Positions 1 through 64,000 of a DNA stretch of 64,000 bases are shown one piece after another. Source of the stretch: a virus. How positions within the stretch are numbered: the stretch's first letter is position 1; the number at the start of each line of letters is the position of its first letter. A program made the position numbers and the translations under genes. The notes beneath the pieces are model-generated. The model was not told the origin of the DNA, made no database searches, and saw nothing but the letters and a program-made list of their open reading frames with translations. The stretch lies in the UHGV virus genome UHGV-0390448, one strand, 5' to 3'.

Positions 1-247
1 CTTGTCCGGAGGCTTCCGGAGGCACATTTGGTACGCCTCCTGGGGCATCCTGCGCCGCGCCAACGATTAAAGGTCGGCGCGTGTCTATCCTGCCTTTAGC
101 ATCCAGATAAGGAAATTCGACCCAGACTAAATCGCCGCTGACTGTAGGTGTAAAGGCGTTACCGATAGGCATTTGATACTCTGCCCATGGGAGGTCTTCA
201 TCCGGTACACCGTTCCAGTCAGGCAGTATGCGGACCTGCGCTCGCAT
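1..247 (-). CDS. Partial phage structural protein; ATG at 245-247, C-terminus beyond window start
   Basis: Minus-strand frame open from 247 to position 1 with no in-frame stop (checked by hand); same operon direction as downstream structural genes. Not in ORF track because truncated. Confidence 0.4.
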   Translation of the reverse strand, partial: MRAQVRILPDWNGVPDEDLPWAEYQMPIGNAFTPTVSGDLVWVEFPYLDAKGRIDTRRPLIVGAAQDAPGGVPNVPPEASGQ

Positions 248-291
248 AAGTCCGGCAGGGTGTTTGGTCCCTACGATTTGCGCTCTGCGTT

Positions 292-1272
292 TCACTGGTT
301 GGGTACTCCTAATATCATTCGTGTTGTATAGCCGATCCGGTCTTCAAAATGGGCTACGTTTTTCACCAGCAGCTTACGAGGCAACGATTCGTCCAGCTTA
401 TTTTCCTGGTCGTAACGATACACGAGGATCTCAATAACCATTCCCGGCGTGATGTCGGGATTACCCGCGACCTCAATATCCATTTTGGGTACGAGCGACA
501 ATTGCATATTGCGCAGAGTTTCCATATCCGGATCGGATATATAGCGTATTGGAAGTGAGCTATCGCCATATTCGACATAGCCTTCAGTCATTGAATAGCC
601 GGTAAATCGATACTGAGTATTTGCCGTAACGGCATACTCTTGCTGTATAAGCCTCATTTTTGAAATCGTGTATTCTGCCCTGGGGTTGTTCCCTTCATAG
701 GTGAATGATGATTTAGCTTTCATAAGGTCAGCTAATGTATAAAAGTTAAACTGACCACGGCAGGCCCAGCATAAAGCGCCTTTGTCGCGGGCCATTTCAG
801 ATAGCATTTTGGAGGGTTTTTCCCCGGCGGAAAGATGGTACGTACAGCTTCGTTTCAATGCGCTGGAGGAAACTTTCAGTGTACCGGTATACGTCTTGAA
901 AATGGTATCAGGCGTTTTGTTTGTATGCAGGTTAGCCCGTAGAGCGGGGATCTTAAATATCCGAACGTCTTCACTGACTGCAATGACCGTAATGACATCA
1001 CCAGCCAGCACCGCAGATGTTACGAAAAAAGTTGTTTTAAACGTGCCTGAATTGCCTTGTGGATCACCCATCTCTGCAACCAGTGCTGCGCCGTATTTTG
1101 TTTTCCAGTCATCAATTATGGTGCCGGTAATATCGTGAATTTCCAGTTTCAGCAATGGTGCACGCAGGTTTGCCTTTTCCACATATACGGCAGTGAATAT
1201 CCACTCCCTGGGCACTTTGTTTCCGTTGATGGTAACGGACTGTAGAAAGTATTGCTGTAGCTCCTGGGACAT
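292..1272 (-). CDS. Phage virion structural protein (tail or baseplate region), family not recognised
   Basis: 326-aa ORF, tightly packed with neighbours 1276-2043 and 2040-2912 on the same strand. Confidence 0.6.
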   Translation of the reverse strand: MSQELQQYFLQSVTINGNKVPREWIFTAVYVEKANLRAPLLKLEIHDITGTIIDDWKTKYGAALVAEMGDPQGNSGTFKTTFFVTSAVLAGDVITVIAVSEDVRIFKIPALRANLHTNKTPDTIFKTYTGTLKVSSSALKRSCTYHLSAGEKPSKMLSEMARDKGALCWACRGQFNFYTLADLMKAKSSFTYEGNNPRAEYTISKMRLIQQEYAVTANTQYRFTGYSMTEGYVEYGDSSLPIRYISDPDMETLRNMQLSLVPKMDIEVAGNPDITPGMVIEILVYRYDQENKLDESLPRKLLVKNVAHFEDRIGYTTRMILGVPNQ

Positions 1273-1275
1273 GGC

Positions 1276-2043
1276 TTACCCCATTCTCAGAGAGGTTTCA
1301 GTAATAATTCGTTTCGCGTCCAGCTCCCAGGCCGTGATCACGTCTGCTATAACACTAATTGCCGTTTGTGCAGCATAAATACGCTCTTCCCCAATTGGGG
1401 CTGAAACATCAGTAAAACTGATGTCTTTAGCATCCTGAATCGCGCAAATTAGCGGGACGGGTACTCGTACCAGCGGGGTTGTTGCTGCAAACTGCGTTCC
1501 TGCCATCAAGCGAAGACGTGCTCCTAGCGAATTACACATCAGACTCATGGTCGCCTTATCCGTCGCCATTAACGTAACGTCATACGTCAGATTTGCCTGG
1601 GTGTATTCCAGGGCTACTAAAGGCATACCGCTGCCAGGTTCGCAGAAGTGATCACAGCTTTTGCGGTCTATCTGCTGGTCATTGTTGATATAGCTGATAT
1701 CCATTGAGCGCGAGATATTAATCAGAGGGAGCGCATCGCGATTAATGTTCGGATTCTCTGGCTTTCTCCCTTGCCCGGCATTAGCACGGCGAACCGCTTT
1801 AAGGAACTCGACCGCGTTATCAAAACGGGCAACATAAACACGTTCTGCTGGTGGGCGACTCAGGAATGATGCAAAGCGCCTTTCTTCTTTTGCTGGTTCC
1901 ACCAGCGTTACGTCAGAAAAAATGTCGCTGATTAGCGTAGCAAAAGCGTTATCCACTCTTTCCAGACCAGTTGTCTGGAATTTTCCAGTACGCGTTGTCT
2001 GCCACTCGCCAATGCGGGACAGTAGAGTTTTGTTAGGTGTCAT
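1276..2043 (-). CDS. Phage structural/morphogenesis protein, unknown family
   Basis: 255-aa ORF; 4-nt gap to downstream gene and 4-nt overlap with upstream gene. Confidence 0.6.
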   Translation of the reverse strand: MTPNKTLLSRIGEWQTTRTGKFQTTGLERVDNAFATLISDIFSDVTLVEPAKEERRFASFLSRPPAERVYVARFDNAVEFLKAVRRANAGQGRKPENPNINRDALPLINISRSMDISYINNDQQIDRKSCDHFCEPGSGMPLVALEYTQANLTYDVTLMATDKATMSLMCNSLGARLRLMAGTQFAATTPLVRVPVPLICAIQDAKDISFTDVSAPIGEERIYAAQTAISVIADVITAWELDAKRIITETSLRMG

Positions 2044-2912
2044 TCGATCACTCCGTTTTGAGTGGTATCAAAGTTCCTGGCCGGGATGCAGTAATAAAGG
2101 GAACCAACGTGTTGTGTTCCGTAGCTGAAGATTCGATGCACGTACCACCAGCGGCGGGCGAGGCCATTCGCCATTTCTTCGTTCCATTCCAGGATTGAAC
2201 CAACAGGTACGTTGTTTGCAGCAATACGCAGGATTAGCACTTCATCAGCAAGACCATCCTGTTCTCCATCGGCATCAATGGCATGAAACGAATCCCTTCC
2301 GTCCGGGTTATCCAGGACGTATACGATTTCCGGTTCCAGATAGGTAAGCTCACGCTGGTTGTTGTCCAGTTGCGTGAAAGACTCTTCACCTGTTTCATCG
2401 TTTACGACGCCATAGGTGCCATCAGCCGGGCGATATAAAAGCGCCTCGAATGCGTCAGGGCTTGATTCAATAATGAGCATCCAATCGGCGCGGATCTGGT
2501 CGTTGAACGCTTTGTGTCCGTTATATCGGGTTTTAAGCTGCTGGTTTGGTTGTCTGTTAGCGAGCGATGCCGGTAGGGGGGCGATGTCAGGTTCAATCAC
2601 TTCCGTAACAGAGTCACCAGCATTATCAGGCCAATTATCATGGCGGCTATCTGCTTCGGTGGCAGCGTGTTCTTCCAGAATACTGAATGGCCCTGTACTG
2701 ACCTTCCCATTTTCCGTTGTGCTTCCTTCATTCGCTTCAACCGTCGTTGTCTCTTCTCTCTGCGTGCTGTCATGTTCTGTTCCCTTTCTCATCAGGCTTG
2801 CATCATCAGCAAACCATTCATCAAAACGGCCCATAAGCGTCCTCAAAGGTCGATTTATCAGGTATCGAGGGGCATTGTCAGGAGATTGTGATTTCAATTC
2901 ATATCCCAGCAT
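2040..2912 (-). CDS. Phage protein, acidic, unknown function
   Basis: 290-aa ORF, first gene of the minus-strand block ending at window start. Confidence 0.55.
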   Translation of the reverse strand: MLGYELKSQSPDNAPRYLINRPLRTLMGRFDEWFADDASLMRKGTEHDSTQREETTTVEANEGSTTENGKVSTGPFSILEEHAATEADSRHDNWPDNAGDSVTEVIEPDIAPLPASLANRQPNQQLKTRYNGHKAFNDQIRADWMLIIESSPDAFEALLYRPADGTYGVVNDETGEESFTQLDNNQRELTYLEPEIVYVLDNPDGRDSFHAIDADGEQDGLADEVLILRIAANNVPVGSILEWNEEMANGLARRWWYVHRIFSYGTQHVGSLYYCIPARNFDTTQNGVIE

Positions 2913-2950
2913 GGGACTAAAGTGCTTTACATTGTCCCATATTGGGACTA
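2904..2950. promoter_or_regulatory. TGGGAC-containing inverted and direct repeats upstream of higB; candidate operator
   Basis: atgggac (2911-2917) and gtcccat (2934-2940) form an inverted repeat; ttgggacta repeats at 2942-2950; 30-70 bp upstream of the higB start. Confidence 0.35.
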
Positions 2951-2978
2951 CTATACTTTCAGAGAGAAGGAATCTGTG

Positions 2979-3281
2979 ATGAAAATAATTTCGGTAAAAA
3001 CACTAAGGGATTTCTGGGCGAAGAATCCCGATGCAGAACAGCCATTAAAGGCATGGGTTGATGAAGCAACAAAGGCTGACTGGAAAAATCCGGCTGAGAT
3101 CAAAGAACAGTACCGGACAGCCAGCATCCTTAAAAACAGGCGCGTGGTGTTCAATATTAAGGGAAATGATTACAGGTTAATTGTCGCAATTGCTTATCAG
3201 CGAGGATGGATGTTCGTTAAGTTTATTGGAACACATAAGGAATACGATGCCATTGACGCGGATACAATAGAACTGGAGTAA
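2979..3281 (+). CDS. higB: Type II toxin HigB family (RelE-fold mRNA interferase)
   Basis: About 100-aa product from internal ATG (MKIISVKTLRDFW...), followed 4 nt later by an HTH antitoxin; sequence pattern matches HigB-family toxins from memory. Confidence 0.75.
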   Translation: MKIISVKTLRDFWAKNPDAEQPLKAWVDEATKADWKNPAEIKEQYRTASILKNRRVVFNIKGNDYRLIVAIAYQRGWMFVKFIGTHKEYDAIDADTIELE

Positions 3282-3284
3282 ATC

Positions 3285-3644
3285 ATGAACATTAAACCTA
3301 TCCGTACAGAACAAGATTATGAGGCCGCACTGCGTGCGGTCGAACCGATGTTCGATAACGAACCGGAAATGAACACCCCGGAAGGTGATTTCTTTGAGGT
3401 CATGTGTCTTCTCATTGAGGAGTACGAGAAAAAACATTACCCAATTGAGCCACCATCACCTATTGAAGCCATTAAATTCCGCATGGAACAGCAAGGGCTG
3501 ACCGTGAAGGATCTGGAACCGGCAATTGGTAAGTCAAACCGTGTTTACGAAGTGCTAAATGGAACACGAAATTTAACGTTACCTATGATTCGTCGTTTAC
3601 ATTCCCAGTTTGGCATTCCTCTTGAAAGTTTGGTTGGTGTATGA
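3285..3644 (+). CDS. higA: HigA-family antitoxin, XRE-type HTH in C-terminal half
   Basis: 119 aa; HTH-like segment LTVKDLEPAIGKSNRVYEVLNG; immediately downstream of higB. Confidence 0.75.
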   Translation: MNIKPIRTEQDYEAALRAVEPMFDNEPEMNTPEGDFFEVMCLLIEEYEKKHYPIEPPSPIEAIKFRMEQQGLTVKDLEPAIGKSNRVYEVLNGTRNLTLPMIRRLHSQFGIPLESLVGV

Positions 3645-3646
3645 GT

Positions 3647-3675
3647 TCGGCGGTCTGTATGACCGCCTTTGTTGT
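3647..3675 (+). terminator. Rho-independent terminator after higBA
   Basis: ggcggtc-tgtat-gaccgcc hairpin followed by tttgttgt. Confidence 0.55.
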
Positions 3676-3678
3676 CAA

Positions 3679-4875
3679 TCAAGAACCTTTCTTCACGTAC
3701 TCCATAAACATTTTTTCAGCTTGCTCAGGTGACGTTCCTGTCATGACCAGCGCATCAATGAACGCTTGCTTCTTCAGTGCGAATTGATCGGCAAGGCGTT
3801 GCTGAAGCTCCTTGTTTTTCTGTTTCTCACGTTGCAAGGCTGCTTCTTTTGCTGCTGCCCGTTTTTTTTGTGCATCGGACAACTTTCTGGCCCTGGTCAG
3901 CTGGTCACGTAGCTTGTCAATCTTGCCGTTGTCCTTTGCCAGTTTTGTGCTTAAAGCGGCCTGGCGTTTCTGATAGAGCTTCCATTCACGTTTAGCTGCC
4001 TCAACATTCGTTTTGCTGCTACGGTTTCGATTGAACGCCTTCTCGTCTTCTTTTGTGAAGTGTTTTGTCGTGCGGCGGCGATCGTCACCAAAGGCAACTT
4101 GCGTTGCAGCTTTTTGCAGGGCGCGAGCAATACTCATCTGCCAACTGGCAGACTGTAGTCGTGTCATTGAGTGGATCACATGTTTACAGGCGACGCCTTG
4201 CAGCTTAGGGTTGCGAACTTTTGGATAGGCGTATTCTTTTGGCGGGGCCAGGGCAAAGTTACCCGCAGTGGCGATGTAGCGATACCAGTATTGATGGCGA
4301 CCGCAGTCACAGTCGAAAGACACTCGCCCGGCACACAGTGATTTTGTGACTTTCAGGGCTGATTTATCATCTTCTGCGATGTCATCGACCATCTGATCCC
4401 ATTCTTCAAAACGTACCCGGACAATGTGGTGCTGGTGAACGGATATATCGGACGCTTCCACTCGGATATTAATCACATTGTGACGAAGAGATACGGGCGT
4501 AGCTCTTTTGATACCAGAACCGTCGTCTACGGCGTTATTTGCTCGCTTAATATCGATAGCCTGGCTGGACGCTACCAGTTGTGCGTATGTGATGCCAGCC
4601 GTCTTGCTGTCATATTTTTCGCGTGCTTTGCTTCGCAGCTTTTCGAAGCCTTTCAGATCGTCACGCGTAAAGAACGTGCCGCCTTTCTTTTTCCCCAGCT
4701 TAAGAATGTCTTCGGCTGATTTATTCCTAAGCCTGCCCGGCGTGAGTGTCCTGTGCGCCTGGCGGCGTTTGCGGTTTTGCTCTTTCCTGATGAGTTCAAA
4801 TACGCGTGTGAAATCCTTAGAGGACAGACCGTTAGTGATATATCGCCCGTCCTGATTTTTCAGGAAGTCAGGCAT
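3679..4875 (-). CDS. Hypothetical 398-aa protein with SWIM-like CxC...CxH zinc-finger motif and lysine-rich coiled-coil C-terminus
   Basis: Motif FDCDCGRH...GVACKHVIH; overlaps upstream gene 4868-5197 by 8 nt (operon). Confidence 0.6.
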   Translation of the reverse strand: MPDFLKNQDGRYITNGLSSKDFTRVFELIRKEQNRKRRQAHRTLTPGRLRNKSAEDILKLGKKKGGTFFTRDDLKGFEKLRSKAREKYDSKTAGITYAQLVASSQAIDIKRANNAVDDGSGIKRATPVSLRHNVINIRVEASDISVHQHHIVRVRFEEWDQMVDDIAEDDKSALKVTKSLCAGRVSFDCDCGRHQYWYRYIATAGNFALAPPKEYAYPKVRNPKLQGVACKHVIHSMTRLQSASWQMSIARALQKAATQVAFGDDRRRTTKHFTKEDEKAFNRNRSSKTNVEAAKREWKLYQKRQAALSTKLAKDNGKIDKLRDQLTRARKLSDAQKKRAAAKEAALQREKQKNKELQQRLADQFALKKQAFIDALVMTGTSPEQAEKMFMEYVKKGS

Positions 4876-5197
4876 TTTCTATCTCCGGTGCCGAGCCAGC
4901 GTAATCGCGAATCTTGTTTCTTAGCCATGCTGCGTCAGGAAGAGTTAACGTTGTCCCTACCGGCATTTCTTCCATTTCTGACTCATGGCCCACCAGCACG
5001 CGAAATACCCAGCGCAAATCAGCATTGCCATAGGCGCGATAGGCCGCCAGGTCTGAGCGATAAACCTCATCAATTTTTATCGTGTACTGGAAATTATCGG
5101 AGTGATACTCCGATACCCGCTTGATCATCTCCTGATGGAATAGTGCGCGCAGCACATCGTCTTCAATGCATCGATCGTCGAGCCTGCTGTAACTCAT
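4868..5197 (-). CDS. Small protein with tail-protein-X-like (LysM-like) C-terminal region
   Basis: 109 aa; C-terminal pattern RSDLAAYRAYG...VGTTLTLPD resembles P2 gpX-type LysM-like domain (recalled, not searched). Confidence 0.45.
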   Translation of the reverse strand: MSYSRLDDRCIEDDVLRALFHQEMIKRVSEYHSDNFQYTIKIDEVYRSDLAAYRAYGNADLRWVFRVLVGHESEMEEMPVGTTLTLPDAAWLRNKIRDYAGSAPEIENA

Positions 5198-5289
5198 AAC
5201 AGTTCCTCACAGTCATAACCTGTGGGGAACTGTATGCAGGGTGTGAAATGCGGGAAAGCAGCGTCACCTGGCCTGGTGACGCTGTAAAA

Positions 5290-5571
5290 TTATGCGTGGG
5301 AAAATAATGGACGGATGTTTGGGCGAGCGGTTTGCGAAGCAACCCAAAGCTCATACTGGGATTGCATACCGGTCCACATTTCGGCACTGGTTCCAAGAGC
5401 GGACTCCAGACGAAGTGCCATATCAGCAGAAATACCTGTTTTTTCGTTCAGAATTCGGGAAAGTGCCGTGCGAGTAATGCCTAATGCAGCAGCTGCGTCT
5501 GTGACTGACATGTCTCCCAAATATTCACGAAGAACCGCGCCTGGATGCGCGGGATTATGCATACGACTCAT
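5290..5571 (-). CDS. HigA-family HTH antitoxin-like protein
   Basis: 93 aa starting [18 protein letters not shown], the characteristic N-terminus of HigA-type antidote proteins; 4-nt overlap with upstream HTH gene. Confidence 0.65.
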
Positions 5572-5867
5572 ATGTGGAAAGCAACCCGTTTACCGGTTGG
5601 CAATTCAACGTCCAGACTCAACTTTCCACCCATAGCCTCAACGTAACGTTTAAGCGTTGCTACTTTCAAGTCATTGCCTCGTTGTTCAAGTTTTGTGATG
5701 GCTGGTTGACTAATTCCCATCGCATCGGCAACTGTTTTTTGTGATAACTGAAGCTCCTCTCTCAACATCTGCAATCCGACTTCCAGAATCATTTCATCAG
5801 CCTGCTCTTTGATACGAGCTTGGCTTTCAGGGGATTGCGCAGCAATAACTTCTCTTAGAGTTCTCAT
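5568..5867 (-). CDS. XRE-family HTH protein, probable antitoxin of adjacent RelE/ParE toxin
   Basis: 99 aa; HTH segment [22 protein letters not shown]; start overlaps toxin stop by 1 nt. Confidence 0.65.
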
Positions 5868-6214
5868 TATTTTTTCTCAAGTTCTGCAAGATGGTTGGAA
5901 AATTCGTCGTCTGCAATCCGTATCATTCTTTCGTAGAACTTTTTATCGTTACTCTTATCTCCGGCGCACAGGATTATGGCTTGCCTTACCGGATCAAATG
6001 CGAAGAATGCTCTGATAGGGCGACCAGCGTACTGAATCCGTAACTCCTTCATGTTTTTATGGCGTGAGCCTTTAACTGTGTCGGCATATGGCCTTGATAA
6101 TGAAGGGCCATATGTTTCCAGATTGATCAGGTCAACCAGGATTTTTTCTTTTAATGCAGGTTCCTGTTCCTGGAACCATTCATCAAAAATTTTTCCAAAA
6201 TAAATTTGCCACAT
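5867..6214 (-). CDS. RelE/ParE-superfamily toxin (Gp49-like addiction module killer)
   Basis: 115 aa; toxin-first arrangement followed by HTH partner; perfect palindrome upstream. Confidence 0.65.
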   Translation of the reverse strand: MWQIYFGKIFDEWFQEQEPALKEKILVDLINLETYGPSLSRPYADTVKGSRHKNMKELRIQYAGRPIRAFFAFDPVRQAIILCAGDKSNDKKFYERMIRIADDEFSNHLAELEKK

Positions 6215-6250
6215 AGTTATTCAAAATCCTTTTTAATAAACTACATGTTA

Positions 6251-6285
6251 TAAACTACAGGTTATATCATATAACCTGTAGTTTA
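6251..6285. promoter_or_regulatory. Perfect 17-1-17 palindrome, candidate autoregulatory operator of the RelE/ParE locus
   Basis: taaactacaggttatat-c-atataacctgtagttta; lies 37-70 bp upstream of the toxin start; adjacent direct repeat of aaactaca. Confidence 0.6.
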
Positions 6286-6319
6286 TATTTTCAAGGCCAT
6301 TTTTTATTCGATTTAGCAT

Positions 6320-6973
6320 TTAAAGTATCACGGTATCCTCATCAACTTCTTTCCCTGCCAGTGACTTTGGCTGGGAGGCTGCTGCTTTAACCTTCTCATG
6401 CCCAATAATGGACAGGAACGAGGCCATTATCCCTGCTTTGTTTTCTTTCTCTACCGCTCCTGTCATTTGTTTCAGGTAATCCGCGCTGGCAACATTGTGG
6501 TATACCGTTGCATAGCAGCACAGAATCATCAGGATGTGCTCTGGTCGGATATCTTGCCAGTTAACTCGATAAACCTCTTCACCGTTGCCGTTGTATTCGG
6601 TATCGACGATAGAGTCGGGGATCTCAAATGCCCCTTTGTTCTTGTCAGGCAGGGATAGCAGCCTTTGTAGTTTCAGCTCCCGGTATCTTTCCATGCCGAC
6701 AATGATCGCCGCTCTGCCGTCGGCGTGCCGTGTTTTTAATGTTACCTGACTGGCACCTGTACCGGCTGAAATGGTTGGCGTGATTTCGTCAACCAGCACC
6801 TTAAATTCACTTTTACGCAGCTCGGCAATTGCTGGTGGAATTTTTCGTTTTTGTTCAATAGCAGATGCAGGGAGCGGCTTTACTTTGTCAATTACAAGCG
6901 CGCCGTCTTTCAGGACTGCCGTAGCCATCAGCGGCTTGTTAGTCGAAAGGCTGAATATTGCGATCTTTTGCAT
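6320..6973 (-). CDS. Hypothetical protein, 217 aa
   Basis: ORF with strong hairpin-T7 element just upstream of its start; no family recognised. Confidence 0.5.
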   Translation of the reverse strand: MQKIAIFSLSTNKPLMATAVLKDGALVIDKVKPLPASAIEQKRKIPPAIAELRKSEFKVLVDEITPTISAGTGASQVTLKTRHADGRAAIIVGMERYRELKLQRLLSLPDKNKGAFEIPDSIVDTEYNGNGEEVYRVNWQDIRPEHILMILCCYATVYHNVASADYLKQMTGAVEKENKAGIMASFLSIIGHEKVKAAASQPKSLAGKEVDEDTVIL

Positions 6974-6998
6974 GGCTTTTACTCCACGATAGCAGGCA

Positions 6999-7031
6999 CA
7001 AAAAAAGGCCGCACATGGCGGCCTGCTTTGG
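6999..7031 (-). terminator. Rho-independent terminator, minus-strand orientation
   Basis: ggccgc-acatg-gcggcc stem with a 7-8 nt A-run on the plus strand, equivalent to a U-run on the minus strand. Confidence 0.5.
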
Positions 7032-7238
7032 CGTTATGACTCCCTACCGCGCATCGGCTGAAAGTTAGTCGTCAAAAGAACCTTCAACGGGAGCCGTTTG
7101 CGTAATGGATTTTGTCCAGATTGTGATTTCCAGAATAGTGTCAACAATTTTTTTGAATTTTTTATTCGCTCTGAATTTGGCCTAGGTCATTTTGGCGTAG
7201 ATGTTTGCTTTTGTAACATAAAGCTTCAGTTTGTTTAC

Positions 7239-7862
7239 ATGAAGGATGGTTTTGTGAAGTTAAGGGTTTTGGGAGCAGTGCTCGCGGTTATATTGGGGGG
7301 AGTTTCTCTTAATGCTGCCTATGCAGGCGCGTTACCTGCAAAGTATGAGGCTGGGCTGAAGGTGTTACGAAACGCCAAAACAAACTATACGCCTGATGAA
7401 GTTTCAAACTATTGCCAGAAAGAAAATATCCCACTGAAACCTGTAGAGCCATTCTTTAAAAGCAACATAGAGTTCTGTGTATTTGCGTATGCAGCAGATG
7501 AAACAGGAAAGGCCATACAAAAGACAGGGTATTCCACCAAAGACACAATGTCAGTGTTAAGTAACGGCGTGTTGCAGTTTGAGCTTTATCGTCAGCAAGG
7601 AATGGGAGATCTATTGCAGCCTTTGTATGGTCTAGCATTGGTGCCGGAAGGTCAGCAGTTTCTGATCAAAAAAGGCCTCATGAGGCAGGAAGATGTAGCT
7701 GGTTTCGATGCCATCGTTGCCTATGAAAAACAACTCAAGGAACAGCGCAATAAAAAACCATCTGCCTCATGCGTGCAAAGCAAAACAGCAGAATACAGCG
7801 CAGTGGCTGGGCCTTTAGCCCCACAAATGGCAGAGCAATGGTGTAAACAATACGGGCAATAA
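7239..7862 (+). CDS. Secreted protein with N-terminal signal peptide (moron)
   Basis: Start chosen at internal ATG (MKDGFVKLRVLGAVLAVILGGVSLNAAYA...); the track ORF begins earlier at 7098. Confidence 0.55.
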   Translation: MKDGFVKLRVLGAVLAVILGGVSLNAAYAGALPAKYEAGLKVLRNAKTNYTPDEVSNYCQKENIPLKPVEPFFKSNIEFCVFAYAADETGKAIQKTGYSTKDTMSVLSNGVLQFELYRQQGMGDLLQPLYGLALVPEGQQFLIKKGLMRQEDVAGFDAIVAYEKQLKEQRNKKPSASCVQSKTAEYSAVAGPLAPQMAEQWCKQYGQ

Positions 7863-7882
7863 GTTACGCAGCGGAGGCAGAA

Positions 7883-8275
7883 TTGAAAAGATTAGCTATT
7901 GCTTTATTGGCAGCTTTCCCTTTGATCGCTCACGCCGGGAATTTACAAGTGAAGTGCGGTAGGTTTGATATAAAAATCTATCCGAACGCCATATTTCTGA
8001 ATGGGAATAAGGTCGATAACGCGCACCGGAAAACTGAATCTGACGTAATGAGCTATGTGTTCCAGGAGTATGCCGAGATGGGGGGAACTTACACGTTGTA
8101 CTCGCTGGATGTTCCATCTCGCGGTGATATGACGTTATCTCATCAATGGCAGAACGCCGATGGCGAAGCTCTGCGCGAGGTTAAAACAGAAAAATGTGGC
8201 ACTTTCCATTCTTTTAAAGGGAAAGCGCCCAATGTTAAATCTACGCTTGAAAAACAGCGTGCTGGTGAGCTTTAA
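7883..8275 (+). CDS. Secreted protein with signal peptide, TTG start
   Basis: MKRLAIALLAAFPLIAHA signal-like N-terminus; ggagg RBS 6-10 nt upstream of the TTG. Confidence 0.55.
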   Translation: MKRLAIALLAAFPLIAHAGNLQVKCGRFDIKIYPNAIFLNGNKVDNAHRKTESDVMSYVFQEYAEMGGTYTLYSLDVPSRGDMTLSHQWQNADGEALREVKTEKCGTFHSFKGKAPNVKSTLEKQRAGEL

Positions 8276-8610
8276 ACCCCTTTAATCACGGAGATTTCGT
8301 TTCCCGCACGATAGCGGCGGGGAACGGAACTCTCCATCAGGTCACGAATTACTCCCGCTTCACGCAGTTCCTCTGTCTCCCAGTATCTGTTTGTCACCAG
8401 GTCAAGGCTGGCAATGACTTTATGCCGGTCATTCGGCATTGCTTCTTTTTCAGCCATTATCATCAGTGAGAACTCTTCATCCAGTAGAATTTGATACCAG
8501 ACTTTTGACAGTTCCAACTCTCTAATGAGGGTGAAGCGCCGCTCAATTGTGGCAGCAGAATAAGTGAAATCTATTTTTTTGGTGGCATACATTTTGCTGT
8601 GTCCGGTCAC
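8272..8610 (-). CDS. Hypothetical protein, 112 aa
   Basis: ORF only. Confidence 0.4.
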   Translation of the reverse strand: MTGHSKMYATKKIDFTYSAATIERRFTLIRELELSKVWYQILLDEEFSLMIMAEKEAMPNDRHKVIASLDLVTNRYWETEELREAGVIRDLMESSVPRRYRAGNEISVIKGV

Positions 8611-8649
8611 TTAGTAGTTAAAGCCCCGGCATGACCGGGGCAAAAGCTA

Positions 8650-9576
8650 TTAACTAATAATCCAGTCGGTTGCTGCTACATCTTCTGGCTGCAAATCAAT
8701 CGCACAGATCTTACCGTCGCGAATGGTGCGCCAGTTTTTCCGTGAGCCTCTTTCGGGCCATACCCAGACACTTTCAGGCCAGGATGCTCGACGGCATACG
8801 GTTGCATACCCTGTTTTAATCTTCTCTCTGGCGGTATGCAACGACAGGTTTGCCTTTGGACTTTCAGGCACAGGATGGTGAATGGCCTGAAATAGCCCCA
8901 TCCTGGGATGATACCAGCGTTTGTTACGTGGTTCTGCCTCCGACATAACCTGCTTAAAGGCTTTCCGGAAGGGGGCCAGGGCCACAATGGAACGTCGCGC
9001 AAGCAAACCGTCGGGAGTTAAAAACTCATGCGTATCAGTGGGTATCCGGTAAGCGTTGACCAGGTTACGGCATTTGGCTTCAGTCAGGCCACATTTCGCC
9101 GCCAACTGGCGGTAGCCAATGTAGCCTTCCGGAATATTGCCTTTCTTGATCTGCTCGACGGTTTCAGCGACTTTGGACACTTGTGCCGATACTTCGGCTA
9201 CCTGGGCATTAACAGCGTTGATCCGGCGTTCATGCTCAAGATGCATTTGCGCCATTTCAGCCAGGATTTCGGCTTTTGATTTTAACGGTCCCCTGGCATT
9301 CTCCAGTTCGCGCCAGCGGTCCACCAGCCGGGCGGTGAATTCCGGAGAGAGCTGTGCGACGACAATGATACTATCGCGCTTGCCTTGCTCGCCTTCGAAG
9401 ACGTAATAGCTCGCCGGGCGGCCTGCGGTGGGCTTTTCCTCAATTTGAGGAAAAGATATTACGCCCCGTTCCGCCAGGTGTTCAATGGTGCGTTTAACGT
9501 TATCAGGGCGCTTACCTACCAGTTCCGCGATCTCAATGCTGGTCATTGTCGCTTTTTGAGAGATGGACAGATTCAT
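8650..9576 (-). CDS. Phage regulatory protein, Rha family (antirepressor-like), copy 1, intact
   Basis: N-terminal MTSIEIAELVGKRPDNVKRTIE matches the Rha/Bro-N pattern; paralog of 50112-51016. Confidence 0.7.
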   Translation of the reverse strand: MNLSISQKATMTSIEIAELVGKRPDNVKRTIEHLAERGVISFPQIEEKPTAGRPASYYVFEGEQGKRDSIIVVAQLSPEFTARLVDRWRELENARGPLKSKAEILAEMAQMHLEHERRINAVNAQVAEVSAQVSKVAETVEQIKKGNIPEGYIGYRQLAAKCGLTEAKCRNLVNAYRIPTDTHEFLTPDGLLARRSIVALAPFRKAFKQVMSEAEPRNKRWYHPRMGLFQAIHHPVPESPKANLSLHTAREKIKTGYATVCRRASWPESVWVWPERGSRKNWRTIRDGKICAIDLQPEDVAATDWIIS

Positions 9577-9791
9577 CAGTGCACCTCCACGCAGTTCATC
9601 GGCAGATTCCAGTAATTGAGGATCTCCATCGCATCAAGAGTGAAGCGAGCAGCAAAAATGCAGGGTTCTTCGGGAAGGTATGAGCGCGCTTCTGCTTCGG
9701 TAGCTGCCATGACGCAGATGTAGAGGTGTTTTTGGCAGGAATAGAAACGCCAGATAAATTCAGAATGAGTTGGGGTAGGGATAGTAGCCAT
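9576..9791 (-). CDS. Ash-like small protein, paralog of 51016-51240
   Basis: 71 aa; shares EFIWRF and AATE-EAR motifs with the second copy; start-stop overlap with the Rha gene. Confidence 0.45.
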   Translation of the reverse strand: MATIPTPTHSEFIWRFYSCQKHLYICVMAATEAEARSYLPEEPCIFAARFTLDAMEILNYWNLPMNCVEVH

Positions 9792-10594
9792 ATTGGCAGC
9801 CTCCTTTGACTAAGTTAAGGAGCTACCGCGTGAGGTTCCAATCTCAATGGCGGTAGCACTGACTGGGTTGGAACTACCGGCGTCAAAGGGAACCGGCCTG
9901 CCTTTCGGCAGCCCAGCCAGCACTACCATTGATCTCTGAGCTAAACGCTAAGTATGGCTGTGCGATGGCATGACACAAAAAAAGACGCTTTCGGCGTCTG
10001 TGTCGCCTTTGACATTATCCGGGGTTCCAATCCCGGCACCCGTTTTTCTAAGGTGCCGTAGAAATATACCCCACGATAATGCCTGGGCGCAACAGTCTGT
10101 ATTTTTATGCTTTGGAGGATTTCTTCCGGGCTTGTTTGCAAGCGTAGGCCATTGCTTTAGCTTTCACTTCATCCAGCTTTCCGGTGATCACTTCTTTTCC
10201 GAGAGTGACAAACCAGTCATAGCAACCGCCAGTGATGTTCTGGATTTGAAAGTTGAGGTAGCGAACGGTCATTTTGACACCCCCAGCGCGAGTAAAGAAT
10301 GCAGATTATCGCGTGAGTGGCGGACAATGAGTGATGGGGAAAGACAGTAGTTGTTCATAGTGTAGTGACTCCTTGCTTTCGGAGCCGCCATCGACTGTTC
10401 CACGGTCTGGTGGCGGCGCAATAAAGGCTGGAACACCGTGAGTCAACGGGGGCTTTTCAGCCACCTATATTGCACCGCCATTGGTATGGCGGCGGCAATC
10501 ATACGAAAAACCAAACGGTTTGTCTCAAAAAGTTGACCGGTGTACCAATCGGTTGTGAATGTACAACGGTGAATTTCACAATTCAACTTAAAAT

Positions 10595-10601
10595 GTTAGA
10601 A
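10595..10601. promoter_or_regulatory. gttagaa half-site of the recurrent operator motif
   Basis: atgttagaaaactaattt; at the 3' end of the ref-like gene. Confidence 0.35.
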
Positions 10602-10603
10602 AA

Positions 10604-11221
10604 CTAATTTATTAATTCAGTCACCATCTGATACAACGTCATTTCATCAGCATTGTGCCGCCTGAAATCTGCTTTGCCGCCTATTTTTCCATCAGCATGA
10701 ACAGGGACCAACCAGGGGTATTGCTCGCGTATCTCTGCTGGCGCTGCGTGTTGATGGTGCCATTTACACAAAGGGAGAACGTATTTATGCGCGTTCTCTG
10801 CCGTTCTCCCGAAGATGTGGTGCAGGGATACCACAGGGCTATGCTGTCCGTGCATATGGCAGGCAATGCAGGGGAGGGCACCGATGGCAGTTTGTATCCG
10901 GCGCTCATCTGCTGTGAGTGTTCTGCCTTTCAGGCCGCGTGACGCGCGAGTTTTTTTGACAGGAGCAGAAGCGGCCTTCTCTTTTCTTCGCTGTTCATAT
11001 TGCTTCGCTTTTTCAATTTTCTTTTGCCGATATTCAGGCGATGCGGCTTTTTCTCGCGCACGCTGCTGCTGGCGTTGAGCTTGCTGAAGACGTTTTGCCC
11101 TTTGTTCCTCCCGCCATTTCGGATCAGCCAGTTTTTGCAGGGCTTTTTGTGTCTGTTTCTCCCAATAGCTTTGCTTCATAGAAATACCCGGTTTGTCTAC
11201 ATCGCCGCTATGGTTGATCAA
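10604..11221 (-). CDS. ref: Ref-like HNH endonuclease (recombination enhancement function)
   Basis: Highly basic, low-complexity N-terminal half plus C-terminal CIACHMHGQH...CKWHHQH HNH-like motif, as in P1 Ref. Start may be the internal ATG at 11179 rather than the TTG at 11221. Confidence 0.6.
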   Translation of the reverse strand: MINHSGDVDKPGISMKQSYWEKQTQKALQKLADPKWREEQRAKRLQQAQRQQQRAREKAASPEYRQKKIEKAKQYEQRRKEKAASAPVKKTRASRGLKGRTLTADERRIQTAIGALPCIACHMHGQHSPVVSLHHIFGRTAENAHKYVLPLCKWHHQHAAPAEIREQYPWLVPVHADGKIGGKADFRRHNADEMTLYQMVTELIN

Positions 11222-11222
11222 A

Positions 11223-11256
11223 TGTGTTAGAAAATCAAAATTGATTTTCTAACACA
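11223..11256. promoter_or_regulatory. 34-bp palindromic operator (gttagaa-N14-ttctaac) upstream of ref
   Basis: tgtgttagaaaatcaaaattgattttctaacaca, 16-bp perfect arms. Confidence 0.6.
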
Positions 11257-11296
11257 AAATGAAGATACTTTTTTTCATACGCTATATCAGGAGGTC

Positions 11297-11452
11297 ATGA
11301 TGCTTGTCGCAATAAGTGCAATCCACCAGCAATCCGGTACAGAAATTGGGTTGCTATATGCCCTGTTTTTCACTGTCCTGGCGTTGTTTGAGCTGGGCAT
11401 TGAACTCTTTGCTCTCATCAACTTTTGCGTAACGTTCCTGGGGAAACTTTGA
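11297..11452 (+). CDS. Small hydrophobic protein (51 aa), translationally coupled to the next gene
   Basis: caggagg RBS; predicted MMLVAISAIHQQSGTEIGLLYALFFTVLALFELGIELFALINFCVTFLGKL; stop overlaps next ATG (tgATGg). Below the ORF-track size cutoff. Confidence 0.35.
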   Translation: MMLVAISAIHQQSGTEIGLLYALFFTVLALFELGIELFALINFCVTFLGKL

Positions 11453-12063
11453 TGGCTATACGCATTATGAAAATTTACATCGCGGGTCCGATGACTGGTT
11501 ATCCCGACTACAACCGCACAGCGTTTTTTTCGAAAGCAAAAGAGCTGATGGAGGCAGGGCATATTGTTCTGAATCCGGCGCTGTTACCTGCTGGCCTCTG
11601 CCAGAGCGAATATATGGATATTTGCCTTGCTATGGTGCGTTCGGCTAATGCGGTCTATTTGCTCAAGGGGTGGGAGGAATCAGTTGGCGCTCGTGCAGAG
11701 CACGAGCTGGCTCAAAAGCTGGGGCTGAATGTAATTTATGAGTCACCAACCAACATTGAATGCCAGGTTGCTCCGCATATTTACCGGGAACTGGTCAATG
11801 CACTGCGTGATATCGCTGCTGTATATCACGGCACAGAACAGCTTCGTGAGCGTTTAGCCCATACCATTTCCTATTACCTGTCTGCATCTCATGAGCACAA
11901 GCTCCGTCAGAAGGTAATGATCAAATTTATCATGAGGTTATCGAAATCCCTGGCAAACGCCGATCCAAAGAATCCATTACCGAAAGAGGCAATGAATTAC
12001 CTGAAGTCCTGCAACATTGTTTCTGAAGATGGCGTTCTTTTGGTTAGAAGGAGTTCTGCGTGA
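11452..12063 (+). CDS. DUF4406-like (nucleoside 2-deoxyribosyltransferase-like) protein
   Basis: MKIYIAGPMTGYPDYNRTAF N-terminal pattern; start chosen at the ATG coupled to the upstream small ORF (track ORF begins at 11425). Confidence 0.5.
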   Translation: MAIRIMKIYIAGPMTGYPDYNRTAFFSKAKELMEAGHIVLNPALLPAGLCQSEYMDICLAMVRSANAVYLLKGWEESVGARAEHELAQKLGLNVIYESPTNIECQVAPHIYRELVNALRDIAAVYHGTEQLRERLAHTISYYLSASHEHKLRQKVMIKFIMRLSKSLANADPKNPLPKEAMNYLKSCNIVSEDGVLLVRRSSA

Positions 12064-12377
12064 GCTGGCGGGGATGGGGAAGGGCAGAAATCATGATACT
12101 CCGCCAGTGCGCCGGGACTATGACAGTCGAGGGTATTGGGAGACTGATCGGGCGTACCGGTGGTGCTGTCAGGACTAAAGCGCGGCAATTGCGGATCAGC
12201 ATGATTCTGAAAGGTGACTTTCACCAGTCAGCCAAATACCGGCAGAGCGATATAGAGCTGGCGCGGCAGCTTCATCAGTGTGGCGTTCCCCGCCGTGAGA
12301 TCGCAGAAAAACTCGAAATGCCCCTGGGCATGATTAATCAGTACGTTTATTTCGAAAGGAGAGTGCATGAAGTCTGA
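12060..12377 (+). CDS. Hypothetical protein
   Basis: ORF in a plus-strand array with overlapping stop-start junctions. Confidence 0.45.
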   Translation: MSWRGWGRAEIMILRQCAGTMTVEGIGRLIGRTGGAVRTKARQLRISMILKGDFHQSAKYRQSDIELARQLHQCGVPRREIAEKLEMPLGMINQYVYFERRVHEV

Positions 12378-12870
12378 AGGTTTAACGCCCGCACAACTGG
12401 CAGAGCGTAACGCTGAGTATGTAACGGAAATTTCCCGACTTGAGAAAGAGCGCGCGGCGCTGGCGGCGGAGAATGCACTTGCTCGTAAAGCTGTTCAGGC
12501 ATTCTGTGATGTTGTTGGCGACAACACTGAGATTATCTCCGAGTTGGTTGGGCGAGATGGCGTTCTGGTTATTTTGGAGGCCATGAAAGTAACAGGAAAT
12601 ATGCCAGCCACCGACGCTTTCCTGGCTGAAATACGTGCGGAGGCACGCAACGAGGGGATTAACTACACCGCAAGCCGCCTTGCTGCCGCTTTCAACCACG
12701 GATTTATCAATAAGTCTTTACGTGAAGTTTTCGACGTTACACGCATGATTCTGTCAGCGAAAGAAGAGTTGGCTAATGAACTGCACCCAATTGATGGCCT
12801 GTCCGGTGAATATGCGGAGAAATCCCTTGAAGAATGGGCGGAACAGATTCGCAAAGGAGTTCAGTCATGA
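12367..12870 (+). CDS. Hypothetical protein with ERAALAAENA coiled-coil motif (Ea22/Ead-like)
   Basis: 167 aa; motif recurs in 13841-14548 and 18117-19251. Confidence 0.5.
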   Translation: MKSEGLTPAQLAERNAEYVTEISRLEKERAALAAENALARKAVQAFCDVVGDNTEIISELVGRDGVLVILEAMKVTGNMPATDAFLAEIRAEARNEGINYTASRLAAAFNHGFINKSLREVFDVTRMILSAKEELANELHPIDGLSGEYAEKSLEEWAEQIRKGVQS

Positions 12871-13100
12871 GCATCCGAACTGAACATGGATTTGGTCCGT
12901 CAACGGTCGAAGTCGAATGGCTTGATGATTGCCCTAAGTGCCAGCACGGCAAAGCCAAGGTAACAGGATGGTCGGTAACCAAAGATTCTTTGTGGGCGGG
13001 TGATGAGGCCGTCTGTTCCAAATGCGGTCACAAAGGTGAAATCGATGCTGATGGAGAGAATGCCTGGGTGGAATGGGACGAAATCGAGGAGGCACAATGA
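12867..13100 (+). CDS. Small zinc-ribbon protein
   Basis: Two Cys pairs (CPKC...CSKCGH); internal start MSIRTEH. Confidence 0.45.
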   Translation: MSIRTEHGFGPSTVEVEWLDDCPKCQHGKAKVTGWSVTKDSLWAGDEAVCSKCGHKGEIDADGENAWVEWDEIEEAQ

Positions 13101-13519
13101 GCAACATCGACATCGATACACTGGCGCTGCGTGAGGCGGCAGAAGCAATAAAAATAGCAGCCACACCACAAAAATTGCTGGCATTTCGTATGAAAGTCAC
13201 ACCTCAGGTTGTGCTGGCACTGCTGGATGAACGGGAAAGAAACCAGCAATACATCAAACGCCGTGACCAGGAGAACGAGGATATTGCGCTAACGGTAGGG
13301 AAGCTGCGCGTTGAGCTTGAAGCAGAAAAACAGCGGGCAAAGGTTCTATTTATGGAAAATGCTCGGCTTAAGTCAGGCATAGCCGGTCTGATACACCTCG
13401 GTATTCGATATGCAGATGTTGAGGTCATGAAAATTGCTGGAGATGCCCAGCTTTCTACCCCATGCACTGACAGCATCATAAACAGCATTGCAACAGGCAT
13501 TCGCATCAAAGGAGAGTGA
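13097..13519 (+). CDS. Hypothetical protein
   Basis: ORF; internal start MSNIDIDT. Confidence 0.45.
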
Positions 13520-13520
13520 G

Positions 13521-13844
13521 ATGACCACATCGCATTCTGCAATCACCCAGGAAAAAGTATTTCGCTTGCTCGAACGTCTGGAGGCGCTCGCCACGGAGGA
13601 GGATATATCCCCGGAGATGCTGGTCGAGTGCAGCCGTGTGATATTGCGTCGCAAGAACGACATCGCGCGGCTGACATCTGGCGCACCATCCGTATCAGCC
13701 AGTCCAACGCTTTATTGCAGCTTCTGCAACAAATCCCAGCACACCGTTAAAAAGTTAATTGCCGGGGACAACGTTTTCATCTGCAACGAGTGCGTGAAAG
13801 ATTGCAACAACATTATCCAGGAAGAGCAAAGGGAATCAGCATGA
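13521..13844 (+). CDS. Small protein with ClpX-type C4 zinc-finger-like C-terminus
   Basis: C-terminal [39 protein letters not shown] closely resembles the ClpX N-terminal zinc-binding domain; aggagag RBS. Confidence 0.55.
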
Positions 13845-14548
13845 AATTTTCCAAATTTTCTGAGTTGGTGAATCGTATTTTGTCCAACAACCACAGCCAT
13901 CGTCGCGATATGGATGTAACGATCGTTGTTCATTCGCCTGGCAGCATTGGTTCAACACCTTCAGTTGAGGTTCAGTCAATTCACGCTGGTTTTGATTGGG
14001 ATTCCGGGAAAGTGCTGATTTTCCCAGCACAGCCACTGACCACGCTAACACCAGAACAGATTACTGATATCACGGATAGTGTGCGCAAAGGTCAGTCTTG
14101 GCACGCATACCAGGAATACAAGAAGCATAAAGAGCAGTTGGAAAAATTGTCGATTGAACTGGATGCTGCAAGACGGCGCATTACAGAACTGGAGAGCGAA
14201 CGCGCGGTGCTGGCGGCGGAGAATGCGGAGCTGAAGTCTGTGCACCCTCAACCATTCGGAGCTGAGATGATGAAGGCTCTTGATGCGTATGAGAAGCATC
14301 AGGATGAAGTGCCAGAGACTGGAATGCTCAATGCATTTTTCATCTTGCGCGACAGCATCCGTGTTGAAACCCCAGCCACCGACTCTTTCCTGTCTGAAGT
14401 GCGGGCGCAGGGGGTGGAAATGTTTGCACAGAAATGTAACTCAAAATCCGCACAGTCGCTTGCATCTGATATACGCGATAACTGGAAACTACTCGGTGAA
14501 CATGCAACTGACTTTGCCGATGAGCTTCGAAGAGGAAGCAGCAAGTGA
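13841..14548 (+). CDS. Hypothetical protein with Ea22-like coiled coil
   Basis: [16 protein letters not shown] motif. Confidence 0.5.
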
Positions 14549-14820
14549 ATATCGACACGACAATAACGATCGATACGCTCCTAAATTCCGGTCTGGCACT
14601 TCTCGGTTGGCTTTACATCATGTCCCGTACATGGCGATGGCTGGGTTCCATTTTCCTGAAACAGTGGAAAAAACGGCGCAAACAGGAACTACGCCAGAAG
14701 GCATTAGAAGCGTTCTATGACGCATTTGAACTTGGCAGCATTGAACCAGGCACAACAGCGAGGATAGCGACAAAAGGCGACCTGATGATAGTGATGTTCA
14801 GACAGGAGAAAACAAAATGA
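14545..14820 (+). CDS. Hypothetical small protein, one TM segment
   Basis: ORF; hydrophobic stretch LALLGWLYIM. Confidence 0.4.
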   Translation: MNIDTTITIDTLLNSGLALLGWLYIMSRTWRWLGSIFLKQWKKRRKQELRQKALEAFYDAFELGSIEPGTTARIATKGDLMIVMFRQEKTK

Positions 14821-15041
14821 CAGAACAGACGATGACAAATCGCGAACTTGTTGATGCCGCGATTGAACTTGCTGGCGATTTTTATTCCATGATGGGTTAC
14901 GAGCATCGACCTGGTTTTAAGTATTGGGAGTCACCGCATCCCCAAGAACAACAGGTGTTTGAAATGGCCTGCCGTGCTTTTGAGGTTATTCGCGGTTCTG
15001 ATGTGATGGACGCCGTTGCCGACTTGGAGGATGAAGAGTGA
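14817..15041 (+). CDS. Hypothetical small protein
   Basis: ORF only. Confidence 0.4.
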   Translation: MTEQTMTNRELVDAAIELAGDFYSMMGYEHRPGFKYWESPHPQEQQVFEMACRAFEVIRGSDVMDAVADLEDEE

Positions 15042-15349
15042 GCATCATTGTAGAAATGCCGGTAGAACGTGATGAATATGGCTGCTGGACACATCCGGAG
15101 TATGAAAAGTTTTGTGCAGGGCGTGAATATATTTCAACGGAAGAATTTGACGCATGGTTGAAGGCAAATAATCTTCAGTGGACCATCCAAACTATGGATG
15201 AAGATGATTTTAATCTGGACGCAGATGGTCCCGATATTGCCGCCTGGGAACCGGAGCGACCAGAGGGCGAAGGCTGGTTTGTTGGCTCTATTCATGACAC
15301 TGAAGATGGTCCGGTTTGTGTCTGGCTGCGGGAGAAGGTTGCCGCATGA
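15038..15349 (+). CDS. Hypothetical small protein
   Basis: ORF only. Confidence 0.4.
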
Positions 15350-16032
15350 CCCAGGTGCTGCATGAAGTGAATTTATATAGCCGTATTGATGGTTCAGGCT
15401 ACAGAAACATATGGGTTGTTGGTGATTTGCACGGTTGCTACACCCTACTTATGAATGAACTCCATCGTGTGGATTTTGACCCTACACAGGATTTACTGAT
15501 ATCGGTTGGCGACCTTATCGATCGCGGCACCGAAAATGTTGAATGCCTGGAGCTATTGCAGATGCCCTGGTTTCGGTCGGTTATGGGAAACCACGAGCGA
15601 TTAATGATCGATGCGTTAAGTCCCGCAGGCAACGTGAATAACTGGCTAATGAATGGTGGTCAATGGTTCTTCATGCTGGACGCTGATCGGGAAATATTAG
15701 CCAGGGCGCTGGTGGAGCTGGTAAGACGTTTGCCCTATATCATTGAGTTGAACACCGGGCATGAAACTATCGTTATAGCCCATGCCGACTATCCTGATAA
15801 CGAATACCAGTTTGGTAAACCTGTTAGCGATCTCAATGTTACCTGGCGGCGTGAGCGATTTTATGACGCGGTTGATGGTGTTGGTGGAATGATCACTGGC
15901 GCAGATAGCTTTATTTTCGGGCATACGCCAGTAAACAGCCCGAAATCTTTCTGGAACCAGCACTACATAGACACTGGCGCGGTTTTTTGCGGAAATCTGA
16001 CGCTAAAGCAGGTGAAGGGAGGGCAGTTGTAA
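15346..16032 (+). CDS. Serine/threonine protein phosphatase (lambda-phosphatase-like metallophosphoesterase)
   Basis: GDLHGC, GDLIDRG and GNHE motifs; internal ATG start with gagaagg RBS. Confidence 0.7.
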
Positions 16033-16064
16033 TCCTGAACACATCGTTTATGCACTCAAAATGA

Positions 16065-16094
16065 TGTTAGAATATTGATTTTAATTTTCTAACA
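16065..16094. promoter_or_regulatory. Operator site gttagaa-N14-ttctaac
   Basis: tgttagaatattgattttaattttctaaca; about 45 bp upstream of gene 16137-17132. Confidence 0.55.
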
Positions 16095-16136
16095 GATTAT
16101 TTTACCGCTCGGAACAAAACAGAGTCGGTATACATT

Positions 16137-17132
16137 ATGAGTGCAATAATCACACCTCATTTCGTAAACGGAGCTGGTGTGGCTGTCTTTCCGGTAGACA
16201 AGCCCACCAGTAACTACATTGGCGCAGGTCGCCGTTTCATTATCTCTCCACTTCCGCGTGAACAGGCTGAAAACACGCCAGATGGCGTAGTGGATCTGAA
16301 TTATTCGCTGGTTGCCAACCAGTCTCTGAAACCGTTTTTTCAAAGCGAGCGCGTATTTAACGCGTTGGGCGGTGAAGATTCGCTTGTTCATTGGGTAAGT
16401 TCCAATATCCACGATTGCCAGGCGCACGATAAGCGCGATTGCAGCCACCAGCTAACCACTCATTTCTATAACGGCTCTGCCGTTCGCCTGTGCTGGAAGC
16501 ATGATGCGGAATACATGATGAAGGGGTACGGCAAGCTGGACGACCAGTTATCCCTGAATCGTGCCAACTGGGTTATGAACTGGGCTGCGAGCGAGTTAAA
16601 ACTACCGCCAGAACGCGATCTGAGCATGGTTGAACTCACTTTTTGGGCCATTCGCCGGAATCTGAAAGACGAGCTGCCAGATGAAGCCGGTCGCATTGCA
16701 TTTTGTCAGCCAAAACAGGAAATCCCTACCGGCACACTGAAAGAATCGGATATCACCTGGGAGCACAGCACCCGTGAGCTGGTGGACATAACCGCAGAGC
16801 AGATCGTCAACCTGTCTGTAGATGAGGATTCCGGCCTGCTGTATATGCGCCGACCAAAAGCGGTTCTCGGTAAAAGCCCGGCTTATCTCCGGTTTGTGAT
16901 TTCTCGTCCGTGCATCGGATGCGGTGGCAAAGTTAATCACCCGTTCATGTACCGCGCCCGCTCGTTAAACGAACACGATCGCTGGGCCGTTCCTCTTTGC
17001 GATGAATGCGCCAGAAGCGCAGAAAACGATGTCCGGGCATGGGAAAAAACACATGGCATACGCCTTTACGTAGCCGCTAACCAGCTTTTCGACTTCGCCA
17101 TCGAGCGCGGAGTGATCACGTTCAATAACTGA
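16137..17132 (+). CDS. Hypothetical protein with C-terminal Cys cluster (CIGCGG...CDEC)
   Basis: 331 aa, preceded by an operator site. Confidence 0.5.
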   Translation: MSAIITPHFVNGAGVAVFPVDKPTSNYIGAGRRFIISPLPREQAENTPDGVVDLNYSLVANQSLKPFFQSERVFNALGGEDSLVHWVSSNIHDCQAHDKRDCSHQLTTHFYNGSAVRLCWKHDAEYMMKGYGKLDDQLSLNRANWVMNWAASELKLPPERDLSMVELTFWAIRRNLKDELPDEAGRIAFCQPKQEIPTGTLKESDITWEHSTRELVDITAEQIVNLSVDEDSGLLYMRRPKAVLGKSPAYLRFVISRPCIGCGGKVNHPFMYRARSLNEHDRWAVPLCDECARSAENDVRAWEKTHGIRLYVAANQLFDFAIERGVITFNN

Positions 17133-17136
17133 TGGA

Positions 17137-17871
17137 GTGGATCAAAAAATGAAAGAACGCGGGATGATTTTTAACGATGAAATGGTCCGGGCCATCCTCG
17201 AAGGAAGAAAAACGCAGACTCGCCGACCTGTAAAAAATGTCAGGGCCGATAACTGCCTAGTTATCCGTAAACCGACAAAGAAACGCAATGGTGTCTATAC
17301 CCACGTTATGGATGCACCTGAACATGGTTTATGCCCGTTCGGTAACGTTGGTGATCGCATATGGGTCCGTGAAGCGTGGGCGATATTAGGCAATGAGGAT
17401 GGTTGCAGTGTGGACTGGAACGACAACCTTTGTCGTGGCGATGAGAAGAACGCAGCAAGGATTTATCGGGCCAGTTGCGAGCAAAAGCCTGGTGATTACG
17501 GCTTATGGTCGATACCCGATGATGCCGACTGGAAACCTCACACTGTGAATGAAAAGTTTGATGGCGGGTGGTGTCCATCAATTCACATGCCGCGATGGGC
17601 ATCACGCATTCTGTTGGAGATTACCAACGTGCGCGTTGAGCGGTTGAACGATATCAGCGAATGCGATGCAGGGGCTGAGGGCGTTCCGCCTGCTGGAAGT
17701 TTGCTTCCTGATTACCCGGAAACATTCCTTACTCCCAAGGGGGATTTCGCAATGGCCAAGGTTGCGTTCCAGCGTCTGTGGGAATCCATCTATGGTGAAG
17801 AAAGCTGGAACACTAATCCCTGGGTATGGGTAATCGAGTTTAAGCGTATTCAGGGGGCAACCTGTGAGTGA
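17137..17871 (+). CDS. Hypothetical phage protein (possible ASCH/PUA-like fold; uncertain)
   Basis: N-terminal MVRAILEGRKTQTRR and GDRIWVREAW pattern. Confidence 0.45.
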   Translation: MDQKMKERGMIFNDEMVRAILEGRKTQTRRPVKNVRADNCLVIRKPTKKRNGVYTHVMDAPEHGLCPFGNVGDRIWVREAWAILGNEDGCSVDWNDNLCRGDEKNAARIYRASCEQKPGDYGLWSIPDDADWKPHTVNEKFDGGWCPSIHMPRWASRILLEITNVRVERLNDISECDAGAEGVPPAGSLLPDYPETFLTPKGDFAMAKVAFQRLWESIYGEESWNTNPWVWVIEFKRIQGATCE

Positions 17872-18130
17872 GTCAAAATGCCAAATTAATGGCAACAAGA
17901 TAGAACCGTGCGCGGCGTTGGCACAATCCCTGGAGCATGACGCTGAATACACGACGCGAAAAGGTCTGCTGAAATACAAAATCTATAACCATGCATTAAT
18001 TCATTCACAAGACCTGATCATGCTGCGGTCAGGCGAGTTTTCTAAATCGCCGATTCGAATTTCATTTTGCCCGTTCTGTGGTGAAAGTCTGAAAACGTGG
18101 GAAGCGGAGGCAACCAGTGAGCAAAATTAA
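17864..18130 (+). CDS. Hypothetical small protein
   Basis: ORF only. Confidence 0.4.
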   Translation: MSESKCQINGNKIEPCAALAQSLEHDAEYTTRKGLLKYKIYNHALIHSQDLIMLRSGEFSKSPIRISFCPFCGESLKTWEAEATSEQN

Positions 18131-18575
18131 CTATCAAGAACTGCGCGAGGCGGCGGAACAGGCAACGCAAGATGAATGGGTAGCATATATTTTGCCGGGT
18201 CATAACGGCATTTATCCTGCGCGCACGTCTGAGGGTAGGCATTGCGGATACTTTATTGACTGGCCTGGCATTGATGGACAAAGGAATGCTGGTGCTAATG
18301 CCCGTTATATCGCGGCTATCCCACCAAAAGTTGCGCTGGCACTCCTGGGCGAAATTAAGCGCCTGGAAGACACAAATATTGATGCCATGTGCCGAATTGC
18401 AGAACTGGAGAGCAATCGCGCGACGCTGGCGGCGGAGCAGCGTATTCAGATTGCAATAAATGAACTGGTTGCTCTGGCCCCGTGCCTGGATAAAAGAGCG
18501 ATGGATGCACTCTCTGTGACTGTGGTGCACCTGTATAAACTGATTAATAAGGAGGCAACCAGTGAGCGAAATTAA
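18117..18575 (+). CDS. Ead/Ea22-like protein, paralog A
   Basis: MSKINYQELREAAEQATQ N-terminus, paralogous to 18562-19251. Confidence 0.5.
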   Translation: MSKINYQELREAAEQATQDEWVAYILPGHNGIYPARTSEGRHCGYFIDWPGIDGQRNAGANARYIAAIPPKVALALLGEIKRLEDTNIDAMCRIAELESNRATLAAEQRIQIAINELVALAPCLDKRAMDALSVTVVHLYKLINKEATSERN

Positions 18576-19251
18576 TTACCAGGCACTGCGTGAGGCGGCA
18601 GTGAAAGCAACGTGGGGAGACTGGGACTCATATAAACCACACCGTGGCGCACGTGGTTATGAGGTCCGACTAAGTAGTCAGGCCATTGCGCAACACGTTC
18701 TGAAAAACAACGCTGAATTTATTGCTGCCTTTAATCCAAAGGTTGCTTTGGCACTACTGGATGAGATCAACGCATTAGAGGAAACGCGTATCAACGATGT
18801 TTGCCGTATTGCGGAACTAACAAAACAACTGGAGTCGGCAAAATCAAAACTCAACGAGCAGCGCGAGCTTTACGAGGGAGTAATCGCGGATGGAGGTAAG
18901 CGCATAGCAGAACTGGAAAAACAATGCGCTGAATCGGAGCGAAAAGCATTAAGCAACTTTGAAGAGTGTGCTGCGATGGCTGAACGTATCGAAGAGTTGG
19001 AGCAGGCCAACACAAGACAGGACGCCAATATAAACCACCAGCAGGAGGGCGTGACTCAATCAGTCACCCGATACATATATCACTACAACGCAGTGAATGG
19101 TTCTGACTCTATGTCTGGAATTGCGCGGTTAAGTTTCATGATCAAATCACAATCTGACCTTGAAGAACTTAAAAGCGCGCTTAGGAATATTGGTGGTTTC
19201 CGTGCGAAAGCAATTAACTCTCTTTCATATCTTGGATGTGAGGAAGAATAG
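18562..19251 (+). CDS. Ead/Ea22-like protein, paralog B
   Basis: MSEINYQALREAAVKATW N-terminus. Confidence 0.5.
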   Translation: MSEINYQALREAAVKATWGDWDSYKPHRGARGYEVRLSSQAIAQHVLKNNAEFIAAFNPKVALALLDEINALEETRINDVCRIAELTKQLESAKSKLNEQRELYEGVIADGGKRIAELEKQCAESERKALSNFEECAAMAERIEELEQANTRQDANINHQQEGVTQSVTRYIYHYNAVNGSDSMSGIARLSFMIKSQSDLEELKSALRNIGGFRAKAINSLSYLGCEEE

Positions 19252-19257
19252 CAAACG

Positions 19258-19791
19258 ATGAAAAAAGGATTTAAAGATAATTTCGGTGCAGCGCAAAACA
19301 CTGGAGAAATCATTGACGCATTTAATGGGGAGGAAATGCCCACTTTATTCAGAAAAGAATATCCGCGAAAGAGTAGAGCAATAGAATTGCTGTTTATCAT
19401 TCTGTTTTTCGTGTTGCTGATACCAATAGCCTCAATATTAGTGACTGTTCTAATGGGAAGAGTATTTGAACCGTTAGTTGAACTGTATATCGATATAGTG
19501 TGGACCCCATTCAGGAAGCTACACAATAAAATTAACCCACATAAGGAAACAGATATGGCAACTTTGACAAAAGAAGATCGTTTTACCAAAAAACAAATCG
19601 CCGAGGCAAAAATCCTCGATAACAACGGAACCTACTTCATCAACGGTTCTATTCTTCCTGTTTATATCAATGAGGATGGAGACACTTACCTTATTGAAGA
19701 GTACGAAAAAGGCGAGCCGAGCGAACACCTCATTAAAGATTTGTTCGCGGATGGCGTTATTGTTGCGGTTAATCCAATCGGATACAACTGA
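19258..19791 (+). CDS. Hypothetical membrane protein
   Basis: TM segment LLFIILFFVLLIPIASILVTVLMG. Confidence 0.45.
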   Translation: MKKGFKDNFGAAQNTGEIIDAFNGEEMPTLFRKEYPRKSRAIELLFIILFFVLLIPIASILVTVLMGRVFEPLVELYIDIVWTPFRKLHNKINPHKETDMATLTKEDRFTKKQIAEAKILDNNGTYFINGSILPVYINEDGDTYLIEEYEKGEPSEHLIKDLFADGVIVAVNPIGYN

Positions 19792-19801
19792 GGCATAATT
19801 T

Positions 19802-20182
19802 ATGACCACTTTAACCGACAAAGAACTGATTAAAGAAATCAAAGAGCGCATAGGCAGTCTGGACGTGCGAGACGATATTGAGCGCCGTGCTTATGAAATT
19901 GCTCTGGCATCACTGGAAGCAGAGCCGGTGGCGTGGCTTCATTCAGACAATGGCTTAGGTATTCCGGCAATAACGAGGAGTAAAAACATTGCTGACAGTT
20001 GGTTATCAAAGGGTTGGTATGTTCAGCCGCTATATATAGCCAAGCCAGTGCCAGTTGTACCGGAAGAAAAACCAATGCCTAACCCTCTTAGCAGGTACGC
20101 GGTTGATGCTGTTGCCGCTATTGCAGAGGTGAGAGGCTGGAACGCCTGTCGTGCCGCCATGCTTCATGGTAAAGGAGAGTGA
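19802..20182 (+). CDS. Hypothetical protein
   Basis: ORF only. Confidence 0.45.
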   Translation: MTTLTDKELIKEIKERIGSLDVRDDIERRAYEIALASLEAEPVAWLHSDNGLGIPAITRSKNIADSWLSKGWYVQPLYIAKPVPVVPEEKPMPNPLSRYAVDAVAAIAEVRGWNACRAAMLHGKGE

Positions 20183-20183
20183 T

Positions 20184-20393
20184 ATGGCTATTGCCGCAAG
20201 TTACACCATGCATCTCTATTGTGACTGCCGCCAGTGTACGGAAGGTGTATATCCAGTGCCAGACTTCGGTGAGTATATCGGTACGTCATGGTCTGGCTGT
20301 GCAAAAGAGGCACGTAAGGATGGCTGGCGAATAAGCAAAGACAAAACACGTGCTTTTGCGCCAGGGCATAAAGTTTTAAGGATTAACAAATGA
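20184..20393 (+). CDS. Hypothetical small Cys-rich protein
   Basis: Internal ATG with aaaggagag RBS; CDCRQC motif. Confidence 0.45.
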   Translation: MAIAASYTMHLYCDCRQCTEGVYPVPDFGEYIGTSWSGCAKEARKDGWRISKDKTRAFAPGHKVLRINK

Positions 20394-21328
20394 CCACTAT
20401 TACCAAAGAGTTCACCAAAGAGCAGTTGATTGAGCAGGCTAAGAAGAATATTGAGGTTCTTCGAGTTGCGGTGGAAAGAGTCCCAGGCGCTTATGATGCG
20501 GCGGTTATTCATCTCAAGCTGGCTGAAATTACGCTGGCATCGCTGGAAGCAGAGCCTGTTCTGTATCAGTCCTGCACACGCCCCACCTGGAATAGCGGAG
20601 TTCCGTGGACGGAATGGAAAGAACGTAGTCGTGAGGGCTACGAAGACGATTTGCGCTTTACAGACACGCCTGACCATGCCGGTTGGATAAACAAATGTCG
20701 AAAACTATATACCACTCCGCCAGCACCGATAGCGTTAGAGGCCATTGAAAACGCAATTGAATATATCCGCAGTATCGCTTTTCACATCGATGAAGACGAT
20801 TACCACGGCAAGCATATTGCGTATTTCATGCGACAAGCACTGGTCTGGCTGGAAGGGCATTCATGCAGCAACGACAGACAGGGTAAAGCCGAGAATCAAC
20901 CAGTACGCGGCAACCAGACTGCCGAATCCAATCGCGGTAATGAGTGGACCGGCAATCCTGATATTGATAACGCCATCATCATGCTCGATCGCATAGATAC
21001 GCTGGAAAGTTGCGATGATGACCGTATTGAGGCGGTTAAGGCTGTTTTGCGTAGACTGGCTGGCAACTATCCGGTAACTCCGGATGGTTGGATAAGCTGT
21101 AGTGAGCGAATGCCAGAAATGGGAGAGCGACAATGCTATGTGTTAGCAGCTGACTTTAAAAACAACTACCCACCAAACATCCCCAACACTCAGGTCGGCG
21201 TATATGGCGACTGGTTTAATGATGGCAATCCCACTTGGGATGACGGTGATGGCGAAGACCTGTATCTCAAAGAGGTAACCCACTGGATGCGGCTACCGGA
21301 ACCGCCGCAGGAGGTTAACCGTGGCTAA
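20390..21328 (+). CDS. Phage protein with C-terminal DUF551-like domain
   Basis: C-terminal VTHWMRLPEPP pattern. Confidence 0.5.
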   Translation: MTTITKEFTKEQLIEQAKKNIEVLRVAVERVPGAYDAAVIHLKLAEITLASLEAEPVLYQSCTRPTWNSGVPWTEWKERSREGYEDDLRFTDTPDHAGWINKCRKLYTTPPAPIALEAIENAIEYIRSIAFHIDEDDYHGKHIAYFMRQALVWLEGHSCSNDRQGKAENQPVRGNQTAESNRGNEWTGNPDIDNAIIMLDRIDTLESCDDDRIEAVKAVLRRLAGNYPVTPDGWISCSERMPEMGERQCYVLAADFKNNYPPNIPNTQVGVYGDWFNDGNPTWDDGDGEDLYLKEVTHWMRLPEPPQEVNRG

Positions 21329-21504
21329 CCTGCAACTTATCCTCAAAGGTGAAAAGATTTGAGGATTCGCATCATTAATAACACCGACAAGCATCCGGAA
21401 GATTATTTGGATTGCTCGTTAGCAGAGCGCGTGGAATTGATATAAGAAAATCTCCGCACATCGGCAACACACAGCTAAATATGTTCGCAATAAAGGGTAA
21501 ATCA

Positions 21505-21906
21505 ATGGCTAAATTTCGGAGAACTATTATTTTTCTGGCAATGTTATCTGCCTGCCATTTATCACATGCATCGGTTATTGTTGCAACCGCCGCAACAACG
21601 GCAGCAATTAGCGCCTCAGCCGCAAGCGAGCAGGAGCAACGCACTGCAATCAATGCATCCGCAAATACTACCACTGTAGCAGTCACGCAAGATAAGCCAA
21701 ATATAGGCTTTGTTACTTGCGGAAAACGGTATGGAGAGACGGTCGGTTCTCTTGGTTGCGCAGTGTGGCATGACGAACGAGCAGAAATTCCGTGGAAATC
21801 ATGGCCTGGTTACATTCTTGGCGAAAAGATACCCACCAGCTATGAAGTAAATGCTATTTCGTTCGATCAATATAACAGAGTCGCAACGGTCTACTTTTCT
21901 TATTAA
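21505..21906 (+). CDS. Secreted protein with signal peptide
   Basis: MAKFRRTIIFLAMLSACHLSHA; aaggg RBS; track ORF begins earlier at 21412. Confidence 0.5.
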   Translation: MAKFRRTIIFLAMLSACHLSHASVIVATAATTAAISASAASEQEQRTAINASANTTTVAVTQDKPNIGFVTCGKRYGETVGSLGCAVWHDERAEIPWKSWPGYILGEKIPTSYEVNAISFDQYNRVATVYFSY

Positions 21907-21912
21907 CACGGA

Positions 21913-22212
21913 GTGATTATGTGGCGCGGTAATAATCATGGCAGAAGCCATATGATACTTACCGAATATAAGCTAGACCACAAAACCAATAAATCACGCT
22001 CAGTATATTTGCTTCGGCACAATAGCCGCGTAAGGAATACCGTGCTGGAGCAAAATCTGACCGTTGAAATGGATAATTTCGGGAATTTCAGGCCAACAAT
22101 ATCGCTTGATGATTTCCCACGTGGTTTAAGCGAAAGAGAAGCAATGCTGAAATTAGCAGAATGGCTACAAAGATTGAGTATTGTTATTGAAGATAACTGG
22201 AGTCAACCATAA
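21913..22212 (+). CDS. Hypothetical protein
   Basis: ORF only. Confidence 0.4.
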   Translation: MIMWRGNNHGRSHMILTEYKLDHKTNKSRSVYLLRHNSRVRNTVLEQNLTVEMDNFGNFRPTISLDDFPRGLSEREAMLKLAEWLQRLSIVIEDNWSQP

Positions 22213-22388
22213 TGAAAAACAGAAAGAAATTTTGGATTACTTTTTTGTTTGTATGCCTTTGTGGTTTATTTATTTTATTAGCTGGTGGTGTTAAATGGGG
22301 TACGGTGGGGTGTGGTTTTTGGAGCGGGGTTACTCTTTTCGCAGCCTGGCTTATTGCCAACTTTGAGTCAGGCGGAGGGTATTGGTAA
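22212..22388 (+). CDS. Small membrane protein (58 aa), candidate
   Basis: ATG overlaps upstream stop (taATG); two hydrophobic segments. Below the ORF-track cutoff. Confidence 0.3.
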   Translation: MKNRKKFWITFLFVCLCGLFILLAGGVKWGTVGCGFWSGVTLFAAWLIANFESGGGYW

Positions 22389-22408
22389 GTGGTCTTATTC
22401 CCCACTTC

Positions 22409-22460
22409 ATAACGGATATCACTCTCGTGATAACGGATATTCCAATTTTGATAACGGATA
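22409..22460. repeat. Three direct repeats of ATAACGGATA at 21-bp phasing
   Basis: Copies at about 22409, 22430 and 22451, just upstream of the ATG at 22468. Confidence 0.55.
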
Positions 22461-22467
22461 AGGCCAA

Positions 22468-22677
22468 ATGAAGCATTTTTTAAGACTGGCATTTGTTCTG
22501 GCGCTATTTGCTCCTCCGGCTGCAATGGCTGGAGAACAGCAACATTGCACAAAAGAGAATGAACACCCTTTCATCGTTATTCAATGTGATGACGGAACGG
22601 TGACAGTAGTTAATGTAAGGGATAAACGTGCAGCCGTATGCCGTAAAGGCGAACCATGCAAGGAAATAAAACTATGA
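22468..22677 (+). CDS. Small secreted Cys-containing protein
   Basis: MKHFLRLAFVLALFAPPAAMA signal peptide; 69 aa. Confidence 0.5.
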   Translation: MKHFLRLAFVLALFAPPAAMAGEQQHCTKENEHPFIVIQCDDGTVTVVNVRDKRAAVCRKGEPCKEIKL

Positions 22678-23471
22678 CTAAAATCACTAAATTTCGCATA
22701 TCAGAGATTATTGCACGCATCGAAATGTATGGACACGGCGCTGGATACACGGCAGATGAGGTATTGGAGCTTGCCCAAATAGCGTTAGCAACCTGCAAAG
22801 ACGGTGAGAGTATAAAGCTGATTGACTTGTTGGTGCTGGAGCTGCCAAAGCGTGGAGGGTGGCCTGATGATGTGCTCGATTGTCGCATGGTTAGAGAGGA
22901 CTGCTGTGAACCATCATATGGTTTCTTTGCTTTTGGCTCTGATCCAGCGAAAAGCCCGCGTGGGCGCAATTTTTGCCTTGAGGTCAGGCTTCCGATAAGT
23001 AACCTTGATCGCGAGGAATACACGGAAATAATTTCGCGCAAACAATACGAAGAGGCTCTTGAAGCATCCAATAAGTTAAATTTTGAGCAATGGCTGGGGC
23101 AACAACGCGAAAAAATCGACCTGGACTGCGGTTGTGTGTCTACTGAAACATTCATGCACTGGCTGCGAGTAGCCTATGAATCTGGCAACCGTCTGGATAC
23201 TCATCCACAAGAGGTGCCGAAGCCAAGAGTAAGCACAACTCTGGAAAGGAGCTATCTTGAAACTGCATTAAAGATTAAGGCAGGCCATACGCTAGGCGTC
23301 ATTGATGCCATGTTGGTTCATGAAATGGCGAAGGCTTTACTACCAGAAATTCCCGCGAATACGCCTACGCAAGTTCTGGCGCTAATGAACCAACACAATC
23401 TGCCCAGGGAAGCATTCTGGTGCTTTGACCATGAACAGTGGAGATACTCATGCTATGAATGCCGGTATTAA
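22674..23471 (+). CDS. Hypothetical protein
   Basis: ORF; internal start MTKITKF with aggaaa RBS. Confidence 0.5.
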   Translation: MTKITKFRISEIIARIEMYGHGAGYTADEVLELAQIALATCKDGESIKLIDLLVLELPKRGGWPDDVLDCRMVREDCCEPSYGFFAFGSDPAKSPRGRNFCLEVRLPISNLDREEYTEIISRKQYEEALEASNKLNFEQWLGQQREKIDLDCGCVSTETFMHWLRVAYESGNRLDTHPQEVPKPRVSTTLERSYLETALKIKAGHTLGVIDAMLVHEMAKALLPEIPANTPTQVLALMNQHNLPREAFWCFDHEQWRYSCYECRY

Positions 23472-23527
23472 TGATGACTGGTGAGCTTGTAGTTCTGGCT
23501 ACCCGCAGTACCCCTGGTTACTACAAA

Positions 23528-23878
23528 TCATTGTAGTGGGTGGCATTTAACGAAATCGATCACCCTATCCTGAACTTCAGAAAGAAGGGCTTTTTCACGC
23601 GCCAGGACGTCAGGATATTGACGTTCTGGCCTTACCAGATGCCGGAGCTTCCCATTAAGCAGAATGGCCTCAGAAAACACTTTTACGCTGTGCTTTATCC
23701 CCTCTGTTTCACTTTTCAGCGTCAAAATAAAGCGCAATTGCTTATTAGCCTGATTCAGATTCAATACACGAATTTGCAGTTCGTCTATGCTGTTTCGCAA
23801 TGGGATTGATGCCACCACACTGGTGCAGTCTCTGATTGTCTGAATTGAACGGCTAACATTGAGAACGTTATTGTGCAT
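23528..23878 (-). CDS. Hypothetical protein
   Basis: ORF only; lone minus-strand gene in a plus-strand block. Confidence 0.35.
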   Translation of the reverse strand: MHNNVLNVSRSIQTIRDCTSVVASIPLRNSIDELQIRVLNLNQANKQLRFILTLKSETEGIKHSVKVFSEAILLNGKLRHLVRPERQYPDVLAREKALLSEVQDRVIDFVKCHPLQ

Positions 23879-23910
23879 GTGCCTGATCCACTAACTCCTG
23901 GAGGTTTCTT

Positions 23911-24162
23911 GTGTCAGATCGAAATATAGCAGCTAAAAGCCAGGAAGAGCGAGACAAGGTGAACGTAGACCTTGCCGCCAGCGGCGTTGCTTACAAAGAA
24001 CGGCTGAATATACCTGTGATTGCAGAGCAGGTGGCCCGTGAGCAACCGGAAAACCTGCGCGCATATTTCATGGAACGGCTACGGCACTACCGGCAGTTAA
24101 GCCTCCAGTTGCCAAAAGGGAGCGATCCGGTGTATCAGAACGAGGATGCACCAAAAAAATAA
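23911..24162 (+). CDS. Hypothetical protein, GTG start
   Basis: ggagg RBS before the GTG. Confidence 0.4.
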
Positions 24163-24187
24163 CGGCAAGATGGGGGAGACATTAAAC

Positions 24188-24538
24188 ATGCTTAACTATC
24201 ACGACAACACGCGTTCTATGCAGACAATCCGCACCAATACAGCGGTGGTTGATAGCTTTCCTGTACATACCCAAGGCCGTGAAGATACCGTGGAAGTGCG
24301 ACGCATGTTGTGTCGCCGGTCACCAGGCCACCAGCACTTCATCGTAACGTTTAAAAGCGATGTAGAGCGCGCCGAAAAAATCTCTAACTCCACATCTCTG
24401 GTTAAGCCGTTGGCGGAGGTTATTGTGCGCAACAATAAGGCGCGCTTTGTCCTTGAGGAGCATCATTCTGATTTTAATGAAAAAATCGAGTCAAGCATTT
24501 TGCAATATATGAATGGCACGTTCACGCCACCAATGTGA
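24188..24538 (+). CDS. Hypothetical protein
   Basis: Internal ATG with gggggaga RBS. Confidence 0.45.
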   Translation: MLNYHDNTRSMQTIRTNTAVVDSFPVHTQGREDTVEVRRMLCRRSPGHQHFIVTFKSDVERAEKISNSTSLVKPLAEVIVRNNKARFVLEEHHSDFNEKIESSILQYMNGTFTPPM

Positions 24539-24637
24539 TTAGCCCCCAGCGTGGCGCGCGTACAAACCCCGCTTTCACAAACTATGCCTTTTCAATGTAT
24601 ACTGTATGAATAAACAGTATTATTGAGGTAAAACGCT

Positions 24638-25027
24638 ATGGGCTTCCCTTCTCCTGCGGCGGATTATGCAGAGAGCCGTATTTCTCTTGATCAGCAACTA
24701 ATCAGACATCCTTCAGCAACCTACTTCATGCGGGCGGCAGACAGCCATCACCGTGAGGGAATATTGCAGGGTGCTTTGCTGGTGGTTGATTCCTCACTTA
24801 CTCCGGTTGATGGTTCACTGCTTATATGCGCTATGGAGGGGGAATATCGCGTAAAAAGATACCGGAAGTATCCGCGCCAGCACCTGGAGGATTTAAGAAC
24901 CGGGAAGAAAGAGGCGTTACCAGTAGATGACGATGGATACACGGGCAGTAATGCTGTTTTTGGTGTGATCACTCATGTCATCAATGATGCCCGAAGTGGG
25001 GAATTTGATGATTGTCCGGTGATTTAA
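24638..25027 (+). CDS. humD: HumD, UmuD-prime-like SOS mutagenesis protein
   Basis: GFPSPAADYAE...HPSATYF UmuD-family pattern; sits immediately before phd-doc as in P1. Confidence 0.7.
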   Translation: MGFPSPAADYAESRISLDQQLIRHPSATYFMRAADSHHREGILQGALLVVDSSLTPVDGSLLICAMEGEYRVKRYRKYPRQHLEDLRTGKKEALPVDDDGYTGSNAVFGVITHVINDARSGEFDDCPVI

Positions 25028-25099
25028 GCTGCAAAGTGCTGGTGCTTTATGCCTGTGAAGTTTATAGTTGTGTACACATAACGAGTACACGAGGTGTTT

Positions 25100-25321
25100 A
25101 TGCAATCCATTAACTTCCGTACCGCGCGCGGCAACCTTTCTGAAGTGCTCAACAATGTTGAAGCCGGGGAAGAGGTTGAAATCACCCGCAGAGGCCGTGA
25201 GCCAGCAGTAATTGTCAACAAGGCTACTTTTGAAGCCTACAAAAAAGCGGCGCTGGATGCCGAATTTGCATCCCTGTTTGACACTCTGGACTCCACCAAC
25301 AAGGAACTGGTTAACCGATAA
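25100..25321 (+). CDS. phd: Phd antitoxin (prevent-host-death)
   Basis: [39 protein letters not shown] is essentially the P1 Phd sequence as I recall it. Confidence 0.85.
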
Positions 25322-25701
25322 TGAGGCATATATCACCGGAAGAACTTATTGCGCTTCATGATGCGAATATAAACCGCTACGGCGGCCTGCCGGGAATGTC
25401 AGATCCGGGTAGGGCAGAGGCCATTATCGGGAGAGTTCAGGCCAGAGTTGCCTACGAAGAGATCACCGACCTTTTCGAAGTCTCCGCCACCTACCTGGTG
25501 GCTACTGCGAGAGGGCATATATTCAATGATGCCAATAAGCGTACCGCGCTAAACAGTGCGCTGCTATTTCTACGCCGTAACGGTATACAGGTATATGATT
25601 CTCCCGTGCTGGTGGAACTTGCGGTTGGGGCTGCAACTGGTGAAATCCCCGTATCTTCAGTAGCGGAGAAACTACGTGAACTATATGGTTCCAATATTTG
25701 A
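25321..25701 (+). CDS. doc: Doc toxin (death-on-curing, Fic-fold kinase)
   Basis: [48 protein letters not shown] matches P1 Doc. Confidence 0.85.
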
Positions 25702-25734
25702 AAAGAAGCCCGCTCAACCAGGCGGGCTTCCTAC
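25701..25734. terminator. Hairpin between convergent doc and 25737-26843
   Basis: gaagcccgc-tcaaccag-gcgggcttc; T-run on the minus-strand side. Confidence 0.5.
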
Positions 25735-25736
25735 TA

Positions 25737-26843
25737 TCACTCAATGATTTTTTCTGCTGTCAGCCAGCTAATTTCTTGCCTGTCTTTCGGCGGTTTTAGC
25801 ATGTGGGCGTATTCAGCGACATTCTCCCACGGAATTGTTTTTGCCCACTCAACGATAGCATTGTGATCTGCAGTGAAGAGTGGAATGGTGTGCGATTTCA
25901 ACCACTCTAATGTTGTAACGCCATGTTTTTTTGCGTGGTGCTGTGCATGATGCCGGGCTATCACTTGTAATGGCATTGTCCATTCACTACCATCAGGCAT
26001 CGAAAAGCGCATTGTTTTCGGCATATCTGATTCAAGAACAGCCTCCCGAATACCCGGGAACTCACCAAGAACCATGCGACGGTAATCATCGCCGATTTTA
26101 CCACCATACATTTCTGCAATCCCATCAAGATAATCTTGAGTAAGCAGAGGTGATTCTTCTGCGTTCAGCTTGATGGCTGTATAAATACCACATGGATTTT
26201 CTTCAGTTTTTGCACGACCATGATGGGAATCGTAAAAGTGTCCATGTTCCTCCTCTGGAGGAGCGGACATTAAAAGTATACGTGAATCGTCACTCACTAA
26301 AGATGCTCTTAACATCCCGAATAGCCGATAGCTTACAAGAGCCGCGTCCATAACAATGATCAAAAGATGTTCAGCATAATATCCGGCTACATCTTCCTCA
26401 TAATTTAGGCGATATGGTTTAATTTCGCAGCCCCAAGATTTTTGGTAACGATGATTGAGGCCATTTTGGTCGATTTGAAAATACTCTCCCAGTAATGGCG
26501 CTTTTGTATTAGCTTTCTCCCAATACATATTCATGAGTGAGAGAGTTACCATTCCATTACGCTCAAAGTCTGGAGCGACCATGACCGTTTTAGACTCAGG
26601 CATCAGGATCGTATAAAGGATACAAATGATAGCCAGAGCAGACTTATGTCCTATCCCAGTCGGTGTGGTAACGCTGACTGCTGAACCTTTTTGTTGAATC
26701 GCTTCAACAATTAATTTTTGCTGGTGGGTTAACTTAACCCCCATCAACTCTTCTGCTGCTAATGCCCAGTCATGGCTATATTTGCTTACCAGCTCTCTCC
26801 ACTCTGGTAATTCGGTGATGTTTTTAGGCGTCAGCATCAGCAT
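25737..26843 (-). CDS. Terminase-large-subunit-like ATPase paralog with degenerate Walker motifs
   Basis: Aligns by eye to PacB-like 32192-33700: TGIGHKSALAI vs SGHGTGKSSLTA; HLLIIVMDAA vs HLLLILDEAS; HFYDSHHGRAKTEENP vs YFYESHHSRAKAEGNP. Only 368 aa. Confidence 0.6.
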   Translation of the reverse strand: MLMLTPKNITELPEWRELVSKYSHDWALAAEELMGVKLTHQQKLIVEAIQQKGSAVSVTTPTGIGHKSALAIICILYTILMPESKTVMVAPDFERNGMVTLSLMNMYWEKANTKAPLLGEYFQIDQNGLNHRYQKSWGCEIKPYRLNYEEDVAGYYAEHLLIIVMDAALVSYRLFGMLRASLVSDDSRILLMSAPPEEEHGHFYDSHHGRAKTEENPCGIYTAIKLNAEESPLLTQDYLDGIAEMYGGKIGDDYRRMVLGEFPGIREAVLESDMPKTMRFSMPDGSEWTMPLQVIARHHAQHHAKKHGVTTLEWLKSHTIPLFTADHNAIVEWAKTIPWENVAEYAHMLKPPKDRQEISWLTAEKIIE

Positions 26844-27630
26844 CCTCCGCTACCTCTGCCTCCACATCTGCCGCGACTTCATCGGACTGTTCTTCTTTGG
26901 CCTGTTCTGCAATCGCCGCACGGCATTTCGCCCTGGCTGTAGCGATAGCCTCAACTTTCACGTCATTAGGAATACTTGAGGTGACATACATATCCAGTTC
27001 TTCAGCACGGAATACTGTTTTGCCCAGGAATTCATCAAGCATCCAGGTTAAGGAAAAGTCGCAGGAAATCAGGTCTACTTCGCCTTCCGCGCCGTTTGGG
27101 AAATGGATAAATATCTGTTTGCCCAGGCCAAGCACGCGACAAGCAGCCATCATTACTGCAAGTTCCAGGTCTTTGTTTTCACCTGCTACTGGTTGATCCA
27201 CACCAGTAATAGTGCCGTTCAAATGGATATTATATGGCTGATATTTAGAGATACGTTCTACACGCCATGTGCCGGTTAAGGTTCCCTGGCGGAAGATTAT
27301 CGGCGTGACCGAAAGCGACAGCTCTCGAATGAGTTGTTGCGCTATGGCTGGGTCATACAGGGGATCTAACGCGATGCATCCATAAGACTGCGCCAGTTCA
27401 AACAATTCTTCCTGTGTGCACTGAATGCCTCTTGCCGTAATAAAACGTCTGACTCCCGTTTTTCCGTCACGCCAGATAGCAATGCCATTCTCACTATCTA
27501 ACTCTTCGTCTAAGCCCAGGTATGTAAGGATGGTTCGCTCAATGGTGGCAAAGGGCAGGGACATATCATCGTTTACATCCACCAGCAGGCCGTTACGCAG
27601 GCGATATTGAATGTTTTTGGTATTTTCCAC
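26824..27630 (-). CDS. Hypothetical protein with acidic C-terminal tail
   Basis: 268 aa; overlaps the downstream gene start. Confidence 0.5.
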   Translation of the reverse strand: MENTKNIQYRLRNGLLVDVNDDMSLPFATIERTILTYLGLDEELDSENGIAIWRDGKTGVRRFITARGIQCTQEELFELAQSYGCIALDPLYDPAIAQQLIRELSLSVTPIIFRQGTLTGTWRVERISKYQPYNIHLNGTITGVDQPVAGENKDLELAVMMAACRVLGLGKQIFIHFPNGAEGEVDLISCDFSLTWMLDEFLGKTVFRAEELDMYVTSSIPNDVKVEAIATARAKCRAAIAEQAKEEQSDEVAADVEAEVAEDADADA

Positions 27631-27636
27631 GTTAAA

Positions 27637-28299
27637 TCACTCCACAACAAACCAGTCACAGGCCAGCAGGTCGCCAACTGAAGGCACCCACGGAACAACT
27701 ACACCTTGTGCATTTTTTAAGGCGAAATAAGCACCATACGGAACGAGGTCGCCGGGGAAATATCCCTTAATGGCTTCCATTCGTGCCGGGTACTGTCCTT
27801 CAGGAACCAGCCAGCAGAATTGGTTTTCGCCGTTCCACCCGCGTCGAGCAACTTTCTTGCCATCCTTCAGCCACATCAGCGCGTCAGAAAAGTCGGCTGC
27901 TTCAAGGTCGATTTCTTCTTGTAGAGTAGCGATACCGCCAGCAGAAATAGTTACGTCCCTGGCTGTAATGAATGTCACCCCATTGTGACCTTCAATGCTG
28001 AGCAATGTCCCATTTTCGAAGGCGTCGTTAACCCGGCTATAGCATTTTTCAAATGCTTTCTCTGGCACATAGACCAGATAGCCATTTTCAGCAGTGACGA
28101 GATATCCTCCTATTTGCGGGCGGAATTTTTCCAAGAACACACCATCAACACGAAGCGTCATTCCTTTTGGCTCAACGACTTCGATACTGCCAAAAATGGG
28201 CGCATAATCTTCGCCGACAATAACAATATCTTTGATTTTCGATGCCCGAATGATGCTGTGGCATTTGTATTTGGGGAACACCTGAAAAGTGCTGACCAT
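27637..28299 (-). CDS. Phage protein with DUF2829-like C-terminal domain
   Basis: C-terminal MWLKDGKKVARRGW...DLLACDWFVVE pattern. Confidence 0.45.
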   Translation of the reverse strand: MVSTFQVFPKYKCHSIIRASKIKDIVIVGEDYAPIFGSIEVVEPKGMTLRVDGVFLEKFRPQIGGYLVTAENGYLVYVPEKAFEKCYSRVNDAFENGTLLSIEGHNGVTFITARDVTISAGGIATLQEEIDLEAADFSDALMWLKDGKKVARRGWNGENQFCWLVPEGQYPARMEAIKGYFPGDLVPYGAYFALKNAQGVVVPWVPSVGDLLACDWFVVE

Positions 28300-28313
28300 A
28301 ATCCTTCCTCTAC

Positions 28314-28808
28314 TTAAAACTTTTCGTACTGAAGCGGTGTACGCTTGATTTCAACGCGGCCTTCCGATGTGCTACCAAAACCACCAGCACCTCGCTCTGT
28401 TTCATCGAGTTCATCAACTTCTACCAGCGATACCGGTTCAACACGCTCAAAAATGCCTTGCATGACCGCCATTCCAGGCTTGAGGCAAACACCTTCACCA
28501 CCGGGATCTGTAATCAGTTTTGCCATGATTTCACCGCGATAATCGGCGTCGATAATTCCTACGCAGTTAGCCAGGCGCGTATGCTTTTTGCAGCCCAATC
28601 CGGAACGAGGATAAAGTTTCAGACACCAACCAGGAGGGATCGCCATAGCGAGGCCGGTATGCACCCACCAGCTTGAGGAAATAGCGCCATTGCTATCGAT
28701 ACCAGGCGTTATTTCAACAGCAACAAAATCCATCGCCGCCGATCCGGCGGTGGCGTAAACGGGGAGTTTTGCCGCCGGATGAAGGCGTTTCACTTTCACG
28801 TTAATCAT
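28314..28808 (-). CDS. dut: dUTP diphosphatase (trimeric dUTPase)
   Basis: RSGLG, IIDADYRGE and GGFGSTS motifs. Confidence 0.7.
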   Translation of the reverse strand: MINVKVKRLHPAAKLPVYATAGSAAMDFVAVEITPGIDSNGAISSSWWVHTGLAMAIPPGWCLKLYPRSGLGCKKHTRLANCVGIIDADYRGEIMAKLITDPGGEGVCLKPGMAVMQGIFERVEPVSLVEVDELDETERGAGGFGSTSEGRVEIKRTPLQYEKF

Positions 28809-29293
28809 TGCTTTTTAGCTCTCCGGGTAAATGTATAAATCCGGCGTTTGATATGCGGAGCGGTCGGAACGGAGACGCAGGTATTCTCGATAACACCTTG
28901 CTCCTCCAGCGATCGCACAGCACGCAAGAACTGTGATGCATCGCCACCGCCAGATAGCCAGAATTTGCGGGCATAGACGCTGCCATTACGGATAATTTCT
29001 GCGATCACCCGCGCTTGCGTCTGGCTTTCTCGATAGCCAAAGAGTTCTCTTGCCTCTCCTTGTGGGATAGCCAACTGATAGCCTTTCCCGCTACGGTGAC
29101 GGACAAAACCGTGAGCAATGAGGTTCTTCAGCTCATTTCGGGTGCGGATACACCCGTACTCAGGGAACTGTGTGTTGATATCACCAGGCTTATGCCATTC
29201 ATCAGGGCTATCAGCCAGGAGGGACAGAAGTTTCCCTGACAGCTCAGGATTAGTGGTTGGATAGCAGTTCAGGGATGGGTAGTAAGTTTTCAT
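28805..29293 (-). CDS. Hypothetical protein
   Basis: ORF with overlapping junctions on both sides. Confidence 0.5.
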   Translation of the reverse strand: MKTYYPSLNCYPTTNPELSGKLLSLLADSPDEWHKPGDINTQFPEYGCIRTRNELKNLIAHGFVRHRSGKGYQLAIPQGEARELFGYRESQTQARVIAEIIRNGSVYARKFWLSGGGDASQFLRAVRSLEEQGVIENTCVSVPTAPHIKRRIYTFTRRAKKQ

Positions 29294-29634
29294 TTGCGCC
29301 CCCTTGCCGGATAGCGCCCGGCATTTGCATCAGGGGCAATGAAGCCGCTGGTGGGGCGAGTGAAAACATGGTTAATTTTCTCGGTCATAGCGCGATAATT
29401 TTCCTGATAGTGGGCCAGGAGTTTTTCAGCAGCAATGACGGTTACTTTCCGGACGTAGCGTTCAGCTTCCTCCAGATTTCGCCAGTTTTTTTCGAGGGTA
29501 AACACGGGAACGGCATCAAGTCCGGTCATAACACCGAACACCACGACCGCCTGGTCGCGCTTAACGCCCGCAGTGAAGGTTATGGTGTAACCGTCAACAG
29601 TGAAGCGTTTTGATTCCGTAATACGATTGTGCAA
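29290..29634 (-). CDS. Hypothetical protein, first gene downstream of cre
   Basis: 114 aa; occupies the position of P1 cra. Confidence 0.45.
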   Translation of the reverse strand: MHNRITESKRFTVDGYTITFTAGVKRDQAVVVFGVMTGLDAVPVFTLEKNWRNLEEAERYVRKVTVIAAEKLLAHYQENYRAMTEKINHVFTRPTSGFIAPDANAGRYPARGRK

Positions 29635-29692
29635 AGTACCCTCCGCAATAGGCGAGGGTACTTTACATTAAAATGCACTGTCTAAAAAGATT

Positions 29693-29699
29693 GTTAGAA
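29693..29699. promoter_or_regulatory. gttagaa half-site at the 3' end of cre
   Basis: ttgttagaaaattaattcagg. Confidence 0.3.
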
Positions 29700-29706
29700 A
29701 ATTAAT

Positions 29707-30735
29707 TCAGGAATCCATCAGGCGACTATTTGCACCAACGGATGCCCCGCTACGGCGCAAATATCGCATAAGTGTTTCGGGCTTTTTCCATGTGCCTTCC
29801 TGCATGATCTCGACCATTGACACCTGTTTCTCAGCCATATCAATTGCCGCACCAACACGCGCACTATGACCTGTCCACGTCCGGTATCTTCCTTTGTTCG
29901 GCGTGGCATCTCGCTTATTCAGCAATCCCCAGGCATCGCTGAATATTTTCTCCATCGCAGGAGCAGTAAGAGGCGTTGTCGTGATTCTGGCTTTATTACT
30001 GCGGTGTATTGGCGGGAATAGCACCGCGTCCGGATGTTCACGAAGTCCGGACACCTCCAGCCAGTCGTTTAGCACGGCGGTAGTGCAACGAGAAAGCACC
30101 TTATCAAGTCCGGCGGCGGTCGTGATGGTCTTCGTGTGTGAAATATGCAGCGTTACAGTGTCACCTGTTTGGTCCAGATCTCCGACACGGATGCGCGAGA
30201 TTTCTGACATACGCATCAGGGTATTGTATGCCACGAAGAGAAACGCCCGATTGCGCAGGTCCACCAGCCGCTCGGAACGGGACAGCAATACGTCGAGCAA
30301 TTTCAGATCATCCCACCGCAACGGTATAGCCTGGCCTGTACGCTCGCCTTTTTCCGTTGCCGCTTCGCGCCGGATGCGCCGCATGGCCAGAGATACACTT
30401 TTATCGTCTGACAGCGGCGGTAGGCCGCATTGCGAAAGCAGCATGTTAAGCATGGCATAGTGCTTATCAATGGTGGTCGAAGCCAGATCGGCTTCATGCA
30501 ACTGGAGAAGATACTCGCGGGCCATTTCCGGCGTAATCGGGAACCAGGGGCGCTGGCGCGAATTACACCACCGCGCCCAGGAATGAAAGACCAGACGGAG
30601 ATCACGAAGTGTATTTGGGGCATAAGCTCCCTGGTCGTTCATGAACTGCATAAAGTTTTTTGCAGCTTCCTGGTATTCGGTGCCAATATCGCGCAGAAAA
30701 CCGCCAGAACCGCCGGAGATAACTAGTTCACCCAT
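29707..30735 (-). CDS. cre: Cre-like tyrosine site-specific recombinase
   Basis: 342 aa; blocks WFPITPEMAREYLLQL, AYNTLMRMSEISRIRVGDL and WTGHSARVGAAIDMA align to P1 Cre (WFPAEPEDVRDYLLYL, AYNTLLRIAEIARIRVKDI, WSGHSARVGAARDMA). Confidence 0.85.
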   Translation of the reverse strand: MGELVISGGSGGFLRDIGTEYQEAAKNFMQFMNDQGAYAPNTLRDLRLVFHSWARWCNSRQRPWFPITPEMAREYLLQLHEADLASTTIDKHYAMLNMLLSQCGLPPLSDDKSVSLAMRRIRREAATEKGERTGQAIPLRWDDLKLLDVLLSRSERLVDLRNRAFLFVAYNTLMRMSEISRIRVGDLDQTGDTVTLHISHTKTITTAAGLDKVLSRCTTAVLNDWLEVSGLREHPDAVLFPPIHRSNKARITTTPLTAPAMEKIFSDAWGLLNKRDATPNKGRYRTWTGHSARVGAAIDMAEKQVSMVEIMQEGTWKKPETLMRYLRRSGASVGANSRLMDS

Positions 30736-30886
30736 GAAACTATTAAACCTCTATATACAGATGACGCTACGTGAAAAATAGAAAACTGACAGGGTAGTTA
30801 TAAGTTAATTTTCAAAATTCAAGCCTTTGATTCGAGGCATGATTTTTCATCCTTGTCAATACTACCTGTTTACTGGAGATTATAGC

Positions 30887-30920
30887 CTAACTTTAAATAA
30901 TGCCAATTATTTAAAGTTAG
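30887..30920. other. lox-like recombination site, 13-bp inverted arms with 8-bp asymmetric spacer
   Basis: ctaactttaaata-atgccaat-tatttaaagttag; arms 9/13 identical to loxP, spacer begins ATG like loxP; about 150 bp upstream of the cre-like start. Confidence 0.6.
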
Positions 30921-31089
30921 AAATCGGGACTTTTTTCCCAAAAAAACACCGGCAAGATCACTTCGCAAATCTGTCAGCCATGCGGTAGCCGTTTCCTGGT
31001 TACATTTTCTAATAGGAACAATCAAAAAAAAGCGGTTTTATCCTTTACTCACCTTGTTATTCAGCATAAATTTGTCACAGGACTTTTAT

Positions 31090-31096
31090 GTTAGAA
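31090..31096. promoter_or_regulatory. gttagaa half-site about 20 bp upstream of the candidate repressor gene
   Basis: atgttagaaaactaaat. Confidence 0.4.
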
Positions 31097-31116
31097 AACT
31101 AAATCGAGTAGGAATA

Positions 31117-32154
31117 ATGAGTAAGAAGTCGATCGAGAATGAGTACAAACGGTTCCTGCAAACCGCTGAACGGTGGAAAGAGCTGGTGGTCGCAAACTCT
31201 GTTTTCCATGATACCAGTTACGTTGGCGAGGAATTTCGCCATGTTGCATTAACACATGATCCGGCTGTATTAGAAGAAGCTGAAAAATGCATAGCCGAAT
31301 GGAAAGCCTTTGTTGATCTGTGTCGCAAGGATGATGACAAAGCCTCAAACATTGTTGAGTCGGTTTATTTACCGATCCCATTCATTGTTGAGGATACTAA
31401 TCAGAGTACGCATATCGTTATGCAAAGCGCAACCACAACGAGAACATTTACGCGCGAAGACCTGCTGAAAAAATACGATAAAACTATAAAGAAAAGCATG
31501 AAAAACAGGATCTTTTCACAGGTTGTCGGTGCGCTTGAAGAAGAACGCAGATTCTTCGCCGCAGAACGTGAGGGCGAGGTATACCGCGCAAGAAAAGAAG
31601 GTTATACCGATGTGGTGATTACCACCAATATCGAGGGCAACAATGGACTTTCACGCTTCAGAGTGGGTACGCACGGTGCGCTGATCTTTGCAAAAAAAGC
31701 AAACACAGAGATTCCCGTTGTTAACAACGTTGGTGAGCGCCGCACCCTTACCATTTACACTGGCATTAAACCGCTTCCGTGCGGACTTCTCGGCGAATTT
31801 GACCTTTATCGGGTTCGTGACCTGGAAAAGCAGCAGCCAAGCTATGTCGTGAAGTCATATATCCTGAGAAACATTGATATCCGCAATCAGAGTTTAAAAA
31901 ACAAATCAGAGAAAATGCTGTCCGAAGCCGATCCAGCCATACACCAGATCGTTAGCCGGAAAATTCAAGAAGCTAAAGATGCAATGGCAAGGCTGGATAA
32001 AATGGACCTGGAACTACTGGAAGTTATGATTGCCTCCGGCGATGACCTGACAGGCATCCGCCTTACTGAAGCCAGGAAAAAATACGGTAAAAGCGTTGAA
32101 GAACGCTATGGGTACACATTCACACAAACGATGTACGCGGCAAAACTCTGGTAA
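31117..32154 (+). CDS. Candidate immunity repressor, positional analogue of P1 c1; family not recognised
   Basis: 346 aa from MSKKSIENEY; convergent with pacB and between pacB and lox, where P1 has c1; own terminator. No similarity to P1 C1 recognised from memory. Confidence 0.5.
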   Translation: MSKKSIENEYKRFLQTAERWKELVVANSVFHDTSYVGEEFRHVALTHDPAVLEEAEKCIAEWKAFVDLCRKDDDKASNIVESVYLPIPFIVEDTNQSTHIVMQSATTTRTFTREDLLKKYDKTIKKSMKNRIFSQVVGALEEERRFFAAEREGEVYRARKEGYTDVVITTNIEGNNGLSRFRVGTHGALIFAKKANTEIPVVNNVGERRTLTIYTGIKPLPCGLLGEFDLYRVRDLEKQQPSYVVKSYILRNIDIRNQSLKNKSEKMLSEADPAIHQIVSRKIQEAKDAMARLDKMDLELLEVMIASGDDLTGIRLTEARKKYGKSVEERYGYTFTQTMYAAKLW

Positions 32155-32170
32155 TCGCAAGCCACCCACA

Positions 32171-32194
32171 AGCCCCGAATCGCCGGGGCTTTTA
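32171..32194 (+). terminator. Rho-independent terminator after the candidate repressor
   Basis: agccccg-aatcgc-cggggct followed by tttt. Confidence 0.55.
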
Positions 32195-33700
32195 AATGTC
32201 AATATCAGGAATATCCACTTCTGCCAACACCTGATCGCGGAATGTTGCTAGTTCTGCGCCAATGTCTTCATTAGCAGGCACGTAATCCACCAGCATAGTG
32301 AAGCAGTAGGTATCCCATCTGTCCGGCGACTTGATGTTTAACTTCTGCCGCATGTGCTCCTTGCGCATCATCGCCACCTTCCCTTCTTCGTTAAGCATAT
32401 ACGGGATTTTTGATGCCTGATCGGCAGTTTTGGGGTCACTATCGATACGCATACGCCCTGATTTAATGGCATCCCCTGCCATAATATTGGCGTAAGCACG
32501 CTGATTGACAAAGCGTTCTCTGTCTCTTAGCGCAAACATAGGTTTACCCCAACGGATGCGAACGGGATTAGCACCACGGCGGACAAGCTGCGCACACGTA
32601 TCTGAACCAAAGCCATCAGCATCCACAGCAATGGTGATGTTCGGGTATTTATCAGGAGTGCATTCGTTATAGATAAAGTCGGCAAAAGCCAACGGGTCCA
32701 TAGTGCCTGGCATCTCCAGTATCTTAAAGTTCACAACACGTCGTTTCTCACGATAACCGGATACTTTGCATATATTGAGCACCGATTTGTCGCGACCATT
32801 ACCGACGTCAGCGGTCGCTACCCAGCCCCAATCTTTCTCCAGCAACACTTTACGCCGTGCGGCGCGGTCGCACTCATCACGACCAAGCAAATACCCGTTA
32901 ATTGCACGCGGGAACTGGCCCAGCACCTTAACCATGTACTCCAGCGAATCCCTGCCGCCGTACTCCAGCAATTTCTCACGAATAAAGCTCGGTTCAACGA
33001 ATGGAGATTCTTCAGAGTTAAGGACTATTGCCGTCCAGACTCCTTCCGGATTGCCTTCTGCCTTTGCCCTTGAATGGTGGGATTCATAAAAGTAACCGCT
33101 TGGACGCGTAGGCTGGGAAAGCATGAGCATACGGTTATCTTTCTGCGTTAACGCCCCCGTCATGACGTTAATCGCCTTATCTGATATGCCCGATGCTTCA
33201 TCAAGGATTAGCAGTAAATGCTCCGCGTGCTCCCCCGCCAGTGCCTCTTCGTTACCGAGTCGATAACCTTTACAGAGCACTTCCCATATCCCTTTACGGG
33301 AACGCTCATAAAACATGGTGTCAGACAGGACAAAATAGGTCTGTAACCAGCCGTGGCGCTTAACAGCATTCGCCCAAAACTGTTTCACGTATTTGAATAC
33401 GCCTGTTTTTACCTGGCCTATTTTGTTCGCAACAATAATGACGCGGGCGTCGGGGAACAGGATCATAAAAATTAGTAGCAACATCGCGGTAAGGGACGAC
33501 TTACCCGTTCCGTGTCCGGACGTAACGGTCGTCCTGCTCCCCGTCTCCTGCACTGACTGAATGATCTGCTGCTGCTGGTGGGAGGGGAACATCCCAAAAA
33601 TATCGACAACCGCCTGGGTAAAGTTGTATCGATACCTGATAACCATATCGCGCCAACGTGGATCACTGGTGACGCACTTAATCTTACGACCACCAGCCAT
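32192..33700 (-). CDS. pacB: Terminase large subunit (PacB-like)
   Basis: Walker A-like TSGHGTGKSS, Walker B LLLILDEASGI; 502 aa; follows pacA. Confidence 0.8.
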   Translation of the reverse strand: MAGGRKIKCVTSDPRWRDMVIRYRYNFTQAVVDIFGMFPSHQQQQIIQSVQETGSRTTVTSGHGTGKSSLTAMLLLIFMILFPDARVIIVANKIGQVKTGVFKYVKQFWANAVKRHGWLQTYFVLSDTMFYERSRKGIWEVLCKGYRLGNEEALAGEHAEHLLLILDEASGISDKAINVMTGALTQKDNRMLMLSQPTRPSGYFYESHHSRAKAEGNPEGVWTAIVLNSEESPFVEPSFIREKLLEYGGRDSLEYMVKVLGQFPRAINGYLLGRDECDRAARRKVLLEKDWGWVATADVGNGRDKSVLNICKVSGYREKRRVVNFKILEMPGTMDPLAFADFIYNECTPDKYPNITIAVDADGFGSDTCAQLVRRGANPVRIRWGKPMFALRDRERFVNQRAYANIMAGDAIKSGRMRIDSDPKTADQASKIPYMLNEEGKVAMMRKEHMRQKLNIKSPDRWDTYCFTMLVDYVPANEDIGAELATFRDQVLAEVDIPDIDI

Positions 33701-35064
33701 TAGTCATCCTCCGGCTGGTCTATCGCAATCTCGTCATCTACAGCATCAAAACCGGTATCCCCCGCGTCATAATCACCGTAGATATCAGCCGTGGCGGAAG
33801 GGTCTATATTCAGGTCTTCATCATTGGCCTCAAATTCACCGGCTTTACGTTCTCCGTTCCGGTCGTAATCCCCCATCCCAAGCCTATCAACGATTTTCGC
33901 TACTTCAGCCCGGCGTTGTGCAAGCCATTGTGGGAGTCCAGCTTGTTGCTCGGCAAACTGCTTCGCCTCTTTATCCAGTTGCTCATCATCAACATCGTTA
34001 ACGTCAGAAACCGGAGGCTCCAGAAGTGAGATCGCTTTTGCCGCTCGTGCCGCCAGGATAGCCGGGACACTGACGCCCTGCCGCTCGATATATTCAGCAA
34101 CGCCTATATCGTCCAGCTCCTCGCGCTCACGCATACGTATAGCGGCGGCGATAACTCTGGCGGCGCGTGCGTCAGCGCCAATGCGATACTCAATCTCTTT
34201 GCCACGCTGCTCGGCTTGCAGGCGAGTAATCGCCAGTTTTTCTCTGGCCTCAGCCTCTCTGAATGCCTGCTGGCGCGCGCCCTGCGCAAGTTTTTCATCC
34301 CCCTGGCGTAGCTTCTGCTCGGTCTGGTAGATGGCAGCCAACCTACTGATAAAGTCATTCATGTAGTAGGCCGCATCGCTTATTAGGCCGAGAAGACGCT
34401 GCCCTGGGTGCATTCCCTCTGGCTGTGTATCGCCGAGGGCGTCAATCTCTTCCTGTAGTCGTTCCGCTTCCTGGTCAACGATGGCCTGATACTGAATTGC
34501 TCGTTCCTGCGCCATCTGTATCGCAAGTCGTAAATGTTCAGTCGCGCCGTTCTTCATCATCTCACGGGCGACGTTGGTGGCAGGCAAAGTGGCGCTTTGA
34601 GCTGATGAGTCAGGGATCATTTGCAATGATCCCTTGTTTCGTTGGGCTTTTTCGCTGCTTTTAGGGATCATTTCCCCCATTTCATCACAAAATGATCCCC
34701 TTACATCCTTGTGTATCTTATTGTTATTACTTGGCTTTTCTTTGTGATCCGCATTTTGTTTTTGCGGCATGGCGCGGAATCGTCCACCAGCTAACGATTT
34801 GTCAGTTTTTGTAAATTCTGTGCTTTTATCAGCCTTTTTTTGCTCTTTTTTTGGGCTTGTGGCGCTACTTTTTGCGCGCTGTTTTGTACTTTTCCCGGCA
34901 GCCTTAGCTTTCGCTTTAACCTCGTTTTTTTTCATATTGAGATGCTTTCTGGCGGTGTTAAAGCTGAGGTCATGCTGCTCGCAATATTCTTTTATGGTGA
35001 TCCCGGTTTCTTCTCTTAACTCCAGGAACTTAGCTCGATGCGCTTCCCAGTTAATTAACGTCAT
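33700..35064 (-). CDS. pacA: Terminase small subunit (PacA-like); contains pac-like repeats
   Basis: Position upstream of pacB with start-stop overlap; N-terminal HTH-like region; internal GATC repeat cluster. Confidence 0.6.
   Translation of the reverse strand: MTLINWEAHRAKFLELREETGITIKEYCEQHDLSFNTARKHLNMKKNEVKAKAKAAGKSTKQRAKSSATSPKKEQKKADKSTEFTKTDKSLAGGRFRAMPQKQNADHKEKPSNNNKIHKDVRGSFCDEMGEMIPKSSEKAQRNKGSLQMIPDSSAQSATLPATNVAREMMKNGATEHLRLAIQMAQERAIQYQAIVDQEAERLQEEIDALGDTQPEGMHPGQRLLGLISDAAYYMNDFISRLAAIYQTEQKLRQGDEKLAQGARQQAFREAEAREKLAITRLQAEQRGKEIEYRIGADARAARVIAAAIRMREREELDDIGVAEYIERQGVSVPAILAARAAKAISLLEPPVSDVNDVDDEQLDKEAKQFAEQQAGLPQWLAQRRAEVAKIVDRLGMGDYDRNGERKAGEFEANDEDLNIDPSATADIYGDYDAGDTGFDAVDDEIAIDQPEDD
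34612..34700. other. Candidate pac site: four GATC-centred heptamers as two inverted pairs
   Basis: agggatcatt/aatgatccc at about 34612-34633 and again at about 34664-34699, inside pacA; P1 pac is built from Dam-site hexamer repeats within pacA. Confidence 0.45.
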
Positions 35065-35453
35065 AGGGAAGCCTCACGTTTTTTCACAGCGGCGTTCCAT
35101 AGCTGGTTAGTCATCGCCACCAACTGACGCTGCTCCTTTCGTAATTGAGCTTCTATCTTTCGGTTGGTGTTTTTCACCAACAGCCGACCGAATTCAGGAG
35201 TGCGCCCGCGCACCTTGAACTGGTATCCATTCAGGCCATGTAGCCAATATTTCCGGGGGTATACGCGGTCGTCTATTTCGCAAATGGCACGACTGGAACG
35301 AACAAAAAAACGTATGATGTTATTTACGTTTACGCGCGACACATGAAGGTGAGGATATTGTGCTTTTGCACGGCTGGTGATTTCGGTGACCGTCAGATAG
35401 CAGTCAGCCCTGATCATGATATCCGCTATTTCGGCGCTACTGATTTGCTCCAT
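35061..35453 (-). CDS. Hypothetical protein at the position of P1 lpa (late promoter activator); unverified
   Basis: 130 aa immediately upstream of pacA; degenerate operator site upstream. Confidence 0.35.
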   Translation of the reverse strand: MEQISSAEIADIMIRADCYLTVTEITSRAKAQYPHLHVSRVNVNNIIRFFVRSSRAICEIDDRVYPRKYWLHGLNGYQFKVRGRTPEFGRLLVKNTNRKIEAQLRKEQRQLVAMTNQLWNAAVKKREASL

Positions 35454-35530
35454 TTATCCCCCGGATAGAAAAAGACCGAGGGGATGATAATCAGCTTGTT
35501 AATACTGAGAAGACTGTCAAAAACATGATG

Positions 35531-35558
35531 TATTAGAAAATTAATATTAACTTACTAA
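35531..35558. promoter_or_regulatory. Degenerate operator site attagaa-N14-tactaac
   Basis: Same 7-14-7 spacing; upstream of 35061-35453. Confidence 0.4.
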
Positions 35559-35560
35559 CA

Positions 35561-35944
35561 CTACCAGCGGGATAAACGAACAACATGCTTAACTTTTGCC
35601 TCCCACTTCCCTTTATGTTTGTTGATCACCGCCTGCGCCATCTTCAGACTGGCTTCAAAATCGGCTTTTCGACCACTATTGCCCACCAGCAACGCTCCGT
35701 CTATTTCGGGTAAGCATAAGTAATCCTGCTCGACGGTAAGCGGCATTGATGATGTAACCTGGCAGGCTTTCCATCTGAAGCGTATGCGCACACTCCTGAC
35801 TGACATCACGACATAACCTGATATTGTGCTCTTGTGTCCGGCGTCTGTGCGTGTAGCCTTGCATGATGTTATCTTGCAGGTGATGATGTCCCAACCAATG
35901 TGCATCGCATCCTCAATGCGTAATTTAGTAGCCTCGTACATCAA
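35561..35944 (-). CDS. Hypothetical protein
   Basis: ORF only. Confidence 0.45.
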   Translation of the reverse strand: MMYEATKLRIEDAMHIGWDIITCKITSCKATRTDAGHKSTISGYVVMSVRSVRIRFRWKACQVTSSMPLTVEQDYLCLPEIDGALLVGNSGRKADFEASLKMAQAVINKHKGKWEAKVKHVVRLSRW

Positions 35945-36516
35945 AAAACCTCCCAGTCAGTAGCGATAATATCGACACCAGTTGCAAACCAGTCTGTCTG
36001 CGCCTGTAAATCCCCATTCATCATTACCAGGCGAGGCATAACCATCACATCACAACCTTCAACAATATCGAATGCCTCTTCCGGCAGGAATTCGACGAGC
36101 TTTTCTTTGCTGCCAACACTGCCACGGAGCATCGATATATAGCTCCCTTTAGGCCATGATGTTCGCCGGGCATCAAGCCCCTTCATCATCCAGTAAAAGG
36201 CCGATGAGAACGGGATGTTCTTTTTGGCGATGAGCACGTTATTCGCTTCTGTGTACTTCAGGAACTTAACTAACCTTACCATCGACTCGGATAACGCAAT
36301 GTACGGCTCATGATTGATTGCTGACACGCTTACGCCGTGCAGTCCAACACTTACCACTGTCATATCACCGTTCTGTGCGGTTTCGATGTTGACGCCTTTA
36401 CGAACTAACGCTGCATAAAGCTCCTCGCGCTTTTGCGTCCAGCATTCTCGTCGCCCTATAAAGTCACTCAAAACGAGATCATCTTCTGAATACGCGTTAT
36501 CGTTCGCCGTTAACAT
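35941..36516 (-). CDS. Hypothetical protein, possible DUF2829-like C-terminus
   Basis: C-terminal DWFATGVDIIATDWEVF. Confidence 0.45.
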   Translation of the reverse strand: MLTANDNAYSEDDLVLSDFIGRRECWTQKREELYAALVRKGVNIETAQNGDMTVVSVGLHGVSVSAINHEPYIALSESMVRLVKFLKYTEANNVLIAKKNIPFSSAFYWMMKGLDARRTSWPKGSYISMLRGSVGSKEKLVEFLPEEAFDIVEGCDVMVMPRLVMMNGDLQAQTDWFATGVDIIATDWEVF

Positions 36517-36970
36517 AACGTCTCCTTTTTTACACGCGCGACTATCCCCCGGCTGAACCGGTAGTGACGTCGTAAATTCGTATTAATTAAGGGTTACAGC
36601 CTGAGCGGCTATATGATGAATTGAAAGGAGTTGTGGCGGTGGTGCCTCCACCTGCCAGGTTAGCCACGCCCGGCGACGACACTTATCAGAACGTAGTGAA
36701 TGAAAATGGCTTCGTCACGAGCGCATAGCCGCAATTACCACAACGGAGAAGGCGCTCGTATTAATTAAACACCTTTTCCTGTTGTACGCCGTGCTATTCC
36801 GGCTGTCACACCGAATCGCCAGGATGGTGAGTCCCTGAGTCCGCTACCCTACCAACGGTGACTTGCACATTCCGGCTACCTGATGTGCCCATGCAGTGTT
36901 AGTAAGGCACCTAACAGCTACACCAGACCGCTAACGACGCATGTGCCATACGCCGTGTTACAACCAAATG

Positions 36971-37046
36971 TGGTGGCCCCTACCGGACTTGAACCGGTGA
37001 CCGTGCGATTATGAGTCGCCCGCTCTAACCACTGAGCTAAAGGGCC
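36971..37046 (-). tRNA. tRNA with CAU anticodon, most similar to tRNA-Ile2 (lysidine type); Met not excluded
   Basis: Reverse complement GGCCCTTTAGCTCAGTGGTTAGAGCGGGCGACTCATAATCGC...GGTTCAAGTCCGGTAGGGGCCACCA resembles E. coli ileX; CCA encoded. Confidence 0.8.
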
Positions 37047-37063
37047 AGATTACTGTTAATTAC

Positions 37064-37192
37064 GCTTACGCTTTTTGCCAGAACCGCGTAAGGCTTTTGC
37101 CGCTTGCTCTACCCCGTATGCAACCACCAGCAGAAACAATAATGTCCACTCCGGGTTTTTATCGGCAAACGCCCAAAAATCCATCACTTGCA
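37064..37192 (-). CDS. Small membrane peptide (about 42 aa) inside the tRNA operon, candidate
   Basis: aaggtgg RBS 7 nt before ATG; predicted MDFWAFADKNPEWTLLFLLVVAYGVEQAAKALRGSGKKRKRN. Below the ORF-track cutoff. Confidence 0.4.
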
Positions 37193-37474
37193 GCCACCTT
37201 TTAAGACAAACGCCATTGCTGTTAGGTTGCGGTGCCGGGTGCCTCCCGGTGACGTTAACCAGTTAACAATTAACGCCGGATCACTTATGGATTCTCGTTA
37301 CGCCAGTAAAAAGACCACCTTTACTGTTTTAACTGTTCCGCGTGCGCTTAGCCGCATTCACCGCAATGGTAAGAGCATTTGGCTGACTGGGCGGCGATGA
37401 CGCCTGTACGCATTTGGTGATCCGGTTCTGCTTCCGGCATTCGCTTAATTAGCCAAATACTCTTAACGTTGCGA

Positions 37475-37561
37475 TGGCGGAGAGTAATGGAATCGAACCA
37501 TCATCGCTTGGGCGACGGGACGGTTTTCAAGACCGCTTGAGCACCATGCTCCCTACTCTCC
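37475..37561 (-). tRNA. Atypical type-II tRNA, Ser-like (UGA anticodon)
   Basis: Anticodon arm GCGGT-CTTGAAA-ACCGT as in E. coli serT, long variable arm, T-loop TTCGATT, CCA encoded; D-arm non-canonical. Confidence 0.5.
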
Positions 37562-37719
37562 AGTGATTGTGGTGGTCGGTGCTGATCTCCGACTGCGCCT
37601 CTTTTTTTCATAGCCCATAAGGCCGGTCAGTGCGCTTGATGACTGAGGCATCGATATTTACTACGCCGCCTCGTTGCCATAGGGCGGACTTGCGCGCCAG
37701 CAACGCGCATTCACCACAA

Positions 37720-37793
37720 CGGTAAGGGTACTTCGTAGGGATTCGAACCCTCTGCCAAGCACGGCGATCTCCGACGTCGCAAAATACCCTTAC
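37720..37793 (-). other. tRNA-like fragment: perfect T-arm inside a 10-bp inverted repeat, no acceptor pairing or CCA
   Basis: GGTAAGGGTA...AGGG-TTCGAAT-CCCT...TACCCTTACC on the minus strand; cannot be folded into a canonical cloverleaf. Confidence 0.3.
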
Positions 37794-37802
37794 CTGTTGT
37801 GT

Positions 37803-37878
37803 TGGTGCCGGTTAACGGACTCGAACCGCTGACATCCTGCTTACAAGGCAGGCGCTCTACCAACTGAGCTAAACCGGC
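37803..37878 (-). tRNA. tRNA-Thr (UGU)
   Basis: GCCGGTTTAGCTCAGTTGGTAGAGCGCCTGCCTTGTAAGCAGG...GGTTCGAGTCCGTTAACCGGCACCA; canonical cloverleaf. Confidence 0.85.
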
Positions 37879-37882
37879 AATT

Positions 37883-37969
37883 TGGTGGGGAGTGATGGAG
37901 TCGAACCATCCGAGTCGCAATGACAGTAGATTTACAGTCTACCCCGCTACCCCTACGGACTAACTCCCC
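37883..37969 (-). tRNA. Type-II tRNA, Tyr-like (GUA anticodon), atypical D-arm
   Basis: Anticodon arm GTAGA-CTGTAAA-TCTAC, long variable arm, T-arm GATGG-TTCGACT-CCATC, CCA encoded. Confidence 0.55.
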
Positions 37970-37974
37970 TAAAT

Positions 37975-38051
37975 TGGCGATGGTGGGTGGATTCGAACCA
38001 CCGACCGACAGCTTAGAAGGCTGCTGCTCTATCCTACTGAGCTACACCATC
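37975..38051 (-). tRNA. tRNA-Arg (UCU)
   Basis: GATGGTGTAGCTCAGTAGGATAGAGCAGCAGCCTTCTAAGCTG...GGTTCGAATCCACCCACCATCGCCA; resembles E. coli argU. Confidence 0.8.
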
Positions 38052-39366
38052 ACTTGCCGGGTACGTCTCCGGCGAGGGCTTCCACCTCCGTATGCTTTTC
38101 GGCGCACCGCGCCCTGGCTGCAATTCGGTAACAGGGGATACACAACCCTGGCTTCCAGCGTGATTAGCGCCTTCAGCATGACGGGATATACCCGTTACAA
38201 GACATTATTCCAGAAAGCCATTAACCAATGGCTGTTACGCGGGAAGGACGTAACAGGTAAGGGCGCTGACCAGAAAGACCTGACCCTTCTCATTCATCTG
38301 GTTAATCACACCGGCGCCCTTGCCTGTTATGCCTCCCCGTTCCCTAATACACAGACGGGGACACTCTGCGGTCGATTTTTTGACGGGGGACGACTCATAC
38401 CCCGTGGCGTCAGGCTTCTTAGGCCGCTACCATCATCAGATCATCGTTTGCATTTACTTTAATGGTCGGGTTCTAAACCGCCGCAAAGTCGCTAACCATG
38501 ACGAAAACACTGAAAAAACACCCACCCGAAGGTGGGCAAATATCCCACTCGCGGTATTGCCACTTAGGCGTATGGTCAACCTGGCAACTCGGTGTCCTCA
38601 ACGGGGAAGGAATAACCCCGCCATACTTACCGCCGCGCCTGTCGCGGTTATCGCTACGTATCAACATAAAAGCCGACTGCCTGAGCAAGATTCACTTTCA
38701 AAGGCCCGCAGAAAGGAATCCATAGTCGGCTTTTATCTTGAAGCGGCTCTCTCTCCGCCCGTCACCGTCCTATCCCGGTTGTCGCGTTTGCCACGCCAGC
38801 CGTAACGAGGTTTAAAGTCTTTTCACGTTTTCATCACTCGACTGCCGTCTATGGCTGTTCGTTGCAGCGGGGGTGCCTCCCCCTGGGGATATCCCCGGCC
38901 TTACCCCCATTCTTTCAAAACACAATGCAAGGCCACATCCGCATAGGTGCATTACCGCAACGTTAAGGAGACTCAGAGTCAGCAAAATAAGAGGAAAACC
39001 CAACTCTGCGCCTCCTTAACGTTGAGGATGTGCACTGATGATGACCCGATGCAGCCTGGCCCACTTAACATACTCACTGCCAGATCATCATCAATGAACA
39101 CCTTAAAAAGACCTTCCGTGGCTCAAGTCACTGTCGTTTACTCCGTAAAATGCTCTCGCTGAAACCACTTTACGCACTAAACCTGCCGGGCATGTATTTG
39201 CACGGTGCCGGAGCTTTCCCTTACCTTAAAATTTACTTTCTAACACTTAAGTTTGTTTGATGCTGGTGGGGGAAGACAATGAAGTGACTATCAAACCCGC
39301 AAGCGACATGGGAAGCTCCCCACCAGCACGAAAAATTCTATGTTAAGTTAATTCCATAATCAACAT
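38052..39366 (-). other. About 1.3-kb ORF-free, inverted-repeat-rich region between the tRNA cluster and an operator site; candidate transcribed leader or structured ncRNA
   Basis: Only short, overlapping, low-complexity ORFs in all frames; long-range inverted repeats, e.g. acgttaaggag/ctccttaacgt (about 38959-39022), tgatgatga/tcatcatca (about 39036-39095), aaaagccgact/agtcggctttt (about 38670-38733). Confidence 0.25.
39238..39244. promoter_or_regulatory. ttctaac half-site
   Basis: tttactttctaacacttaag. Confidence 0.3.
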
Positions 39367-39394
39367 GTTAGAAAGATAATTTTAGTTTTCTAAC
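39367..39394. promoter_or_regulatory. Operator site gttagaa-N14-ttctaac
   Basis: atgttagaaagataattttagttttctaacac; between the 3' end of 39398-40606 and the ORF-free region; positioned to control minus-strand transcription into the tRNA cluster. Confidence 0.55.
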
Positions 39395-39397
39395 ACA

Positions 39398-40606
39398 TTA
39401 TTTCCCGTAAAGATTTTCAACTCCACCGTTCTTCTTATCCCACTCGTTCGCCCATACCCGGCAAGCATCAATTATTTCCTGACGTCGATCGCCCTGCATG
39501 AACGGAATGCTTTCATGAAAGCTGCTTGGAATGCAGGCCACACTGAACACTGTATCAAACTCAGTCTGCTTGATTGCCTCCAACGTCTCTGGACGCATTT
39601 TCAATTCGTCGATCGGTGCATCCTTAGAGTCCATAATCCGGCGATGTAAGCGTGGAAAATCCGTTTCAAGGTACGCCATAATTTTATCTGCCAGACATTC
39701 GTCTATGTCGGTATTCCAGTCAGTTTCGAAGCCAGGAATTCGGTAGTAAAGCGGCGCTCCCCATACTGACGGGATCACATCCATCGTCAGCAGGCGGCTG
39801 GTTCTGATTTGCTGATGGTAATTTGCCGTCAGCAACGCTTCGCCACGTTGCCCAGTCTCCGCGACCAGACCATGCGGAAACTCATGGATATAGGCAATAG
39901 CTTCTCTTCCGTCATACATTAGCGGGAATGTCTCTGGCCTTTGCCCCATGCCACAGGCGCGATTCAGATCATGACCAAGCTCTGAGCACTCTCGTTTCAA
40001 TGTTTCAATAATGCTCTGCGCCGCTGCTAACTTTTTACGCAGTGTGACGAGTTCGCCTTGATACTCAACGCATTGCTGATTTAGCTTGGTTAAACGCTCT
40101 TTTAGTTCCCGACGCTCTCTTTTCAGCGTGCGGTTATCTTTCTCCGCAACATCCAGTCGTTTTGTCAGGCTTGGCGGATAGTCTTTTTTGTAACGACTCA
40201 AATCGACTTCAGCAGATTTGCGCAGTGTATTTGCCTGCTCAAGACGCGCCTCCAGATTGCCGATCTCATTACGCATATTCGCGGCAAATTGATTAACAGC
40301 ATCCCCCAGGCTTTCAACTGTCGCTGATACACCAGTGACTTGAGAAAAACGGATCAAGCCATCATTAACGGCTTGCTGATATTCCTCAAACTGATCCACC
40401 AGCTTATTGTAATCAACTGCCCCATCATCAAGGAGCTGGTTGATTTCCGCCACCAGGTTATCTGTAGTGGCAATGACGCTCTCATGCAGTCGCTTTGACA
40501 GGTCATCGCCCGGATTTCGTTTCTGTATAAGCGCGATTTGTGTCCGCAGCGTTTCAATTGCGGTTGAGATGATCTCCAGGCTTGATGATTCTACTTGCTG
40601 ACTCAT
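39398..40606 (-). CDS. Hypothetical 402-aa protein, N-terminal coiled coil plus C-terminal globular domain
   Basis: Single-gene unit: half-site upstream, terminator further upstream, full operator site downstream. Confidence 0.55.
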   Translation of the reverse strand: MSQQVESSSLEIISTAIETLRTQIALIQKRNPGDDLSKRLHESVIATTDNLVAEINQLLDDGAVDYNKLVDQFEEYQQAVNDGLIRFSQVTGVSATVESLGDAVNQFAANMRNEIGNLEARLEQANTLRKSAEVDLSRYKKDYPPSLTKRLDVAEKDNRTLKRERRELKERLTKLNQQCVEYQGELVTLRKKLAAAQSIIETLKRECSELGHDLNRACGMGQRPETFPLMYDGREAIAYIHEFPHGLVAETGQRGEALLTANYHQQIRTSRLLTMDVIPSVWGAPLYYRIPGFETDWNTDIDECLADKIMAYLETDFPRLHRRIMDSKDAPIDELKMRPETLEAIKQTEFDTVFSVACIPSSFHESIPFMQGDRRQEIIDACRVWANEWDKKNGGVENLYGK

Positions 40607-40632
40607 GTTTGTTCCCTTTCTTGAAATTAGTT

Positions 40633-40639
40633 TTCTAAC
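40633..40639. promoter_or_regulatory. ttctaac half-site in the promoter region of 39398-40606
   Basis: Minus-strand reading atgttagaaaactaattt, same as the sites at 10595 and 31090. Confidence 0.4.
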
Positions 40640-40682
40640 ATATTTTATTAGTATGCAATTTCAATAAAAAGACTCAGGCAAC

Positions 40683-40709
40683 AAAAAACCCGCCAACTGG
40701 CGGGTTTAT
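40683..40709. terminator. Bidirectional rho-independent terminator
   Basis: aaaaaa-cccgcc-aact-ggcggg-ttt. Confidence 0.6.
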
Positions 40710-40715
40710 GACCGT

Positions 40716-41042
40716 TTAGACGTGTTGGAGTAGCATGTATGCCATATAAATCAAAGCTATCAGTACGACAACTACCTCTGAAATTCTAAGCGCGCGCTTT
40801 ACTATCTGCCGCTCACCGTGGGGTATACCATCCGAGTATTCCTGATCCGTCATTTTCCCCAGCCAGCTTACCGATAACAGAGCTGCATTCTCACTCATCT
40901 CAAGTTCACTTACGGCCTCTCGTATAAGTGGAGCGGTTACTTTCCTGGAAGCAACTTTCATAGTTATGCTTCTGGTTCTTCCGGCGTCATCAGCAAACGT
41001 CAGATTTACGTGGTGTTTTCTGCTCAATGAACAAACTCCCAA
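40716..41042 (-). CDS. Small tail-anchored membrane protein
   Basis: C-terminal TM VVVVLIALIYMAYMLL; real start may be the internal Met (MKVASRK). Confidence 0.4.
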   Translation of the reverse strand: MGVCSLSRKHHVNLTFADDAGRTRSITMKVASRKVTAPLIREAVSELEMSENAALLSVSWLGKMTDQEYSDGIPHGERQIVKRALRISEVVVVLIALIYMAYMLLQHV

Positions 41043-41224
41043 TCATTGGCTTTCGCGCTTTCCGGGGTAATGCATACCTTGTCGCCGGTAACTATGTTTC
41101 GAGCCTCTAATGCCCCATCATCCATCTTTTTAAGCTCTATACAGAAAGAATGAGGCCATGAGCAGCGACGAGCAACAACGTTAGCACCGGCAGGGATAAG
41201 TTCAGCCACGTTAAGTAAACGCAA
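41024..41224 (-). CDS. Hypothetical small protein
   Basis: 66-aa ORF overlapping the downstream gene start. Confidence 0.35.
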   Translation of the reverse strand: MRLLNVAELIPAGANVVARRCSWPHSFCIELKKMDDGALEARNIVTGDKVCITPESAKANDWEFVH

Positions 41225-41238
41225 AACGATTTCTCCGT

Positions 41239-41685
41239 TTAATCAAGATTTACATATTCCGTGATAGCTTTTATGGCTTCATCGGCACTGCGCGCCTCAA
41301 AGCAGTAATAGCCTGCTTCCGTGAGGCGGGTCATCCAGACGAGCTGTTCGGGAGTCAGACGGTTTCTCCCGTGCTTCATCTCAATGCGCATTCCGTGATA
41401 CCCACCACGAGCAAGGTCAATAGAAAGGTCCGGATAGCCCTTCTTCTGACCTTCTGCCACCATCTTAATGGCTGTCCTTTTGCCTCTCAGGCCGCCGTTC
41501 GGTGTTGAGTGTGTGTGTTCATACACGTATCGCATGTTGCGATACAGCCAATCCAGAACGCGAACCTGTTCGTAATGTTCGTAATTCCTTTTTAGTAAGT
41601 CAGGATTTCTTTCTAACTCTCTTAGTGCAGCAGCGTGCGGGGATATTTCAGAATACGCACTATGATGCCTGCGTCTTCGCATCAA
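41239..41685 (-). CDS. VRR-NUC domain nuclease
   Basis: KGYPDLSI...RIEMKHGRNRLTPEQ pattern of PD-(D/E)xK VRR-NUC proteins; operator half-site at its start. Confidence 0.6.
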   Translation of the reverse strand: MMRRRRHHSAYSEISPHAAALRELERNPDLLKRNYEHYEQVRVLDWLYRNMRYVYEHTHSTPNGGLRGKRTAIKMVAEGQKKGYPDLSIDLARGGYHGMRIEMKHGRNRLTPEQLVWMTRLTEAGYYCFEARSADEAIKAITEYVNLD

Positions 41686-41687
41686 AT

Positions 41688-41694
41688 TTCTAAC
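41688..41694. promoter_or_regulatory. ttctaac half-site immediately upstream of the VRR-NUC gene
   Basis: atcaaatttctaacacaaac. Confidence 0.35.
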
Positions 41695-41871
41695 ACAAAC
41701 TTCCTGAAATCATGATCACGATAATAACAAGAGCGTTAGTTTTATCAAAACCGGGTGAAATACTACTAAAGAGATAGGCGGATGCAACAGGTCGGACTTG
41801 TTTTTAGAGTAAATGGTGATGCGGGTCAACAAGCCGGGTAAATTGTATGTCATTTACCCAACTTGTTATTT

Positions 41872-42132
41872 TTAATGGTTTATTTTATCCGGTTCGTTAA
41901 TTTCTGTAACCGCCTTGTCGATAGCGATCATCCATCCTTCATAGGATAAATCATCAACAAGGCCCACCAGCTTATCGTCAGTGTGCGGAAAATAAATCCA
42001 TCCCCATTTCGAAGGGTTTTCTATATGCCGCAGGGTAAATACCCGCTTATAACGGTGGTATTCAAGGGCGTATCCCTTCCCTTGTGAGTACGCTTTTAAG
42101 TCGTCGATCGTAAACCTACGATTCTTTCGCAT
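41872..42132 (-). CDS. Hypothetical small protein
   Basis: 86 aa; 3-nt gap to upstream gene. Confidence 0.45.
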   Translation of the reverse strand: MRKNRRFTIDDLKAYSQGKGYALEYHRYKRVFTLRHIENPSKWGWIYFPHTDDKLVGLVDDLSYEGWMIAIDKAVTEINEPDKINH

Positions 42133-42134
42133 AG

Positions 42135-42569
42135 CTACCCCATGATTCGATATTTCTCTATCGACTCGTCGTAACTTGTGTACACGTATGGCTCTGTATC
42201 ATCAGCATAAGGCGCGACTTCCAGAGCATGAACGGGATTGTATACCGCGTCATTTTCCAGGCGATCGCTCGAATACAGATGCCCGGCTAAAACCGTAAGC
42301 GCCGGGCGACTCATTTTGTAGATCTCTGCCACATCACTATCTACAACTTGTCCAAATGATATGTCGCCGCGCTCCAGCAATAACGTTTTAAGCGCAGGCC
42401 ACCACGGGCCATAAAGGTGATAAAGCTGTGGATCTCGTTTCAGCCTTTCCACCATACCATCCAGATATGCATCCAGAAACGCCTCTTCACTCCTGCCATT
42501 GAGCGCCTGCGGCAAAATATCCTCAAGGTAGGATTCCGTCGGTTTTACAGTGTCAATTAATGTCGTCAT
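42135..42569 (-). CDS. Hypothetical protein, first gene downstream of the DarB-like gene
   Basis: 144 aa. Confidence 0.5.
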   Translation of the reverse strand: MTTLIDTVKPTESYLEDILPQALNGRSEEAFLDAYLDGMVERLKRDPQLYHLYGPWWPALKTLLLERGDISFGQVVDSDVAEIYKMSRPALTVLAGHLYSSDRLENDAVYNPVHALEVAPYADDTEPYVYTSYDESIEKYRIMG

Positions 42570-42605
42570 TCAAATCCGGCCCCGGCTGGGGCCGCTCCTT
42601 ATCTG

Positions 42606-45600
42606 TTAAGCCGCATCGGCGATTATTTTACGCAATTCATCTACCGAGTAACGCGTAGATACCATCCACGCCGGACGGTCAAAGTCCACATCCGCGACCG
42701 GATTCACTTCAAAATTCCAGAAACGCCCGCCAATCTTCTTAATCGCGTCTTTGGCGTTCCGTATTGTCGAGGAACCTGGTTGGTCGGCAATGAGATAAAC
42801 CGCGCCAACGTCCTCGCTGACGCTCCACCAGCGCCCGCGAACACGCGCCTTAGCGCGAATAGGCTTATCATTAACCACAATGATATAGTCATCATTCGCC
42901 GCTTCATCAGCTCTGGCTTCAGCCTCTGCCGCCTGCTCTTCTCTTTTGCTTTCAGCCTGTTCAAGCCTTTCCGCGATCTCTGATTCGGTGGCCCCGCCGT
43001 TTTTCAGCGATACAAAGTCTTGCCACGTTGCTGATTTGAGCGCATCCGGCAACTCATTCACATAGTCACCGTCTTTCAACTCACGGGCGCGGCGGGTAGC
43101 CATTTCTACCAGGCGATTAACAGAAACAGCATCAGCAAAATCGTCCTTACTAATGTGTTTTTCATCAAATGCATTGATGACAGCCCCCACCTTAATCCAC
43201 TGTGCTGCCGGTGATTCCAGGGGGTTATCAGCCTGGACAATGGCGAGTTTCGCTCCATCTACCCCATTATTCGCCAACTGTTCCAGTGCCGCCCATCCAT
43301 CTGCATCACTGAGTGATTTATATTGCTCAAACAATGCATCGCGCCAGGCCACCAGCGCAGAACGTGTTTTTTCGATCTTCGTCTTAATTTTCGCGATCTT
43401 GACCTGATTAAACATCCGTTCAATATCATCGATATTGCTAAAGGCTTTCATCCTGCCCTTGAATAAACGGTATGCCAGCACGGTCCTCCAGAATGATTCC
43501 AGACCTTCTCCGGACGGTTTGCGGAACAAGCTAAGAATATCTTCAGAAGTGACTTTATTAAGCGAACGACCTGACAGACCACGCCCAGCCATCCAGTTTT
43601 CGAACTCCTGGGCAACATCATCCATCGTTGCCTGTGCGCCCCATGCCTGCATTCCCTGGATGTAATCATACCCATACAATGCCTGGAGGAATCCCTCACC
43701 GTCCACGATATTCAGCGGGTTATCACTGGCTTGTATTTTTGCCACTTCACGCTTCAGCGCCTCATCGTTGCCATCTGGATATATCCATCGTTCAGGTGCT
43801 ATATCCGATGCTCGCCCGATTTTTTGGCCTATCACGCCATCATAGGCCGATGACAGCGCGATCTGACCATCATCTGTGCGATATGCCCAGTATTTAATAG
43901 CTGACCCACCGCCCCATGCATTACCAGGTTTACCAGCAATAACATTCATTACCCCATTGCGAATAGCATCATAGAACTGATCGCGAGTAAGTATTGTTGA
44001 TAGCTGGTGGCACTGAACACCACGCGCAGCCGTTGCGCGCGATTCAGCTACCCCCTCTTCAAAAGTTACCGCTTCAATCACAGAGTCAAACGGCAATGTA
44101 ACGATTGACCCTGGTGATCGAGCGTAACGACTTGCTCTATCCAGCCAGGCGATACGGCAGATGTACTGTGCTTTTTCACCGTCAATTTTTTCCACCCGGA
44201 CAATCGCTGTTGTTTCGCGATCATCAATGACTGCACGGTAATAACTACCTTTATGCAACAGGATATTCTTGTCAGTGCGCATATATTCCTGTGGGTTCTG
44301 AATAACATCGATACTGATATCCAGCACACCAGACTTAATAGCGCGCTCCACATCACCACGAGAGCGTTTCATTATGGTATCCGCGTCTTTTGCCCTGGTG
44401 ATCGCAAACCGCAGCACCCGCGCACGTTTTCTGTAGCTACTCAACTGCTCAAGCGCGTATTTTTGCCCATTCCTGTTCGTGCCCGCTTTTATCAGGTCGT
44501 CAAGATTGCGCTGGTAATACTCTATCTGTTCCATCGCGCTTTTCAGTTCTGTCTCCATCATGCCGATATCTTTTCCAGCGGCGTTTGCCGCTTTCAGGTA
44601 GATATCGAGAGCATTGTTGGCCTCGCGCTGTGCTTTCAGTTTCAGACGTTCTTCACGCTCTTGCGCCTGGCGAGCCATGATTGCGCGGCGTTCTTCCGGG
44701 TTTGCCGCCAGCATAATGGCGCGTTCATCAGCATCATCCGCATCACCATTGGCGATCTCTGACATGTCGGAGGTCATCACCATCTTGATCCAGTCTTTCT
44801 TACGTTTCAGCGTATCCAGACGGAAGTCGTCGAATGTGCCTTTGCCACAATAGTAGTGAACATTGACCTTCTCTTGCGGTGAACCTACGCGCGCACCGCG
44901 CCCATTTCGTTGGTCGATACTGGCTGGTGTCCAGGGTAGTGTCAGGTGGTGGATATCGGTTGTCCCGATATGCAGGTTAATACCTACTTCAGCCTTCTTG
45001 TTACAGATAATGATGCGCGTGCGCCCTTCGTTATAGTCGGCGGCAATGCCTTCCATACCCTCAAGGCCAGCATCATTTTTAGCTGAGAGATAATCCTCAT
45101 ATTGGGCAAGTTTGCTGTAGTAGGTTTCCCATGCCCCTTCTTTGTATTCACCGTTTTTATTCGGAGTAGGTTCAGTCGGCTTATTCACCTTCTTCAGCTT
45201 GATGCCGCCAGCCTGGCTAACGGTCGTCGCATTGATAATGCCTATCTCCTGCTCCGGCATTTGCAGTGCACTGGCGATAATACGGCGCAGCTTCTGGTGC
45301 TGGGCTTTTTCATCAATGAAGACAATTTGTTTACCGTTCTTCAGACCTTCACGAAGGTTTTCGATCAGCGCGGCATACTTCGGCGGGATGGGGTGTGATA
45401 CCTGCTGCAGATCAATCCCGGCGGCAGCAATGGCCTTCAGTATTTCAGCTTCCAGTTCAATGCTGGCACGTATTTCAACATGCGCCGGATGTTCACTAAA
45501 GGTGGTCTTCACTACCTTACTGGTGCGCGTACTAACCAGCCCACCAGCGCCGTCTTCTTCGGCCTCGTCTGCATCATCTGCCACTTTACCGCCAGCTACT

Positions 45601-48600
45601 TTTGGCAGGGCATCAGCAATAGCTTTTACCTTGTCTGCAAGCTCAACGGGGAACTGGAATGTAATCGCACTGGCATACAGATCCGGATCTATAGCAACCT
45701 TATCCATGTCGCGGATGATGGAGAAGATGAAATCATCCGGTTTTTCGTTTGTGATATGCCCGTTTTCATCAACCGTCAGCGCATCTTTACTACTTAACTC
45801 CTGTGCACGCTTACGAAGCTCTTCATAAGCAGCCTCCTGCTCCCCTGTCATCGGGATCTGCAAGGTATTCTCGACAATATCAGGGATTTTAACCGTCGCC
45901 CCGACGTCCGCAGCAGTCTTCAGAGTAGTCCAGCGATGGAAAATACCACGCAGGCCATCAAGGTTCTGGAAGCCAACCAGCCCCTGCTTCTCTTCCACTT
46001 CCCCGGAAATTTTCTGGACCTGAACTGTGGCTGTTTTGCCAAACACACGAACGAAATCATCAGGCGTAATGATGCCCATGCGCATCCACTCTTCCTGCGG
46101 AATGACAGTAGACAGCATGTTGAAGGCATCAATCGGACTGTTCACCAGCGGAGTTGCCGTCAGCATGACTACACCACGCCCGTTGTTGCGTTTCATCATG
46201 TACGCAGCTTTTACAGCCATGTCGCGGGCCATCTTGGATACTGCCGGGTTAGGCAAATATGCCAGTTGTCCCGCTTCACGCCCGGCATTAAAGGAGTTGC
46301 GGTAGTTATGCCCCTCGTCGGCAATCACGCTATCGAAGTTCATATCCTCAAAGTACGGGATATTCTGCTTCTTCGTTGTACCGGTATTCGCGGCCTGATC
46401 CTTAATCTTGTTCTTCTTCTGCGCATCACGGTGTTTACCAGACGCCAGGTCAAGACGCCCCATTTCCACAGCATTAAAGACAGCTTGCTGTGAGTTCTCC
46501 TCGATGGTTTTTTCTCGTAGCGGGATAGACGCGAATTGTTCTTTTGTCATGATGACCGTTCGCCAATTTGACGACGGGATCATGTTCATGCGCTGAACGA
46601 TAACGGCGCTGGCGGACTCTTTCACAACATTTCTGGTAAGAGGCTGCCCGTTACTGTCGAGGCGGGGTTCGCCATTTTCATCAAGCACCGGCGCGGTCAG
46701 AATATTGCCGTCTTCATCACGAACTTCATCCAGACCGATAAACATCATATTGGCGAAGGCATCAGCACTGTAGAAGCTCTGTGCCTCGTGATACCAGTTC
46801 TGATAAACCGCCTTCGGAACAACAATACACGTGCGTTTAGTGCGGCCTGTTTCGAAGTTATACGCCTCAAGCGCAAGCGCGGTCGTGGTTTTACCCAGCC
46901 CGGTACCAAATCCCATGATGCCGCGCCCATCTTCTGACAAGCGCCGAACTTCTTCATTCTGATAAGTCAGAGGAATGCGCTTTCCACTAATCCCTTCCAG
47001 GCCAAGCGGTGCGTTAGAGTGCGTGAACGGAATGAAGCCATTGAATGCGTCGTTATACTCGCGGGCTATCTGATCCGCCTGCGGGTGGGTGCGTAACCAG
47101 TCGTTAAAACTAACTTCCAGTTGAGCAATTTTATCCAGGTACTCGTTAGCGTTCTGCCCACGCGGTTTAACACCGTTCAGGTAGTTTTCTAACTGGTTCA
47201 GGAAGCCGTCTTTATTGTTGGCCTTCTTGAACTCATTCCCGTTTTTGCCGTTTACGGTTCGTAGCTGATAGCCGGTAAATACCCCGTCCTTACCTTCGTA
47301 ATCGTCCGGAGATACCAGAATGCCATCGACGACCTTCAGATCAGGTTCAGTGTACTTAAACTCGTCATAGCCCTGCTCTGCCAGGAACTCTTTTATCAAG
47401 CGGCGATCCAGCCAGCGGGCGTTCAGATTAACGGTGACTTTATTTAGTGGCGTGAAAATGCGTTTCTCTTCGATTTTCGCCAACTGACGCTCAAAGTTCG
47501 ATTTCTGCTCACCTGTTGACGCATCACGCCAGCCCATCAGCAATGCTGTTTTGGTTGCAATATCGCCGCTGGTGGCGCGGTCCATCGGCAGCAGGCAGCC
47601 ATACCCATCAATAGCGATATCATCAAATTTCGCCAGGTATTCAAGGGCCGCGTCGTCGTCCTCTGGCAGTTCACCAGCAAACGCCTCACGAAAGTCGCCC
47701 AGCGTTATAGGATTAAGGGCTACATCACTGAAAAGATGTGCTATCACTTGTTCCGGACGTGTAAAGTCAATACCGGCAGCACCATCCGTTACATCAAGTC
47801 GCCCTGCCAGAAGGTCAGAAGTGGAACCATCCTGTTTCACGTTGCCAGTGAACGTCATCCAGTTTTTAGCTCCAGCTTCTGCAAGCCCATTCAGCTTAAT
47901 CGCGTGCGGTGGTCCATACTTCGCAACTTCTGCTGCCGCCAGGCGGGATGCATCTGCCAGTTTGTCATCAACGTTCACCCCCAGGTTACGCAAATCAAGT
48001 GCCTTGTTGATCAACTGCCCTATCAACGCACCGCGCATAACGCGCTCCCTATCTTTTTCTCGCTGTTTGCCAGCAAAGCGAATCATTGCTGCCACTTCAT
48101 CACTGACAACCGATGGATAGTCGGACGCGATCGCCGATATCTGGTCCCATGACAAAGCCAGAATCCCGTTTGTTGACTGGAACGCGATCTGCAGATCGCC
48201 AAACGTCGAAACACCATATCGACTTACATCAAGCGCGGAGGATTTGGTTGTCGTGTCCTTAACCCATTTCAGGCCATCAAACTCATGCCAGATACCGCCT
48301 ACAAGGCGCTTATCCCCTACTTTTGCGCCCTGCCATGCCTGGGTAGTTACTCCGAGCAAATCCCAATTAATACGGCTTTCAAAGCGGCGTGATAGAGCGG
48401 TTTTCATCGACTCATTGGATACACGGCCATCCTTTTTCACCACCAGGGTATTGCGGAAGCTGGTGCGTTCCATGTCGCCATAAACAAATCGCTTCCCTTC
48501 GGTTGTAAACCATTTCCCTTTGAGGAAGGAATCCCAAAGGACGTTTGCCGATTTGAGCGTTGCATCATCCGTGTCGGGGATCATCTCCAGGAAGGTTTCC

Positions 48601-49457
48601 GGGTGTTTACGCAATACCCATACGTCCACCACGGTATCTGTACCGGATTCGCTGAACGTACCAGAAGGCATACGATGCGCGCCCAAAAATTCCGCCTTAC
48701 GGCTGACTTTATCGCGCAATTTTTTGTATTTCGTACCATCGGTCATGCCATTCGGCACCACCAATACAATTAGTCCACCAGGCTTAACCTTGTCGATCGT
48801 GCGCAGCACAAAGTAATTGCCAACGTTCTTCTCGTTTGCATATGCCGGATCAAGCCCGGCGACACCGGAACGCCCTTCACCAAACGGTACGTTACCAACA
48901 GCGTGATCATACATTGCGTCTTTCGCCGCCAGCGCCTCAAACGCCCCGATATTCACATCGTCTTCCGGGTGCAAAAGCTGGTTTATTCGACCGGAAATCG
49001 GAGACAGTTCGGCGCTGGTCATTATCATGCCCTGCCGTTTTGTCTCCTGGAAAATACCTGTGCCTGCTGACGGTTCCAGTACGTGACCGCTATCAATACC
49101 GTAGTCGCCGAAGAGATCCCATATACCTTCTGCCATAAACTGTGGCGTATAGTATTCGTATTGGCTGCCCTCACCATCTGTCAGGCCGCCTTCACCGGTA
49201 TACCCGGCAAGAATCTGGCGCTGTTCGTCAGTTAATTTCGCCCCATCGAAGCCGGGCGGAAGGGAATTAAGAAGATCTACTGCGGCGTTGTTTGCTGCCC
49301 GGCGTGTTTTCTGAATACTGACGCCATCGACTTTCTTAACGCCAAAGGTCACTACAGCTCGCGGTTTATGCAACCGACTAACAATTTCAATCAGCGCCCC
49401 AATGCTGGTGGCCTGGCTAATTGAATCAATTATTTTGTCCAAAGGAAGCCCCCTCAA
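42606..49457 (-). CDS. darB: DarB-like giant virion antirestriction protein (N6-adenine methyltransferase plus SF2 helicase)
   Basis: 2283 aa; MTase motifs VLEPSAGTGIF and GNVPFG; helicase motifs GFGTGLGKTTTA, ADEGHNYRNS, MLTATPLVNS; size and domain order match P1 DarB (about 2255 aa). Confidence 0.75.
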   Translation of the reverse strand: MRGLPLDKIIDSISQATSIGALIEIVSRLHKPRAVVTFGVKKVDGVSIQKTRRAANNAAVDLLNSLPPGFDGAKLTDEQRQILAGYTGEGGLTDGEGSQYEYYTPQFMAEGIWDLFGDYGIDSGHVLEPSAGTGIFQETKRQGMIMTSAELSPISGRINQLLHPEDDVNIGAFEALAAKDAMYDHAVGNVPFGEGRSGVAGLDPAYANEKNVGNYFVLRTIDKVKPGGLIVLVVPNGMTDGTKYKKLRDKVSRKAEFLGAHRMPSGTFSESGTDTVVDVWVLRKHPETFLEMIPDTDDATLKSANVLWDSFLKGKWFTTEGKRFVYGDMERTSFRNTLVVKKDGRVSNESMKTALSRRFESRINWDLLGVTTQAWQGAKVGDKRLVGGIWHEFDGLKWVKDTTTKSSALDVSRYGVSTFGDLQIAFQSTNGILALSWDQISAIASDYPSVVSDEVAAMIRFAGKQREKDRERVMRGALIGQLINKALDLRNLGVNVDDKLADASRLAAAEVAKYGPPHAIKLNGLAEAGAKNWMTFTGNVKQDGSTSDLLAGRLDVTDGAAGIDFTRPEQVIAHLFSDVALNPITLGDFREAFAGELPEDDDAALEYLAKFDDIAIDGYGCLLPMDRATSGDIATKTALLMGWRDASTGEQKSNFERQLAKIEEKRIFTPLNKVTVNLNARWLDRRLIKEFLAEQGYDEFKYTEPDLKVVDGILVSPDDYEGKDGVFTGYQLRTVNGKNGNEFKKANNKDGFLNQLENYLNGVKPRGQNANEYLDKIAQLEVSFNDWLRTHPQADQIAREYNDAFNGFIPFTHSNAPLGLEGISGKRIPLTYQNEEVRRLSEDGRGIMGFGTGLGKTTTALALEAYNFETGRTKRTCIVVPKAVYQNWYHEAQSFYSADAFANMMFIGLDEVRDEDGNILTAPVLDENGEPRLDSNGQPLTRNVVKESASAVIVQRMNMIPSSNWRTVIMTKEQFASIPLREKTIEENSQQAVFNAVEMGRLDLASGKHRDAQKKNKIKDQAANTGTTKKQNIPYFEDMNFDSVIADEGHNYRNSFNAGREAGQLAYLPNPAVSKMARDMAVKAAYMMKRNNGRGVVMLTATPLVNSPIDAFNMLSTVIPQEEWMRMGIITPDDFVRVFGKTATVQVQKISGEVEEKQGLVGFQNLDGLRGIFHRWTTLKTAADVGATVKIPDIVENTLQIPMTGEQEAAYEELRKRAQELSSKDALTVDENGHITNEKPDDFIFSIIRDMDKVAIDPDLYASAITFQFPVELADKVKAIADALPKVAGGKVADDADEAEEDGAGGLVSTRTSKVVKTTFSEHPAHVEIRASIELEAEILKAIAAAGIDLQQVSHPIPPKYAALIENLREGLKNGKQIVFIDEKAQHQKLRRIIASALQMPEQEIGIINATTVSQAGGIKLKKVNKPTEPTPNKNGEYKEGAWETYYSKLAQYEDYLSAKNDAGLEGMEGIAADYNEGRTRIIICNKKAEVGINLHIGTTDIHHLTLPWTPASIDQRNGRGARVGSPQEKVNVHYYCGKGTFDDFRLDTLKRKKDWIKMVMTSDMSEIANGDADDADERAIMLAANPEERRAIMARQAQEREERLKLKAQREANNALDIYLKAANAAGKDIGMMETELKSAMEQIEYYQRNLDDLIKAGTNRNGQKYALEQLSSYRKRARVLRFAITRAKDADTIMKRSRGDVERAIKSGVLDISIDVIQNPQEYMRTDKNILLHKGSYYRAVIDDRETTAIVRVEKIDGEKAQYICRIAWLDRASRYARSPGSIVTLPFDSVIEAVTFEEGVAESRATAARGVQCHQLSTILTRDQFYDAIRNGVMNVIAGKPGNAWGGGSAIKYWAYRTDDGQIALSSAYDGVIGQKIGRASDIAPERWIYPDGNDEALKREVAKIQASDNPLNIVDGEGFLQALYGYDYIQGMQAWGAQATMDDVAQEFENWMAGRGLSGRSLNKVTSEDILSLFRKPSGEGLESFWRTVLAYRLFKGRMKAFSNIDDIERMFNQVKIAKIKTKIEKTRSALVAWRDALFEQYKSLSDADGWAALEQLANNGVDGAKLAIVQADNPLESPAAQWIKVGAVINAFDEKHISKDDFADAVSVNRLVEMATRRARELKDGDYVNELPDALKSATWQDFVSLKNGGATESEIAERLEQAESKREEQAAEAEARADEAANDDYIIVVNDKPIRAKARVRGRWWSVSEDVGAVYLIADQPGSSTIRNAKDAIKKIGGRFWNFEVNPVADVDFDRPAWMVSTRYSVDELRKIIADAA

Positions 49458-49594
49458 AACCGTTAAATCCGCCTTAAGCGGTTCGGTTTGAGAGGGTATG
49501 GAGAATGTTATTTTCAGGGATGAACGACACTACCGTCAAAATCACATACTCACCATAGTTTGCCTACTTATTAACCCATGAGCGGGAGAAATAT

Positions 49595-50080
49595 ATGGCA
49601 AACATTGAACCTCGCTGGCTTATTGAGGCCCGTAAAAATATTGGAGTCACCGAAATAAAAGGAGCGAAACACAATCCTGAGATCGTTCAGTTCTGGCGGG
49701 ATATTAAGCGCAGCGGAATTAAAGACGACGAAACGCCGTGGTGCGCTGCATTTGTTGGTGCAATGCTGGAACGTGTAGGTATCCGCTCAACAAGATTTGA
49801 GTCGGCAAAATCCTATCTGGATTGGGGCGAGAAATTAGATACACCGGCATACGGATGTATCGTTGTATTTACTCGCGCAGGCGGTGGGCATGTAGGCTTT
49901 GTTGTCGGACGCCGCGCCAATGGCGATCTGCTTGTCTTGGGTGGGAACCAGGGGGATGCTGTTAATATTCGCGCATTCCCAACATCAAGAGTGTCTGGCT
50001 ATCGCTGGCCTGCTGGCGAACCACGCAATACAGCTCTGTTACCAGTCGGAGACGCAGCAACCTCAACTAATGAGGCATAA
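49595..50080 (+). CDS. CHAP/NlpC-P60-like cysteine peptidase (TIGR02594-like), putative cell-wall hydrolase
   Basis: Conserved Cys (PWCAAFV) and His (GGGHVGFVVG) spacing; lone plus-strand gene. Confidence 0.5.
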   Translation: MANIEPRWLIEARKNIGVTEIKGAKHNPEIVQFWRDIKRSGIKDDETPWCAAFVGAMLERVGIRSTRFESAKSYLDWGEKLDTPAYGCIVVFTRAGGGHVGFVVGRRANGDLLVLGGNQGDAVNIRAFPTSRVSGYRWPAGEPRNTALLPVGDAATSTNEA

Positions 50081-50103
50081 AAAAGCCCCGGCCTGGCCGG
50101 GGC
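50081..50103 (-). terminator. GC-rich hairpin with U-run on the minus strand
   Basis: gccccggcc-t-ggccggggc preceded by aaaa on the plus strand. Confidence 0.45.
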
Positions 50104-50111
50104 ATCACACT

Positions 50112-51016
50112 TCAAGTTACGATCCAATCATTACCGACTGCATCCGCCGTCGATAAATCGACTTCCCGGATCTGGTATCCATTAACACAAAACCATCCAG
50201 TAGTAGAGCTATTATCAGGCCAGACCCATACACCAACACTCCATGCTTTACGGCGGCACACTTCAGCCTGTCCTTCCCTGATTTTTTTTACCGCCTGCAT
50301 GATGTCCATCACTCGCCTCCCCAACCGATCACCTGGAATTGTCCCATCCTTGGGTGATACCAGCGTTTTCCTCGGTGTTCAGCCTCCGACATCATCAGGT
50401 TAAAGGCATTCATGAAGGGAGATAAGGCCACAATAGTACGACGCGACAATACCCCCTCTGGCGTCAAAAACTCATGCGTATCAGTGGGTATCCGGTAAGC
50501 GTTGACCAGGTTGCGGCATTTGGCTTCAGTCAGGCCGCATTTTGCCGCCAACTGGCGGTAGCCAATGTAGCCTTCCGGAATATTGCCTTTCTTGATCTGC
50601 TCGACGGTTTCAGCAACCTGGCTAACCTTTGACTCAACAACATGAAGCCGCTTTTGCTGCTGAACTGCATTTGCAGCCATTGCAGCGATCATCTCTATTT
50701 CGGTCAACGGCTGGCGTACTTGTTCTTCCAGTTCGCGCCAGCGGTCCACCAGCCGGGCGGTGAATTCGGGAGAGAGCTGCGCGACGACGATAATGCTATC
50801 GCGCTTGCCTTGCTCGCCTTCGAAGACGTAAGCCTCAACACTACGTCGTAGTCCTAAGTTATTGATTTTTTCGAAAACCTCAATTTGAGGACGAACAATA
50901 ACGCCACCTTTGGCTAATGTCTCAATAGTGCGTTTCACATTGTCATGACGTTTTCCCACCAGCTCCGCAATCTCAATGCTGGTCATTGATGGTTTTTCGA
51001 GAATGCAGATATCCAT
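50112..51016 (-). pseudogene. Rha-family regulatory gene, copy 2, split into two overlapping ORFs by a frameshift
   Basis: ORFs 50309-51016 (235 aa) and 50112-50324 (70 aa) together align to the intact 308-aa copy at 8650-9576; frame switch falls just after the shared WYHPRMG-FQ motif, near 50325-50345. Confidence 0.5.
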
Positions 51017-51240
51017 CAGTGAGCCTCCGCAATGCAGGGATTAGTAATATTGCGATACCAGGGGTTAGTGTTTGGTTGTGGGGAAGTAGAGAAACGACCA
51101 GTGAGCACGCCATACTGATCAGGGATCAGAGAACGGGCTTCTTTTTCAGTTGCGGCAATTGCGAAGTGATCGCAGTGTTTTTGCAGGGAGTGAAAACGCC
51201 AGATGAATTCTGGACGTGAGCAAGGATTGGCATTAACCAT
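51016..51240 (-). CDS. Ash-like small protein, copy 2
   Basis: 74 aa; paralog of 9576-9791. Confidence 0.45.
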   Translation of the reverse strand: MVNANPCSRPEFIWRFHSLQKHCDHFAIAATEKEARSLIPDQYGVLTGRFSTSPQPNTNPWYRNITNPCIAEAH

Positions 51241-51570
51241 AGTTACGGCCTCACTAACAGGTTTAACAACCTGCTACCCGCTGCTAAACAGGTGGCAGGA
51301 CGTGACGGGGTTAGCAGACTGGCGTTAGTGAAACCAGCAGGCCGAAGCCTCCCCATCACGCCCCACCATAATTTGGGCGTAACGCGGTTTTACGGACACA
51401 AAAATACCGCAATATCGGATATCTGCGGTTGTCCGCACTAACATTCAGGCTGCTAAACCCGGTCGCAGAATTTGCTACGACGGCATGAATATAAGCCTGA
51501 ACATTAGAAAGATCAACAGAATTTTTATCAGATGCTGTTTTTTAGTGACGATATAAATCATACATTCTTG

Positions 51571-51598
51571 ATTAGAAACATCAATTTAATTTTCTAAC
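51571..51598. promoter_or_regulatory. Operator site attagaa-N14-ttctaac upstream of the Ash-Rha module
   Basis: gattagaaacatcaatttaattttctaacat; about 330 bp upstream of the Ash start. Confidence 0.5.
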
Positions 51599-51656
51599 AT
51601 ACATTTTCGAGCGATGAAATTCCCGCCGCACGGTTATTGTACAGTCAATCGCAACA

Positions 51657-52616
51657 TCATCCCCGAAAGCCCTCCGGAATTGACCAGTCTTCCCGGTCAA
51701 ATTCAGACCGATAGCCACGCTGTTTCATCAGGTCAAATGCTTCATTGATGGTTGCACATCCCTGGGAAGCAGAATAATCCATAGAGAAATCCAGGGCGCT
51801 GGATCGTTTGGGCTTATTCACTGTGGTAGCACTACGTAACCATGCAAATTTTTTTGCCAGTTTTTCAGCGGTACGATACAGAGCCTGCCGTTTTGCGAAC
51901 CCCTCGTCTGAACGACGCTTTGCAGCTCTCGCTTTTGCCGCCGCCAAACAGTGGTTGGTATGTTCTTCCCTGATTACTGTTTTTTTATCCAGCAAGCCAT
52001 TATCCGCTTGAGAACTATCTGCTGGTGAAGCCTTTGGCTGAACCGCGCATGATCTTTCTCTTCTTTTGGCTATAGAGTGACTCTTATTTTCTATTGGCTG
52101 TTCATTTTGAACATGGGGGGACTTGTTCAATTTGAACAGGGGGTGCCCAGTTTCAAAAAAATAACGAACCTTTGAAATCAACTGCTTAACCAGTTTTGTG
52201 GCGTTGGCAAATTTGATGCCCTGCTTACTCCCTATCTCCATTGCTACATGAATGAAGTGGAGAAATTGTGTTGTAAACCGGTACACGTTACACACCTGAG
52301 CATTGTTATTCGCTACCTGATGCTGCTTAACAAGCATTCCGCACTTCGTCGCTTCAGTAAATGCCCGGCGCACAGTAGAAATACTGCGTCCTGTAATCTC
52401 GGACATATCAGCATATGAGCGACGGATCATGTATTCATCGGTAGCTCCTGCCAGGTTGGCGAACTCGGCAATAATGGCGCTATGTGAAGGGGAAAGAAAA
52501 CCGCTATGACGAGCAAAAAAACTCAACTGATGACCTTTGATTTTTTTGTGGTATTCAGTGTTGTTTTTATACTCAGAAGTGTTGAAAGTAACTGAAACTG
52601 AATTTAAAATACTCAC
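51657..52616 (-). CDS. Putative replication initiator (RepL-like, winged-helix); tentative
   Basis: 319 aa; HTH-like segment EITGRSISTVRRAFTEATKCGMLVK; operator half-site in its leader, as for the C1-controlled kilA-repL replicon of P1. Confidence 0.35.
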   Translation of the reverse strand: MSILNSVSVTFNTSEYKNNTEYHKKIKGHQLSFFARHSGFLSPSHSAIIAEFANLAGATDEYMIRRSYADMSEITGRSISTVRRAFTEATKCGMLVKQHQVANNNAQVCNVYRFTTQFLHFIHVAMEIGSKQGIKFANATKLVKQLISKVRYFFETGHPLFKLNKSPHVQNEQPIENKSHSIAKRRERSCAVQPKASPADSSQADNGLLDKKTVIREEHTNHCLAAAKARAAKRRSDEGFAKRQALYRTAEKLAKKFAWLRSATTVNKPKRSSALDFSMDYSASQGCATINEAFDLMKQRGYRSEFDREDWSIPEGFRG

Positions 52617-52677
52617 CAGATAGTTCCGTGAAAAATCTATCTACCGTATAAATCTATGCCAGTGGATTTATACACCC

Positions 52678-52710
52678 AAAAGCCGCTACTCAGCGGCTTT
52701 TGCTTTTTTT
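52678..52710 (+). terminator. Plus-strand rho-independent terminator inside the Rep-like leader
   Basis: agccgct-actc-agcggct followed by tttgcttttttt; no plus-strand CDS upstream. Confidence 0.45.
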
Positions 52711-52789
52711 GGCAGTCGCTACCGGAGCAGTGACCGCGATCCTACTCGATCACGTGCCGTCGGATCAACAGTGTATAAAAACACACTGT

Positions 52790-52796
52790 GTTAGAA
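52790..52796. promoter_or_regulatory. gttagaa half-site upstream of the Rep-like gene
   Basis: ctgtgttagaaaattaagc. Confidence 0.4.
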
Positions 52797-52815
52797 AATT
52801 AAGCTAGCTTTTAGC

Positions 52816-53814
52816 TCACATCCTCTTAGACACAAAGATCAGCGGAGTCACCGTCTTGTTCTCTTTCACCGGTATTTCTTGTTGTTTATTGGCTGATATT
52901 GGCAGACCATAAGTGGCATTAGCCCCCAGGGATTCAAGCATCGCTGCGACAATGCGTGCATCATCCTCTGACTGCATACGGCAGAGCGCCCGGCGCTGTT
53001 CTGCGCTGATAAAAACAGGCATTTCCTGGATAGCATCACGCAAAATACGGCGGCATTTCTTCGCGTTCTCCCCCTGGCTTTCCATCATCGCGGCCTGGTC
53101 GCGTAGTTTGTCGCGAAGCTGCATATTTTCCACTTCAAGATGTATCAGTTCCGACTCCAGAACTTCACGTTGTGCTGATTCGAGTATGGCTTGCTGACTC
53201 TTCATTGCTGAAAAGTGGTGAACCAGATCCGTAGCAGCATTATCGGTAAAACCTTGTTCGATAAGTGCCGCATGAATCGCCGCGTCGCGTTCTTCTGCTG
53301 ATTCAAGCATCAGGCTTTTCTTGTCGAGGCTGATATAGTTAGGCACAGTTACGTAATCAAAACCGTGAAAAGACTTTACCAGGGATACAGAGTAATCTGG
53401 ACCAGATGTAGCCCATGACCAACCACCTGCGCCAGAATTAATCATACCCTGAACAATACGTCCGGTGTCCGTATCCAGTATTTCCTGTGTATGGGTAACA
53501 ATGCCGTTGTCGTCAATTGAAATATCGATAGTCCTGTTTGACGGCACGTTCTCCAATACAACAGGCTTCCCATCTACCATCACAACAGAGACTTCCGGCA
53601 AGTCCAGGCTTTTCGTTTTGTTATAGTGCATCGCCCGGCGACCATGACCGTAATAACCATACATCTCACCCAGTGCGATACGCTCTTTTGTTTCTGGCGA
53701 GTTGAATGTGTCTCGTACCGACTGGATAACGTAATTGCGATTGTTCTGAGGTGTGTGTTTGCGGATTTTCTCTACCAGGGAGAAGCGATCCGTAACGGTA
53801 TTCAGTGATTGCAT
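52816..53814 (-). CDS. Putative head maturation protease or scaffold (Pro-like); tentative
   Basis: 332 aa, directly downstream of the portal-like gene; coiled-coil C-terminal half. Confidence 0.35.
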   Translation of the reverse strand: MQSLNTVTDRFSLVEKIRKHTPQNNRNYVIQSVRDTFNSPETKERIALGEMYGYYGHGRRAMHYNKTKSLDLPEVSVVMVDGKPVVLENVPSNRTIDISIDDNGIVTHTQEILDTDTGRIVQGMINSGAGGWSWATSGPDYSVSLVKSFHGFDYVTVPNYISLDKKSLMLESAEERDAAIHAALIEQGFTDNAATDLVHHFSAMKSQQAILESAQREVLESELIHLEVENMQLRDKLRDQAAMMESQGENAKKCRRILRDAIQEMPVFISAEQRRALCRMQSEDDARIVAAMLESLGANATYGLPISANKQQEIPVKENKTVTPLIFVSKRM

Positions 53815-53827
53815 TATTTCCCTCCGG

Positions 53828-55513
53828 TTAATTATTGCTCATCACAAATTTTGCAAAGTTGATTAATTGTTCTTGCGTCCAGTTTTCCGGATCGTCACCG
53901 GACGACAACGGCGCGGATTCGTACATACCATGCTCGTTGTTTTGCTCTGATTCATTCGCCTTAAACTCTTTGATCATTACGTTGAGAGTGTCATCGTCGA
54001 TACGAAGCTGTTCGGTGAACAGATAACGCATAAACGCGTCGCTACCCGCCAGTTTCGGGTTGTTCTGGATCTGGTCCATTATTTGCGAGATGACAGCTAC
54101 GAAGTTGGCGCGCGCATCCAGCTCTCGGTTTTCCTCTTCCTGGATAGCTGTGTTCATTGAGTTGAATTGCACGTCATAAGGACGGTTTTTTTCGGTGTAA
54201 ACCTTCCCGTATTTATAAGCGAGGTGAATGTCATGAAGCCGATAAATAGTCCGCTGGGCGGCCTGTCTGATCCAGTTCGCGCGTAATGCGGCCTGGATAG
54301 CTGTTTGCTGCCAACCGCCTTCTCCAAGTCCACCACTCATCTGATCAGCCCAGCCAAGCATTGTTGCGTCAATACCGAGGCTTGCCGCGAGCTGTCGGAG
54401 ATGAAACATAACGTCTTCGATACCACTGATATCTGCGGGTATAGATTGCGTATCAATGGTGATCCCGTTCTTCCCATCCCCCATGACAGGTATCAGATGG
54501 TTAAGTACAGATGGGAGAGCATTAGAATTAATCGACCGTTGCGCTACGAGGTCGCTATGACGCTTCAGTGCCTGGCTGACCCCGCGCGTATAATTCGCCG
54601 CGTTTACCGGATCTATCGTGTTCGTTGTGAGTGCAATCAGGCGATCAATTTTTGCAGCGTTGTTTCGCGTTGCTTTCAGCGCAGCAAGCGCGGCACATAA
54701 ATTCAGGTAGGGTTCATAACTGTATTCAAGAAACGACGTACCGTAGTTCTGCGTCTCCATTAACGGCTTGTCCTGCTGTTCACTAAGCAAGGAATAGCCG
54801 TTAGTGCCGTAAGTTACTGGCATTACTTTATGCTGAGGCGTCCAGTACGGGTTTTTCATGGAAACCAGATTCCACGGTTCGGTTATAACTCTGCGCAAAG
54901 TATGCGTATCCAGAATGTAATCGCCGCTGAATCCGACAAGTTGGCTACCGCGATAAAACTCCTGAACGAAATGAGGGAGCGTGTAATAGCTCGACTCAAT
55001 TCCAGTTATCCCCTTCCCTTGCTCTGCATATGGACGGATATACGACACACCGAAAATAGCCATGATCATGGCCCACGATGGAAGGCCATCATTAATCATT
55101 GAGCTTAAATCAGCGGTCAATTCCTCACATCGACTTACAGCCTCCTTATCCGCCCCATTTTTCGGAGCGAGAATAAATGCGAGGCCTGTTTTTTTTGATG
55201 GAGCCAGAGAATGCGCAATGTGAATGTTTAATGCTGTGGAGATAGTCGGACTTTTCGCCATCGTCTCCAGTATGTTGTATTTTTGCAGGCGGTCACTCGG
55301 TAATTCTGCCGATATAGATACTGTATCCGCCGCGCTTGTCATGCCATCGCTATTGCTCCCCAGGATGCCAGGACGCAAGGCGGACAGGCCAGAACGAGCA
55401 ACGACGCTATGCCCGCTCGCAAATACGACCGGATCGGCAGGCGTAACATCACCACCGCTGAAGGCTTTCTTCAATGCCGACAGAAAGCCCTTGTTTTTGT
55501 CTTTCGTTGCCAT
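53828..55513 (-). CDS. Putative portal protein (Prt-like); tentative
   Basis: 561 aa, acidic C-terminus, followed by a protease/scaffold-like gene. Confidence 0.4.
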   Translation of the reverse strand: MATKDKNKGFLSALKKAFSGGDVTPADPVVFASGHSVVARSGLSALRPGILGSNSDGMTSAADTVSISAELPSDRLQKYNILETMAKSPTISTALNIHIAHSLAPSKKTGLAFILAPKNGADKEAVSRCEELTADLSSMINDGLPSWAMIMAIFGVSYIRPYAEQGKGITGIESSYYTLPHFVQEFYRGSQLVGFSGDYILDTHTLRRVITEPWNLVSMKNPYWTPQHKVMPVTYGTNGYSLLSEQQDKPLMETQNYGTSFLEYSYEPYLNLCAALAALKATRNNAAKIDRLIALTTNTIDPVNAANYTRGVSQALKRHSDLVAQRSINSNALPSVLNHLIPVMGDGKNGITIDTQSIPADISGIEDVMFHLRQLAASLGIDATMLGWADQMSGGLGEGGWQQTAIQAALRANWIRQAAQRTIYRLHDIHLAYKYGKVYTEKNRPYDVQFNSMNTAIQEEENRELDARANFVAVISQIMDQIQNNPKLAGSDAFMRYLFTEQLRIDDDTLNVMIKEFKANESEQNNEHGMYESAPLSSGDDPENWTQEQLINFAKFVMSNN

Positions 55514-55745
55514 GATTCACCGCAAAAGGTTTCCGATTTCGTGGCAGCTTATCCAGTGTGTGATTTCATCAGTAATTTTTCGTTGTTTTCACCATATGCT
55601 GATGTTTTTTCATATGCGGAAATGCTTTTCCAAAAACGCAACAACCAAACAAAGAAGTCATGTTTATAAACATTTTTGTTGTGTTTTATATCTTTCGTGT
55701 TACTATTCTTGCCGCCCATGATGGATAAATTGCATAAGGAAACTT

Positions 55746-55928
55746 GTGAAGTATTCAGAGTTCAAACGCTGGTTAATCCAGCAAGGGGCAGAGTTCAGGA
55801 AAGCGCCTGGTGGCGGCAGTCATCAGAAAGTGAACCTGAACGGAAAGCGGTCGGTTTTCCCGGACCACGGTTCAAAGGAAATGCCTGAACCGCTACGCAA
55901 GAAAATAATGAAGGACCTGGGGCTTTAA
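55746..55928 (+). CDS. hicA: HicA toxin
   Basis: MKYSEFKRWLIQQGAEF...GGGSHQKV...FPDHGSKEMPEPLRKKIMKDLGL; close to E. coli HicA. Confidence 0.8.
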   Translation: MKYSEFKRWLIQQGAEFRKAPGGGSHQKVNLNGKRSVFPDHGSKEMPEPLRKKIMKDLGL

Positions 55929-55958
55929 GCCCCAGCCTTTTTCACTAGGAGCTTCTCT

Positions 55959-56390
55959 ATGTTTAACTATCCGGTAAAACTGGAGCGCGACGACAAAACC
56001 GGCGCGTATGTCGTATCATGCCGCGACCTACCATTGTTTAATTCCGTGGGTGACTCAGTTGAAGAAGCGTTGCTTGAGGCTGGTTATGGATTGGTCGCAG
56101 CGGTTGCGATTGAGATTGAAGAACGCCGACCTGTTCCCACTGGTAGCGAGCCAAAAGAAGGTGAGTACGTTGTCTCTTTGCCAGTGCTACCAGCAATGAA
56201 GGCTGCACTCCACAACGCGATGATAGAAACCGGCACACGCAAAGCAGAGTTGGCGCGCAAACTCGGCAAAAATGGAACACAGATTGATCGGCTTCTCGAC
56301 GTCGAACATTCATCGAAAGTTGAAACTGTCGAGCTGGCACTGCATCAACTGAATAAAAATATCGCCGTATCTGTCACACCAATGCGGTGA
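55959..56390 (+). CDS. hicB: HicB antitoxin with C-terminal HTH
   Basis: 143 aa; RNase-H-like N-terminal part and C-terminal TRKAELARKLGKNGTQIDRL HTH. Confidence 0.8.
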   Translation: MFNYPVKLERDDKTGAYVVSCRDLPLFNSVGDSVEEALLEAGYGLVAAVAIEIEERRPVPTGSEPKEGEYVVSLPVLPAMKAALHNAMIETGTRKAELARKLGKNGTQIDRLLDVEHSSKVETVELALHQLNKNIAVSVTPMR

Positions 56391-56502
56391 CTGCTCCCCG
56401 CCCTGGCTGGGCGAGGATTTACGGGGTATTTGTTAAAAACGCTCTATTCAAAGAAGAAATACCGAATCCCCCGGAGGTTATCCGGGGTGTCCGGTCGCCA
56501 GG

Positions 56503-57888
56503 TCAGGTTTCCAGCCCAAAATCGCTTTGTTCTGTTTTGGCTTCGAACATCGTGAAGTTAAGCCCTTTCCCCTCTCCATGTTCCAGTTCAATCTCATTAG
56601 AAACAGCGGTCAAAATACTACGTAGATCGACATCTCCACCGCCGAACATATCGCCCAACGCCTGCTGTTTATGAATCAGTTCGTCGTTGATTTTTTGTGC
56701 CATTTTTTTGAATGCAGCCCCCATGCGCTTCGCGCTTCGATTATTTGCCACGATGAATAGCGCCAACGCCTCAGCTTCCGGCGTGCTATCACCGAAGAGT
56801 CCGCGCTGGGCTATCACCTCTTCCACCGCCTGACCGTTATCTTTGGCTTCACGAACAAGGTTAATCGCATCCTGGAGTGCTGCTATAGCCTGTTTATCCA
56901 GGCCGTTCACCTGCTCTATACCATCAACCAGACCAGTTACAGCATCATGATGTGCATCGCCAGAAATCGACTGCATTTGCGCAAAGTCACTGGCTGCTGT
57001 ATTAAGCGCGGTCAGGATATTGCGCATTTCCGGATCCGGTTCTTCCGCCACAAGCCGAACAAGTCGCTCATCCTTATAGGCTTTGGCAAAAATCGCATTC
57101 TGAATGCGATCGATAAGCTGTTTCGTTGGACGTCCATCGGCTGTAAGCAAACCTGCCGTCGCGGTATCGCCTATTTCGTGCAAAAACGCACGAATAAACG
57201 CATCATTGGACCGCGCCAGTAGATTGCCATCATCTGAAGGATTAAATAGCGCCATGACGCTCTCAGTGAGAAATTGCGCATCCGCATACGCTTTCTCACT
57301 TGCAGCCATCTCTTGCAGATCGCTGATGTTTGAGTCGCGTGCAAATTGAGCACGATCAACGTCAGTGAGGCGCTCGCGAACCAGTACAGGCATCACCATT
57401 GCCCTGACGTCTTCGGGATTAAGGCCAAACTCTTTAGCGTGATCGATAAGATATTGTCGGTAATCTTCAGCCTGCCCTTGTTCATAAGCACGCCAGATTC
57501 CCATGCTTCGACCATTACCAGACTCAACGACATTATCCGGACCAACAATCGGGGAACCATGACTACTCATACCCGAATCAGTGAGTTGTGCCGGGCGTAA
57601 ATTGGCGGCGATACGGTTAACCTGGAGCTTACTTGACAGTCGGGTGCGATCGCGAGGCTGGAGTTCCTCCGGAAATGACGGATTTATACTTCCGTCCAGG
57701 TTGTTAGAAATGATGAGCTTTTTGGCATCAATAACCTTGAACGCTGTTTTAACTTCGTCGCCTTTGCTGGTGACGACATAGCTGCTACGCCCCAACTTCG
57801 TCTCTTGCTTTTCAAGAGATGACACCACAGCGATAACCCCCTCAATGTTCGCTGCGGCTAGAAGTGCTGATGTTACGTTTTGAGTCAC
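56503..57888 (-). CDS. Hypothetical virion-associated protein (possibly Dar/Ddr-like by context)
   Basis: 461 aa; last gene of the minus-strand block that starts at the tail fibre. Confidence 0.5.
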   Translation of the reverse strand: MTQNVTSALLAAANIEGVIAVVSSLEKQETKLGRSSYVVTSKGDEVKTAFKVIDAKKLIISNNLDGSINPSFPEELQPRDRTRLSSKLQVNRIAANLRPAQLTDSGMSSHGSPIVGPDNVVESGNGRSMGIWRAYEQGQAEDYRQYLIDHAKEFGLNPEDVRAMVMPVLVRERLTDVDRAQFARDSNISDLQEMAASEKAYADAQFLTESVMALFNPSDDGNLLARSNDAFIRAFLHEIGDTATAGLLTADGRPTKQLIDRIQNAIFAKAYKDERLVRLVAEEPDPEMRNILTALNTAASDFAQMQSISGDAHHDAVTGLVDGIEQVNGLDKQAIAALQDAINLVREAKDNGQAVEEVIAQRGLFGDSTPEAEALALFIVANNRSAKRMGAAFKKMAQKINDELIHKQQALGDMFGGGDVDLRSILTAVSNEIELEHGEGKGLNFTMFEAKTEQSDFGLET

Positions 57889-57979
57889 AATTAACCACCT
57901 TTCTGTAAAAAAGGCAGTGTAAAAAGTGTGTTATTTCGCTGACTATTTTAAGAAGAAAGGGGCATTCTGCCCCTCTCTT

Positions 57980-58351
57980 TTACGCTGCATACCCGTTAGC
58001 TGAAACCCAGTTTACGGTCTGTTCTTTGGCCTGGTCGAGTGTCAAAAATTCACCAATATATTGAGATATGCCTCTCAAAGCATCGATGAACTCCATTTGT
58101 GATGATTTAGTAAATGCACCACTAAGGAAGTCAACAACAATTTTAGGCGTTTCTTGTGCCGCCGGTTGCACTTCCTCTTCTTGCTGTTGCGCTGGATTAT
58201 TCGATGAACCAAGCCCCAGCTTCATCATCACTTCAACTATCCGCACGCCAATAGTGACACGTTGTACCGCAGTCGCGCTTTTTTGCGCTGACATCAGCTC
58301 AGACAGTTCTTTGCCTAAGCTAAGGCGCTCCGTTACTGATATTTTCACCAC
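57980..58351 (-). CDS. Hypothetical protein
   Basis: 123 aa; overlaps upstream gene by 7 nt. Confidence 0.45.
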   Translation of the reverse strand: MVKISVTERLSLGKELSELMSAQKSATAVQRVTIGVRIVEVMMKLGLGSSNNPAQQQEEEVQPAAQETPKIVVDFLSGAFTKSSQMEFIDALRGISQYIGEFLTLDQAKEQTVNWVSANGYAA

Positions 58352-60303
58352 ACGCCCCCTTGTTGTATCTCTGCCAAAATGTTGATCAGGTGATCGGCTG
58401 CCGCACCAACAAGTGACTCGTTCTCATCATATCGACCTGCGTTGATAAGAACATTAGCTGCCTCCTGAATGCGATCAAACTCCGCTCTAATCACCGTCAA
58501 ATCACGGGACGTAAACTGCAACGGCACGGATTTCAGATATTCCAGCGCACTGTCCGCCTCCTGATCAGCCTCACTAACGACTGGCCCATCTGAACCTGTA
58601 TCAGATTCTTGGGGGGATTCAGGTTCAGACTCAGGTACTGGTACTGGTTCTGGTACTGCTTCCGGTGCCTGATCTAATGTCTGTTCAGCTTCGACTACTT
58701 CTGATTGATTCTGAAGCGCGTCATAGATATCCATTATAAAAAGGTTCTCCCCATCTCCAAGTGGATAAGCGACGTTAGGAAATGCTTTGCGGAAGAGGAT
58801 TTTTATCTGCGCCTTAAAGGTTTTCAAGTCGCTTCCAAACAGATCAACATAGCCATCAATATGGTTCGACATACTGGACGCAACCAATTCGCCTGCAATC
58901 TCTTTCAATTCATCGTCACCAGGGAGATATAGCAACTCGTACTGACTGACTTCTTCGTCTGTCAGTTTGCGGTCATACGTAATGATTCCGTGACGAGCAT
59001 ATTCGTAATACGGATCAGCCTGATCAGGACGGTCAAGTACAGCTTTATTTCCTTCAGGAACCGCACCAACACCCGCCGGGCGAGATTGGAGCGCATAGCG
59101 ATATTTACCAACCTCCAGGGGATCAGGATGTGATTCTGGTTGTGGCTCCTGTTCAGGCTGCGGCTGATCAGTTGGCTCAGGCTGGCCCGGCAACACATCC
59201 ACTTTGTATTGATCAGCATTATGTTCACGATAGGCTTTAAGTAATTTGGTTGCAGCGTCCGCTGAACTCCCACCTTTAACAGCACTGACATCAATACTGA
59301 AATTGCCTTCTGGTGCCTCAATCGTGACAAAGCTATCACTGCCTGACGTGACATACTTAACTACAGCACCATTATCCAGCGTTGTTTGGCCTTCTGTAGC
59401 AAGATTATGTTTTATGTGTCGCAGTTGATCATTGAAGGCACGCTCTTTAGTTCCTTGGCTCTTAGCTGACAATAAATTATCGCGTTTAGCCTGCAATTCC
59501 GCGTTAAGGGCTTTTTGTGCGTCTAATTTATTCTGCATATCATTGAGTGTTGAGCGTTTCTCTGCCAGCCTCCGCTGTGCGTCTTCAACCTGCTCAATCA
59601 GCACAGAACGTTCTTCTGCCAGCTTGTCGGCTTCATTGAGATACCCCTCAATATCAGCCTTCATTTTGTCCTGGCGCTCCTTTGCTTTTTTGAATTTTGC
59701 ACTATTACGCTCAATGAGGTTAGAAAGCGCCTGGCATACCTGGCTCAGAGATACATCACGCCCACCGATTGGCGCAACAACATGCGTAACGTTTCTTTTG
59801 TTAAGAAGAAACTGAAACGCAACCAGCTCGTCATCCCCTTTAATTCTTGTGCCGTCTGCGGTTGGAGAATGGAAAATTATGCTTGTCGTTTGCCCATCGG
59901 TTAGAGGTATTTGTGCTGTTACAACAGGGATATTTGCAACCCGGCGCACGCGCCCAATGATTGCCCCACCGATACTATTACGTCCGTCTTCATATTCACC
60001 TGCCTCATCCGTACCCGCAGCAATGTCAGTGCCATTCAGGCCGCGATTAAGCGCCCGGACGAATGCTCGCATTGTTTGCGCTAACCGCAATTTTGTTGTG
60101 GTTATAGCTTCGAACATTGCCTCATTGGTAGTTACCAAAATTTCGTTGCCCATATAGGCCAGCTCGATATCCTCCAGAGTCGCAGGCTCGATAAGTAAAT
60201 CATCCTCGGTGATATCTTCCGCCACCCAACGATTAGGCGTATATCCAGTGAGCGTATCTGCAAAAGTGGACTGGATATTTATTCGAATAGGTTTCTTTAT
60301 CAT
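58345..60303 (-). CDS. Large hypothetical virion protein, DarA-like by size and context; unverified
   Basis: 652 aa (P1 DarA is about 640 aa); lies downstream of the holin-like pair; coiled-coil and Pro/Glu-rich linkers. Confidence 0.5.
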   Translation of the reverse strand: MIKKPIRINIQSTFADTLTGYTPNRWVAEDITEDDLLIEPATLEDIELAYMGNEILVTTNEAMFEAITTTKLRLAQTMRAFVRALNRGLNGTDIAAGTDEAGEYEDGRNSIGGAIIGRVRRVANIPVVTAQIPLTDGQTTSIIFHSPTADGTRIKGDDELVAFQFLLNKRNVTHVVAPIGGRDVSLSQVCQALSNLIERNSAKFKKAKERQDKMKADIEGYLNEADKLAEERSVLIEQVEDAQRRLAEKRSTLNDMQNKLDAQKALNAELQAKRDNLLSAKSQGTKERAFNDQLRHIKHNLATEGQTTLDNGAVVKYVTSGSDSFVTIEAPEGNFSIDVSAVKGGSSADAATKLLKAYREHNADQYKVDVLPGQPEPTDQPQPEQEPQPESHPDPLEVGKYRYALQSRPAGVGAVPEGNKAVLDRPDQADPYYEYARHGIITYDRKLTDEEVSQYELLYLPGDDELKEIAGELVASSMSNHIDGYVDLFGSDLKTFKAQIKILFRKAFPNVAYPLGDGENLFIMDIYDALQNQSEVVEAEQTLDQAPEAVPEPVPVPESEPESPQESDTGSDGPVVSEADQEADSALEYLKSVPLQFTSRDLTVIRAEFDRIQEAANVLINAGRYDENESLVGAAADHLINILAEIQQGGVW

Positions 60304-60941
60304 GCATCTTCCTCCAGGCGCGCTATTTCTTCTTTCAATACGCGAGTTTTCGCCAGTTCCTGCGCCATCTCGGTTCTAATGATTTCAGTTTCTCTTGTTG
60401 CGCGGTCTGAATTACCTTGCACCTGATTTAATTTTTCTTTGGCCCTTTCAATATCCTCGCGGATCGCATCGCGAGATTCCTTTGCCTCTGCTAGTTTCTG
60501 CGCATTGGACTTAACGCCTTTTATTTTCTTATTCCCATCATCAATATCTTTCGCCGCACGAGCTAACTTACGCGCCAATGATTTCTGAAATGATGATGCG
60601 CCTTTATTAAATAAAGCAGCCAGTGATTGCCCTAAAGCCGTCAGCGTTTTAACAGGCTTGAAAGGAACAATTTTTCCGTTCAGTTTTACACCAGAAATAT
60701 CACCAGTATCATTAACCTGAACGTCCATCGTCTGCTCATCGATTCCGATAAGGGTAAACGTGCGCGTCATGATCCCGTCTTTCTTCCTGCCATTACTGGC
60801 GGGGATCACCCTCGCTATCTTGTAGCCTCCTTTACCGATTTCTTTGACGAGTTTTGCCAGCCCCTTTTCGTTTAACTCATCATAATTAAGAAGAACATAA
60901 TTAGACTTATTTGACATTCCAGTCTCCTTCACACTTTTCAA
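60300..60941 (-). CDS. Hypothetical protein with coiled-coil C-terminus
   Basis: 213 aa. Confidence 0.5.
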   Translation of the reverse strand: MKSVKETGMSNKSNYVLLNYDELNEKGLAKLVKEIGKGGYKIARVIPASNGRKKDGIMTRTFTLIGIDEQTMDVQVNDTGDISGVKLNGKIVPFKPVKTLTALGQSLAALFNKGASSFQKSLARKLARAAKDIDDGNKKIKGVKSNAQKLAEAKESRDAIREDIERAKEKLNQVQGNSDRATRETEIIRTEMAQELAKTRVLKEEIARLEEDA

Positions 60942-61353
60942 TCATAAACTGGCGTTCTATGCAGTCATTGATAGGGAAAATGCGATAAAGCGGATTCAGG
61001 CGGCAATTACCGTTAGTCAATGTGACCTTAAGATCCCACTTCGCTGGCTCAAGATATTTCGTGTCGATGAGCAAATATTCTTCTCTCTCACCACGTTTTG
61101 ATGCGTCAACTGGTCTTGTTTTCCCCGAAATAACCACAGATGGATTTTTCAAGTCCTGCAACCAATATTCGATTTGTGCATTGCTTACCCAGCTTCGCTT
61201 AACGCGAAGCGACACAGGAAACGCTATAGCAGACTCTTTCACTACAGCTTCGCCAATGCTCAAAATATCAACACTTTTGCGACGAAATAAGAAACGGTCA
61301 ATAACGGCAACAAATGCCATGATAAAAATGAAATAATTTCCAAAGTCACCCAT
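60907..61353 (-). CDS. Membrane-anchored protein, LydB-like antiholin candidate
   Basis: N-terminal TM YFIFIMAFVAVI; 148 aa, immediately after the holin-like gene. Confidence 0.35.
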   Translation of the reverse strand: MGDFGNYFIFIMAFVAVIDRFLFRRKSVDILSIGEAVVKESAIAFPVSLRVKRSWVSNAQIEYWLQDLKNPSVVISGKTRPVDASKRGEREEYLLIDTKYLEPAKWDLKVTLTNGNCRLNPLYRIFPINDCIERQFMIEKCEGDWNVK

Positions 61354-61679
61354 TACTTCTCTCCACCTTTTCCCCCACTCGCTATTACGCTCAAGAGATT
61401 CAAGACGTTACTAGCTCTGGACTTCAAGCCCTGTAAAATTTCACTTCCGTTGTTACTGGCAATCAGAACAACGCAGTAAATGATGCCTTCCGGCCATTCA
61501 TAGCTATCAGCCACCCAAAACCCCGCAAGCCCGGCAGTTACCGCAGTAAACAATTCACTCGCGAGGTTGAGCAGTGACGCAGAAATGCGCCCGTCTCTAA
61601 CTCCGAGAAGGAATACGCCGGTTCCACTCAGCAGGGATGTTATGACTGCTACAGCCAGATTTTCATAATCTGCAAACAT
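61353..61679 (-). CDS. Putative holin (LydA-like)
   Basis: 108 aa with three hydrophobic segments and a charged C-terminus. Confidence 0.45.
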   Translation of the reverse strand: MFADYENLAVAVITSLLSGTGVFLLGVRDGRISASLLNLASELFTAVTAGLAGFWVADSYEWPEGIIYCVVLIASNNGSEILQGLKSRASNVLNLLSVIASGGKGGEK

Positions 61680-61761
61680 ACCCCTCCAGAAATGACGTTT
61701 AACGCGGCTTCAACTTATCCAGTTTGTTATTTCCCGACTAAATGCCATTCACACAAAATGG

Positions 61762-62010
61762 ATGCATATGATGGCCCGGTGGTCCGTAAACCTCGTCACT
61801 CAGAGCGTGGAGGATGCCAAACTCGCGTATCAACAAAATGGTCCAAACACGGCTTTAAAGAGAAATACGCTTGAATGCGCAAGATGTGAGCTGATTCTTG
61901 AGGACAAAATGATGACATGTGAGTCTTCACAAGCGTCATTCAGTGAATATAATGCCCCCCTCTCAGATACTACTAACTGGGTGTTCATTATGCCCGCCGT
62001 CATTGACTAG
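61762..62010 (+). CDS. Hypothetical small protein
   Basis: ORF whose stop lies in the loop of a strong plus-strand terminator; start uncertain. Confidence 0.35.
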   Translation: MHMMARWSVNLVTQSVEDAKLAYQQNGPNTALKRNTLECARCELILEDKMMTCESSQASFSEYNAPLSDTTNWVFIMPAVID

Positions 62011-62026
62011 ACGGCGGGCTTTTTTT
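61992..62026 (+). terminator. Rho-independent terminator
   Basis: gcccgccgt-(10-nt loop)-acggcgggc followed by ttttttt. Confidence 0.55.
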
Positions 62027-62141
62027 GTGTCGAAGGACAGCATTGCTCAAAAAAATCACAAAACTGCACGCTAATGAAGCCCTCAACAAAAGAGGGCTTG
62101 AAATATCAAAAAAACAGTGCTGATTGGATTGTTATGATTGT

Positions 62142-62564
62142 TTATGCAGGCATCTCAGGCCATGAGATATCTGCATCAACAGAAGTGTCAACTCTATTAA
62201 GAAGAACTCTATACCTCTTTAACTTTGTCAACATTTCTATTTCCTCATCAGTGGCAATATCCATATCAACAGCATCCTGAAGCGTTGATATTTTTATGCT
62301 CACATCATTAATAAGACTACTTTTGGTGTTTTCAGCAATGCTGACTCTATCCTCTAAGCTCATAGGTTGTGGGTCAGATAACATTGGATAACCATCGCCA
62401 TTTGCAATTATTATTTTCCCATTGCCATACCCTGATAACAATTCATCATATAAGTCATCAGGTATATGTACAGCATCGGACGGCCATGAACCGTTTTTAT
62501 CGTAATCTTCTTTTAGTCTATCGTCGTAGAAACCACCAGTATCTTTGCTGTAATACTTTGCCAT
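62142..62564 (-). CDS. Tail fibre assembly chaperone (Tfa)
   Basis: C-terminal LKRYRVLLNRVDTSVDADISWPEMP matches the conserved Tfa C-terminus; directly downstream of the tail fibre gene. Confidence 0.7.
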   Translation of the reverse strand: MAKYYSKDTGGFYDDRLKEDYDKNGSWPSDAVHIPDDLYDELLSGYGNGKIIIANGDGYPMLSDPQPMSLEDRVSIAENTKSSLINDVSIKISTLQDAVDMDIATDEEIEMLTKLKRYRVLLNRVDTSVDADISWPEMPA

Positions 62565-62595
62565 TTAAAAACCTTCATTCTAATTAACTATATTT

Positions 62596-64000
62596 TTAAT
62601 ACCCATAAGCAACATACTGTGCATATACTTTATCAGTGGAGCTACTTTTTACTGTAAAACCAGTGGCTGAGTTGTTGTATGTATAAAGAATTGCATTAAC
62701 AGCATTCCCGCTATTAGGTGAAATCACAACTACCGCACACGCCTCAGGAAAAGCAGTCGGAAATTTAACTACGCTTCCTGGAGTAACAGCCGCTATAATC
62801 CCCCACTGCATCATCACCTTAGTTGATGTATCCTTATGCCATCCATGAATGTTAGCATATGCAGTGTTTTTAGCCTGATATTTTGTGTTGAAATTACTAT
62901 AGTTACCAGGGGTAATCTGACCAACGGCAGATAAATTCCCCATAACCCTTACATGACCATCAGCACGTCCTAATTCTACGCGACCATCACCGCCATCTAT
63001 CTTTAATGGAGTGTAAACGACATCACCATTAACATTTTGCCCAGTGGTTGATATCTGGAAACTATATCCAGTATTAGTTATTAGGAATCCATAGTTATTA
63101 TTATAAGTTAGGCGTATAGCATTTTGGCTGCTGGATATAATTTCACCGGTAACAGTACCACCTGTTGTTGGTAACGCACCAACATGACTTGCCGTTAATG
63201 TGATATCTGCAGAACCATCAAAAGCCACGCCACTTATTTTTCTGGCAGTTTTTAACTTTGTAGCTGTAGCTGCATTGCCACTTGTATTTTGATTCCCGGC
63301 AATATTAACGCCCGGAAGATTGATGTTTGCTGAACCATCAAACGAAACCCCGCCTATTGTGCGTGCTGTTTGCAGTTTTGTGGCAGTTGCAGCATTACCG
63401 GTAGTGCTCTGATTGCCTGTTTTATTCACGCCCGGCAGGTCGATGTTTGCGGTGCCATTAAATGAAACACCACCAATAGTTCTTGCCGTTTGTAATTTCG
63501 TTGCAGACGCCGCGTTTCCGGTTGTGTTCTGGTTGCCCGTGGTATTTACACCAGGGATGGAATCTTTCGATGTGTAGACCTGCGCCCACTCAGACCAACT
63601 AGCTGTATCAGTATCTCGTCGCGAACGTACATGTACAGGCGCATGAGCACCACTTGTACCGCTCCAACCTATGAACAACTCGCCTTCACCAGCGGCTGTT
63701 GCGCCCTTAAGATGAAGCACATTCCCGTAAGCAGAAGGATAGCCGTTGTTGTACGCCTCATACATCTGCAATCCAGTGGTAGCACCTTGCGTTGTACTGG
63801 TGAGCGCAGTAACACGCCCTCTGGACGTAATTGTTGGTATCGAAATGTTCGCAGAACCATCAAAGTTAACACCGTTGATTGTGCGGGCTGTTTGCAGTTT
63901 TGTAGCGGTTGCAGCATTACCTGTTGTGTTCTGGTTACCAGCAATGTTCACACCCGGCAGGTTGATATTGGCGCTGCCATCAAATGCCACCCCGCCGATT
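62596..64000 (-). CDS. Tail fibre protein, 5'-truncated at window end, with tandem peptide repeats
   Basis: At least six copies of a roughly 29-aa unit (PGVNxxGNQxTTGNAATATKLQTARTIxGVSFDGSANI); reading frame is still open at position 64000. Confidence 0.75.
   Translation of the reverse strand, partial: IGGVAFDGSANINLPGVNIAGNQNTTGNAATATKLQTARTINGVNFDGSANISIPTITSRGRVTALTSTTQGATTGLQMYEAYNNGYPSAYGNVLHLKGATAAGEGELFIGWSGTSGAHAPVHVRSRRDTDTASWSEWAQVYTSKDSIPGVNTTGNQNTTGNAASATKLQTARTIGGVSFNGTANIDLPGVNKTGNQSTTGNAATATKLQTARTIGGVSFDGSANINLPGVNIAGNQNTSGNAATATKLKTARKISGVAFDGSADITLTASHVGALPTTGGTVTGEIISSSQNAIRLTYNNNYGFLITNTGYSFQISTTGQNVNGDVVYTPLKIDGGDGRVELGRADGHVRVMGNLSAVGQITPGNYSNFNTKYQAKNTAYANIHGWHKDTSTKVMMQWGIIAAVTPGSVVKFPTAFPEACAVVVISPNSGNAVNAILYTYNNSATGFTVKSSSTDKVYAQYVAYGY

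Follow-up and report, generated by a model that had tools for sequence, protein, structure and literature searches.

Two described groups of phage tRNAs stand closest to the genes reported here. The first is the (8/4) tRNA-Ser of phages, defined in the main text of Mukai et al. 2017 (NAR 45:2776, PMC5389517), whose examples come from metagenomic phages (macroalgal surface, alpha-proteobacterial phages), proteobacteria and rumen Clostridia. Enterobacterial phages, or P1, D6, P7 and rV5, are not named in that main text, which also shows that, in E. coli, 8/4 and 9/3 tRNAs fold, undergo processing and charging, and reach delivery by EF-Tu. Metagenomes were the source from which the 8/4 class was described, and most work on it has treated it as a synthetic-biology chassis. 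The second group comprises the tRNA-Tyr of phages T5, SP15, KpP_HS106 and T6, for which translation activity and rescue from PtuAB (retron-Eco7/Septu) have been shown (PMC11555353, PMC13096335). The T5/SP15 tRNA-Tyr rescues phage from retron-Eco7 PtuAB only if its anticodon and stems are intact (Azam et al. 2024, PMC11555353). In host tRNA-Tyr the variable loop is where Septu cuts; rescue comes from T6 tRNA-Tyr, which is itself cut by Septu, at C48 (2026 SegB/Septu study, PMC13096335).

The window, that is, the whole 64-kb stretch of DNA analysed here, is a P1/D6-like phage-plasmid of E. coli. Its nearest match is E. coli plasmid pEC361_3 (97% identity) and phage D6 matches at 90%; P7 (70% query coverage) and P1 (56%) match in part, at identities of about 87–88%, below those of pEC361_3 and D6. 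Within it, a 1.1-kb segment very probably represents the variable region in which a phage-plasmid of P1/D6 type carries its tRNA cassettes, with five elongator tRNAs which we infer to be expressed, processed and charged by the host, and to serve phage translation. Two of them are unusual: the Ser gene, which would be an (8/4) tRNA-Ser, and the Tyr gene, a 7/5 tRNA with a shifted D arm. Both represent known phage tRNA families, and the finding is real but mostly already explained.

The tRNA cassette region and its flanking elements

ARAGORN found exactly five tRNA genes in the window, all on the minus strand and all with an encoded CCA (Table 1). This bears out, to the nucleotide, the five genes within 1.1 kb described by the sequence-only reading, including its Ser-like and Tyr-like species. 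The Thr, Arg and CAU genes, taken there to be canonical, pass the Rfam RF00005 gathering score, as does Tyr; the Ser-like gene fails it. RefSeq (PGAP, which uses tRNAscan-SE) and GenBank annotations of homologous records served as a proxy for tRNAscan-SE calls. At the homologous positions RefSeq carries a tRNA-Tyr, and a tRNA-Ser or 'tRNA-OTHER', so that a tRNA is predicted at both places. The CAU gene is labelled Met by ARAGORN and tRNA-Ile by PGAP; it is 99% identical to P1 trnI, and therefore a tRNA-Ile2, not Met. The CAU anticodon of tRNA-Ile2 decodes AUA once modified with lysidine.

Table 1. Features of the tRNA cassette region (positions in the 64-kb window)
Feature	Position	Strand	Properties and evidence
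tRNA-Arg (UCU, reads AGA)	37975–38051	-	Canonical cloverleaf, encoded CCA; ARAGORN; RF00005 72.1 bits
tRNA-Tyr (GUA), type II, 7/5 fold	37883–37969	-	ARAGORN; RF00005 43.8 bits, 2-nt insertion; MFE; covariation on 31 relatives
tRNA-Thr (UGU), canonical	37803–37878	-	99% identity to P1 trnT; ARAGORN; RF00005 74.9 bits
Hairpin H1	37690–37802	-	MFE -52.4 kcal/mol; blastn against P1 and D6 loci
tRNA-Ser (UGA), 8/4 architecture	37475–37561	-	ARAGORN; RF01852 45.7 bits; covariation
Hairpin H2	37360–37474	-	Folding and blastn against relatives' loci
STnc100-like RNA element	37171–37386	-	RF02076, below cut-off
Small ORF, 43 aa, MMDFWAFADKNPEWTLLFLLVVAYGVEQAAKALRGSGKKRKRN	37056–37187	-	Hypothetical in pEC361_3 annotation
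tRNA-Ile2 (CAU)	36971–37046	-	99% identity to P1 trnI; ARAGORN (label Met); RF00005 66.7 bits; PGAP tRNA-Ile

The protein Lpa (Pfam) adjoins the cluster, a pacA ORF was recognised by homology to the pEC361_3/D6 annotation, and C4 antisense RNAs are present elsewhere in the window (Rfam). About 450 bp downstream there is a Tad2-like anti-defence ORF. No promoter turned up immediately upstream of the tRNAs in a simple scan, and the P1 C1 operator, searched for in order to infer how the cluster is regulated, gave no match at three or fewer mismatches anywhere in the window. Phage P1 (NC_005856) carries trnA (Asn), trnT (Thr) and trnI (Ile2), and has in common with the window the Thr and Ile2 genes (99% identity), the dicF-like region upstream and the hairpin that follows trnT; it has Asn in place of Arg and Tyr, and no Ser gene. 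Around the cluster the genes are arranged as in D6, not as in P1.

Two long inverted repeats follow tRNA genes. H1, directly 3' of tRNA-Thr, is near-perfect and encloses a T-arm-like sequence, GAGGGUUCGAAUCCCUA; by blastn it occupies the same position after trnT in P1 and D6. H2 lies directly 3' of tRNA-Ser. Its inner 60 nt show 90% identity to the sequence following tRNA-Ser in rV5-like phages, and at the 3' end, CUUACCAUUGCGGUGAAUGCG, it shares homology with the corresponding end of H1. No convincing homology of H1 to the 'tRNA-OTHER' of phage ime was found. The STnc100-like element (RF02076, 40.9 bits against a cut-off of 47; E=5.8e-7 on 2 kb) leads into the 43-codon ORF, which sits between the Ser and Ile2 genes and whose product has no Pfam match. 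Upstream of the cluster, a tag-like ORF (ANDDLMMVAA*, 38419–38451) scores 24 bits on Rfam tmRNA_permuted (cut-off 47), and this block is invariant in relatives; default ARAGORN found no tmRNA in the window, and the calls of permissive ARAGORN were noise.

Fold and identity of the serine gene

The Ser-like and Tyr-like genes had been credited with correct anticodon arms, long variable arms, T-arms and encoded CCA, all of which proved right, and with D-arms that could not be folded canonically, which was right as well. Both depart from the canonical layout, Ser by its A8 and a 5-bp stem with 3-nt loop and Tyr by two extra bases; both do fold, in another register and each with published precedent.

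In the Ser gene the 8-bp acceptor stem (5' strand 37554–37561, 3' strand 37479–37486) is followed by G9 and G10 and by the D hairpin GAGCA-UGG-UGCUC (37539–37551), with a 5-bp stem (6 bp counting G10-A24) and a loop of 3 nt; the base after GG is U and apparently pairs with A15. The anticodon (37527–37529) is carried on an ordinary 5-bp stem. The variable region of 18 nt has a 6-bp stem, CGUCGC/GCGAUG, with loop CCAA (37502–37517), and the 4-bp T stem has the loop UUCGAUU (37487–37501); the gene ends in G73 and CCA. A8 replaces U8.

This fold was examined in an alignment of 64 distinct relatives (A1), in which the acceptor stem has 8 bp, the T stem 4 bp and the D stem 5–6 bp with a loop of 3–4 nt, and the variable arm is long. 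The D loop, of 3 nt in the window, has 4 nt in rV5-type and many other relatives. Of the cells, 97.8% are paired; shuffling lowers this to 74.7% and sliding the partners to 50.5% or less. The four core D-stem pairs each show 18–35 two-sided changes.

The choice between an 8/4 and a 7/5 fold turns on the partner of base 65. In a 7/5 serine tRNA with an odd D arm, which would still be a working tRNA, G49 and U65 form a wobble and A8 is unpaired. ARAGORN draws the gene in this way, and G49-U65 can pair in the window's own sequence, which makes 7/5 a possibility for that particular molecule. A standard pair at 49:65 is likewise available in 57 of the 64 relatives (G-U 48, A-U 6, G-C 3), but it shows no two-sided change and is broken in seven. 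Pair 8:65, by contrast, is A-U in 57 and G-C in six, all of them two-sided changes, and is unpaired once; these six G8-C65 sequences may go back to as few as two or three independent events. Base 49 covaries instead with the 5' base of the variable stem, closing that stem (at least 4 bp) in 54/64 (C-G 43, U-A 9, G-C 2). Furthermore, U8, near-universal in tRNAs, is replaced by A or G throughout the family, and the MFE fold lengthens the acceptor stem beyond 7 bp. A 7/5 fold is thus unlikely, and pairing of A8 with U65 gives an acceptor stem of 8 bp and a T stem of 4 bp. A 9/3 fold, suggested by MFE, was ruled out because T-stem pair 50:64 is paired in all relatives (A-U 59, G-C 4, U-A 1) and covaries.

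In the 8/4 fold the two stems would form a 12-bp branch of the kind read by EF-Tu, the D hairpin would be compact and Sec-like, and the 6-bp variable stem would abut the T stem. The anticodons of the relatives are UGA (52), CGA (7), GGA (4) and AGA (1), a serine NGA in 64/64; the first base varies only among serine anticodons, which is the pattern expected for decoding. Their discriminator base is G in 44, U in 19 and A in one. The SerRS identity set (long variable arm, G73, G2-C71, A3-U70) is kept, so that serylation and the reading of UCA and UCG would be expected. Charging by SerRS and delivery by EF-Tu are likewise predicted from the other 8/4 and 9/3 allo-tRNAs (PMC5389517).

As for covariance models, the best Rfam match of the Ser gene is tRNA-Sec (RF01852), at 45.7 bits just short of the cut-off of 47 (E=1.8e-7 on 2 kb). 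Together with the Sec-like 8-bp acceptor stem and compact D arm, this might suggest a selenocysteine-type or recoding/suppressor tRNA, akin to the allo-tRNAs with non-serine anticodons that make up most of those in the main text of Mukai et al. (PMC5389517). Such an identity is extremely improbable: the anticodon is the serine UGA and not UCA, with NGA throughout the relatives, and the acceptor/T branch is 8+4 rather than 8/5, 12 bp against 13 bp in bacterial tRNA-Sec. The gene also departs from canonical 7/5 tRNAs in its RF00005 score, its base at position 8 and its D-arm register. It has the 8+4 branch, Sec-like D arm, long variable arm with G73 and serine anticodon of the "(8/4) tRNA-Ser" class of Mukai et al. 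2017, of which, judged by sequence, it is a member.

The tyrosine gene and its relatives

In the Tyr gene, U8 and A9 are followed by two extra unpaired bases, GU (37959–37960), and then by a 4-bp D stem, CCGU/GCGG, with the 7-nt loop AGGGGUA (37944–37958). The anticodon lies at 37933–37935, the variable arm is a 3-bp stem with loop AUUGC (37914–37924), and the gene ends in A73 and CCA. It passes RF00005 with 43.8 bits against a cut-off of 29 (E=5e-6 over the window), the model placing a 2-nt insertion after position 9, and with this score, U8 and its 7/5 branch it conforms to canonical 7/5 tRNAs. MFE folding of the window sequence gives this structure too. In 31 relatives pairing is 100% in the 7-bp acceptor stem and the 5-bp T stem and 99.7% over all cells, and 19 of 24 pairs show two-sided changes; the D stem covaries (CC/GG, GC/GC, CG/CG, CU/AG, UC/GA).

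The canonical D-stem register (10–12 with 23–25) was tried and rejected, as it produces G-G and C-C clashes, and sliding the partners leaves 44–51% pairing. Pairing of the last extra base with position 26 was also considered; the combinations across the family (U-G, U-A, C-U, U-U, A-C) are inconsistent, and the extra bases are therefore treated as unpaired. The molecule is a 7/5 tRNA whose D stem-loop lies two bases further 3' than in host tRNA-Tyr and which keeps A73, G1-C72, GUA and the long variable arm.

The gene shares 92% identity with rV5-type, 91% with T4-type and about 79% with T5-type tRNA-Tyr, and its layout of two extra bases followed by a D arm that is otherwise normal is conserved among T4-, T5-, rV5- and FelixO1-like phages. 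Common features are visible in 53 distinct sequences: GUA, A73, G1-C72, the variable arm GUC-AUUGC-GAC and two to three extra bases before the 4-bp D stem. On these grounds of sequence the gene is a member of the T5/SP15/T6-type phage type-II tRNA-Tyr family. The connector insertion, conserved in this family, is absent from the main-text discussion of PMC11555353 and PMC13096335.

Function, distribution and comparison with known systems

Neither gene looks like a pseudogene. Some observations on the Ser gene would suit decaying pseudogenes or recombination scars in a variable region: its failure on RF00005, the PGAP label 'tRNA-OTHER' in some plasmids, the inability of tRNAscan-SE to type it in D6, a single mismatch (C-U) in the D stem of the D6 copy, and its being unannotated in the P7 record. 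Such decay is nevertheless very improbable for either gene, given helices that are 97.8% (Ser) and 99.7% (Tyr) paired with many compensatory changes, an invariant T loop, U33 and anticodon, relatives that span phages of enterobacteria, Pantoea, Streptomyces and Enterococcus, and the presence of both genes in hundreds of E. coli plasmids at 93–100% identity. The disagreement among annotation pipelines over the Ser gene (tRNA-Ser, tRNA-OTHER, unannotated) is explained by the 8/4 architecture. Among 5,426 complete E. coli genomes the Ser gene occurs in 330 and the Tyr gene in 232, almost always on plasmids.

The sequence-only reading had offered functional divergent phage tRNAs or decoys as alternatives. 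The evidence favours the former for both genes, since helices are kept by compensatory changes, anticodon and synthetase identity elements are retained, and relatives of both are active in E. coli translation (PMC5389517, main text; PMC11555353; PMC13096335). A main role of the two genes as decoys or sponges of nucleases that target tRNA, or of other host factors that bind it, rather than as substrates of translation, would accord with the scant enrichment of Tyr codons in the window. In both families, however, the synthetase identity sets are complete, the CCA ends are kept and the anticodon positions are invariant; within the Ser family, variation at the first anticodon base stays among serine anticodons; and rescue by the tRNA-Tyr of SP15 (T5 family) is lost on mutation of anticodon or stem, its authors regarding a role in protein synthesis as essential (PMC11555353). 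A pure decoy role is therefore quite unlikely, though conceivable for Tyr.

Codon use was compared with that of K-12, the control being ordinary K-12 genes treated by the same method, only about 8,900 codons from one chromosomal region. In the window ORFs AUA is used 4.4-fold, AGA 2.9-fold, ACA 2.3-fold and UCA 1.5-fold as often (p from 0.003 down to 1e-16), and Tyr codons 1.27-fold. The enrichment of UCA is modest and that of Tyr codons so slight that codon supply fails to explain the Tyr gene. Ile2, Arg, Thr and, more weakly, Ser would thus supply codons which the phage uses far more than its host, while Tyr would mainly replace or supplement host tRNA-Tyr under attack by tRNA-cutting defences such as PtuAB/Septu. 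For this gene we infer rescue from PtuAB by analogy with the related phage tRNA-Tyr. It may not be nuclease-resistant: the T4-like tRNA-Tyr of phage Pu-Krd-SF7 has the same variable arm and T6 tRNA-Tyr is cut by Septu. Any rescue would then act by dosage.

A more speculative reading, rather unlikely to be correct, takes the unusual shapes themselves to be adaptive. Virulent (rV5/T4/T5 types) and temperate P1/D6-type phages would exchange tRNA cassettes, each a gene with its flanking hairpin, as a small anti-defence islet beside Tad2, and the imported tRNAs would evade host tRNA-targeting effectors. For Tyr the candidate effectors would be PtuAB/Septu or colicin-E5-type nucleases. An 8/4 Ser without U8 and a normal D loop would evade some effector aimed at tRNA-Ser, and might, because of its Sec-like body, interact with SelA.

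Natural 8/4 members can now be assigned to classical and tractable phages of E. coli (D6, P7, rV5-like), and about 6% of the complete genomes of this species carry one, so that their natural function is directly testable in standard strains. The window Ser and the (8/4) tRNA-Ser class, as given in the main text of Mukai et al., both have the 8-bp acceptor and 4-bp T stems, a long, Sec-like D stem closed by a tiny loop, a serine anticodon, a long variable arm and G73 or U73; both occur in phage tRNA clusters and are near-misses of the tRNA-Sec covariance model. The window Ser departs from the class in its D loop of 3 nt (rV5-type relatives have 4) and its ordinary 5-bp anticodon stem; the allo-tRNA consensus has a longer-than-canonical anticodon stem and Y20 in the D loop. 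tRNA-Sec (selC, RF01852) resembles the window Ser in its 8-bp acceptor, its 5–6 bp D stem with small loop, G73 and a long variable arm, and SerRS is expected to charge both; it differs in having the anticodon UCA, a 5-bp T stem and a 13-bp branch (SelB type), against UGA, 4 bp and a 12-bp branch of the putative EF-Tu type.

The reference sequences of E. coli serT and tRNA-Tyr were verified. The tRNA-Ser(UGA) of serT has the anticodon loop CUUGAAA, G1-C72, G2-C71, A3-U70, G73, long variable arm and CCA of the window Ser; unlike it, serT has a 7/5 branch, U8 and a D stem of only 3 bp closed by a large loop, and the two align poorly outside the anticodon arm. Host tRNA-Tyr (tyrT/tyrV/tyrU) and the window Tyr are both type II with GUA, A73 and G1-C72, and both span 20 nt from position 8 to 26. 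In the host, however, a 3-bp D stem with a large loop directly follows U8-U9 and the variable loop is AUC, whereas the window Tyr has the two extra bases, a 4-bp stem with U13-G22, a 7-nt loop and the variable loop AUUGC. It is the T5/SP15 and T6 tRNA-Tyr (PMC11555353, PMC13096335) that resemble it in the variable arm GUC-AUUGC-GAC, the connector insertion, GUA, A73 and G1-C72. No SegB homing endonuclease was seen beside the window Tyr gene. The T5 and T6 genes belong to virulent phages with a large tRNA-rich region and the window gene to a temperate phage-plasmid, and the present result carries the T5/T6 story of tRNA versus nuclease over to such elements.

The tRNA cluster and the element that carries it

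The sequence-only reading had proposed five tRNA genes within 1.1 kb, and ARAGORN, run on the whole window, returned exactly these five: every one lies on the minus strand, and the coordinates are identical (36971–38051). They specify tRNA-Ile2 (CAU), Ser (UGA), Thr (UGU), Tyr (GUA) and Arg (UCU), and CCA is encoded in each. Four passed the Rfam general tRNA model (Thr 74.9 bits, Arg 72.1, CAU 66.7 and Tyr 43.8); the match of the Tyr gene contains 2 inserted nt following position 9. The Ser gene did not pass this model; at relaxed thresholds its top Rfam model was tRNA-Sec (45.7 bits, cut-off 47), an identity rejected on the wrong anticodon, a branch of 12 bp versus 13, and the score below cut-off. 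The CAU gene is assigned to tRNA-Ile2 because it is 99% identical to trnI of phage P1; the Thr gene is likewise 99% identical to P1 trnT.

The cluster lies on a P1/D6-type phage-plasmid. Over 1.7 kb around it, identity is 97% with E. coli plasmid pEC361_3 and 90% with phage D6; the matches to P7 and P1 are partial and of lower identity (query cover 70% and 56%; about 87–88% identical). The flanking genes specify the pacA terminase subunit, the late-promoter activator Lpa, a Tad2-like protein and a pmgS-like protein, in an order as in D6 and unlike that of P1. No P1 C1 operator was found across the entire window. P1-type C4 antisense RNAs were detected with Rfam away from the cluster, at two separate loci, which suggests two immI-type regulatory modules within one element. 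One locus is adjoined by an isrK-like RNA and the other carries a c4-a1b1 target element.

Features in and around the tRNA cluster (window coordinates)
Feature	Position	Strand	Details
C4 antisense RNA	9846–10056 and 51288–51494	-	77 and 70 bits
Tad2-like (Thoeris anti-defence 2) ORF	35941–36516	-	Pfam PF11195, 40.4 bits (cut-off 25)
43-codon ORF	37056–37187	-	hydrophobic peptide with KKRKRN tail; STnc100-like match runs in
STnc100 (Salmonella sRNA family) match	37171–37386	-	40.9 bits, under cut-off 47
Hairpin H2	37360–37474	-	long, near-perfect, directly 3' of tRNA-Ser; MFE -44 kcal/mol
tRNA-Ser	37475–37561	-	87 nt
Hairpin H1	37690–37802	-	long, near-perfect, directly 3' of tRNA-Thr; MFE -52 kcal/mol
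tRNA-Tyr	37883–37969	-	87 nt
tmRNA-tag-like block	38419–38475	-	contains GCA AAC GAU GAU CUG AUG AUG GUA GCG GCC UAA
dicF-like region counterpart (name from P1 record)	38507–38608	-	terminator 38519–38538
Sigma-70-like site	39335–39363

Fold and identity of the serine tRNA

By BLAST, the near relatives of the Ser gene are those of rV5-like Vequintavirus phages (89% identity, 91 nt); their D loop is longer by one base and their variable arm by three. Remoter relatives come from Klebsiella Sugarland-type, Pantoea and Streptomyces phages, and many others were gathered by two degenerate-pattern scans of IMG/VR. All members begin with GGARRGU, A8 (or G8) and G9, followed by a D arm with a 5–6 bp stem and a GG-containing loop of 3–4 nt, then AA, a 5-bp anticodon stem and a variable region of 14–23 nt. 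The 3' portion consists of a 4-bp T stem with the loop UUCGAUU, U65 (or C65), the acceptor 3' strand and G73 or U73.

When 64 relatives were aligned, a model with an 8-bp acceptor and a 4-bp T stem (8/4) had 97.8% of its cells paired, compared with 74.7% in shuffled controls and at most 50.5% with slid partners. Pair 8:65 is A-U in 57 sequences, G-C in six (a double-sided change in every one, although these may represent fewer independent events) and unpaired in one. The canonical 7/5 split would pair 49 with 65 instead; this alternative gives G-U in 48 sequences, A-U in six and G-C in three, with seven unpaired and no double-sided changes. Independently of 8:65, in 54 of the 64 base 49 forms the 3' side of the pair that closes a variable stem of four or more base pairs, and it covaries with its 5' partner (C-G 43, U-A 9, G-C 2), the pair being C45-G60 (tRNA coordinates) in the window's gene. 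A 9/3 split was ruled out by the full pairing of 50:64. The predicted 8/4 fold is that of the "(8/4) tRNA-Ser" of Mukai et al. 2017.

The anticodon is NGA (serine UCN box) in 64 of 64 sequences, with all four bases at the first letter and the other two invariant; judged from the alignment, this is the pattern of a probable decoding tRNA, and fits neither a decoy nor a relic. The gene retains G1-C72, G2-C71, A3-U70, G73 and a 6-bp variable stem, which are reportedly the identity elements of E. coli SerRS (Normanly 1992; Asahara 1994). Most plasmids carry the gene under the PGAP label tRNA-Ser, some under "tRNA-OTHER", the 8/4 genes of pEC361_3 and E2863 among the latter. In the D6 record the UGA serine anticodon is described as apparent, the amino acid being uncalled by tRNAscan-SE, and an 8/4 gene of 96.6% identity lies without annotation at 72257–72343 of the P7 record (AF503408.1).

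The tyrosine tRNA and proposed roles of the cluster

Relatives of the Tyr gene were found in more than 1,500 phage records, from T4-like, rV5-like, FelixO1-like and T5-like phages and also Enterococcus phages. All type-II members (53 distinct sequences) have U8 A9 followed by two or three extra bases (GU, UC, UU, UA, GA, AU, AA, AC, UUU, AUU or GUA), a 4-bp D stem (N-N-G-U / G-C-N-N) and a 7–8 nt loop, A-R-R-(U)-G-G-U-A. Across 31 sequences a cloverleaf with this shifted D arm was 99.7% paired, with double-sided changes in 19 of 24 pairs, including both variable D-stem pairs, and MFE folding of the window's own gene gave an identical structure. The span from position 8 to 26 is 20 nt in both the phage and the E. 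coli tRNA-Tyr (host sequence verified); in effect, the D hairpin is moved two bases 3'-ward and its loop is smaller.

The gene carries GUA, A73, G1-C72 and a long variable arm, the identity features of TyrRS. Its variable arm, GUC-AUUGC-GAC, is common to T5-like and T4-like genes, whereas that of the host is GUC-AUC-GAC. The tRNA-Tyr of T5/SP15 rescues phage against the retron-Eco7 PtuAB nuclease, an effect abolished by anticodon or stem mutation (PMC11555353). Septu PtuAB cleaves the variable loop of host tRNA-Tyr, and extra T6 tRNA-Tyr rescues infection though cut itself at C48 (PMC13096335).

ORFs were called by one procedure in the window and in ordinary K-12 genes; relative to the latter, the window has AUA (4.4x), AGA (2.9x), ACA (2.3x) and UCA (1.5x) in excess (p 0.003 to 1e-16). 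Tyr codons reached only 1.27x the K-12 frequency, with the UAU/UAC split unchanged. Codon supply therefore accounts well for the Ile2, Arg and Thr genes, modestly for Ser and poorly for Tyr. For the last, an anti-defence role, in which it replaces or supplements host tRNA-Tyr, would be the better inference, in view of the published work on PtuAB and Septu and of the anti-Thoeris (Tad2-like) ORF that follows the cluster about 450 bp downstream, whose homologue in pEC361_3 is labelled a Tad2 family protein. A search immediately ahead of the tRNA genes revealed no promoter, and their expression is accordingly only presumed.

Neighbouring elements and comparison with known systems

The Tyr and Ser genes are of rV5 type (92% and 89% identity) and the Thr and Ile2 genes of P1 type; the Arg gene shares just 71% identity with that of rV5. 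The rV5-like cluster runs Arg-Tyr-Ser-(OTHER)-Thr-Met-Pro. H1, which encloses a T-arm-like motif, also lies 3' of trnT in P1 and D6, while the inner 60 nt of H2 are 90% identical to the sequence after the Ser gene in rV5-like phages; the 3' ends of the two hairpins are homologous (…CUUACC-R-UUG-Y-GGUGAAUGCG). By appearance, both may mark the edges of cassettes or be sites of RNase III-type processing. This flank conservation, together with the homologous ends, points to exchange of gene-plus-flank cassettes between virulent and temperate phages. Among P1-like plasmids of E. coli the combinations differ (Asn-Thr-Ile, Ser-Thr-Asn, Arg-Tyr-Thr-Ser-Ile and others), and of 5,426 complete E. coli genomes 330 have the Ser gene and 232 the Tyr gene, nearly always on plasmids 90–115 kb in size.

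The P1 plp ORF ("putative lipoprotein"; L003:3350-3727), which overlaps trnT and the conserved H1 on the opposite strand, may be spurious. Between its Ser and Thr genes the rV5-like Escherichia phage ime has a 98-nt "tRNA-OTHER" (L006:789-886), absent from the window. Its D stem has 6 bp and a tetraloop, its anticodon loop reads UUUUUAA and its variable region is very long; by its predicted fold it resembles an allo-tRNA whose anticodon is not one for serine. The 43-codon ORF sits where P1 has tciC.

Upstream, the 1.3 kb at 38052–39397 hold no credible ORF, and 38052–38650 are 87% identical to P1. The dicF-like region there, below threshold for the Rfam DicF model, closes with a strong intrinsic terminator (GCCCACC-UUCG-GGUGGG and a U run). 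About 60 nt past the terminator lies a block that reads ANDDLMMVAA*, which resembles a tmRNA tag (ANDENYALAA in E. coli). It scored only 24 bits with Rfam tmRNA_permuted (cut-off 47), and ARAGORN found no tmRNA in the window; its 54 nt are 100% invariant across nine distinct P1-like relatives, with variable flanks.

The five-tRNA finding is real. Precedents for both the Ser and the Tyr architecture are in the literature, and hence neither represents a new kind of structure. The Ser anticodon pattern and the covarying folds support functional, divergent phage tRNAs, one of the two options raised in the sequence-only reading. Three points are modestly new. In D6, P7, rV5-like phages and hundreds of phage-plasmids of E. 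coli, the odd "tRNA-Ser / tRNA-OTHER" is an 8/4 tRNA, of which the supplement of Mukai et al. 2017 may already include enterobacterial examples; a connector insertion is conserved in a phage tRNA-Tyr family whose anti-defence role is already known; and cassette-like exchange of these tRNA genes would link virulent and temperate phages.

Follow-up and report, generated by a model that had tools for sequence, protein, structure and literature searches.

In the window, by which is meant the whole 64,000-nt stretch of virus genome UHGV-0390448 that was analysed, five tRNA genes lie on the minus strand, the first of which (Arg-UCU) ends at position 38051. Between this tRNA and a repressor-controlled promoter is a leader (38052-39397, minus strand) that, by comparison of sequences, is the non-coding D6-type counterpart of the leader of the 'ban' operon in phage P1. 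The Pban/Op72 leader of P1 (68729-69347), which is followed by tRNA-Asn and tRNA-Thr, shares 87% identity with positions 38052-38656 of the window. Comparison of relatives revealed that P1 lacks 38657-39397 and that D6 lacks 38551-38660. The features found in the operon are collected in Table 1.

An operator site at 39367-39394 had been named in an earlier note on this DNA, and it was recovered as the palindrome at the head of Table 1. Its motif, TGTTAGAAA, occurs in 14 copies in the window against 0.65 expected and is therefore a genuine dispersed operator motif. At the equivalent position the P1 annotation places the C1-controlled Oban/Op72 operator; the operator sequence here is D6-type, not P1-type. 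The third copy, inside the transcript, is conserved in all D6-type relatives.

Table 1 Features of the leader and of the adjoining part of the operon, in the direction of transcription (window coordinates).
Feature	Coordinates	Strand	Basis
Bivalent operator, two inverted TGTTAGAAA half-sites over the -35 region	39364-39397	.	Inverted repeat I8, motif enrichment
Sigma-70-like promoter (TTGATT, 17 nt, TAGAAT), corresponding to Pban of P1	39335-39363	-	Consensus scan, conservation in D6-type relatives, P1 annotation
Long 5' hairpin at predicted transcript start	39260-39329	-	Inverted repeat I6, predicted fold
Operator, third copy, some 90 nt into the transcript	39224-39248 (motif 39237-39245)	-	Direct repeat D1, inverted repeat I4, motif enrichment
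Two long hairpins (I2, then I1), D6-lineage-specific	38950-39098	-	Inverted repeats, predicted fold
Conserved block including 'module 2' (core 38760-38859)	38700-38990	-	Alignment with 1-nt indels
Long hairpin AAAAGCCGACU...AGUCGGCUUUU	38661-38741	-	Inverted repeat I3 (18-nt arms, 94% complementary), conserved in D6-type relatives
Homologue of about 100 nt immediately preceding DicF in the dicBF operons of lambdoid phages	38557-38647	-	Sequence identity
Terminator-like hairpin (8 bp, UUCG loop, then U6)	38513-38540	-	Terminator scan, conserved in P1 and D6
Putative anti-tmRNA arm GUUUUCGUCAUGGUUAGCGACUUUGCGGCGGUUUA	38474-38508	-	Complementary to E. coli ssrA nt 68-104
Whole tmRNA-like module	38324-38508	-	Covariance model R1, built without any P1-like sequence
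tmRNA-type tag frame, GCA AAC GAU GAU CUG AUG AUG GUA GCG GCC UAA (ANDDLMMVAA, stop)	38419-38451	-	
Stop-codon-in-loop hairpin (38406-38431), pseudoknot a (38371-38405), pseudoknot b (38334-38368)	38334-38431	-	Covariation count
Long bracket stem S1, ACAGGCAAGGGCGCC...GGCGCCCUUACCUGU, with variable insert	38251-38329	-	Inverted repeat I5
Hairpin series up to the first tRNA	38052-38250	-	Comparison of relatives
TL unit (bracketed, tRNA-like; 37714-37801) and terminal minihelix unit (37563-37713)	37562-37802	-	T-loop motif

The leader as a mosaic of structured modules

The earlier note had seen no convincing ORF in the leader, and the coding tests agreed with it. None of the six longest ORFs of 38052-39397 has a Pfam match, and an ORF conserved across the region was found in no relative and is missing from the curated annotation of P1, although automated annotation calls small hypothetical ORFs here in some relatives. 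The single PHROG match in the region (phrog_27020, unknown function) is to a plus-strand ORF antisense to the operon, which is not intact in P1. Indels of 1, 2, 3, 4 and 6 nt among the aligned relatives argue that the region is not coding.

Against dinucleotide shuffles the minimum-free-energy z value was -3.6 both for 38990-39335 and for 38660-39000, and -2.0 for 38052-38545, folded without pseudoknots. The inverted repeats listed in the earlier note were located as I1 (38942-38979/39003-39040), I2 (39022-39044/39085-39107), I3 (38661-38678/38724-38741) and GGGGGAGGCACCCCC (38869-38883), and the comparative check disclosed compensatory changes in relatives at several stems. Neither at gathering nor at permissive thresholds did Rfam searches assign the region to a family, and a weak match to tmRNA_permuted served as a lead rather than a classification. 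For GOLLD, ROOL or any other large RNA there was no match at E <= 10 over 38040-39410 or at E <= 1 over 35000-41000.

Because the modules are present or absent separately in relatives and are common separately to unrelated phages (lambdoid, Uetakevirus-like and others), the region, as judged from these alignments, is a chain or mosaic of structured-RNA modules, each gained or lost independently, and neither one RNA nor a set of dead genes. At the promoter-proximal end, D6-type relatives retain the stem of the long 5' hairpin, having GGGCG/CGCCC where the window has GGGG/CCCC. Hairpin I1 differs between the window and the D6 types by two compensatory changes (CAACGUU/AACGUUG to CAACAUU/AAUGUUG, and CAGAG/CUCUG to UAGGG/CCCUG). 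The block at 38700-38990 is about 97% identical between the window and the D6 types, and the core of 'module 2' within it is common to a Pantoea P1-like plasmid, Klebsiella phage Kp4865-1 and 64 IMG/VR contigs. 'Module 2' has one hairpin with 4 of 5 pairs covarying and no Rfam match. It was considered as a second tag template (ANGKGR and a stop in some phages) and rejected, the first codon and the stop not being conserved in D6-type copies.

The segment at 38557-38647, which is missing from D6, shares 91-93% identity with phage mEp460 and with Stx2a/PPompW phages, and its P1 equivalent is annotated as a 'dicF-like region'. It contains two compensated hairpins (CGGGG/CCCCG versus CUGGG/CCCAG, and UUGCCA/UGGCAA versus UUGUCA/UGACAA). 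In the lambdoid phages the Rfam match to DicF lies directly 3' of the homologous segment, scoring 76.7 bits in each of the two loci L004 and L005. The likeness thus covers the segment directly 5' of DicF, followed at the same relative place by a terminator-bearing hairpin; it does not extend to DicF itself, since the 52-nt model RF00039 had no match in the window or in P1 at E <= 10, nor to the gene that follows, which is dicB in the lambdoid loci, whereas here the tmRNA-like module and the tRNAs come next. The DicF-5'-flank segment with its own terminator, 'module 2' and the lineage-specific hairpins are probably separate small RNAs or elements of processing or stability.

On the side of the tRNAs, stem S1 is found also in T1-like arrays with covarying sequence and different inserts, and the window, P1 and an SJ46-like relative each have a stem of their own in the hairpin at 38216-38233. 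Among these three and D6 the block at 38052-38195 is nearly invariant (about 99% identity). Further along the same operon, outside the leader and between tRNA-Thr and tRNA-Ser, are the TL and terminal units, with a T-loop motif that is not called as a tRNA by ARAGORN.

The tmRNA-like module and its antisense arm

The most interesting content of the leader, and one that the earlier note had not foreseen, is a tmRNA-like module with an anti-tmRNA arm. Covariance model R1 matched the window copy over its full length (101 bits, E 2e-35), and the tag part of this model matches the tag region of real ssrA. The Rfam tmRNA models, RF00023 and the permuted forms RF01849-51 and RF04321, score far under their gathering thresholds, the best matches being 24.1 bits against 47 for tmRNA_permuted on the window and 23.8 bits against 84 for beta_tmRNA on another module-bearing locus (L045).

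The tag frame is preceded by UAAAU (38452-38456), and the resume context UAAAU-GCA is invariant in the family. Eighteen variants of the tag peptide were collected, each of 10 codons and fitting the pattern ANDxxxx[AVM][AV]A. In the last position Ala is specified by all four of its codons, and UAA, UGA and UAG all serve as the stop, at a fixed position. Third codon positions are the most variable ones in the tag, and codon statistics are coding-like. The frame has neither a Shine-Dalgarno (SD) sequence nor an in-frame AUG.

RNAalifold on MAFFT alignments recovered little, owing to pseudoknots and misalignment, and a hand-drawn structure was tested in place. Across 66 sequences, compensatory change was found at 20 of its 38 pairs; none of 500 shuffles reached the observed values, and slid controls were much lower. 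It is helices 4-9 that covary, while the 5' hairpins of the module have little covariation. Upstream of the resume codon just one hairpin could be drawn (CUUUG...CAAAG), with pairs that are near-invariant or, in some lineages, broken.

The module shares with tmRNA (ssrA), and especially with the coding piece of its two-piece (permuted) forms, the GCA Ala resume codon with U-A at -5/-4, the ANDx...AA tag of 10 codons, the placing of the stop codon in the loop of a hairpin (analogue of helix 5) and H-type pseudoknots downstream. It differs from tmRNA in having no acceptor stem with G3:U70, no T-arm and no CCA, in apparently carrying a hairpin and an antisense arm in place of pseudoknot 1, and in being encoded by phages and not at cellular ssrA loci. 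ARAGORN reported no tmRNA in the window at default settings and nonsense calls only at relaxed ones, nor any standard or permuted tmRNA in 128 module-bearing loci, and a scan for T-loop motifs inside 38052-39397 was negative. Two candidate acceptors were rejected: the downstream tRNA, whose identity varies (Asn, Arg, Met, Gly, Ser, Lys and others) and which has no G3:U70, the neighbouring tRNAs having U3:A70; and the bracket stem with an encoded CCA, the CCA not being conserved across variants. The module looks like the message part of a tmRNA without the alanine-accepting tRNA-like domain.

The invariant 5' 35 nt of the module are antisense to nt 68-106 of E. coli tmRNA, with 29-32 Watson-Crick pairs. 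Besides the 3' strand of pseudoknot 1 and the linker, this target takes in the resume codon together with tag codons 1-5. RNAduplex on whole sequences returned meaningless full-length duplexes and was replaced by Watson-Crick local alignment against dinucleotide shuffles, with E. coli ssrA as the only target sequence. The window arm scored 16.5, compared with a maximum of 15 in 1000 shuffles; in four lineages, the window included, the match had p = 0/1000, and in three others 0.004-0.007. The best match fell on ssrA 68-106 in 90 of 91 variants, and in all 91 host tmRNA was matched better than the module's own tag region. Pairing covers exactly those blocks that are invariant, GUUUUCG, GCGAC, UUUGCGG and UUUUUA, and the variable nucleotides lie in a bulge. 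In an energy-based comparison with mononucleotide shuffles the short arm by itself did not reach significance (z -0.2 to -2.3), and parts of the arm can also fold as local hairpins. Docking helix and resume codon are about 21 nt apart in the phage module, versus about 11 nt in host tmRNA. The 5' part of the module had also been aligned by eye as a homologue of the tmRNA 5' end (14/21, ungapped), a reading superseded by the far stronger and statistically supported antisense match.

Distribution of the module family

The module was found in at least 120 IMG/VR viral contigs, forming 67 clusters at 92% identity, from unrelated groups of enterobacterial phages; its members belong to phages of Enterobacterales or to unassigned contigs. 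Copies 70-85% identical occupy ORF-free gaps in phages of the Ackermannviridae, Schitoviridae and Drexlerviridae and in Klebsiella phage-plasmids. The flanks differ among unrelated phages, some copies having no tRNA within 1.5 kb. A pattern search of 100,044 species-representative genomes gave true matches only in enterobacterial records carrying the same module, within a P1-like leader or a T1-like array, with the exception of one P1-like fragment in a MAG labelled Bacillota; none was inside an ARAGORN-called tmRNA gene. Literature searches on dicF-like regions, phage tmRNA, tmRNA-like RNAs, tag peptides and anti-tmRNA returned no description of this family, which is apparently undescribed so far.

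Possible roles of the module

Two readings that concern the region as a whole can be given little weight. That the leader consists of decayed protein-coding genes, as the earlier note had allowed in speaking of degenerated gene remnants, would suit the small annotated ORFs and the phrog_27020 match, but the broken state of that ORF in P1, the want of any Pfam match, the 1-2 nt indels within conserved blocks and the covarying stems, which favour RNA structure over decayed genes, make it the least credible explanation of all. Hardly more credible is one large ornate RNA of the GOLLD/ROOL type. Of the large structured RNA that the note had suggested, the structure-rich and non-coding character and the place beside tRNAs hold, and these features are shared with GOLLD and ROOL, as is probable co-processing with the tRNAs; a single 1.3-kb fold does not, given the negative Rfam searches, the terminator-like hairpin in the middle of the region and parts that come and go separately. 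GOLLD and ROOL belong moreover to another host lineage and are single large folds, in contrast to a modular leader related to tmRNA. Species 1 and 2 of phage T4, small stable RNAs from its tRNA cluster, are comparable in being structured, non-coding and encoded beside phage tRNAs. It also seems improbable that this is an ordinary operon leader acting in cis on the tRNA/ban transcript, by attenuation or through RNase sites, with an incidental likeness to tmRNA. Its promoter-proximal position, internal terminator and extra operator copies, and the lineage-specific nature of some parts, are what such a leader would have; yet the module recurs in unrelated phages among other flanking genes, in some cases away from any tRNA, and there is selection on its antisense arm as well as on the tag frame and the pseudoknots.

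The remaining alternatives accept the kinship with tmRNA. In an unrecognised two-piece tmRNA the module would be the coding piece, and the acceptor piece, which would pair with it and be charged, would also be encoded by the phage, whether as the T-arm-bearing TL unit, as the terminal minihelix or at some other place in its genome. The tag region is indeed closest to betaproteobacterial two-piece tmRNA, and the T-loop-bearing TL and terminal units accompany the module in P1/D6-like phages and in some T1-like contigs. TL, however, has no G3:U70 and no free acceptor end, most of its copies have no encoded CCA, and in a strict motif search it is missing from most module-bearing loci, 68 of the 128 lacking all three motifs; with no ARAGORN tmRNA in any of the 128, this reading is rather unlikely, if a little less so than the ordinary leader. 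A pure antisense inhibitor or sponge has a more appreciable though still modest probability. Pairing would then shut off both tagging and rescue, and the body of the module would go undecoded, serving as a mimic that binds S1, the SmpB tail or RNase R, or as a stabiliser. Antisense complementarity is the best-supported functional feature, the module has no tRNA-like domain, and release mediated by tmRNA in cell-free systems is suppressed by synthetic oligonucleotides antisense to it (PMC3384345). Such an inhibitor leaves unexplained the constant 10 codons, the terminal Ala given by four synonymous codons, a stop that changes its identity but never its position, and the invariant UAAAU-GCA context.

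The best explanation, held as a whole with middling confidence, is that a D6-like, P1-related phage-plasmid transcribes leftward a tRNA operon under repressor control, the leader of which is a chain of modules, and that one of these would dock on host tmRNA and either block its tag template or, more likely, replace it. According to this explanation, the operon transcript would be cut at tRNAs and stems, releasing the module RNA; since the terminator-like hairpin lies directly upstream, expression would need read-through or processing. The arm may then pair in cells with host tmRNA, as its computed complementarity would allow, and pairing would hide the host tag template, an occlusion in line with the suppression of tmRNA action by anti-tmRNA oligonucleotides in vitro (PMC3384345). 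Those oligonucleotides, which are employed for cell-free translation and for ribosome display, share with the module antisense pairing that suppresses trans-translation but are artificial DNA, whereas the arm would be a natural, conserved RNA domain joined to a replacement template. In the last and least certain step, proposed because of the coding-type constraint on the tag frame, the phage template would be tethered to the charged tRNA-like domain of the host and SmpB, so that rescued ribosomes would add a tag specified by the phage instead of ANDENYALAA. The module having no tRNA-like domain, decoding would therefore require an unprecedented bimolecular tmRNA. Only tentatively, then, is a 'tmRNA hijacker' proposed for P1/D6 phage-plasmids and T1-like, N4-like, Vi1-like and SSU5-like phages, in which docking over about 30 bp would create a bimolecular tmRNA with a phage template and tags ending in …MVAA, …LMAA or …LAVA.

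Other relatives of tmRNA are encoded by phages, namely the 'TLD-only' RNA of mycobacteriophage DS6A and the full tmRNAs of Bxz1-like phages and of Bacillus phage G, and the DS6A-type RNA has been proposed to interfere with host trans-translation (PMC4131195, PMC11915505). DS6A has the tRNA-like domain alone; the present family, with other hosts and phage groups, would be its mirror image, a message domain alone plus an antisense arm. The literature open to search contained no report of a natural RNA that antagonises or re-programmes tmRNA.

Trans-translation by tmRNA and SmpB is the main bacterial pathway of ribosome rescue and quality control, and a drug target. The module suggests, from sequence comparison, that phages tamper with ribosome rescue. 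If confirmed, a phage RNA that pairs with the host tag template and brings its own tag frame would be a new layer of host takeover and a counterpart of the DS6A RNA, and the non-coding DNA next to phage tRNA genes, long without explanation, would acquire a function, in the classic phage P1 too. Attempts to inhibit tmRNA by antisense, or to re-code it, would have a natural design to follow, and tmRNA searches requiring a tRNA-like domain would be missing a whole family. Should the hijacker be real, the tags on proteins from stalled ribosomes would be chosen by the phage, and the fate of these proteins would be altered during infection.

Composition of the leader upstream of the tRNA genes

The window represents an Escherichia phage-plasmid, a D6-like relative of phage P1. 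Its region 38052-39397, directly 5' of the tRNA genes, is matched over its full length by approximately 100 plasmids of E. coli, E. marmotae and Salmonella; phage D6 gives an 88% match, and P1, P7 and SJ46 match the first 605 bases at approximately 87%. As ARAGORN placed all five tRNA genes on the minus strand, the region is transcribed from 39397 to 38052. In P1, the homologous segment is flanked by the C1-controlled promoter Pban (operator Op72) on one side and tRNA-Asn/tRNA-Thr on the other; its sole annotation is a 'dicF-like region'. In the window, a sigma-70-like promoter lies beneath a palindrome of two TGTTAGAAA half-sites. The occurrence of TGTTAGAAA at 14 sites in the whole window, against 0.65 expected, marks it as the probable dispersed operator of the phage's C1-type repressor; TGTTAGAAA differs from the P1 operator consensus.

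The earlier note had described this leader as lacking a convincing ORF and containing long-range inverted repeats. This description is confirmed: all four repeats named there were found, and no ORF is credible, the Pfam search of six candidates in 38052-39397 giving no match. Indels among relatives are of 1, 2, 3, 4 and 6 nt, hence not only multiples of three, and those of 1 nt occur even within the best-conserved block. The only PHROG match, phrog_27020 (unknown function), was to an ORF on the plus strand, which runs antisense to the operon; this ORF is broken in P1 and probably reflects an error of automated annotation. The three thirds of the region are predicted to fold better than dinucleotide shuffles (z of -3.6, -3.6 and -2.0), and hairpin pairing is preserved among relatives via compensatory changes. 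The earlier reading is partly supported: it holds for a non-coding, structured RNA but not for one large RNA. The region is a mosaic of modules, with contents that are more specific, and more of a surprise, than had been anticipated.

D6 lacks 38551-38660, which the window has in common with P1 and lambdoid phages, and P1 has no counterpart at all of window 38657-39397. Identity between the window and D6 types is 70-80% in the promoter-proximal 400 nt and approximately 97% in the block 38700-38990. The stretch of about 145 nt directly 5' of the first tRNA (38052-38195) is approximately 99% identical among P1, D6, an SJ46-like contig and the window, against approximately 87% for the remaining shared leader. 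A 45-codon minus-strand ORF spans 38052-38195 into the tRNA, with only two differences from P1, both non-synonymous.

The Rfam DicF model matched lambdoid phages directly downstream of the segment shared with the window and found no match in the window or in P1, so the 'dicF-like' label of P1 denotes the 5' flank of DicF and not DicF itself. Module 2, which includes one covarying hairpin and matched no Rfam family, is a second non-coding element that is shared horizontally; its carriers are mostly Uetakevirus-like phages of approximately 40 kb, where it occupies ORF-free gaps of approximately 800 nt.

Features of the leader and its surroundings (window positions unless a comparison locus is named)
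Feature	Position	Strand	Remarks
Sigma-70-like promoter	39363->39335	-	beneath palindrome of two TGTTAGAAA half-sites
TGTTAGAAA sites, examples of 14	10594, 11225/11246, 39237, 39366/39387, 40632, 41687		
Third leader copy of TGTTAGAAA	39237-39245		
Module 2 core	38760-38859		common to a Pantoea plasmid, Klebsiella phage Kp4865-1 and 64 IMG/VR contigs
Module 2, comparison loci	L145 7584-8383; L130 2501-2613; L131		
DicF-flank module	38557-38647		91-93% identity to ~100 nt 5' of DicF in lambdoid dicBF operons
Terminator-like hairpin	38513-38540		with U6 run
Core module	38324-38508	-	tmRNA-like
Arm	38474-38508	-	5' end of core module
Tag frame	38419-38451	-	10 codons
Bracket stem S1	38251-38329		
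Bracketed tRNA-like unit (TL)	37714-37801	-	long stem around hairpin GCGACGUCGGAGAUCGC and T-arm-like GGCAGAGGGUUCGAAUCCCUAC
Terminal minihelix	within 37562-37802	-	ends CACCACAAUCAC, 2 nt 5' of tRNA-Ser

Neighbouring RNA units and other loci

Two further units, TL and the terminal minihelix, lie on the minus strand at 37562-37802, between tRNA-Thr and tRNA-Ser; ARAGORN called neither a tRNA. Both occur in P1, D6 and SJ46, and they flank the core module in the arrays of T1-like phages. Recurrent copies of a bracket stem, ACAGGyAAGrG.../...CyCUUaCCGU, covary in sequence and enclose different inserts; S1 is one of them. TL, the minihelix and the bracket stems may be processing stems or partners. 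In P1 (2807-3376), the annotated genes upl and plp, of unknown functions, run antisense over the conserved TL and terminal units, plp also overlapping tRNA-Thr; both may be ORF calls made in error on non-coding RNA.

The window has Arg(UCU) as its first tRNA (37975-38051), where D6 and P1 (3425-3500) have Asn(GUU); the acceptor stem, GAUGGUG/CACCAUC, is identical in the two and the T arms are similar, a pattern resembling an exchange of the anticodon arm. The D6 RefSeq record (2795-3500) annotates three tRNAs on the strand opposite to that of ARAGORN, with equal coordinates. An STnc100-like match below the Rfam threshold lies inside the tRNA operon (37171-37386). Elsewhere, at 9846-10056 and 51288-51494, two C4 antisense RNAs, an isrK-like RNA and a c4-a1b1 target element were matched at Rfam gathering level, indicating two immunity-type antisense loci in one window.

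The core module across phages

In a sensitive DNA search, window 38316-38513 had counterparts, at 70-85% conservation, in the non-coding gaps of phages that are unrelated, namely Erwinia phiEa2809 (Ackermannviridae), E. coli Bp4/ECBP1 (Schitoviridae), Cronobacter CS01 (Drexlerviridae) and Serratia and Klebsiella phages, as well as in 110-kb Klebsiella plasmids. A 23-nt pattern located the module in at least 120 contigs of IMG/VR, which group into 67 clusters at 92% identity. In a set of 100,044 species-representative genomes, true pattern matches were confined to enterobacterial records bearing the module, surrounded by a P1-like leader or a T1-like array, with one further match in a P1-like fragment of a MAG labelled Bacillota; none fell inside an ARAGORN-called tmRNA gene. 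A covariance model of 38 sequences, P1-like ones excluded, recovered the window copy at full length (101 bits, E 2e-35). In five T1-like IMG/VR contigs (L079, L045, L015, L088, L091), viewed from -250 to +350 relative to the tag, the module is embedded in a non-coding array of approximately 600 nt that begins right behind a terminator-like hairpin; the array units are bracketed by one inverted repeat, GGUAAGAGCAUU ... CAGUGCUCUUUCC, and their order differs by phage.

The lead was a weak Rfam match (24 bits) to permuted tmRNA, from GCAAACGAUGAUCUGAUGAUGGUAGCGGCCUAA, which encodes ANDDLMMVAA and a stop. The family has 35 nucleotide and 18 peptide versions of this tag (e.g. ANDDVVLMAA, ANDDLMLMAA, ANEEMYLAVA, ANDEQFLAVA, ANDNEFKVAA), each of exactly 10 codons. 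The last is always Ala, with all four synonymous codons in use, and a stop occupies codon 11 in every version (UAA 33, UGA 1, UAG 1). Variation is highest at third codon positions, and stops in the two alternative frames are scattered in position. In the context UAAAU/GCA, the U and A at -5/-4 are kept; in tmRNA, these nucleotides matter for frame choice.

A hand-drawn structure with a stop-codon-in-loop hairpin and two H-type pseudoknots was evaluated on 66 sequences: 88.9% of cells were paired and 20 of the 38 pairs had compensatory changes, values that none of 500 shuffles reached, slid controls being much lower. The tag part of the covariance model matched the tag region of E. coli ssrA, the host tmRNA gene (E 0.003), and the Rfam betaproteobacterial two-piece tmRNA model aligned to a T1-like copy (E 2e-5, small search). 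From these comparisons, the core module looks like the message part of tmRNA.

That the module is itself a tmRNA was ruled out: ARAGORN detected neither a standard nor a permuted tmRNA in the 128 core-module loci, a scan of the region found no T-loop motif, and the same-strand tRNAs often present 3' of the module differ in identity between loci, about half of which have none within 1.5 kb. The phage tmRNAs in tmRNA database papers are only those of mycobacteriophages and Bacillus phage G and the 'TLD-only' RNA of DS6A (PMC4131195; PMC11915505), and literature searches on the tag peptides and on allied phrases gave no description of the family.

The antisense arm and its possible action

In the 5' region of the core module only GUUUUCG, GCGAC, UUUGCGG and UUUUUA are fully invariant. 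When the module was aligned locally, by Watson-Crick pairs only, with the reverse complement of E. coli ssrA, these blocks fell on ssrA nt 68-106, UAAAAAGCCGCAAAAAAUAGUC|GCAAACGACGAAAACUA. This site takes in the 3' strand of pseudoknot 1 and the linker, followed by the resume codon (nt 90) with codons 1-5. Scores were 21 (L033), 20.5 (T1-like L079), 16.5 (window), 15.5 (L021), 15 (Klebsiella plasmid L009) and 13 (both Bp4 and phiEa2809), and 1000 dinucleotide shuffles of ssrA gave a mean of approximately 9 and maxima of 13-16.5; p was 0 in four lineages and 0.004-0.007 in three. The same site was mapped for 90 of 91 unique variants, the remaining one lacking the 5' region, and the mean score was 17.2 with host tmRNA versus 7.3 with the module's own tag region, the host being higher in all 91. 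The 29 pairs of the window arm (GUUUUCGUC/GACGAAAAC, GUU/AAC, GCGAC/GUCGC, UUUGCGGC/GCCGCAAA, UUUA/UAAA) loop out host AAAUA (nt 82-86), and the lineage-variable nucleotides (AC, AUG, AGA, AAC) are exactly at bulge positions. As a caveat, when the short arm was tested by itself on the basis of energy, the result did not reach significance. At the sequence level, these data establish a family of conserved, structured phage RNAs, in which coding-type constraint acts on the tag frame and the arm is complementary to the template region of host tmRNA.

In the most likely mode of action, the operon transcript would be cut at the tRNAs and stems, and the arm would base-pair with host tmRNA, concealing its resume codon and opening pseudoknot 1; synthetic anti-tmRNA oligos suppress tmRNA action in vitro (PMC3384345). 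The host Ala-tRNA-like domain with SmpB would enter the stalled ribosome and, because the tag frame looks decoded, the tethered phage template would then be read, yielding a phage-specified tag. This full template swap is proposed with low confidence, and pairing that would only inhibit the host tmRNA, with no swap, is given the same low confidence. The remaining probability is divided among an acceptor piece that went unrecognised, roles solely in cis and other explanations.

In one IMG/VR contig (L120) the tag and pseudoknots are kept and an unrelated sequence replaces the antisense arm. This natural variant could show whether the arm is needed.

Follow-up and report, generated by a model that had tools for sequence, protein, structure and literature searches.

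In phage P1, the Dar antirestriction system comprises the hdf-darA-ddrA-ddrB operon together with ulx-darB. Packaging of these proteins into the capsid, their ejection with the DNA and protection from type I restriction are known for P1 only, and the order of Dar assembly and the capsid targeting of DarB were described for the same phage (PMC9024508; PMC12810830), in which Ulx helps DarB into the virion (PMC9024508, Table 1). On the P1 map used in this work (NC_005856), darB is directly followed by prt and pro, as the original prediction had it, with prt and pro transcribed divergently. The nearest described system to the locus analyzed here is, however, not P1 but phage D6 (MF356679/NC_050154; Gilcrease and Casjens, 2018), together with D6-like plasmid prophages such as pYU39_89; the D6-like architecture was described in PMC6799933.

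The DNA analyzed here (the window) represents 64 kb out of an element of ~90 kb, the plasmid state of which is judged from its relatives and is not visible in the window itself. Between 42.1 and 61.7 kb it carries ulx-darB, a CHAP hydrolase gene, an immI module, repL, pro, prt, hicAB on the opposite strand and ddrB-ddrA-darA-hdf-lydB-lydA. We interpret this region, with a probability of about 0.88, as the part of an E. coli phage-plasmid of the D6 type, itself a relative of P1, that holds the genes for head morphogenesis, Dar antirestriction and lysis together with immI and repL, and to which a hicAB cassette has been added. Homology and profile searches placed every gene listed in the original prediction where it had been expected, and, judged by its strong homologues, the region is real coding sequence and no chance pattern. 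Slightly beyond the limits of the predicted region (42606-60303) are hdf, lydB and lydA on the right and ulx on the left.

Gene order and relatives of the region

Local blastn revealed collinearity with phage D6 (MF356679) across the entire window, and megablast gave 91% identity over 85% of the region; the window thus belongs to the D6-like lineage, defined by D6 collinearity and ~80-95% nucleotide identity over core genes. D6 has the identical order of ulx, darB, CHAP, orf17, antirepressor, icd, repL, pro and prt, as well as of ddrB (short), ddrA, darA, hdf, lydB and lydA, and its proteins share 65-99% amino acid identity with those of the region. Both elements possess a second immI-like module, and Lxc, KilA and Lyz are missing from both; the window has a tRNA set unlike that of D6, differs from it in several small cargo segments and lacks cin. 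The original prediction had described a mosaic arrangement of the Dar system: its Dar type, the order unlike that of P1 and the inserted hicAB all stand, whereas its claim to be a noteworthy mosaic does not, since D6 is identical. Synteny identical to that of a described P1-like phage, which had been named as the observation incompatible with that claim, is found in D6, save for the cargo between prt and ddrB.

Three E. coli plasmids from PLSDB (NZ_CP104667.1, NZ_CP069647.1 and NZ_LR890273.1) are 98.4-98.8% identical to the region over all 17.7 kb; these and seven further complete-genome E. coli plasmids show only point differences from the region, and no record 100% identical to it was found among the public records searched. 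Wherever complete E. coli genomes match (45 places), the match lies on a plasmid, in keeping with a lineage of ~90-kb extrachromosomal plasmids in Enterobacteriaceae; among the 25 matching records listed, 24 are of 89-96 kb and one is of 76 kb. Against this background, it is hardly credible that recombination among P1-like phages produced a new Dar mosaic in this element. The order is indeed unlike that of P1, and DarA, DdrA and Hdf diverge more from D6 (65-80% amino acid identity) than their neighbours do (90-99%), but the same order is present in D6 and in more than 100 plasmids, and, with plasmids 98-99% identical over the full length, the arrangement has no feature peculiar to the element. 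The sequence comparisons rather identify the gene order as the standard one of the D6 lineage, already known and no new mosaic; the lower identity of DarA, DdrA and Hdf suggests some allelic exchange inside that lineage.

Some features of the window could be taken as signs that the region is a decayed, non-inducible plasmid remnant with the Dar genes as non-functional relics: cin, present in D6, was not found in the window apart from a 24-codon remnant, several segments diverge from D6, and only a part of the element is visible. Such decay is nevertheless very unlikely, given that each of the ~20 genes of the region is an intact open reading frame of full length, with conserved catalytic motifs, that the lineage is 99% conserved across hosts from human, canine, chicken, monkey and wastewater sources, and that loss of cin merely fixes tail-fibre orientation.

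The dar operon, darB and the genes between them

Counterparts of the P1 Dar cluster form one co-directional cluster after lydA-lydB (blastp E-values from 1e-23 to 0); all six components are present in the same within-operon order, and, in the alignments proposed by the original prediction, every Dar protein matched its P1 homologue at 35-64% amino acid identity. The holin/antiholin-like pair expected ahead of a 652-aa DarA-sized protein proved to be lydA (61353..61679, minus strand; PHROG holin 1.3e-38, 41% identity to P1 LydA) and the holin antagonist gene lydB (60907..61353, minus; Pfam LydB 1.5e-24, 34% to P1 LydB), followed by hdf and darA. The hdf gene (60300..60941, minus) encodes a paralogue with the DarA_N domain (Pfam DarA_N 4e-18; PHROG Hdf-like 2.7e-72; 40% to P1 Hdf), for which homologues support a start at about 60917. 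The 652-aa product of darA (58345..60303, minus) is 40% identical to P1 DarA and 78% to D6 orf27, with DarA_N (6.8e-40) and DarA_C (4.2e-19) matches in Pfam, and that of ddrA (57980..58351, minus) is 35% identical to P1 DdrA and 65% to D6 orf26 and matches the PHROG DdrA-like anti-restriction family (6e-44).

The ddrB gene (56503..57888, minus) is of the short form, encoding 461 aa (Pfam ddrB-ParB 2.5e-40) with 64% identity to residues 2-442 of P1 DdrB. It stops at a point equivalent to P1 residue ~442, without the C-terminal zincin metallopeptidase half, and the HEXXH motif, which both the 995-aa P1 DdrB and the long D6-like form carry, was not found in it. Short DdrB also occurs in D6 and most D6-like plasmids; the last ~12 ddrB codons differ from those of D6. 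Processing of P1 DdrB has been attributed to the domain that is missing here, so the short protein may be handled differently. Beyond the cargo site lie the portal protein gene prt (53828..55513, minus; PHROG portal 7.6e-226; 48% to P1 Prt, 94% to D6 orf22) and pro, encoding a homologue of the head-processing (prohead) protease (52816..53814, minus; 41% to P1 Pro, 92% to D6 orf21).

The predicted DarB-like methyltransferase-helicase was recovered through matches to its P1 and D6 homologues and to helicase and N6_Mtase families. The longest open reading frame (42606-49457, minus) begins with TTG and encodes 2283 aa, whereas homology supports another TTG at 49442, preceded by GAGGGGG, which yields a 2278-aa protein, as annotated in D6; darB is accordingly placed at 42606..49442 (minus), its product being a predicted N6-adenine methyltransferase with an SNF2/DEAD-type helicase. 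DarB is 97.7% identical to its D6 counterpart and 43% identical to P1 DarB over residues 1-1924. Pfam matches comprise SNF2-rel_dom, ResIII, Helicase_C and N6_Mtase, the latter being marginal (20.0 bits against a cut-off of 20.4); in the alignment with P1 the catalytic motifs are intact, and EPSAGTG, NVPF, GTGLGKTT and DEGH are common to both proteins. The N-terminal 30 residues are weakly conserved (about 5/30 identical to the P1 capsid-targeting signal), and the final ~340 residues scarcely align with P1. Directly downstream of darB lies the ulx homologue (42135..42569, minus; 144 aa), 99% identical to D6 orf14 and 46% to P1 Ulx at the amino acid level.

As had been predicted, a CHAP peptidase gene, an immI-like module and a Rep-like gene separate darB from the portal and protease genes. 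The CHAP/TIGR02594 peptidoglycan hydrolase (49595..50080, plus; 161 aa; Pfam CHAP 1.1e-7) matches PHROG tail lysozyme and endolysin families, possesses Cys50 and His99 and has neither a TM nor a SAR N-terminus; the annotation of its D6 counterpart, orf16, likewise reads putative peptidoglycan hydrolase. Neither the window nor D6 yielded a homologue of P1 Lyz; judged by its sequence, the CHAP hydrolase is the probable endolysin. It is followed by a small orf17-like gene (50112..50309, minus; 92% to D6 orf17), belonging to PHROG 7385 of unknown function. An immI module of the P1 layout is present: the a1/b1 targets of the C4 RNA (51442..51494, minus; Rfam RF03163, 53.9 bits, gathering threshold 46.7) lie upstream of the C4 antisense RNA gene (51288..51373, minus; RF01695, 70 bits, gathering threshold 45), the cell-division inhibitor gene icd (51016..51240, minus; 61% to P1 Icd, 99% to D6 orf19) and an antirepressor gene (50309..51016, minus). 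The antirepressor is of the Rha/Roi type (Pfam Phage_pRha; PHROG anti-repressor Ant 2.8e-48; 90% to D6 orf18), unlike the P1 Ant protein; it shows no similarity to P1 Ant1 and is not homologous to P1 Ant1/2. The lytic replication initiator gene repL (51657..52616, minus) encodes a protein 95% identical to D6 orf20 and 30% identical to P1 RepL (E 1e-28).

Candidate late promoters and the proposed course of events

A late-promoter-like motif, AAT[CA]ACA..-N4-[TCG]ANNNT, matches the window 7 times against 0.21 expected, a count taken on the very sequences used to refine the pattern, and all 7 matches lie 25-60 nt upstream of late-gene starts. They include the sites upstream of darB (49493..49512, minus; at the same place in D6) and of the CHAP gene (49540..49559, plus; D6 19216-19235), which are divergent from one another, and those upstream of prt (55546..55565, minus), of ddrB (57916..57935, minus; D6 27727-27746) and of lydA (61712..61731, minus), the last being at the position of P1 LPdar. 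In D6 the pattern matches 11 times, including the positions of P1 LPsit, LPmat, LPdar and LPpro. The architecture of the motif is P1-like; the box itself reads AATMACA... here and AAGTGACTT in P1. As neither P1's own late-promoter box nor its C1 operator was found, regulation is deduced from architecture and not from sequence identity.

By homology with P1, the Lpa activator would, after induction, switch on the late promoters of lydA-lydB-hdf-darA-ddrA, ddrB, prt-pro, darB-ulx and the CHAP gene. During head assembly Hdf and DarA would attach to the inside of the capsid and there seed the loading, step by step, of DdrA, DdrB, Ulx and, last, the 2278-aa DarB; the packaged proteins would be ejected with the DNA and act in cis to shield it against type I restriction. 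Lysis would be timed by LydA and LydB, with the CHAP hydrolase likely acting as the endolysin. In the plasmid state, the putative HicA RNase would be neutralised by HicB, which may regulate its own expression via its HTH. Virion packaging, antirestriction, the dependence of the motif on Lpa and the toxicity of HicA are all inferred here by analogy with the described systems.

The hicAB cassette and comparison with described systems

The hicAB pair lies, as predicted, on the opposite strand between the dar block and the portal gene, the two genes being adjacent with the toxin first and both giving matches above the Pfam gathering thresholds. HicA, a predicted mRNA-interferase toxin (55746..55928, plus; 60 aa, GTG start; Pfam HicA_toxin 1.3e-9), can be aligned from end to end with E. 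coli HicA 6hpb_A (E 1e-12), the conserved His being matched; HicB, an antitoxin with a C-terminal HTH (55959..56390, plus; 143 aa; Pfam HicB-like_2 6.2e-13), aligns over its full length to 6hpb_B and 6u0i_A (E 2e-15). According to blastn breakpoints and the junction alignment, the cargo segment with hicAB occupies 967 bp (55570..56536), and its junction is 4 bp upstream of the late-promoter-like motif of prt.

Among 5,426 complete E. coli genomes, 10 had the exact prt-hicAB-ddrB junctions, in each case on a plasmid, with at least 99% identity across the junctions and with HicA/HicB named in RefSeq. The cassette occurs in about 6 PLSDB plasmids, whereas the flanks of the site are present in at least 119 PLSDB plasmid records. 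In about four fifths of 60 sampled flank-bearing records prt and ddrB are adjacent, i.e., the site is empty; D6 orf23/24 occupy it in 14 plasmid records, and other cargo includes IS200/IS605 or a combination of TnpB, hicAB and a JukA-like gene. Because relatives are mostly empty at this spot and some carry other cargo there, hicAB represents a real insertion. It does not belong to the Dar machinery. At the DNA level the cassette is 87% identical to a 47-kb Enterobacter plasmid and 69% to PY54.

Could HicAB be chiefly an anti-phage module (of abortive infection or superinfection type), and the prt-ddrB junction a dedicated defence hotspot? In NZ_CP056699.1 a JukA-like protein (PADLOC 3e-71) and an HTH regulator are encoded beside hicAB at the same site, the D6 cargo there includes a DUF4145-like gene, and related hicAB cassettes occur in N15/PY54-type phage-plasmids. 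Against this, neither HicA nor HicB gave a match of useful score among the PADLOC models, the site is empty in most relatives, the presence of IS200/IS605 fits a merely permissive intergenic spot, and the element already possesses phd-doc and a Gp49/HigB-like toxin, which fits plasmid addiction. We consider this explanation doubtful, and equally speculative is the broader proposal that the boundary between the ddrB 3' end and the candidate prt promoter is a recurrent hotspot preferring toxin-antitoxin or anti-phage cargo beside the Dar counter-defence genes, where HicAB would guard the lysogen from other phages instead of simply stabilising the plasmid and which the loss of the DdrB peptidase half would have created. 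Most likely, HicAB works while the element is kept as a plasmid, adding one more module for addiction or stress.

The arrangement, shared with a described phage lineage and with many plasmids in databases, carries little weight as a discovery; the value of the analysis lies in correct annotation, with the non-P1 order recognized as the D6 norm and hicAB pinned to a defined variable site. It further provides a candidate D6-type late-promoter consensus, unlike that of P1, and distinguishes a long form of DdrB with the peptidase half from a short one without it. Possible uses include the engineering of D6-like or P1-like phage-plasmids as vehicles that deliver proteins or DNA and studies of cargo integration sites in phage-plasmids.

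In comparison with P1, the region retains a dar operon that follows lydA-lydB and is preceded by a candidate late promoter, as well as the domains DarA_N, DarA_C and ddrB-ParB and the methyltransferase and helicase motifs of DarB. It differs in that prt-pro is inverted relative to darB and hence co-directional with the dar operon, that immI and repL, ~30 kb away in P1, lie between pro and darB, and that lyz/lydD/lydE, ssb, isaA/B, IS1 and hxr are missing from the stretch. HicAB of E. coli K-12 (PDB 6hpb) likewise has the toxin gene first, a HicA with the conserved His and a HicB composed of an N-terminal HicB domain and a C-terminal HTH; unlike it and the N15/PY54-type hicAB, the cassette described here resides in a D6-like element, within a myovirus late-gene cluster. 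Relative to D6 itself, the 967-bp hicAB segment (plus) stands in place of orf23/orf24 (D6 25245-26346, 1102 bp, minus), and this HicAB cassette at a variable spot, already present in public plasmids, is the sole distinction of the region.

Gene content of the region and its relation to phage D6

The gene products encoded at 38-64 kb of the window were compared with the proteins translated from the records of phage P1 (NC_005856) and of D6 (MF356679), a P1-related phage-plasmid of E. coli. In the ORF map of 38-64 kb, an almost continuous run of minus-strand genes shows two plus-strand interruptions. The genes of the capsid-packaged antirestriction (Dar) system, all on the minus strand, comprise ulx (42135-42569, 144 aa; 46% amino acid identity to P1 and 99% to D6), darB (42606-49457, a maximal ORF of 2283 aa; 43% to P1 over 1,924 aa and 97.7% to D6), ddrB (56503-57888, 461 aa; 64% to the N-terminal 442 aa of P1 and 90% to D6), ddrA (57980-58351, 123 aa; 35% and 65%, respectively), darA (58345-60303, 652 aa; 40% and 78%) and hdf (60300-60941, 213 aa; 40% and 80%). 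Homology supports the TTG at 49442 as the darB start; GAGGGGG precedes this codon, and the protein then has 2278 aa. The same strand carries prt (53828-55513, 561 aa; 48% and 94%), pro (52816-53814, 332 aa; 41% and 92%), repL (51657-52616, 319 aa; 30% and 95%), icd (51016-51240, 74 aa; 61% and 99%), lydB (60907-61353, 148 aa; 34% and 94%) and lydA (61353-61679, 108 aa; 41% and 94%), as well as two genes without P1 counterparts, namely an antirepressor gene (50309-51016, 235 aa; 90% to D6 orf18) and an orf17-like maximal ORF (50112-50324, 70 aa; 92% to D6). On the plus strand, the CHAP gene (49595-50080, 161 aa) has no counterpart in P1 and is 97.5% identical to D6 orf16, while hicA (55746-55928, 60 aa) and hicB (55959-56390, 143 aa) have none in either phage.

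Family scans recognized SNF2-rel_dom, ResIII, Helicase_C and, marginally, N6_Mtase in DarB, DarA_N and DarA_C in DarA, DarA_N in Hdf, ddrB-ParB in DdrB and the LydB family in LydB, the remaining matches being CHAP, Phage_pRha, HicA_toxin and HicB-like_2; the PHROGs labels matched were portal, DdrA-like, Hdf-like, holin and anti-repressor. A C4 antisense RNA (51288-51373) and its a1/b1 targets (51442-51494) both exceeded the Rfam gathering score. As the homology, family and Rfam assignments agree, the genes named in the original prediction are real, and every P1 Dar, Prt and Pro protein found its match in pairwise comparison (35-64% amino acid identity). The interval initially delimited left lydA, lydB and most of hdf past its right limit and ulx past its left one.

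By megablast, 85% of the 17.7-kb region matched D6, at 91% identity, and 99-100% of it matched E. coli plasmids, at 98.4-98.8%. According to the D6 annotation, D6_14 to D6_30 are the same genes in identical order and orientation, and by local blastn D6 is collinear with all 64 kb of the window, the matching stretch starting at D6 64.5 kb, crossing the origin and ending at 31.5 kb. Synteny with this described P1-like phage is thus identical everywhere save the hicAB spot. Section 11 of PMC6799933, citing Gilcrease & Casjens 2018, already describes D6-like phages as having antirestriction modules and LydA/LydB, lacking Lxc, and carrying c4 and icd in two regions, of which the ImmI-related one also has an antirepressor and adjoins a peptidoglycan hydrolase. 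Hence the region is an ordinary D6-lineage segment with Dar, head, immI and lysis genes, and its Dar arrangement is already known: of the interpretation proposed earlier, the Dar segment and the HicAB insertion stand, but the new mosaic does not.

Several other features of the element were noted. A second immI-like module (8650-10056, minus strand), equivalent to D6 orf82-83, includes a gene of a 308-aa Rha/KilA-type antirepressor (8650-9576), an icd-like ORF (about 9594-9770, 63% identical to P1 Icd), a C4 antisense RNA (9846-9933, 77 bits) and an isrK-like RNA (9978-10056, 62.7 bits). In D6 and P1, cin lies beside lydA; the window retains a 24-codon remnant (61837-61908, 71% identical to residues 11-34 of P1 Cin). 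Since cin is only a remnant, the minus-strand genes of tail-fibre assembly (62142-62564) and tail fibre (62596-63990), situated in the stretch 61735-63990, are probably fixed in one orientation (62142-63990). In NZ_CP104667.1, the closest E. coli plasmid, the genes listed from lydA to that of tail-fibre assembly include no recombinase. The tRNA cluster at 36971-38051 (minus strand) consists of five genes (Met, Ser-tga, Thr, Tyr, Arg), compared with Ser, Thr and Asn in D6; ARAGORN placed the D6 tRNAs (L005 7145-7850, the D6 tRNA stretch) on the minus strand as opposed to plus in the MF356679 record, which is probably an annotation strand error. Ead/Ea22-like ORFs at 13073-13519 and 18562-19251 (both plus strand) occupy segments without D6 counterpart, which are small variable cargo spots.

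Dar proteins and the CHAP hydrolase

DarB shares with its P1 homologue the conserved methyltransferase motifs I (EPSAGTG) and IV (NVPF) and helicase motifs I (GTGLGKTT) and II (DEGH). Over the last ~340 residues there is hardly any alignment with P1, and the first 30 residues, which in P1 constitute the capsid-targeting signal (PMC9024508), are poorly conserved. The counterpart of window DdrB in P1 is the ParB-like part of DdrB, its N-terminal 45%. The HEXXH of the C-terminal metallopeptidase, proposed to autoprocess P1 DdrB (PMC5512222), is located at residue 872 in P1 and at residue 890 in the long D6-like form, and was found neither in the window DdrB nor in that of D6. The long form, encoded by the D6-like plasmid NZ_CP117014.1 (L011 5023-8347), has 1013 aa and is 44% identical to P1 DdrB; as this plasmid resembles P1 in retaining an hxr homologue together with full-length DdrB, the 461-aa version found in the window and in D6 is probably a derived truncation.

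In P1, six Dar proteins enter the head in the order Hdf with DarA, DdrA, DdrB, Ulx, DarB; 55 DarA-Hdf pairs form a lining on the inside of the capsid, in contact with DNA, and the proteins exit with the DNA and shield it from type I restriction, protection against EcoA being dependent on DarA and that against EcoB and EcoK on DarB, Ulx and DdrB (PMC12810830, PMC9024508). The Dar proteins of the region would act likewise, being built into the head, ejected and directed against type I restriction; among the possible functions this one is best supported, by homology.

In tblastn searches, no homologue of P1 Lyz, LydD, LydE, Ssb, Hxr, KilA, Ant1 or Lxc was found in the window or D6. Because Lyz is missing from these results, the CHAP protein, in which the catalytic Cys and His are present and a membrane anchor is lacking, is likely the endolysin released by LydA.

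HicAB at the prt-ddrB boundary

As originally predicted, hicAB (55746-56390, plus strand) lies opposite to its neighbors between the dar block and the portal gene, that is, between prt and ddrB. Local blastn placed the breakpoints relative to D6 at 55569/55570 and 56536/56537; the enclosed 967-bp segment replaces D6 25245-26346, which holds orf23 and orf24. The left junction lies upstream of the candidate late promoter of prt, at a distance of 4 bp, and the right one falls within the final ~12 codons of ddrB, a tail that differs from variant to variant. Transposition as the entry route was rejected: junction alignment revealed no target-site duplications or terminal repeats, and the right junction sits inside the ddrB end, so that the comparison of sequences argues for a cassette swap between conserved flanks.

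A query built from the two flanks alone matched 119 PLSDB plasmids, and in about four fifths of 60 sampled rows the flanks were practically contiguous (in CP057047.1, 64 bp separate the ddrB stop from the prt start). D6-type cargo occupies the spot in 14 plasmids, and HicAB in about 6. CP057742.1 carries IS200/IS605 tnpA and tnpB there, and NZ_CP117014.1 two small plus-strand genes, the hxr homologue and the full-length ddrB. In NZ_CP056699.1, a D6-like plasmid of E. marmotae (L009 6092-9480), the cargo comprises TnpB, hicA, hicB, an HTH regulator and a DUF3944 protein matching PADLOC JukA at 3e-71, and ddrB is wholly missing; DdrB is therefore dispensable for plasmid maintenance, and defence-type genes land at this spot.

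HicA aligned end-to-end with E. coli HicA 6hpb_A (E 1e-12), including the His of GSH/SNH, and HicB with 6hpb_B and 6u0i_A, including the C-terminal HTH. PADLOC gave no usable match for HicA, HicB, D6 orf23/24, Ulx, DdrB or the CHAP protein. Judging from the breakpoints, flank survey, junctions and these alignments, HicAB is a real insertion, intact and moron-like, and the operon boundary that received it is permissive.

The exact prt-hicAB-ddrB configuration occurs in 10 of 5,426 complete E. coli genomes at ≥99% identity, always on plasmids of about 90 kb, the hosts or sources being humans, dogs, chicken, a monkey and wastewater; a TnpB-adjacent variant was present in 5 further genomes. The cassette core (~55673-56391) is 87% identical to a 47-kb Enterobacter plasmid in a PY54-like context, 80% to Klebsiella megaplasmids and 69% to Yersinia phage PY54. 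The cassette is shared with other phage-plasmid families and already annotated in public records; at this variable site, HicAB represents a cargo variant that is known and of low frequency. At most, novelty could lie in what the sampled cargo suggests, namely that the ddrB-prt boundary may be a hotspot for toxin-antitoxin or defence genes.

Elsewhere on the element, a Gp49/DUF891 (HigB/RelE-like) toxin ORF lies at 5867-6214 (minus strand) in a segment without D6 match, 25063-25691 matches the D6 phd-doc region, and 3278-3666 matches D6 orf72, for which the annotation gives a HigA-family antitoxin; toxin-antitoxin modules, hicAB included, number at least three.

Candidate late-promoter motifs and gene order in comparison with P1

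The P1 late-promoter consensus AAGTGACTW-N4-TANNNT and the P1 C1 operator core TGCTCTAAT had no meaningful sites in the window, and for this reason a lineage-specific motif was derived. From a 10-mer common to the regions upstream of prt and lydA, the wider pattern AAT[C/A]ACA[A/C/T][A/T][C/G]-N4-[T/C/G]ANNNT was developed, with 7 matches in the window against 0.21 expected from Markov simulations, the pattern having been refined on the same data in which matches were counted. All are situated 25-60 nt upstream of starts, those of tail gene 7 (2874-2893), mat (7109-7128), darB (49493-49512), the CHAP gene (49540-49559), prt (55546-55565), ddrB (57916-57935) and lydA (61712-61731). D6 has 11 matches, including those upstream of the R/S, sit/pmgB, gene 23, upfC, gene 7 and mat homologues, and an lpa homologue is present in the window at 35061-35453. 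In view of this refinement, we regard the pattern as a strong lead, not a demonstration, for a D6-lineage late-promoter consensus distinct from that of P1. If true, all Dar, portal, protease and lysin genes are late genes; the pattern search in the window found no such motif at hicAB.

A candidate D6-type C1 operator, TTGATNTTTCTAAT, occurs twice, at sigma-70-like promoters upstream of c4; each promoter overlaps the element, which resembles the C1 operator of P1. A wider form of the pattern had 4 matches against 0.6 expected, with a simulation maximum of 4; with such weak statistics, it is a lead only. A generic promoter and terminator scan yielded no enrichment over shuffles.

In layout (9-bp box, 4 nt, -10-like hexamer) and positions, the candidate late promoters mirror LPdar, LPpro, LPlyz, LPmat and LPsit of P1, which depend on Lpa; the spacing is equal, whereas the AAGTGACTT box of P1 is replaced by AAT[C/A]ACA..[C/G]. 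The gene order differs from that of P1, as was originally noted: P1 darB adjoins prt-pro, and window darB does not. In P1 (NC_005856), lxc-ulx-darB (minus) is followed by prt-pro (plus), lydE-lydD-lyz (minus), ssb-isaA-IS1-isaB (plus), hxr-ddrB-ddrA-darA-hdf-lydB-lydA-lydC (minus) and then cin, with the c4-icd-ant-kilA-repL block ~30 kb distant. In the window, prt-pro is inverted and hence runs in the direction of the dar operon, pro and darB are separated by repL and the immI module, with repL upstream of c4 instead of downstream of ant/kilA, while the position divergent from darB is filled by the CHAP hydrolase gene.
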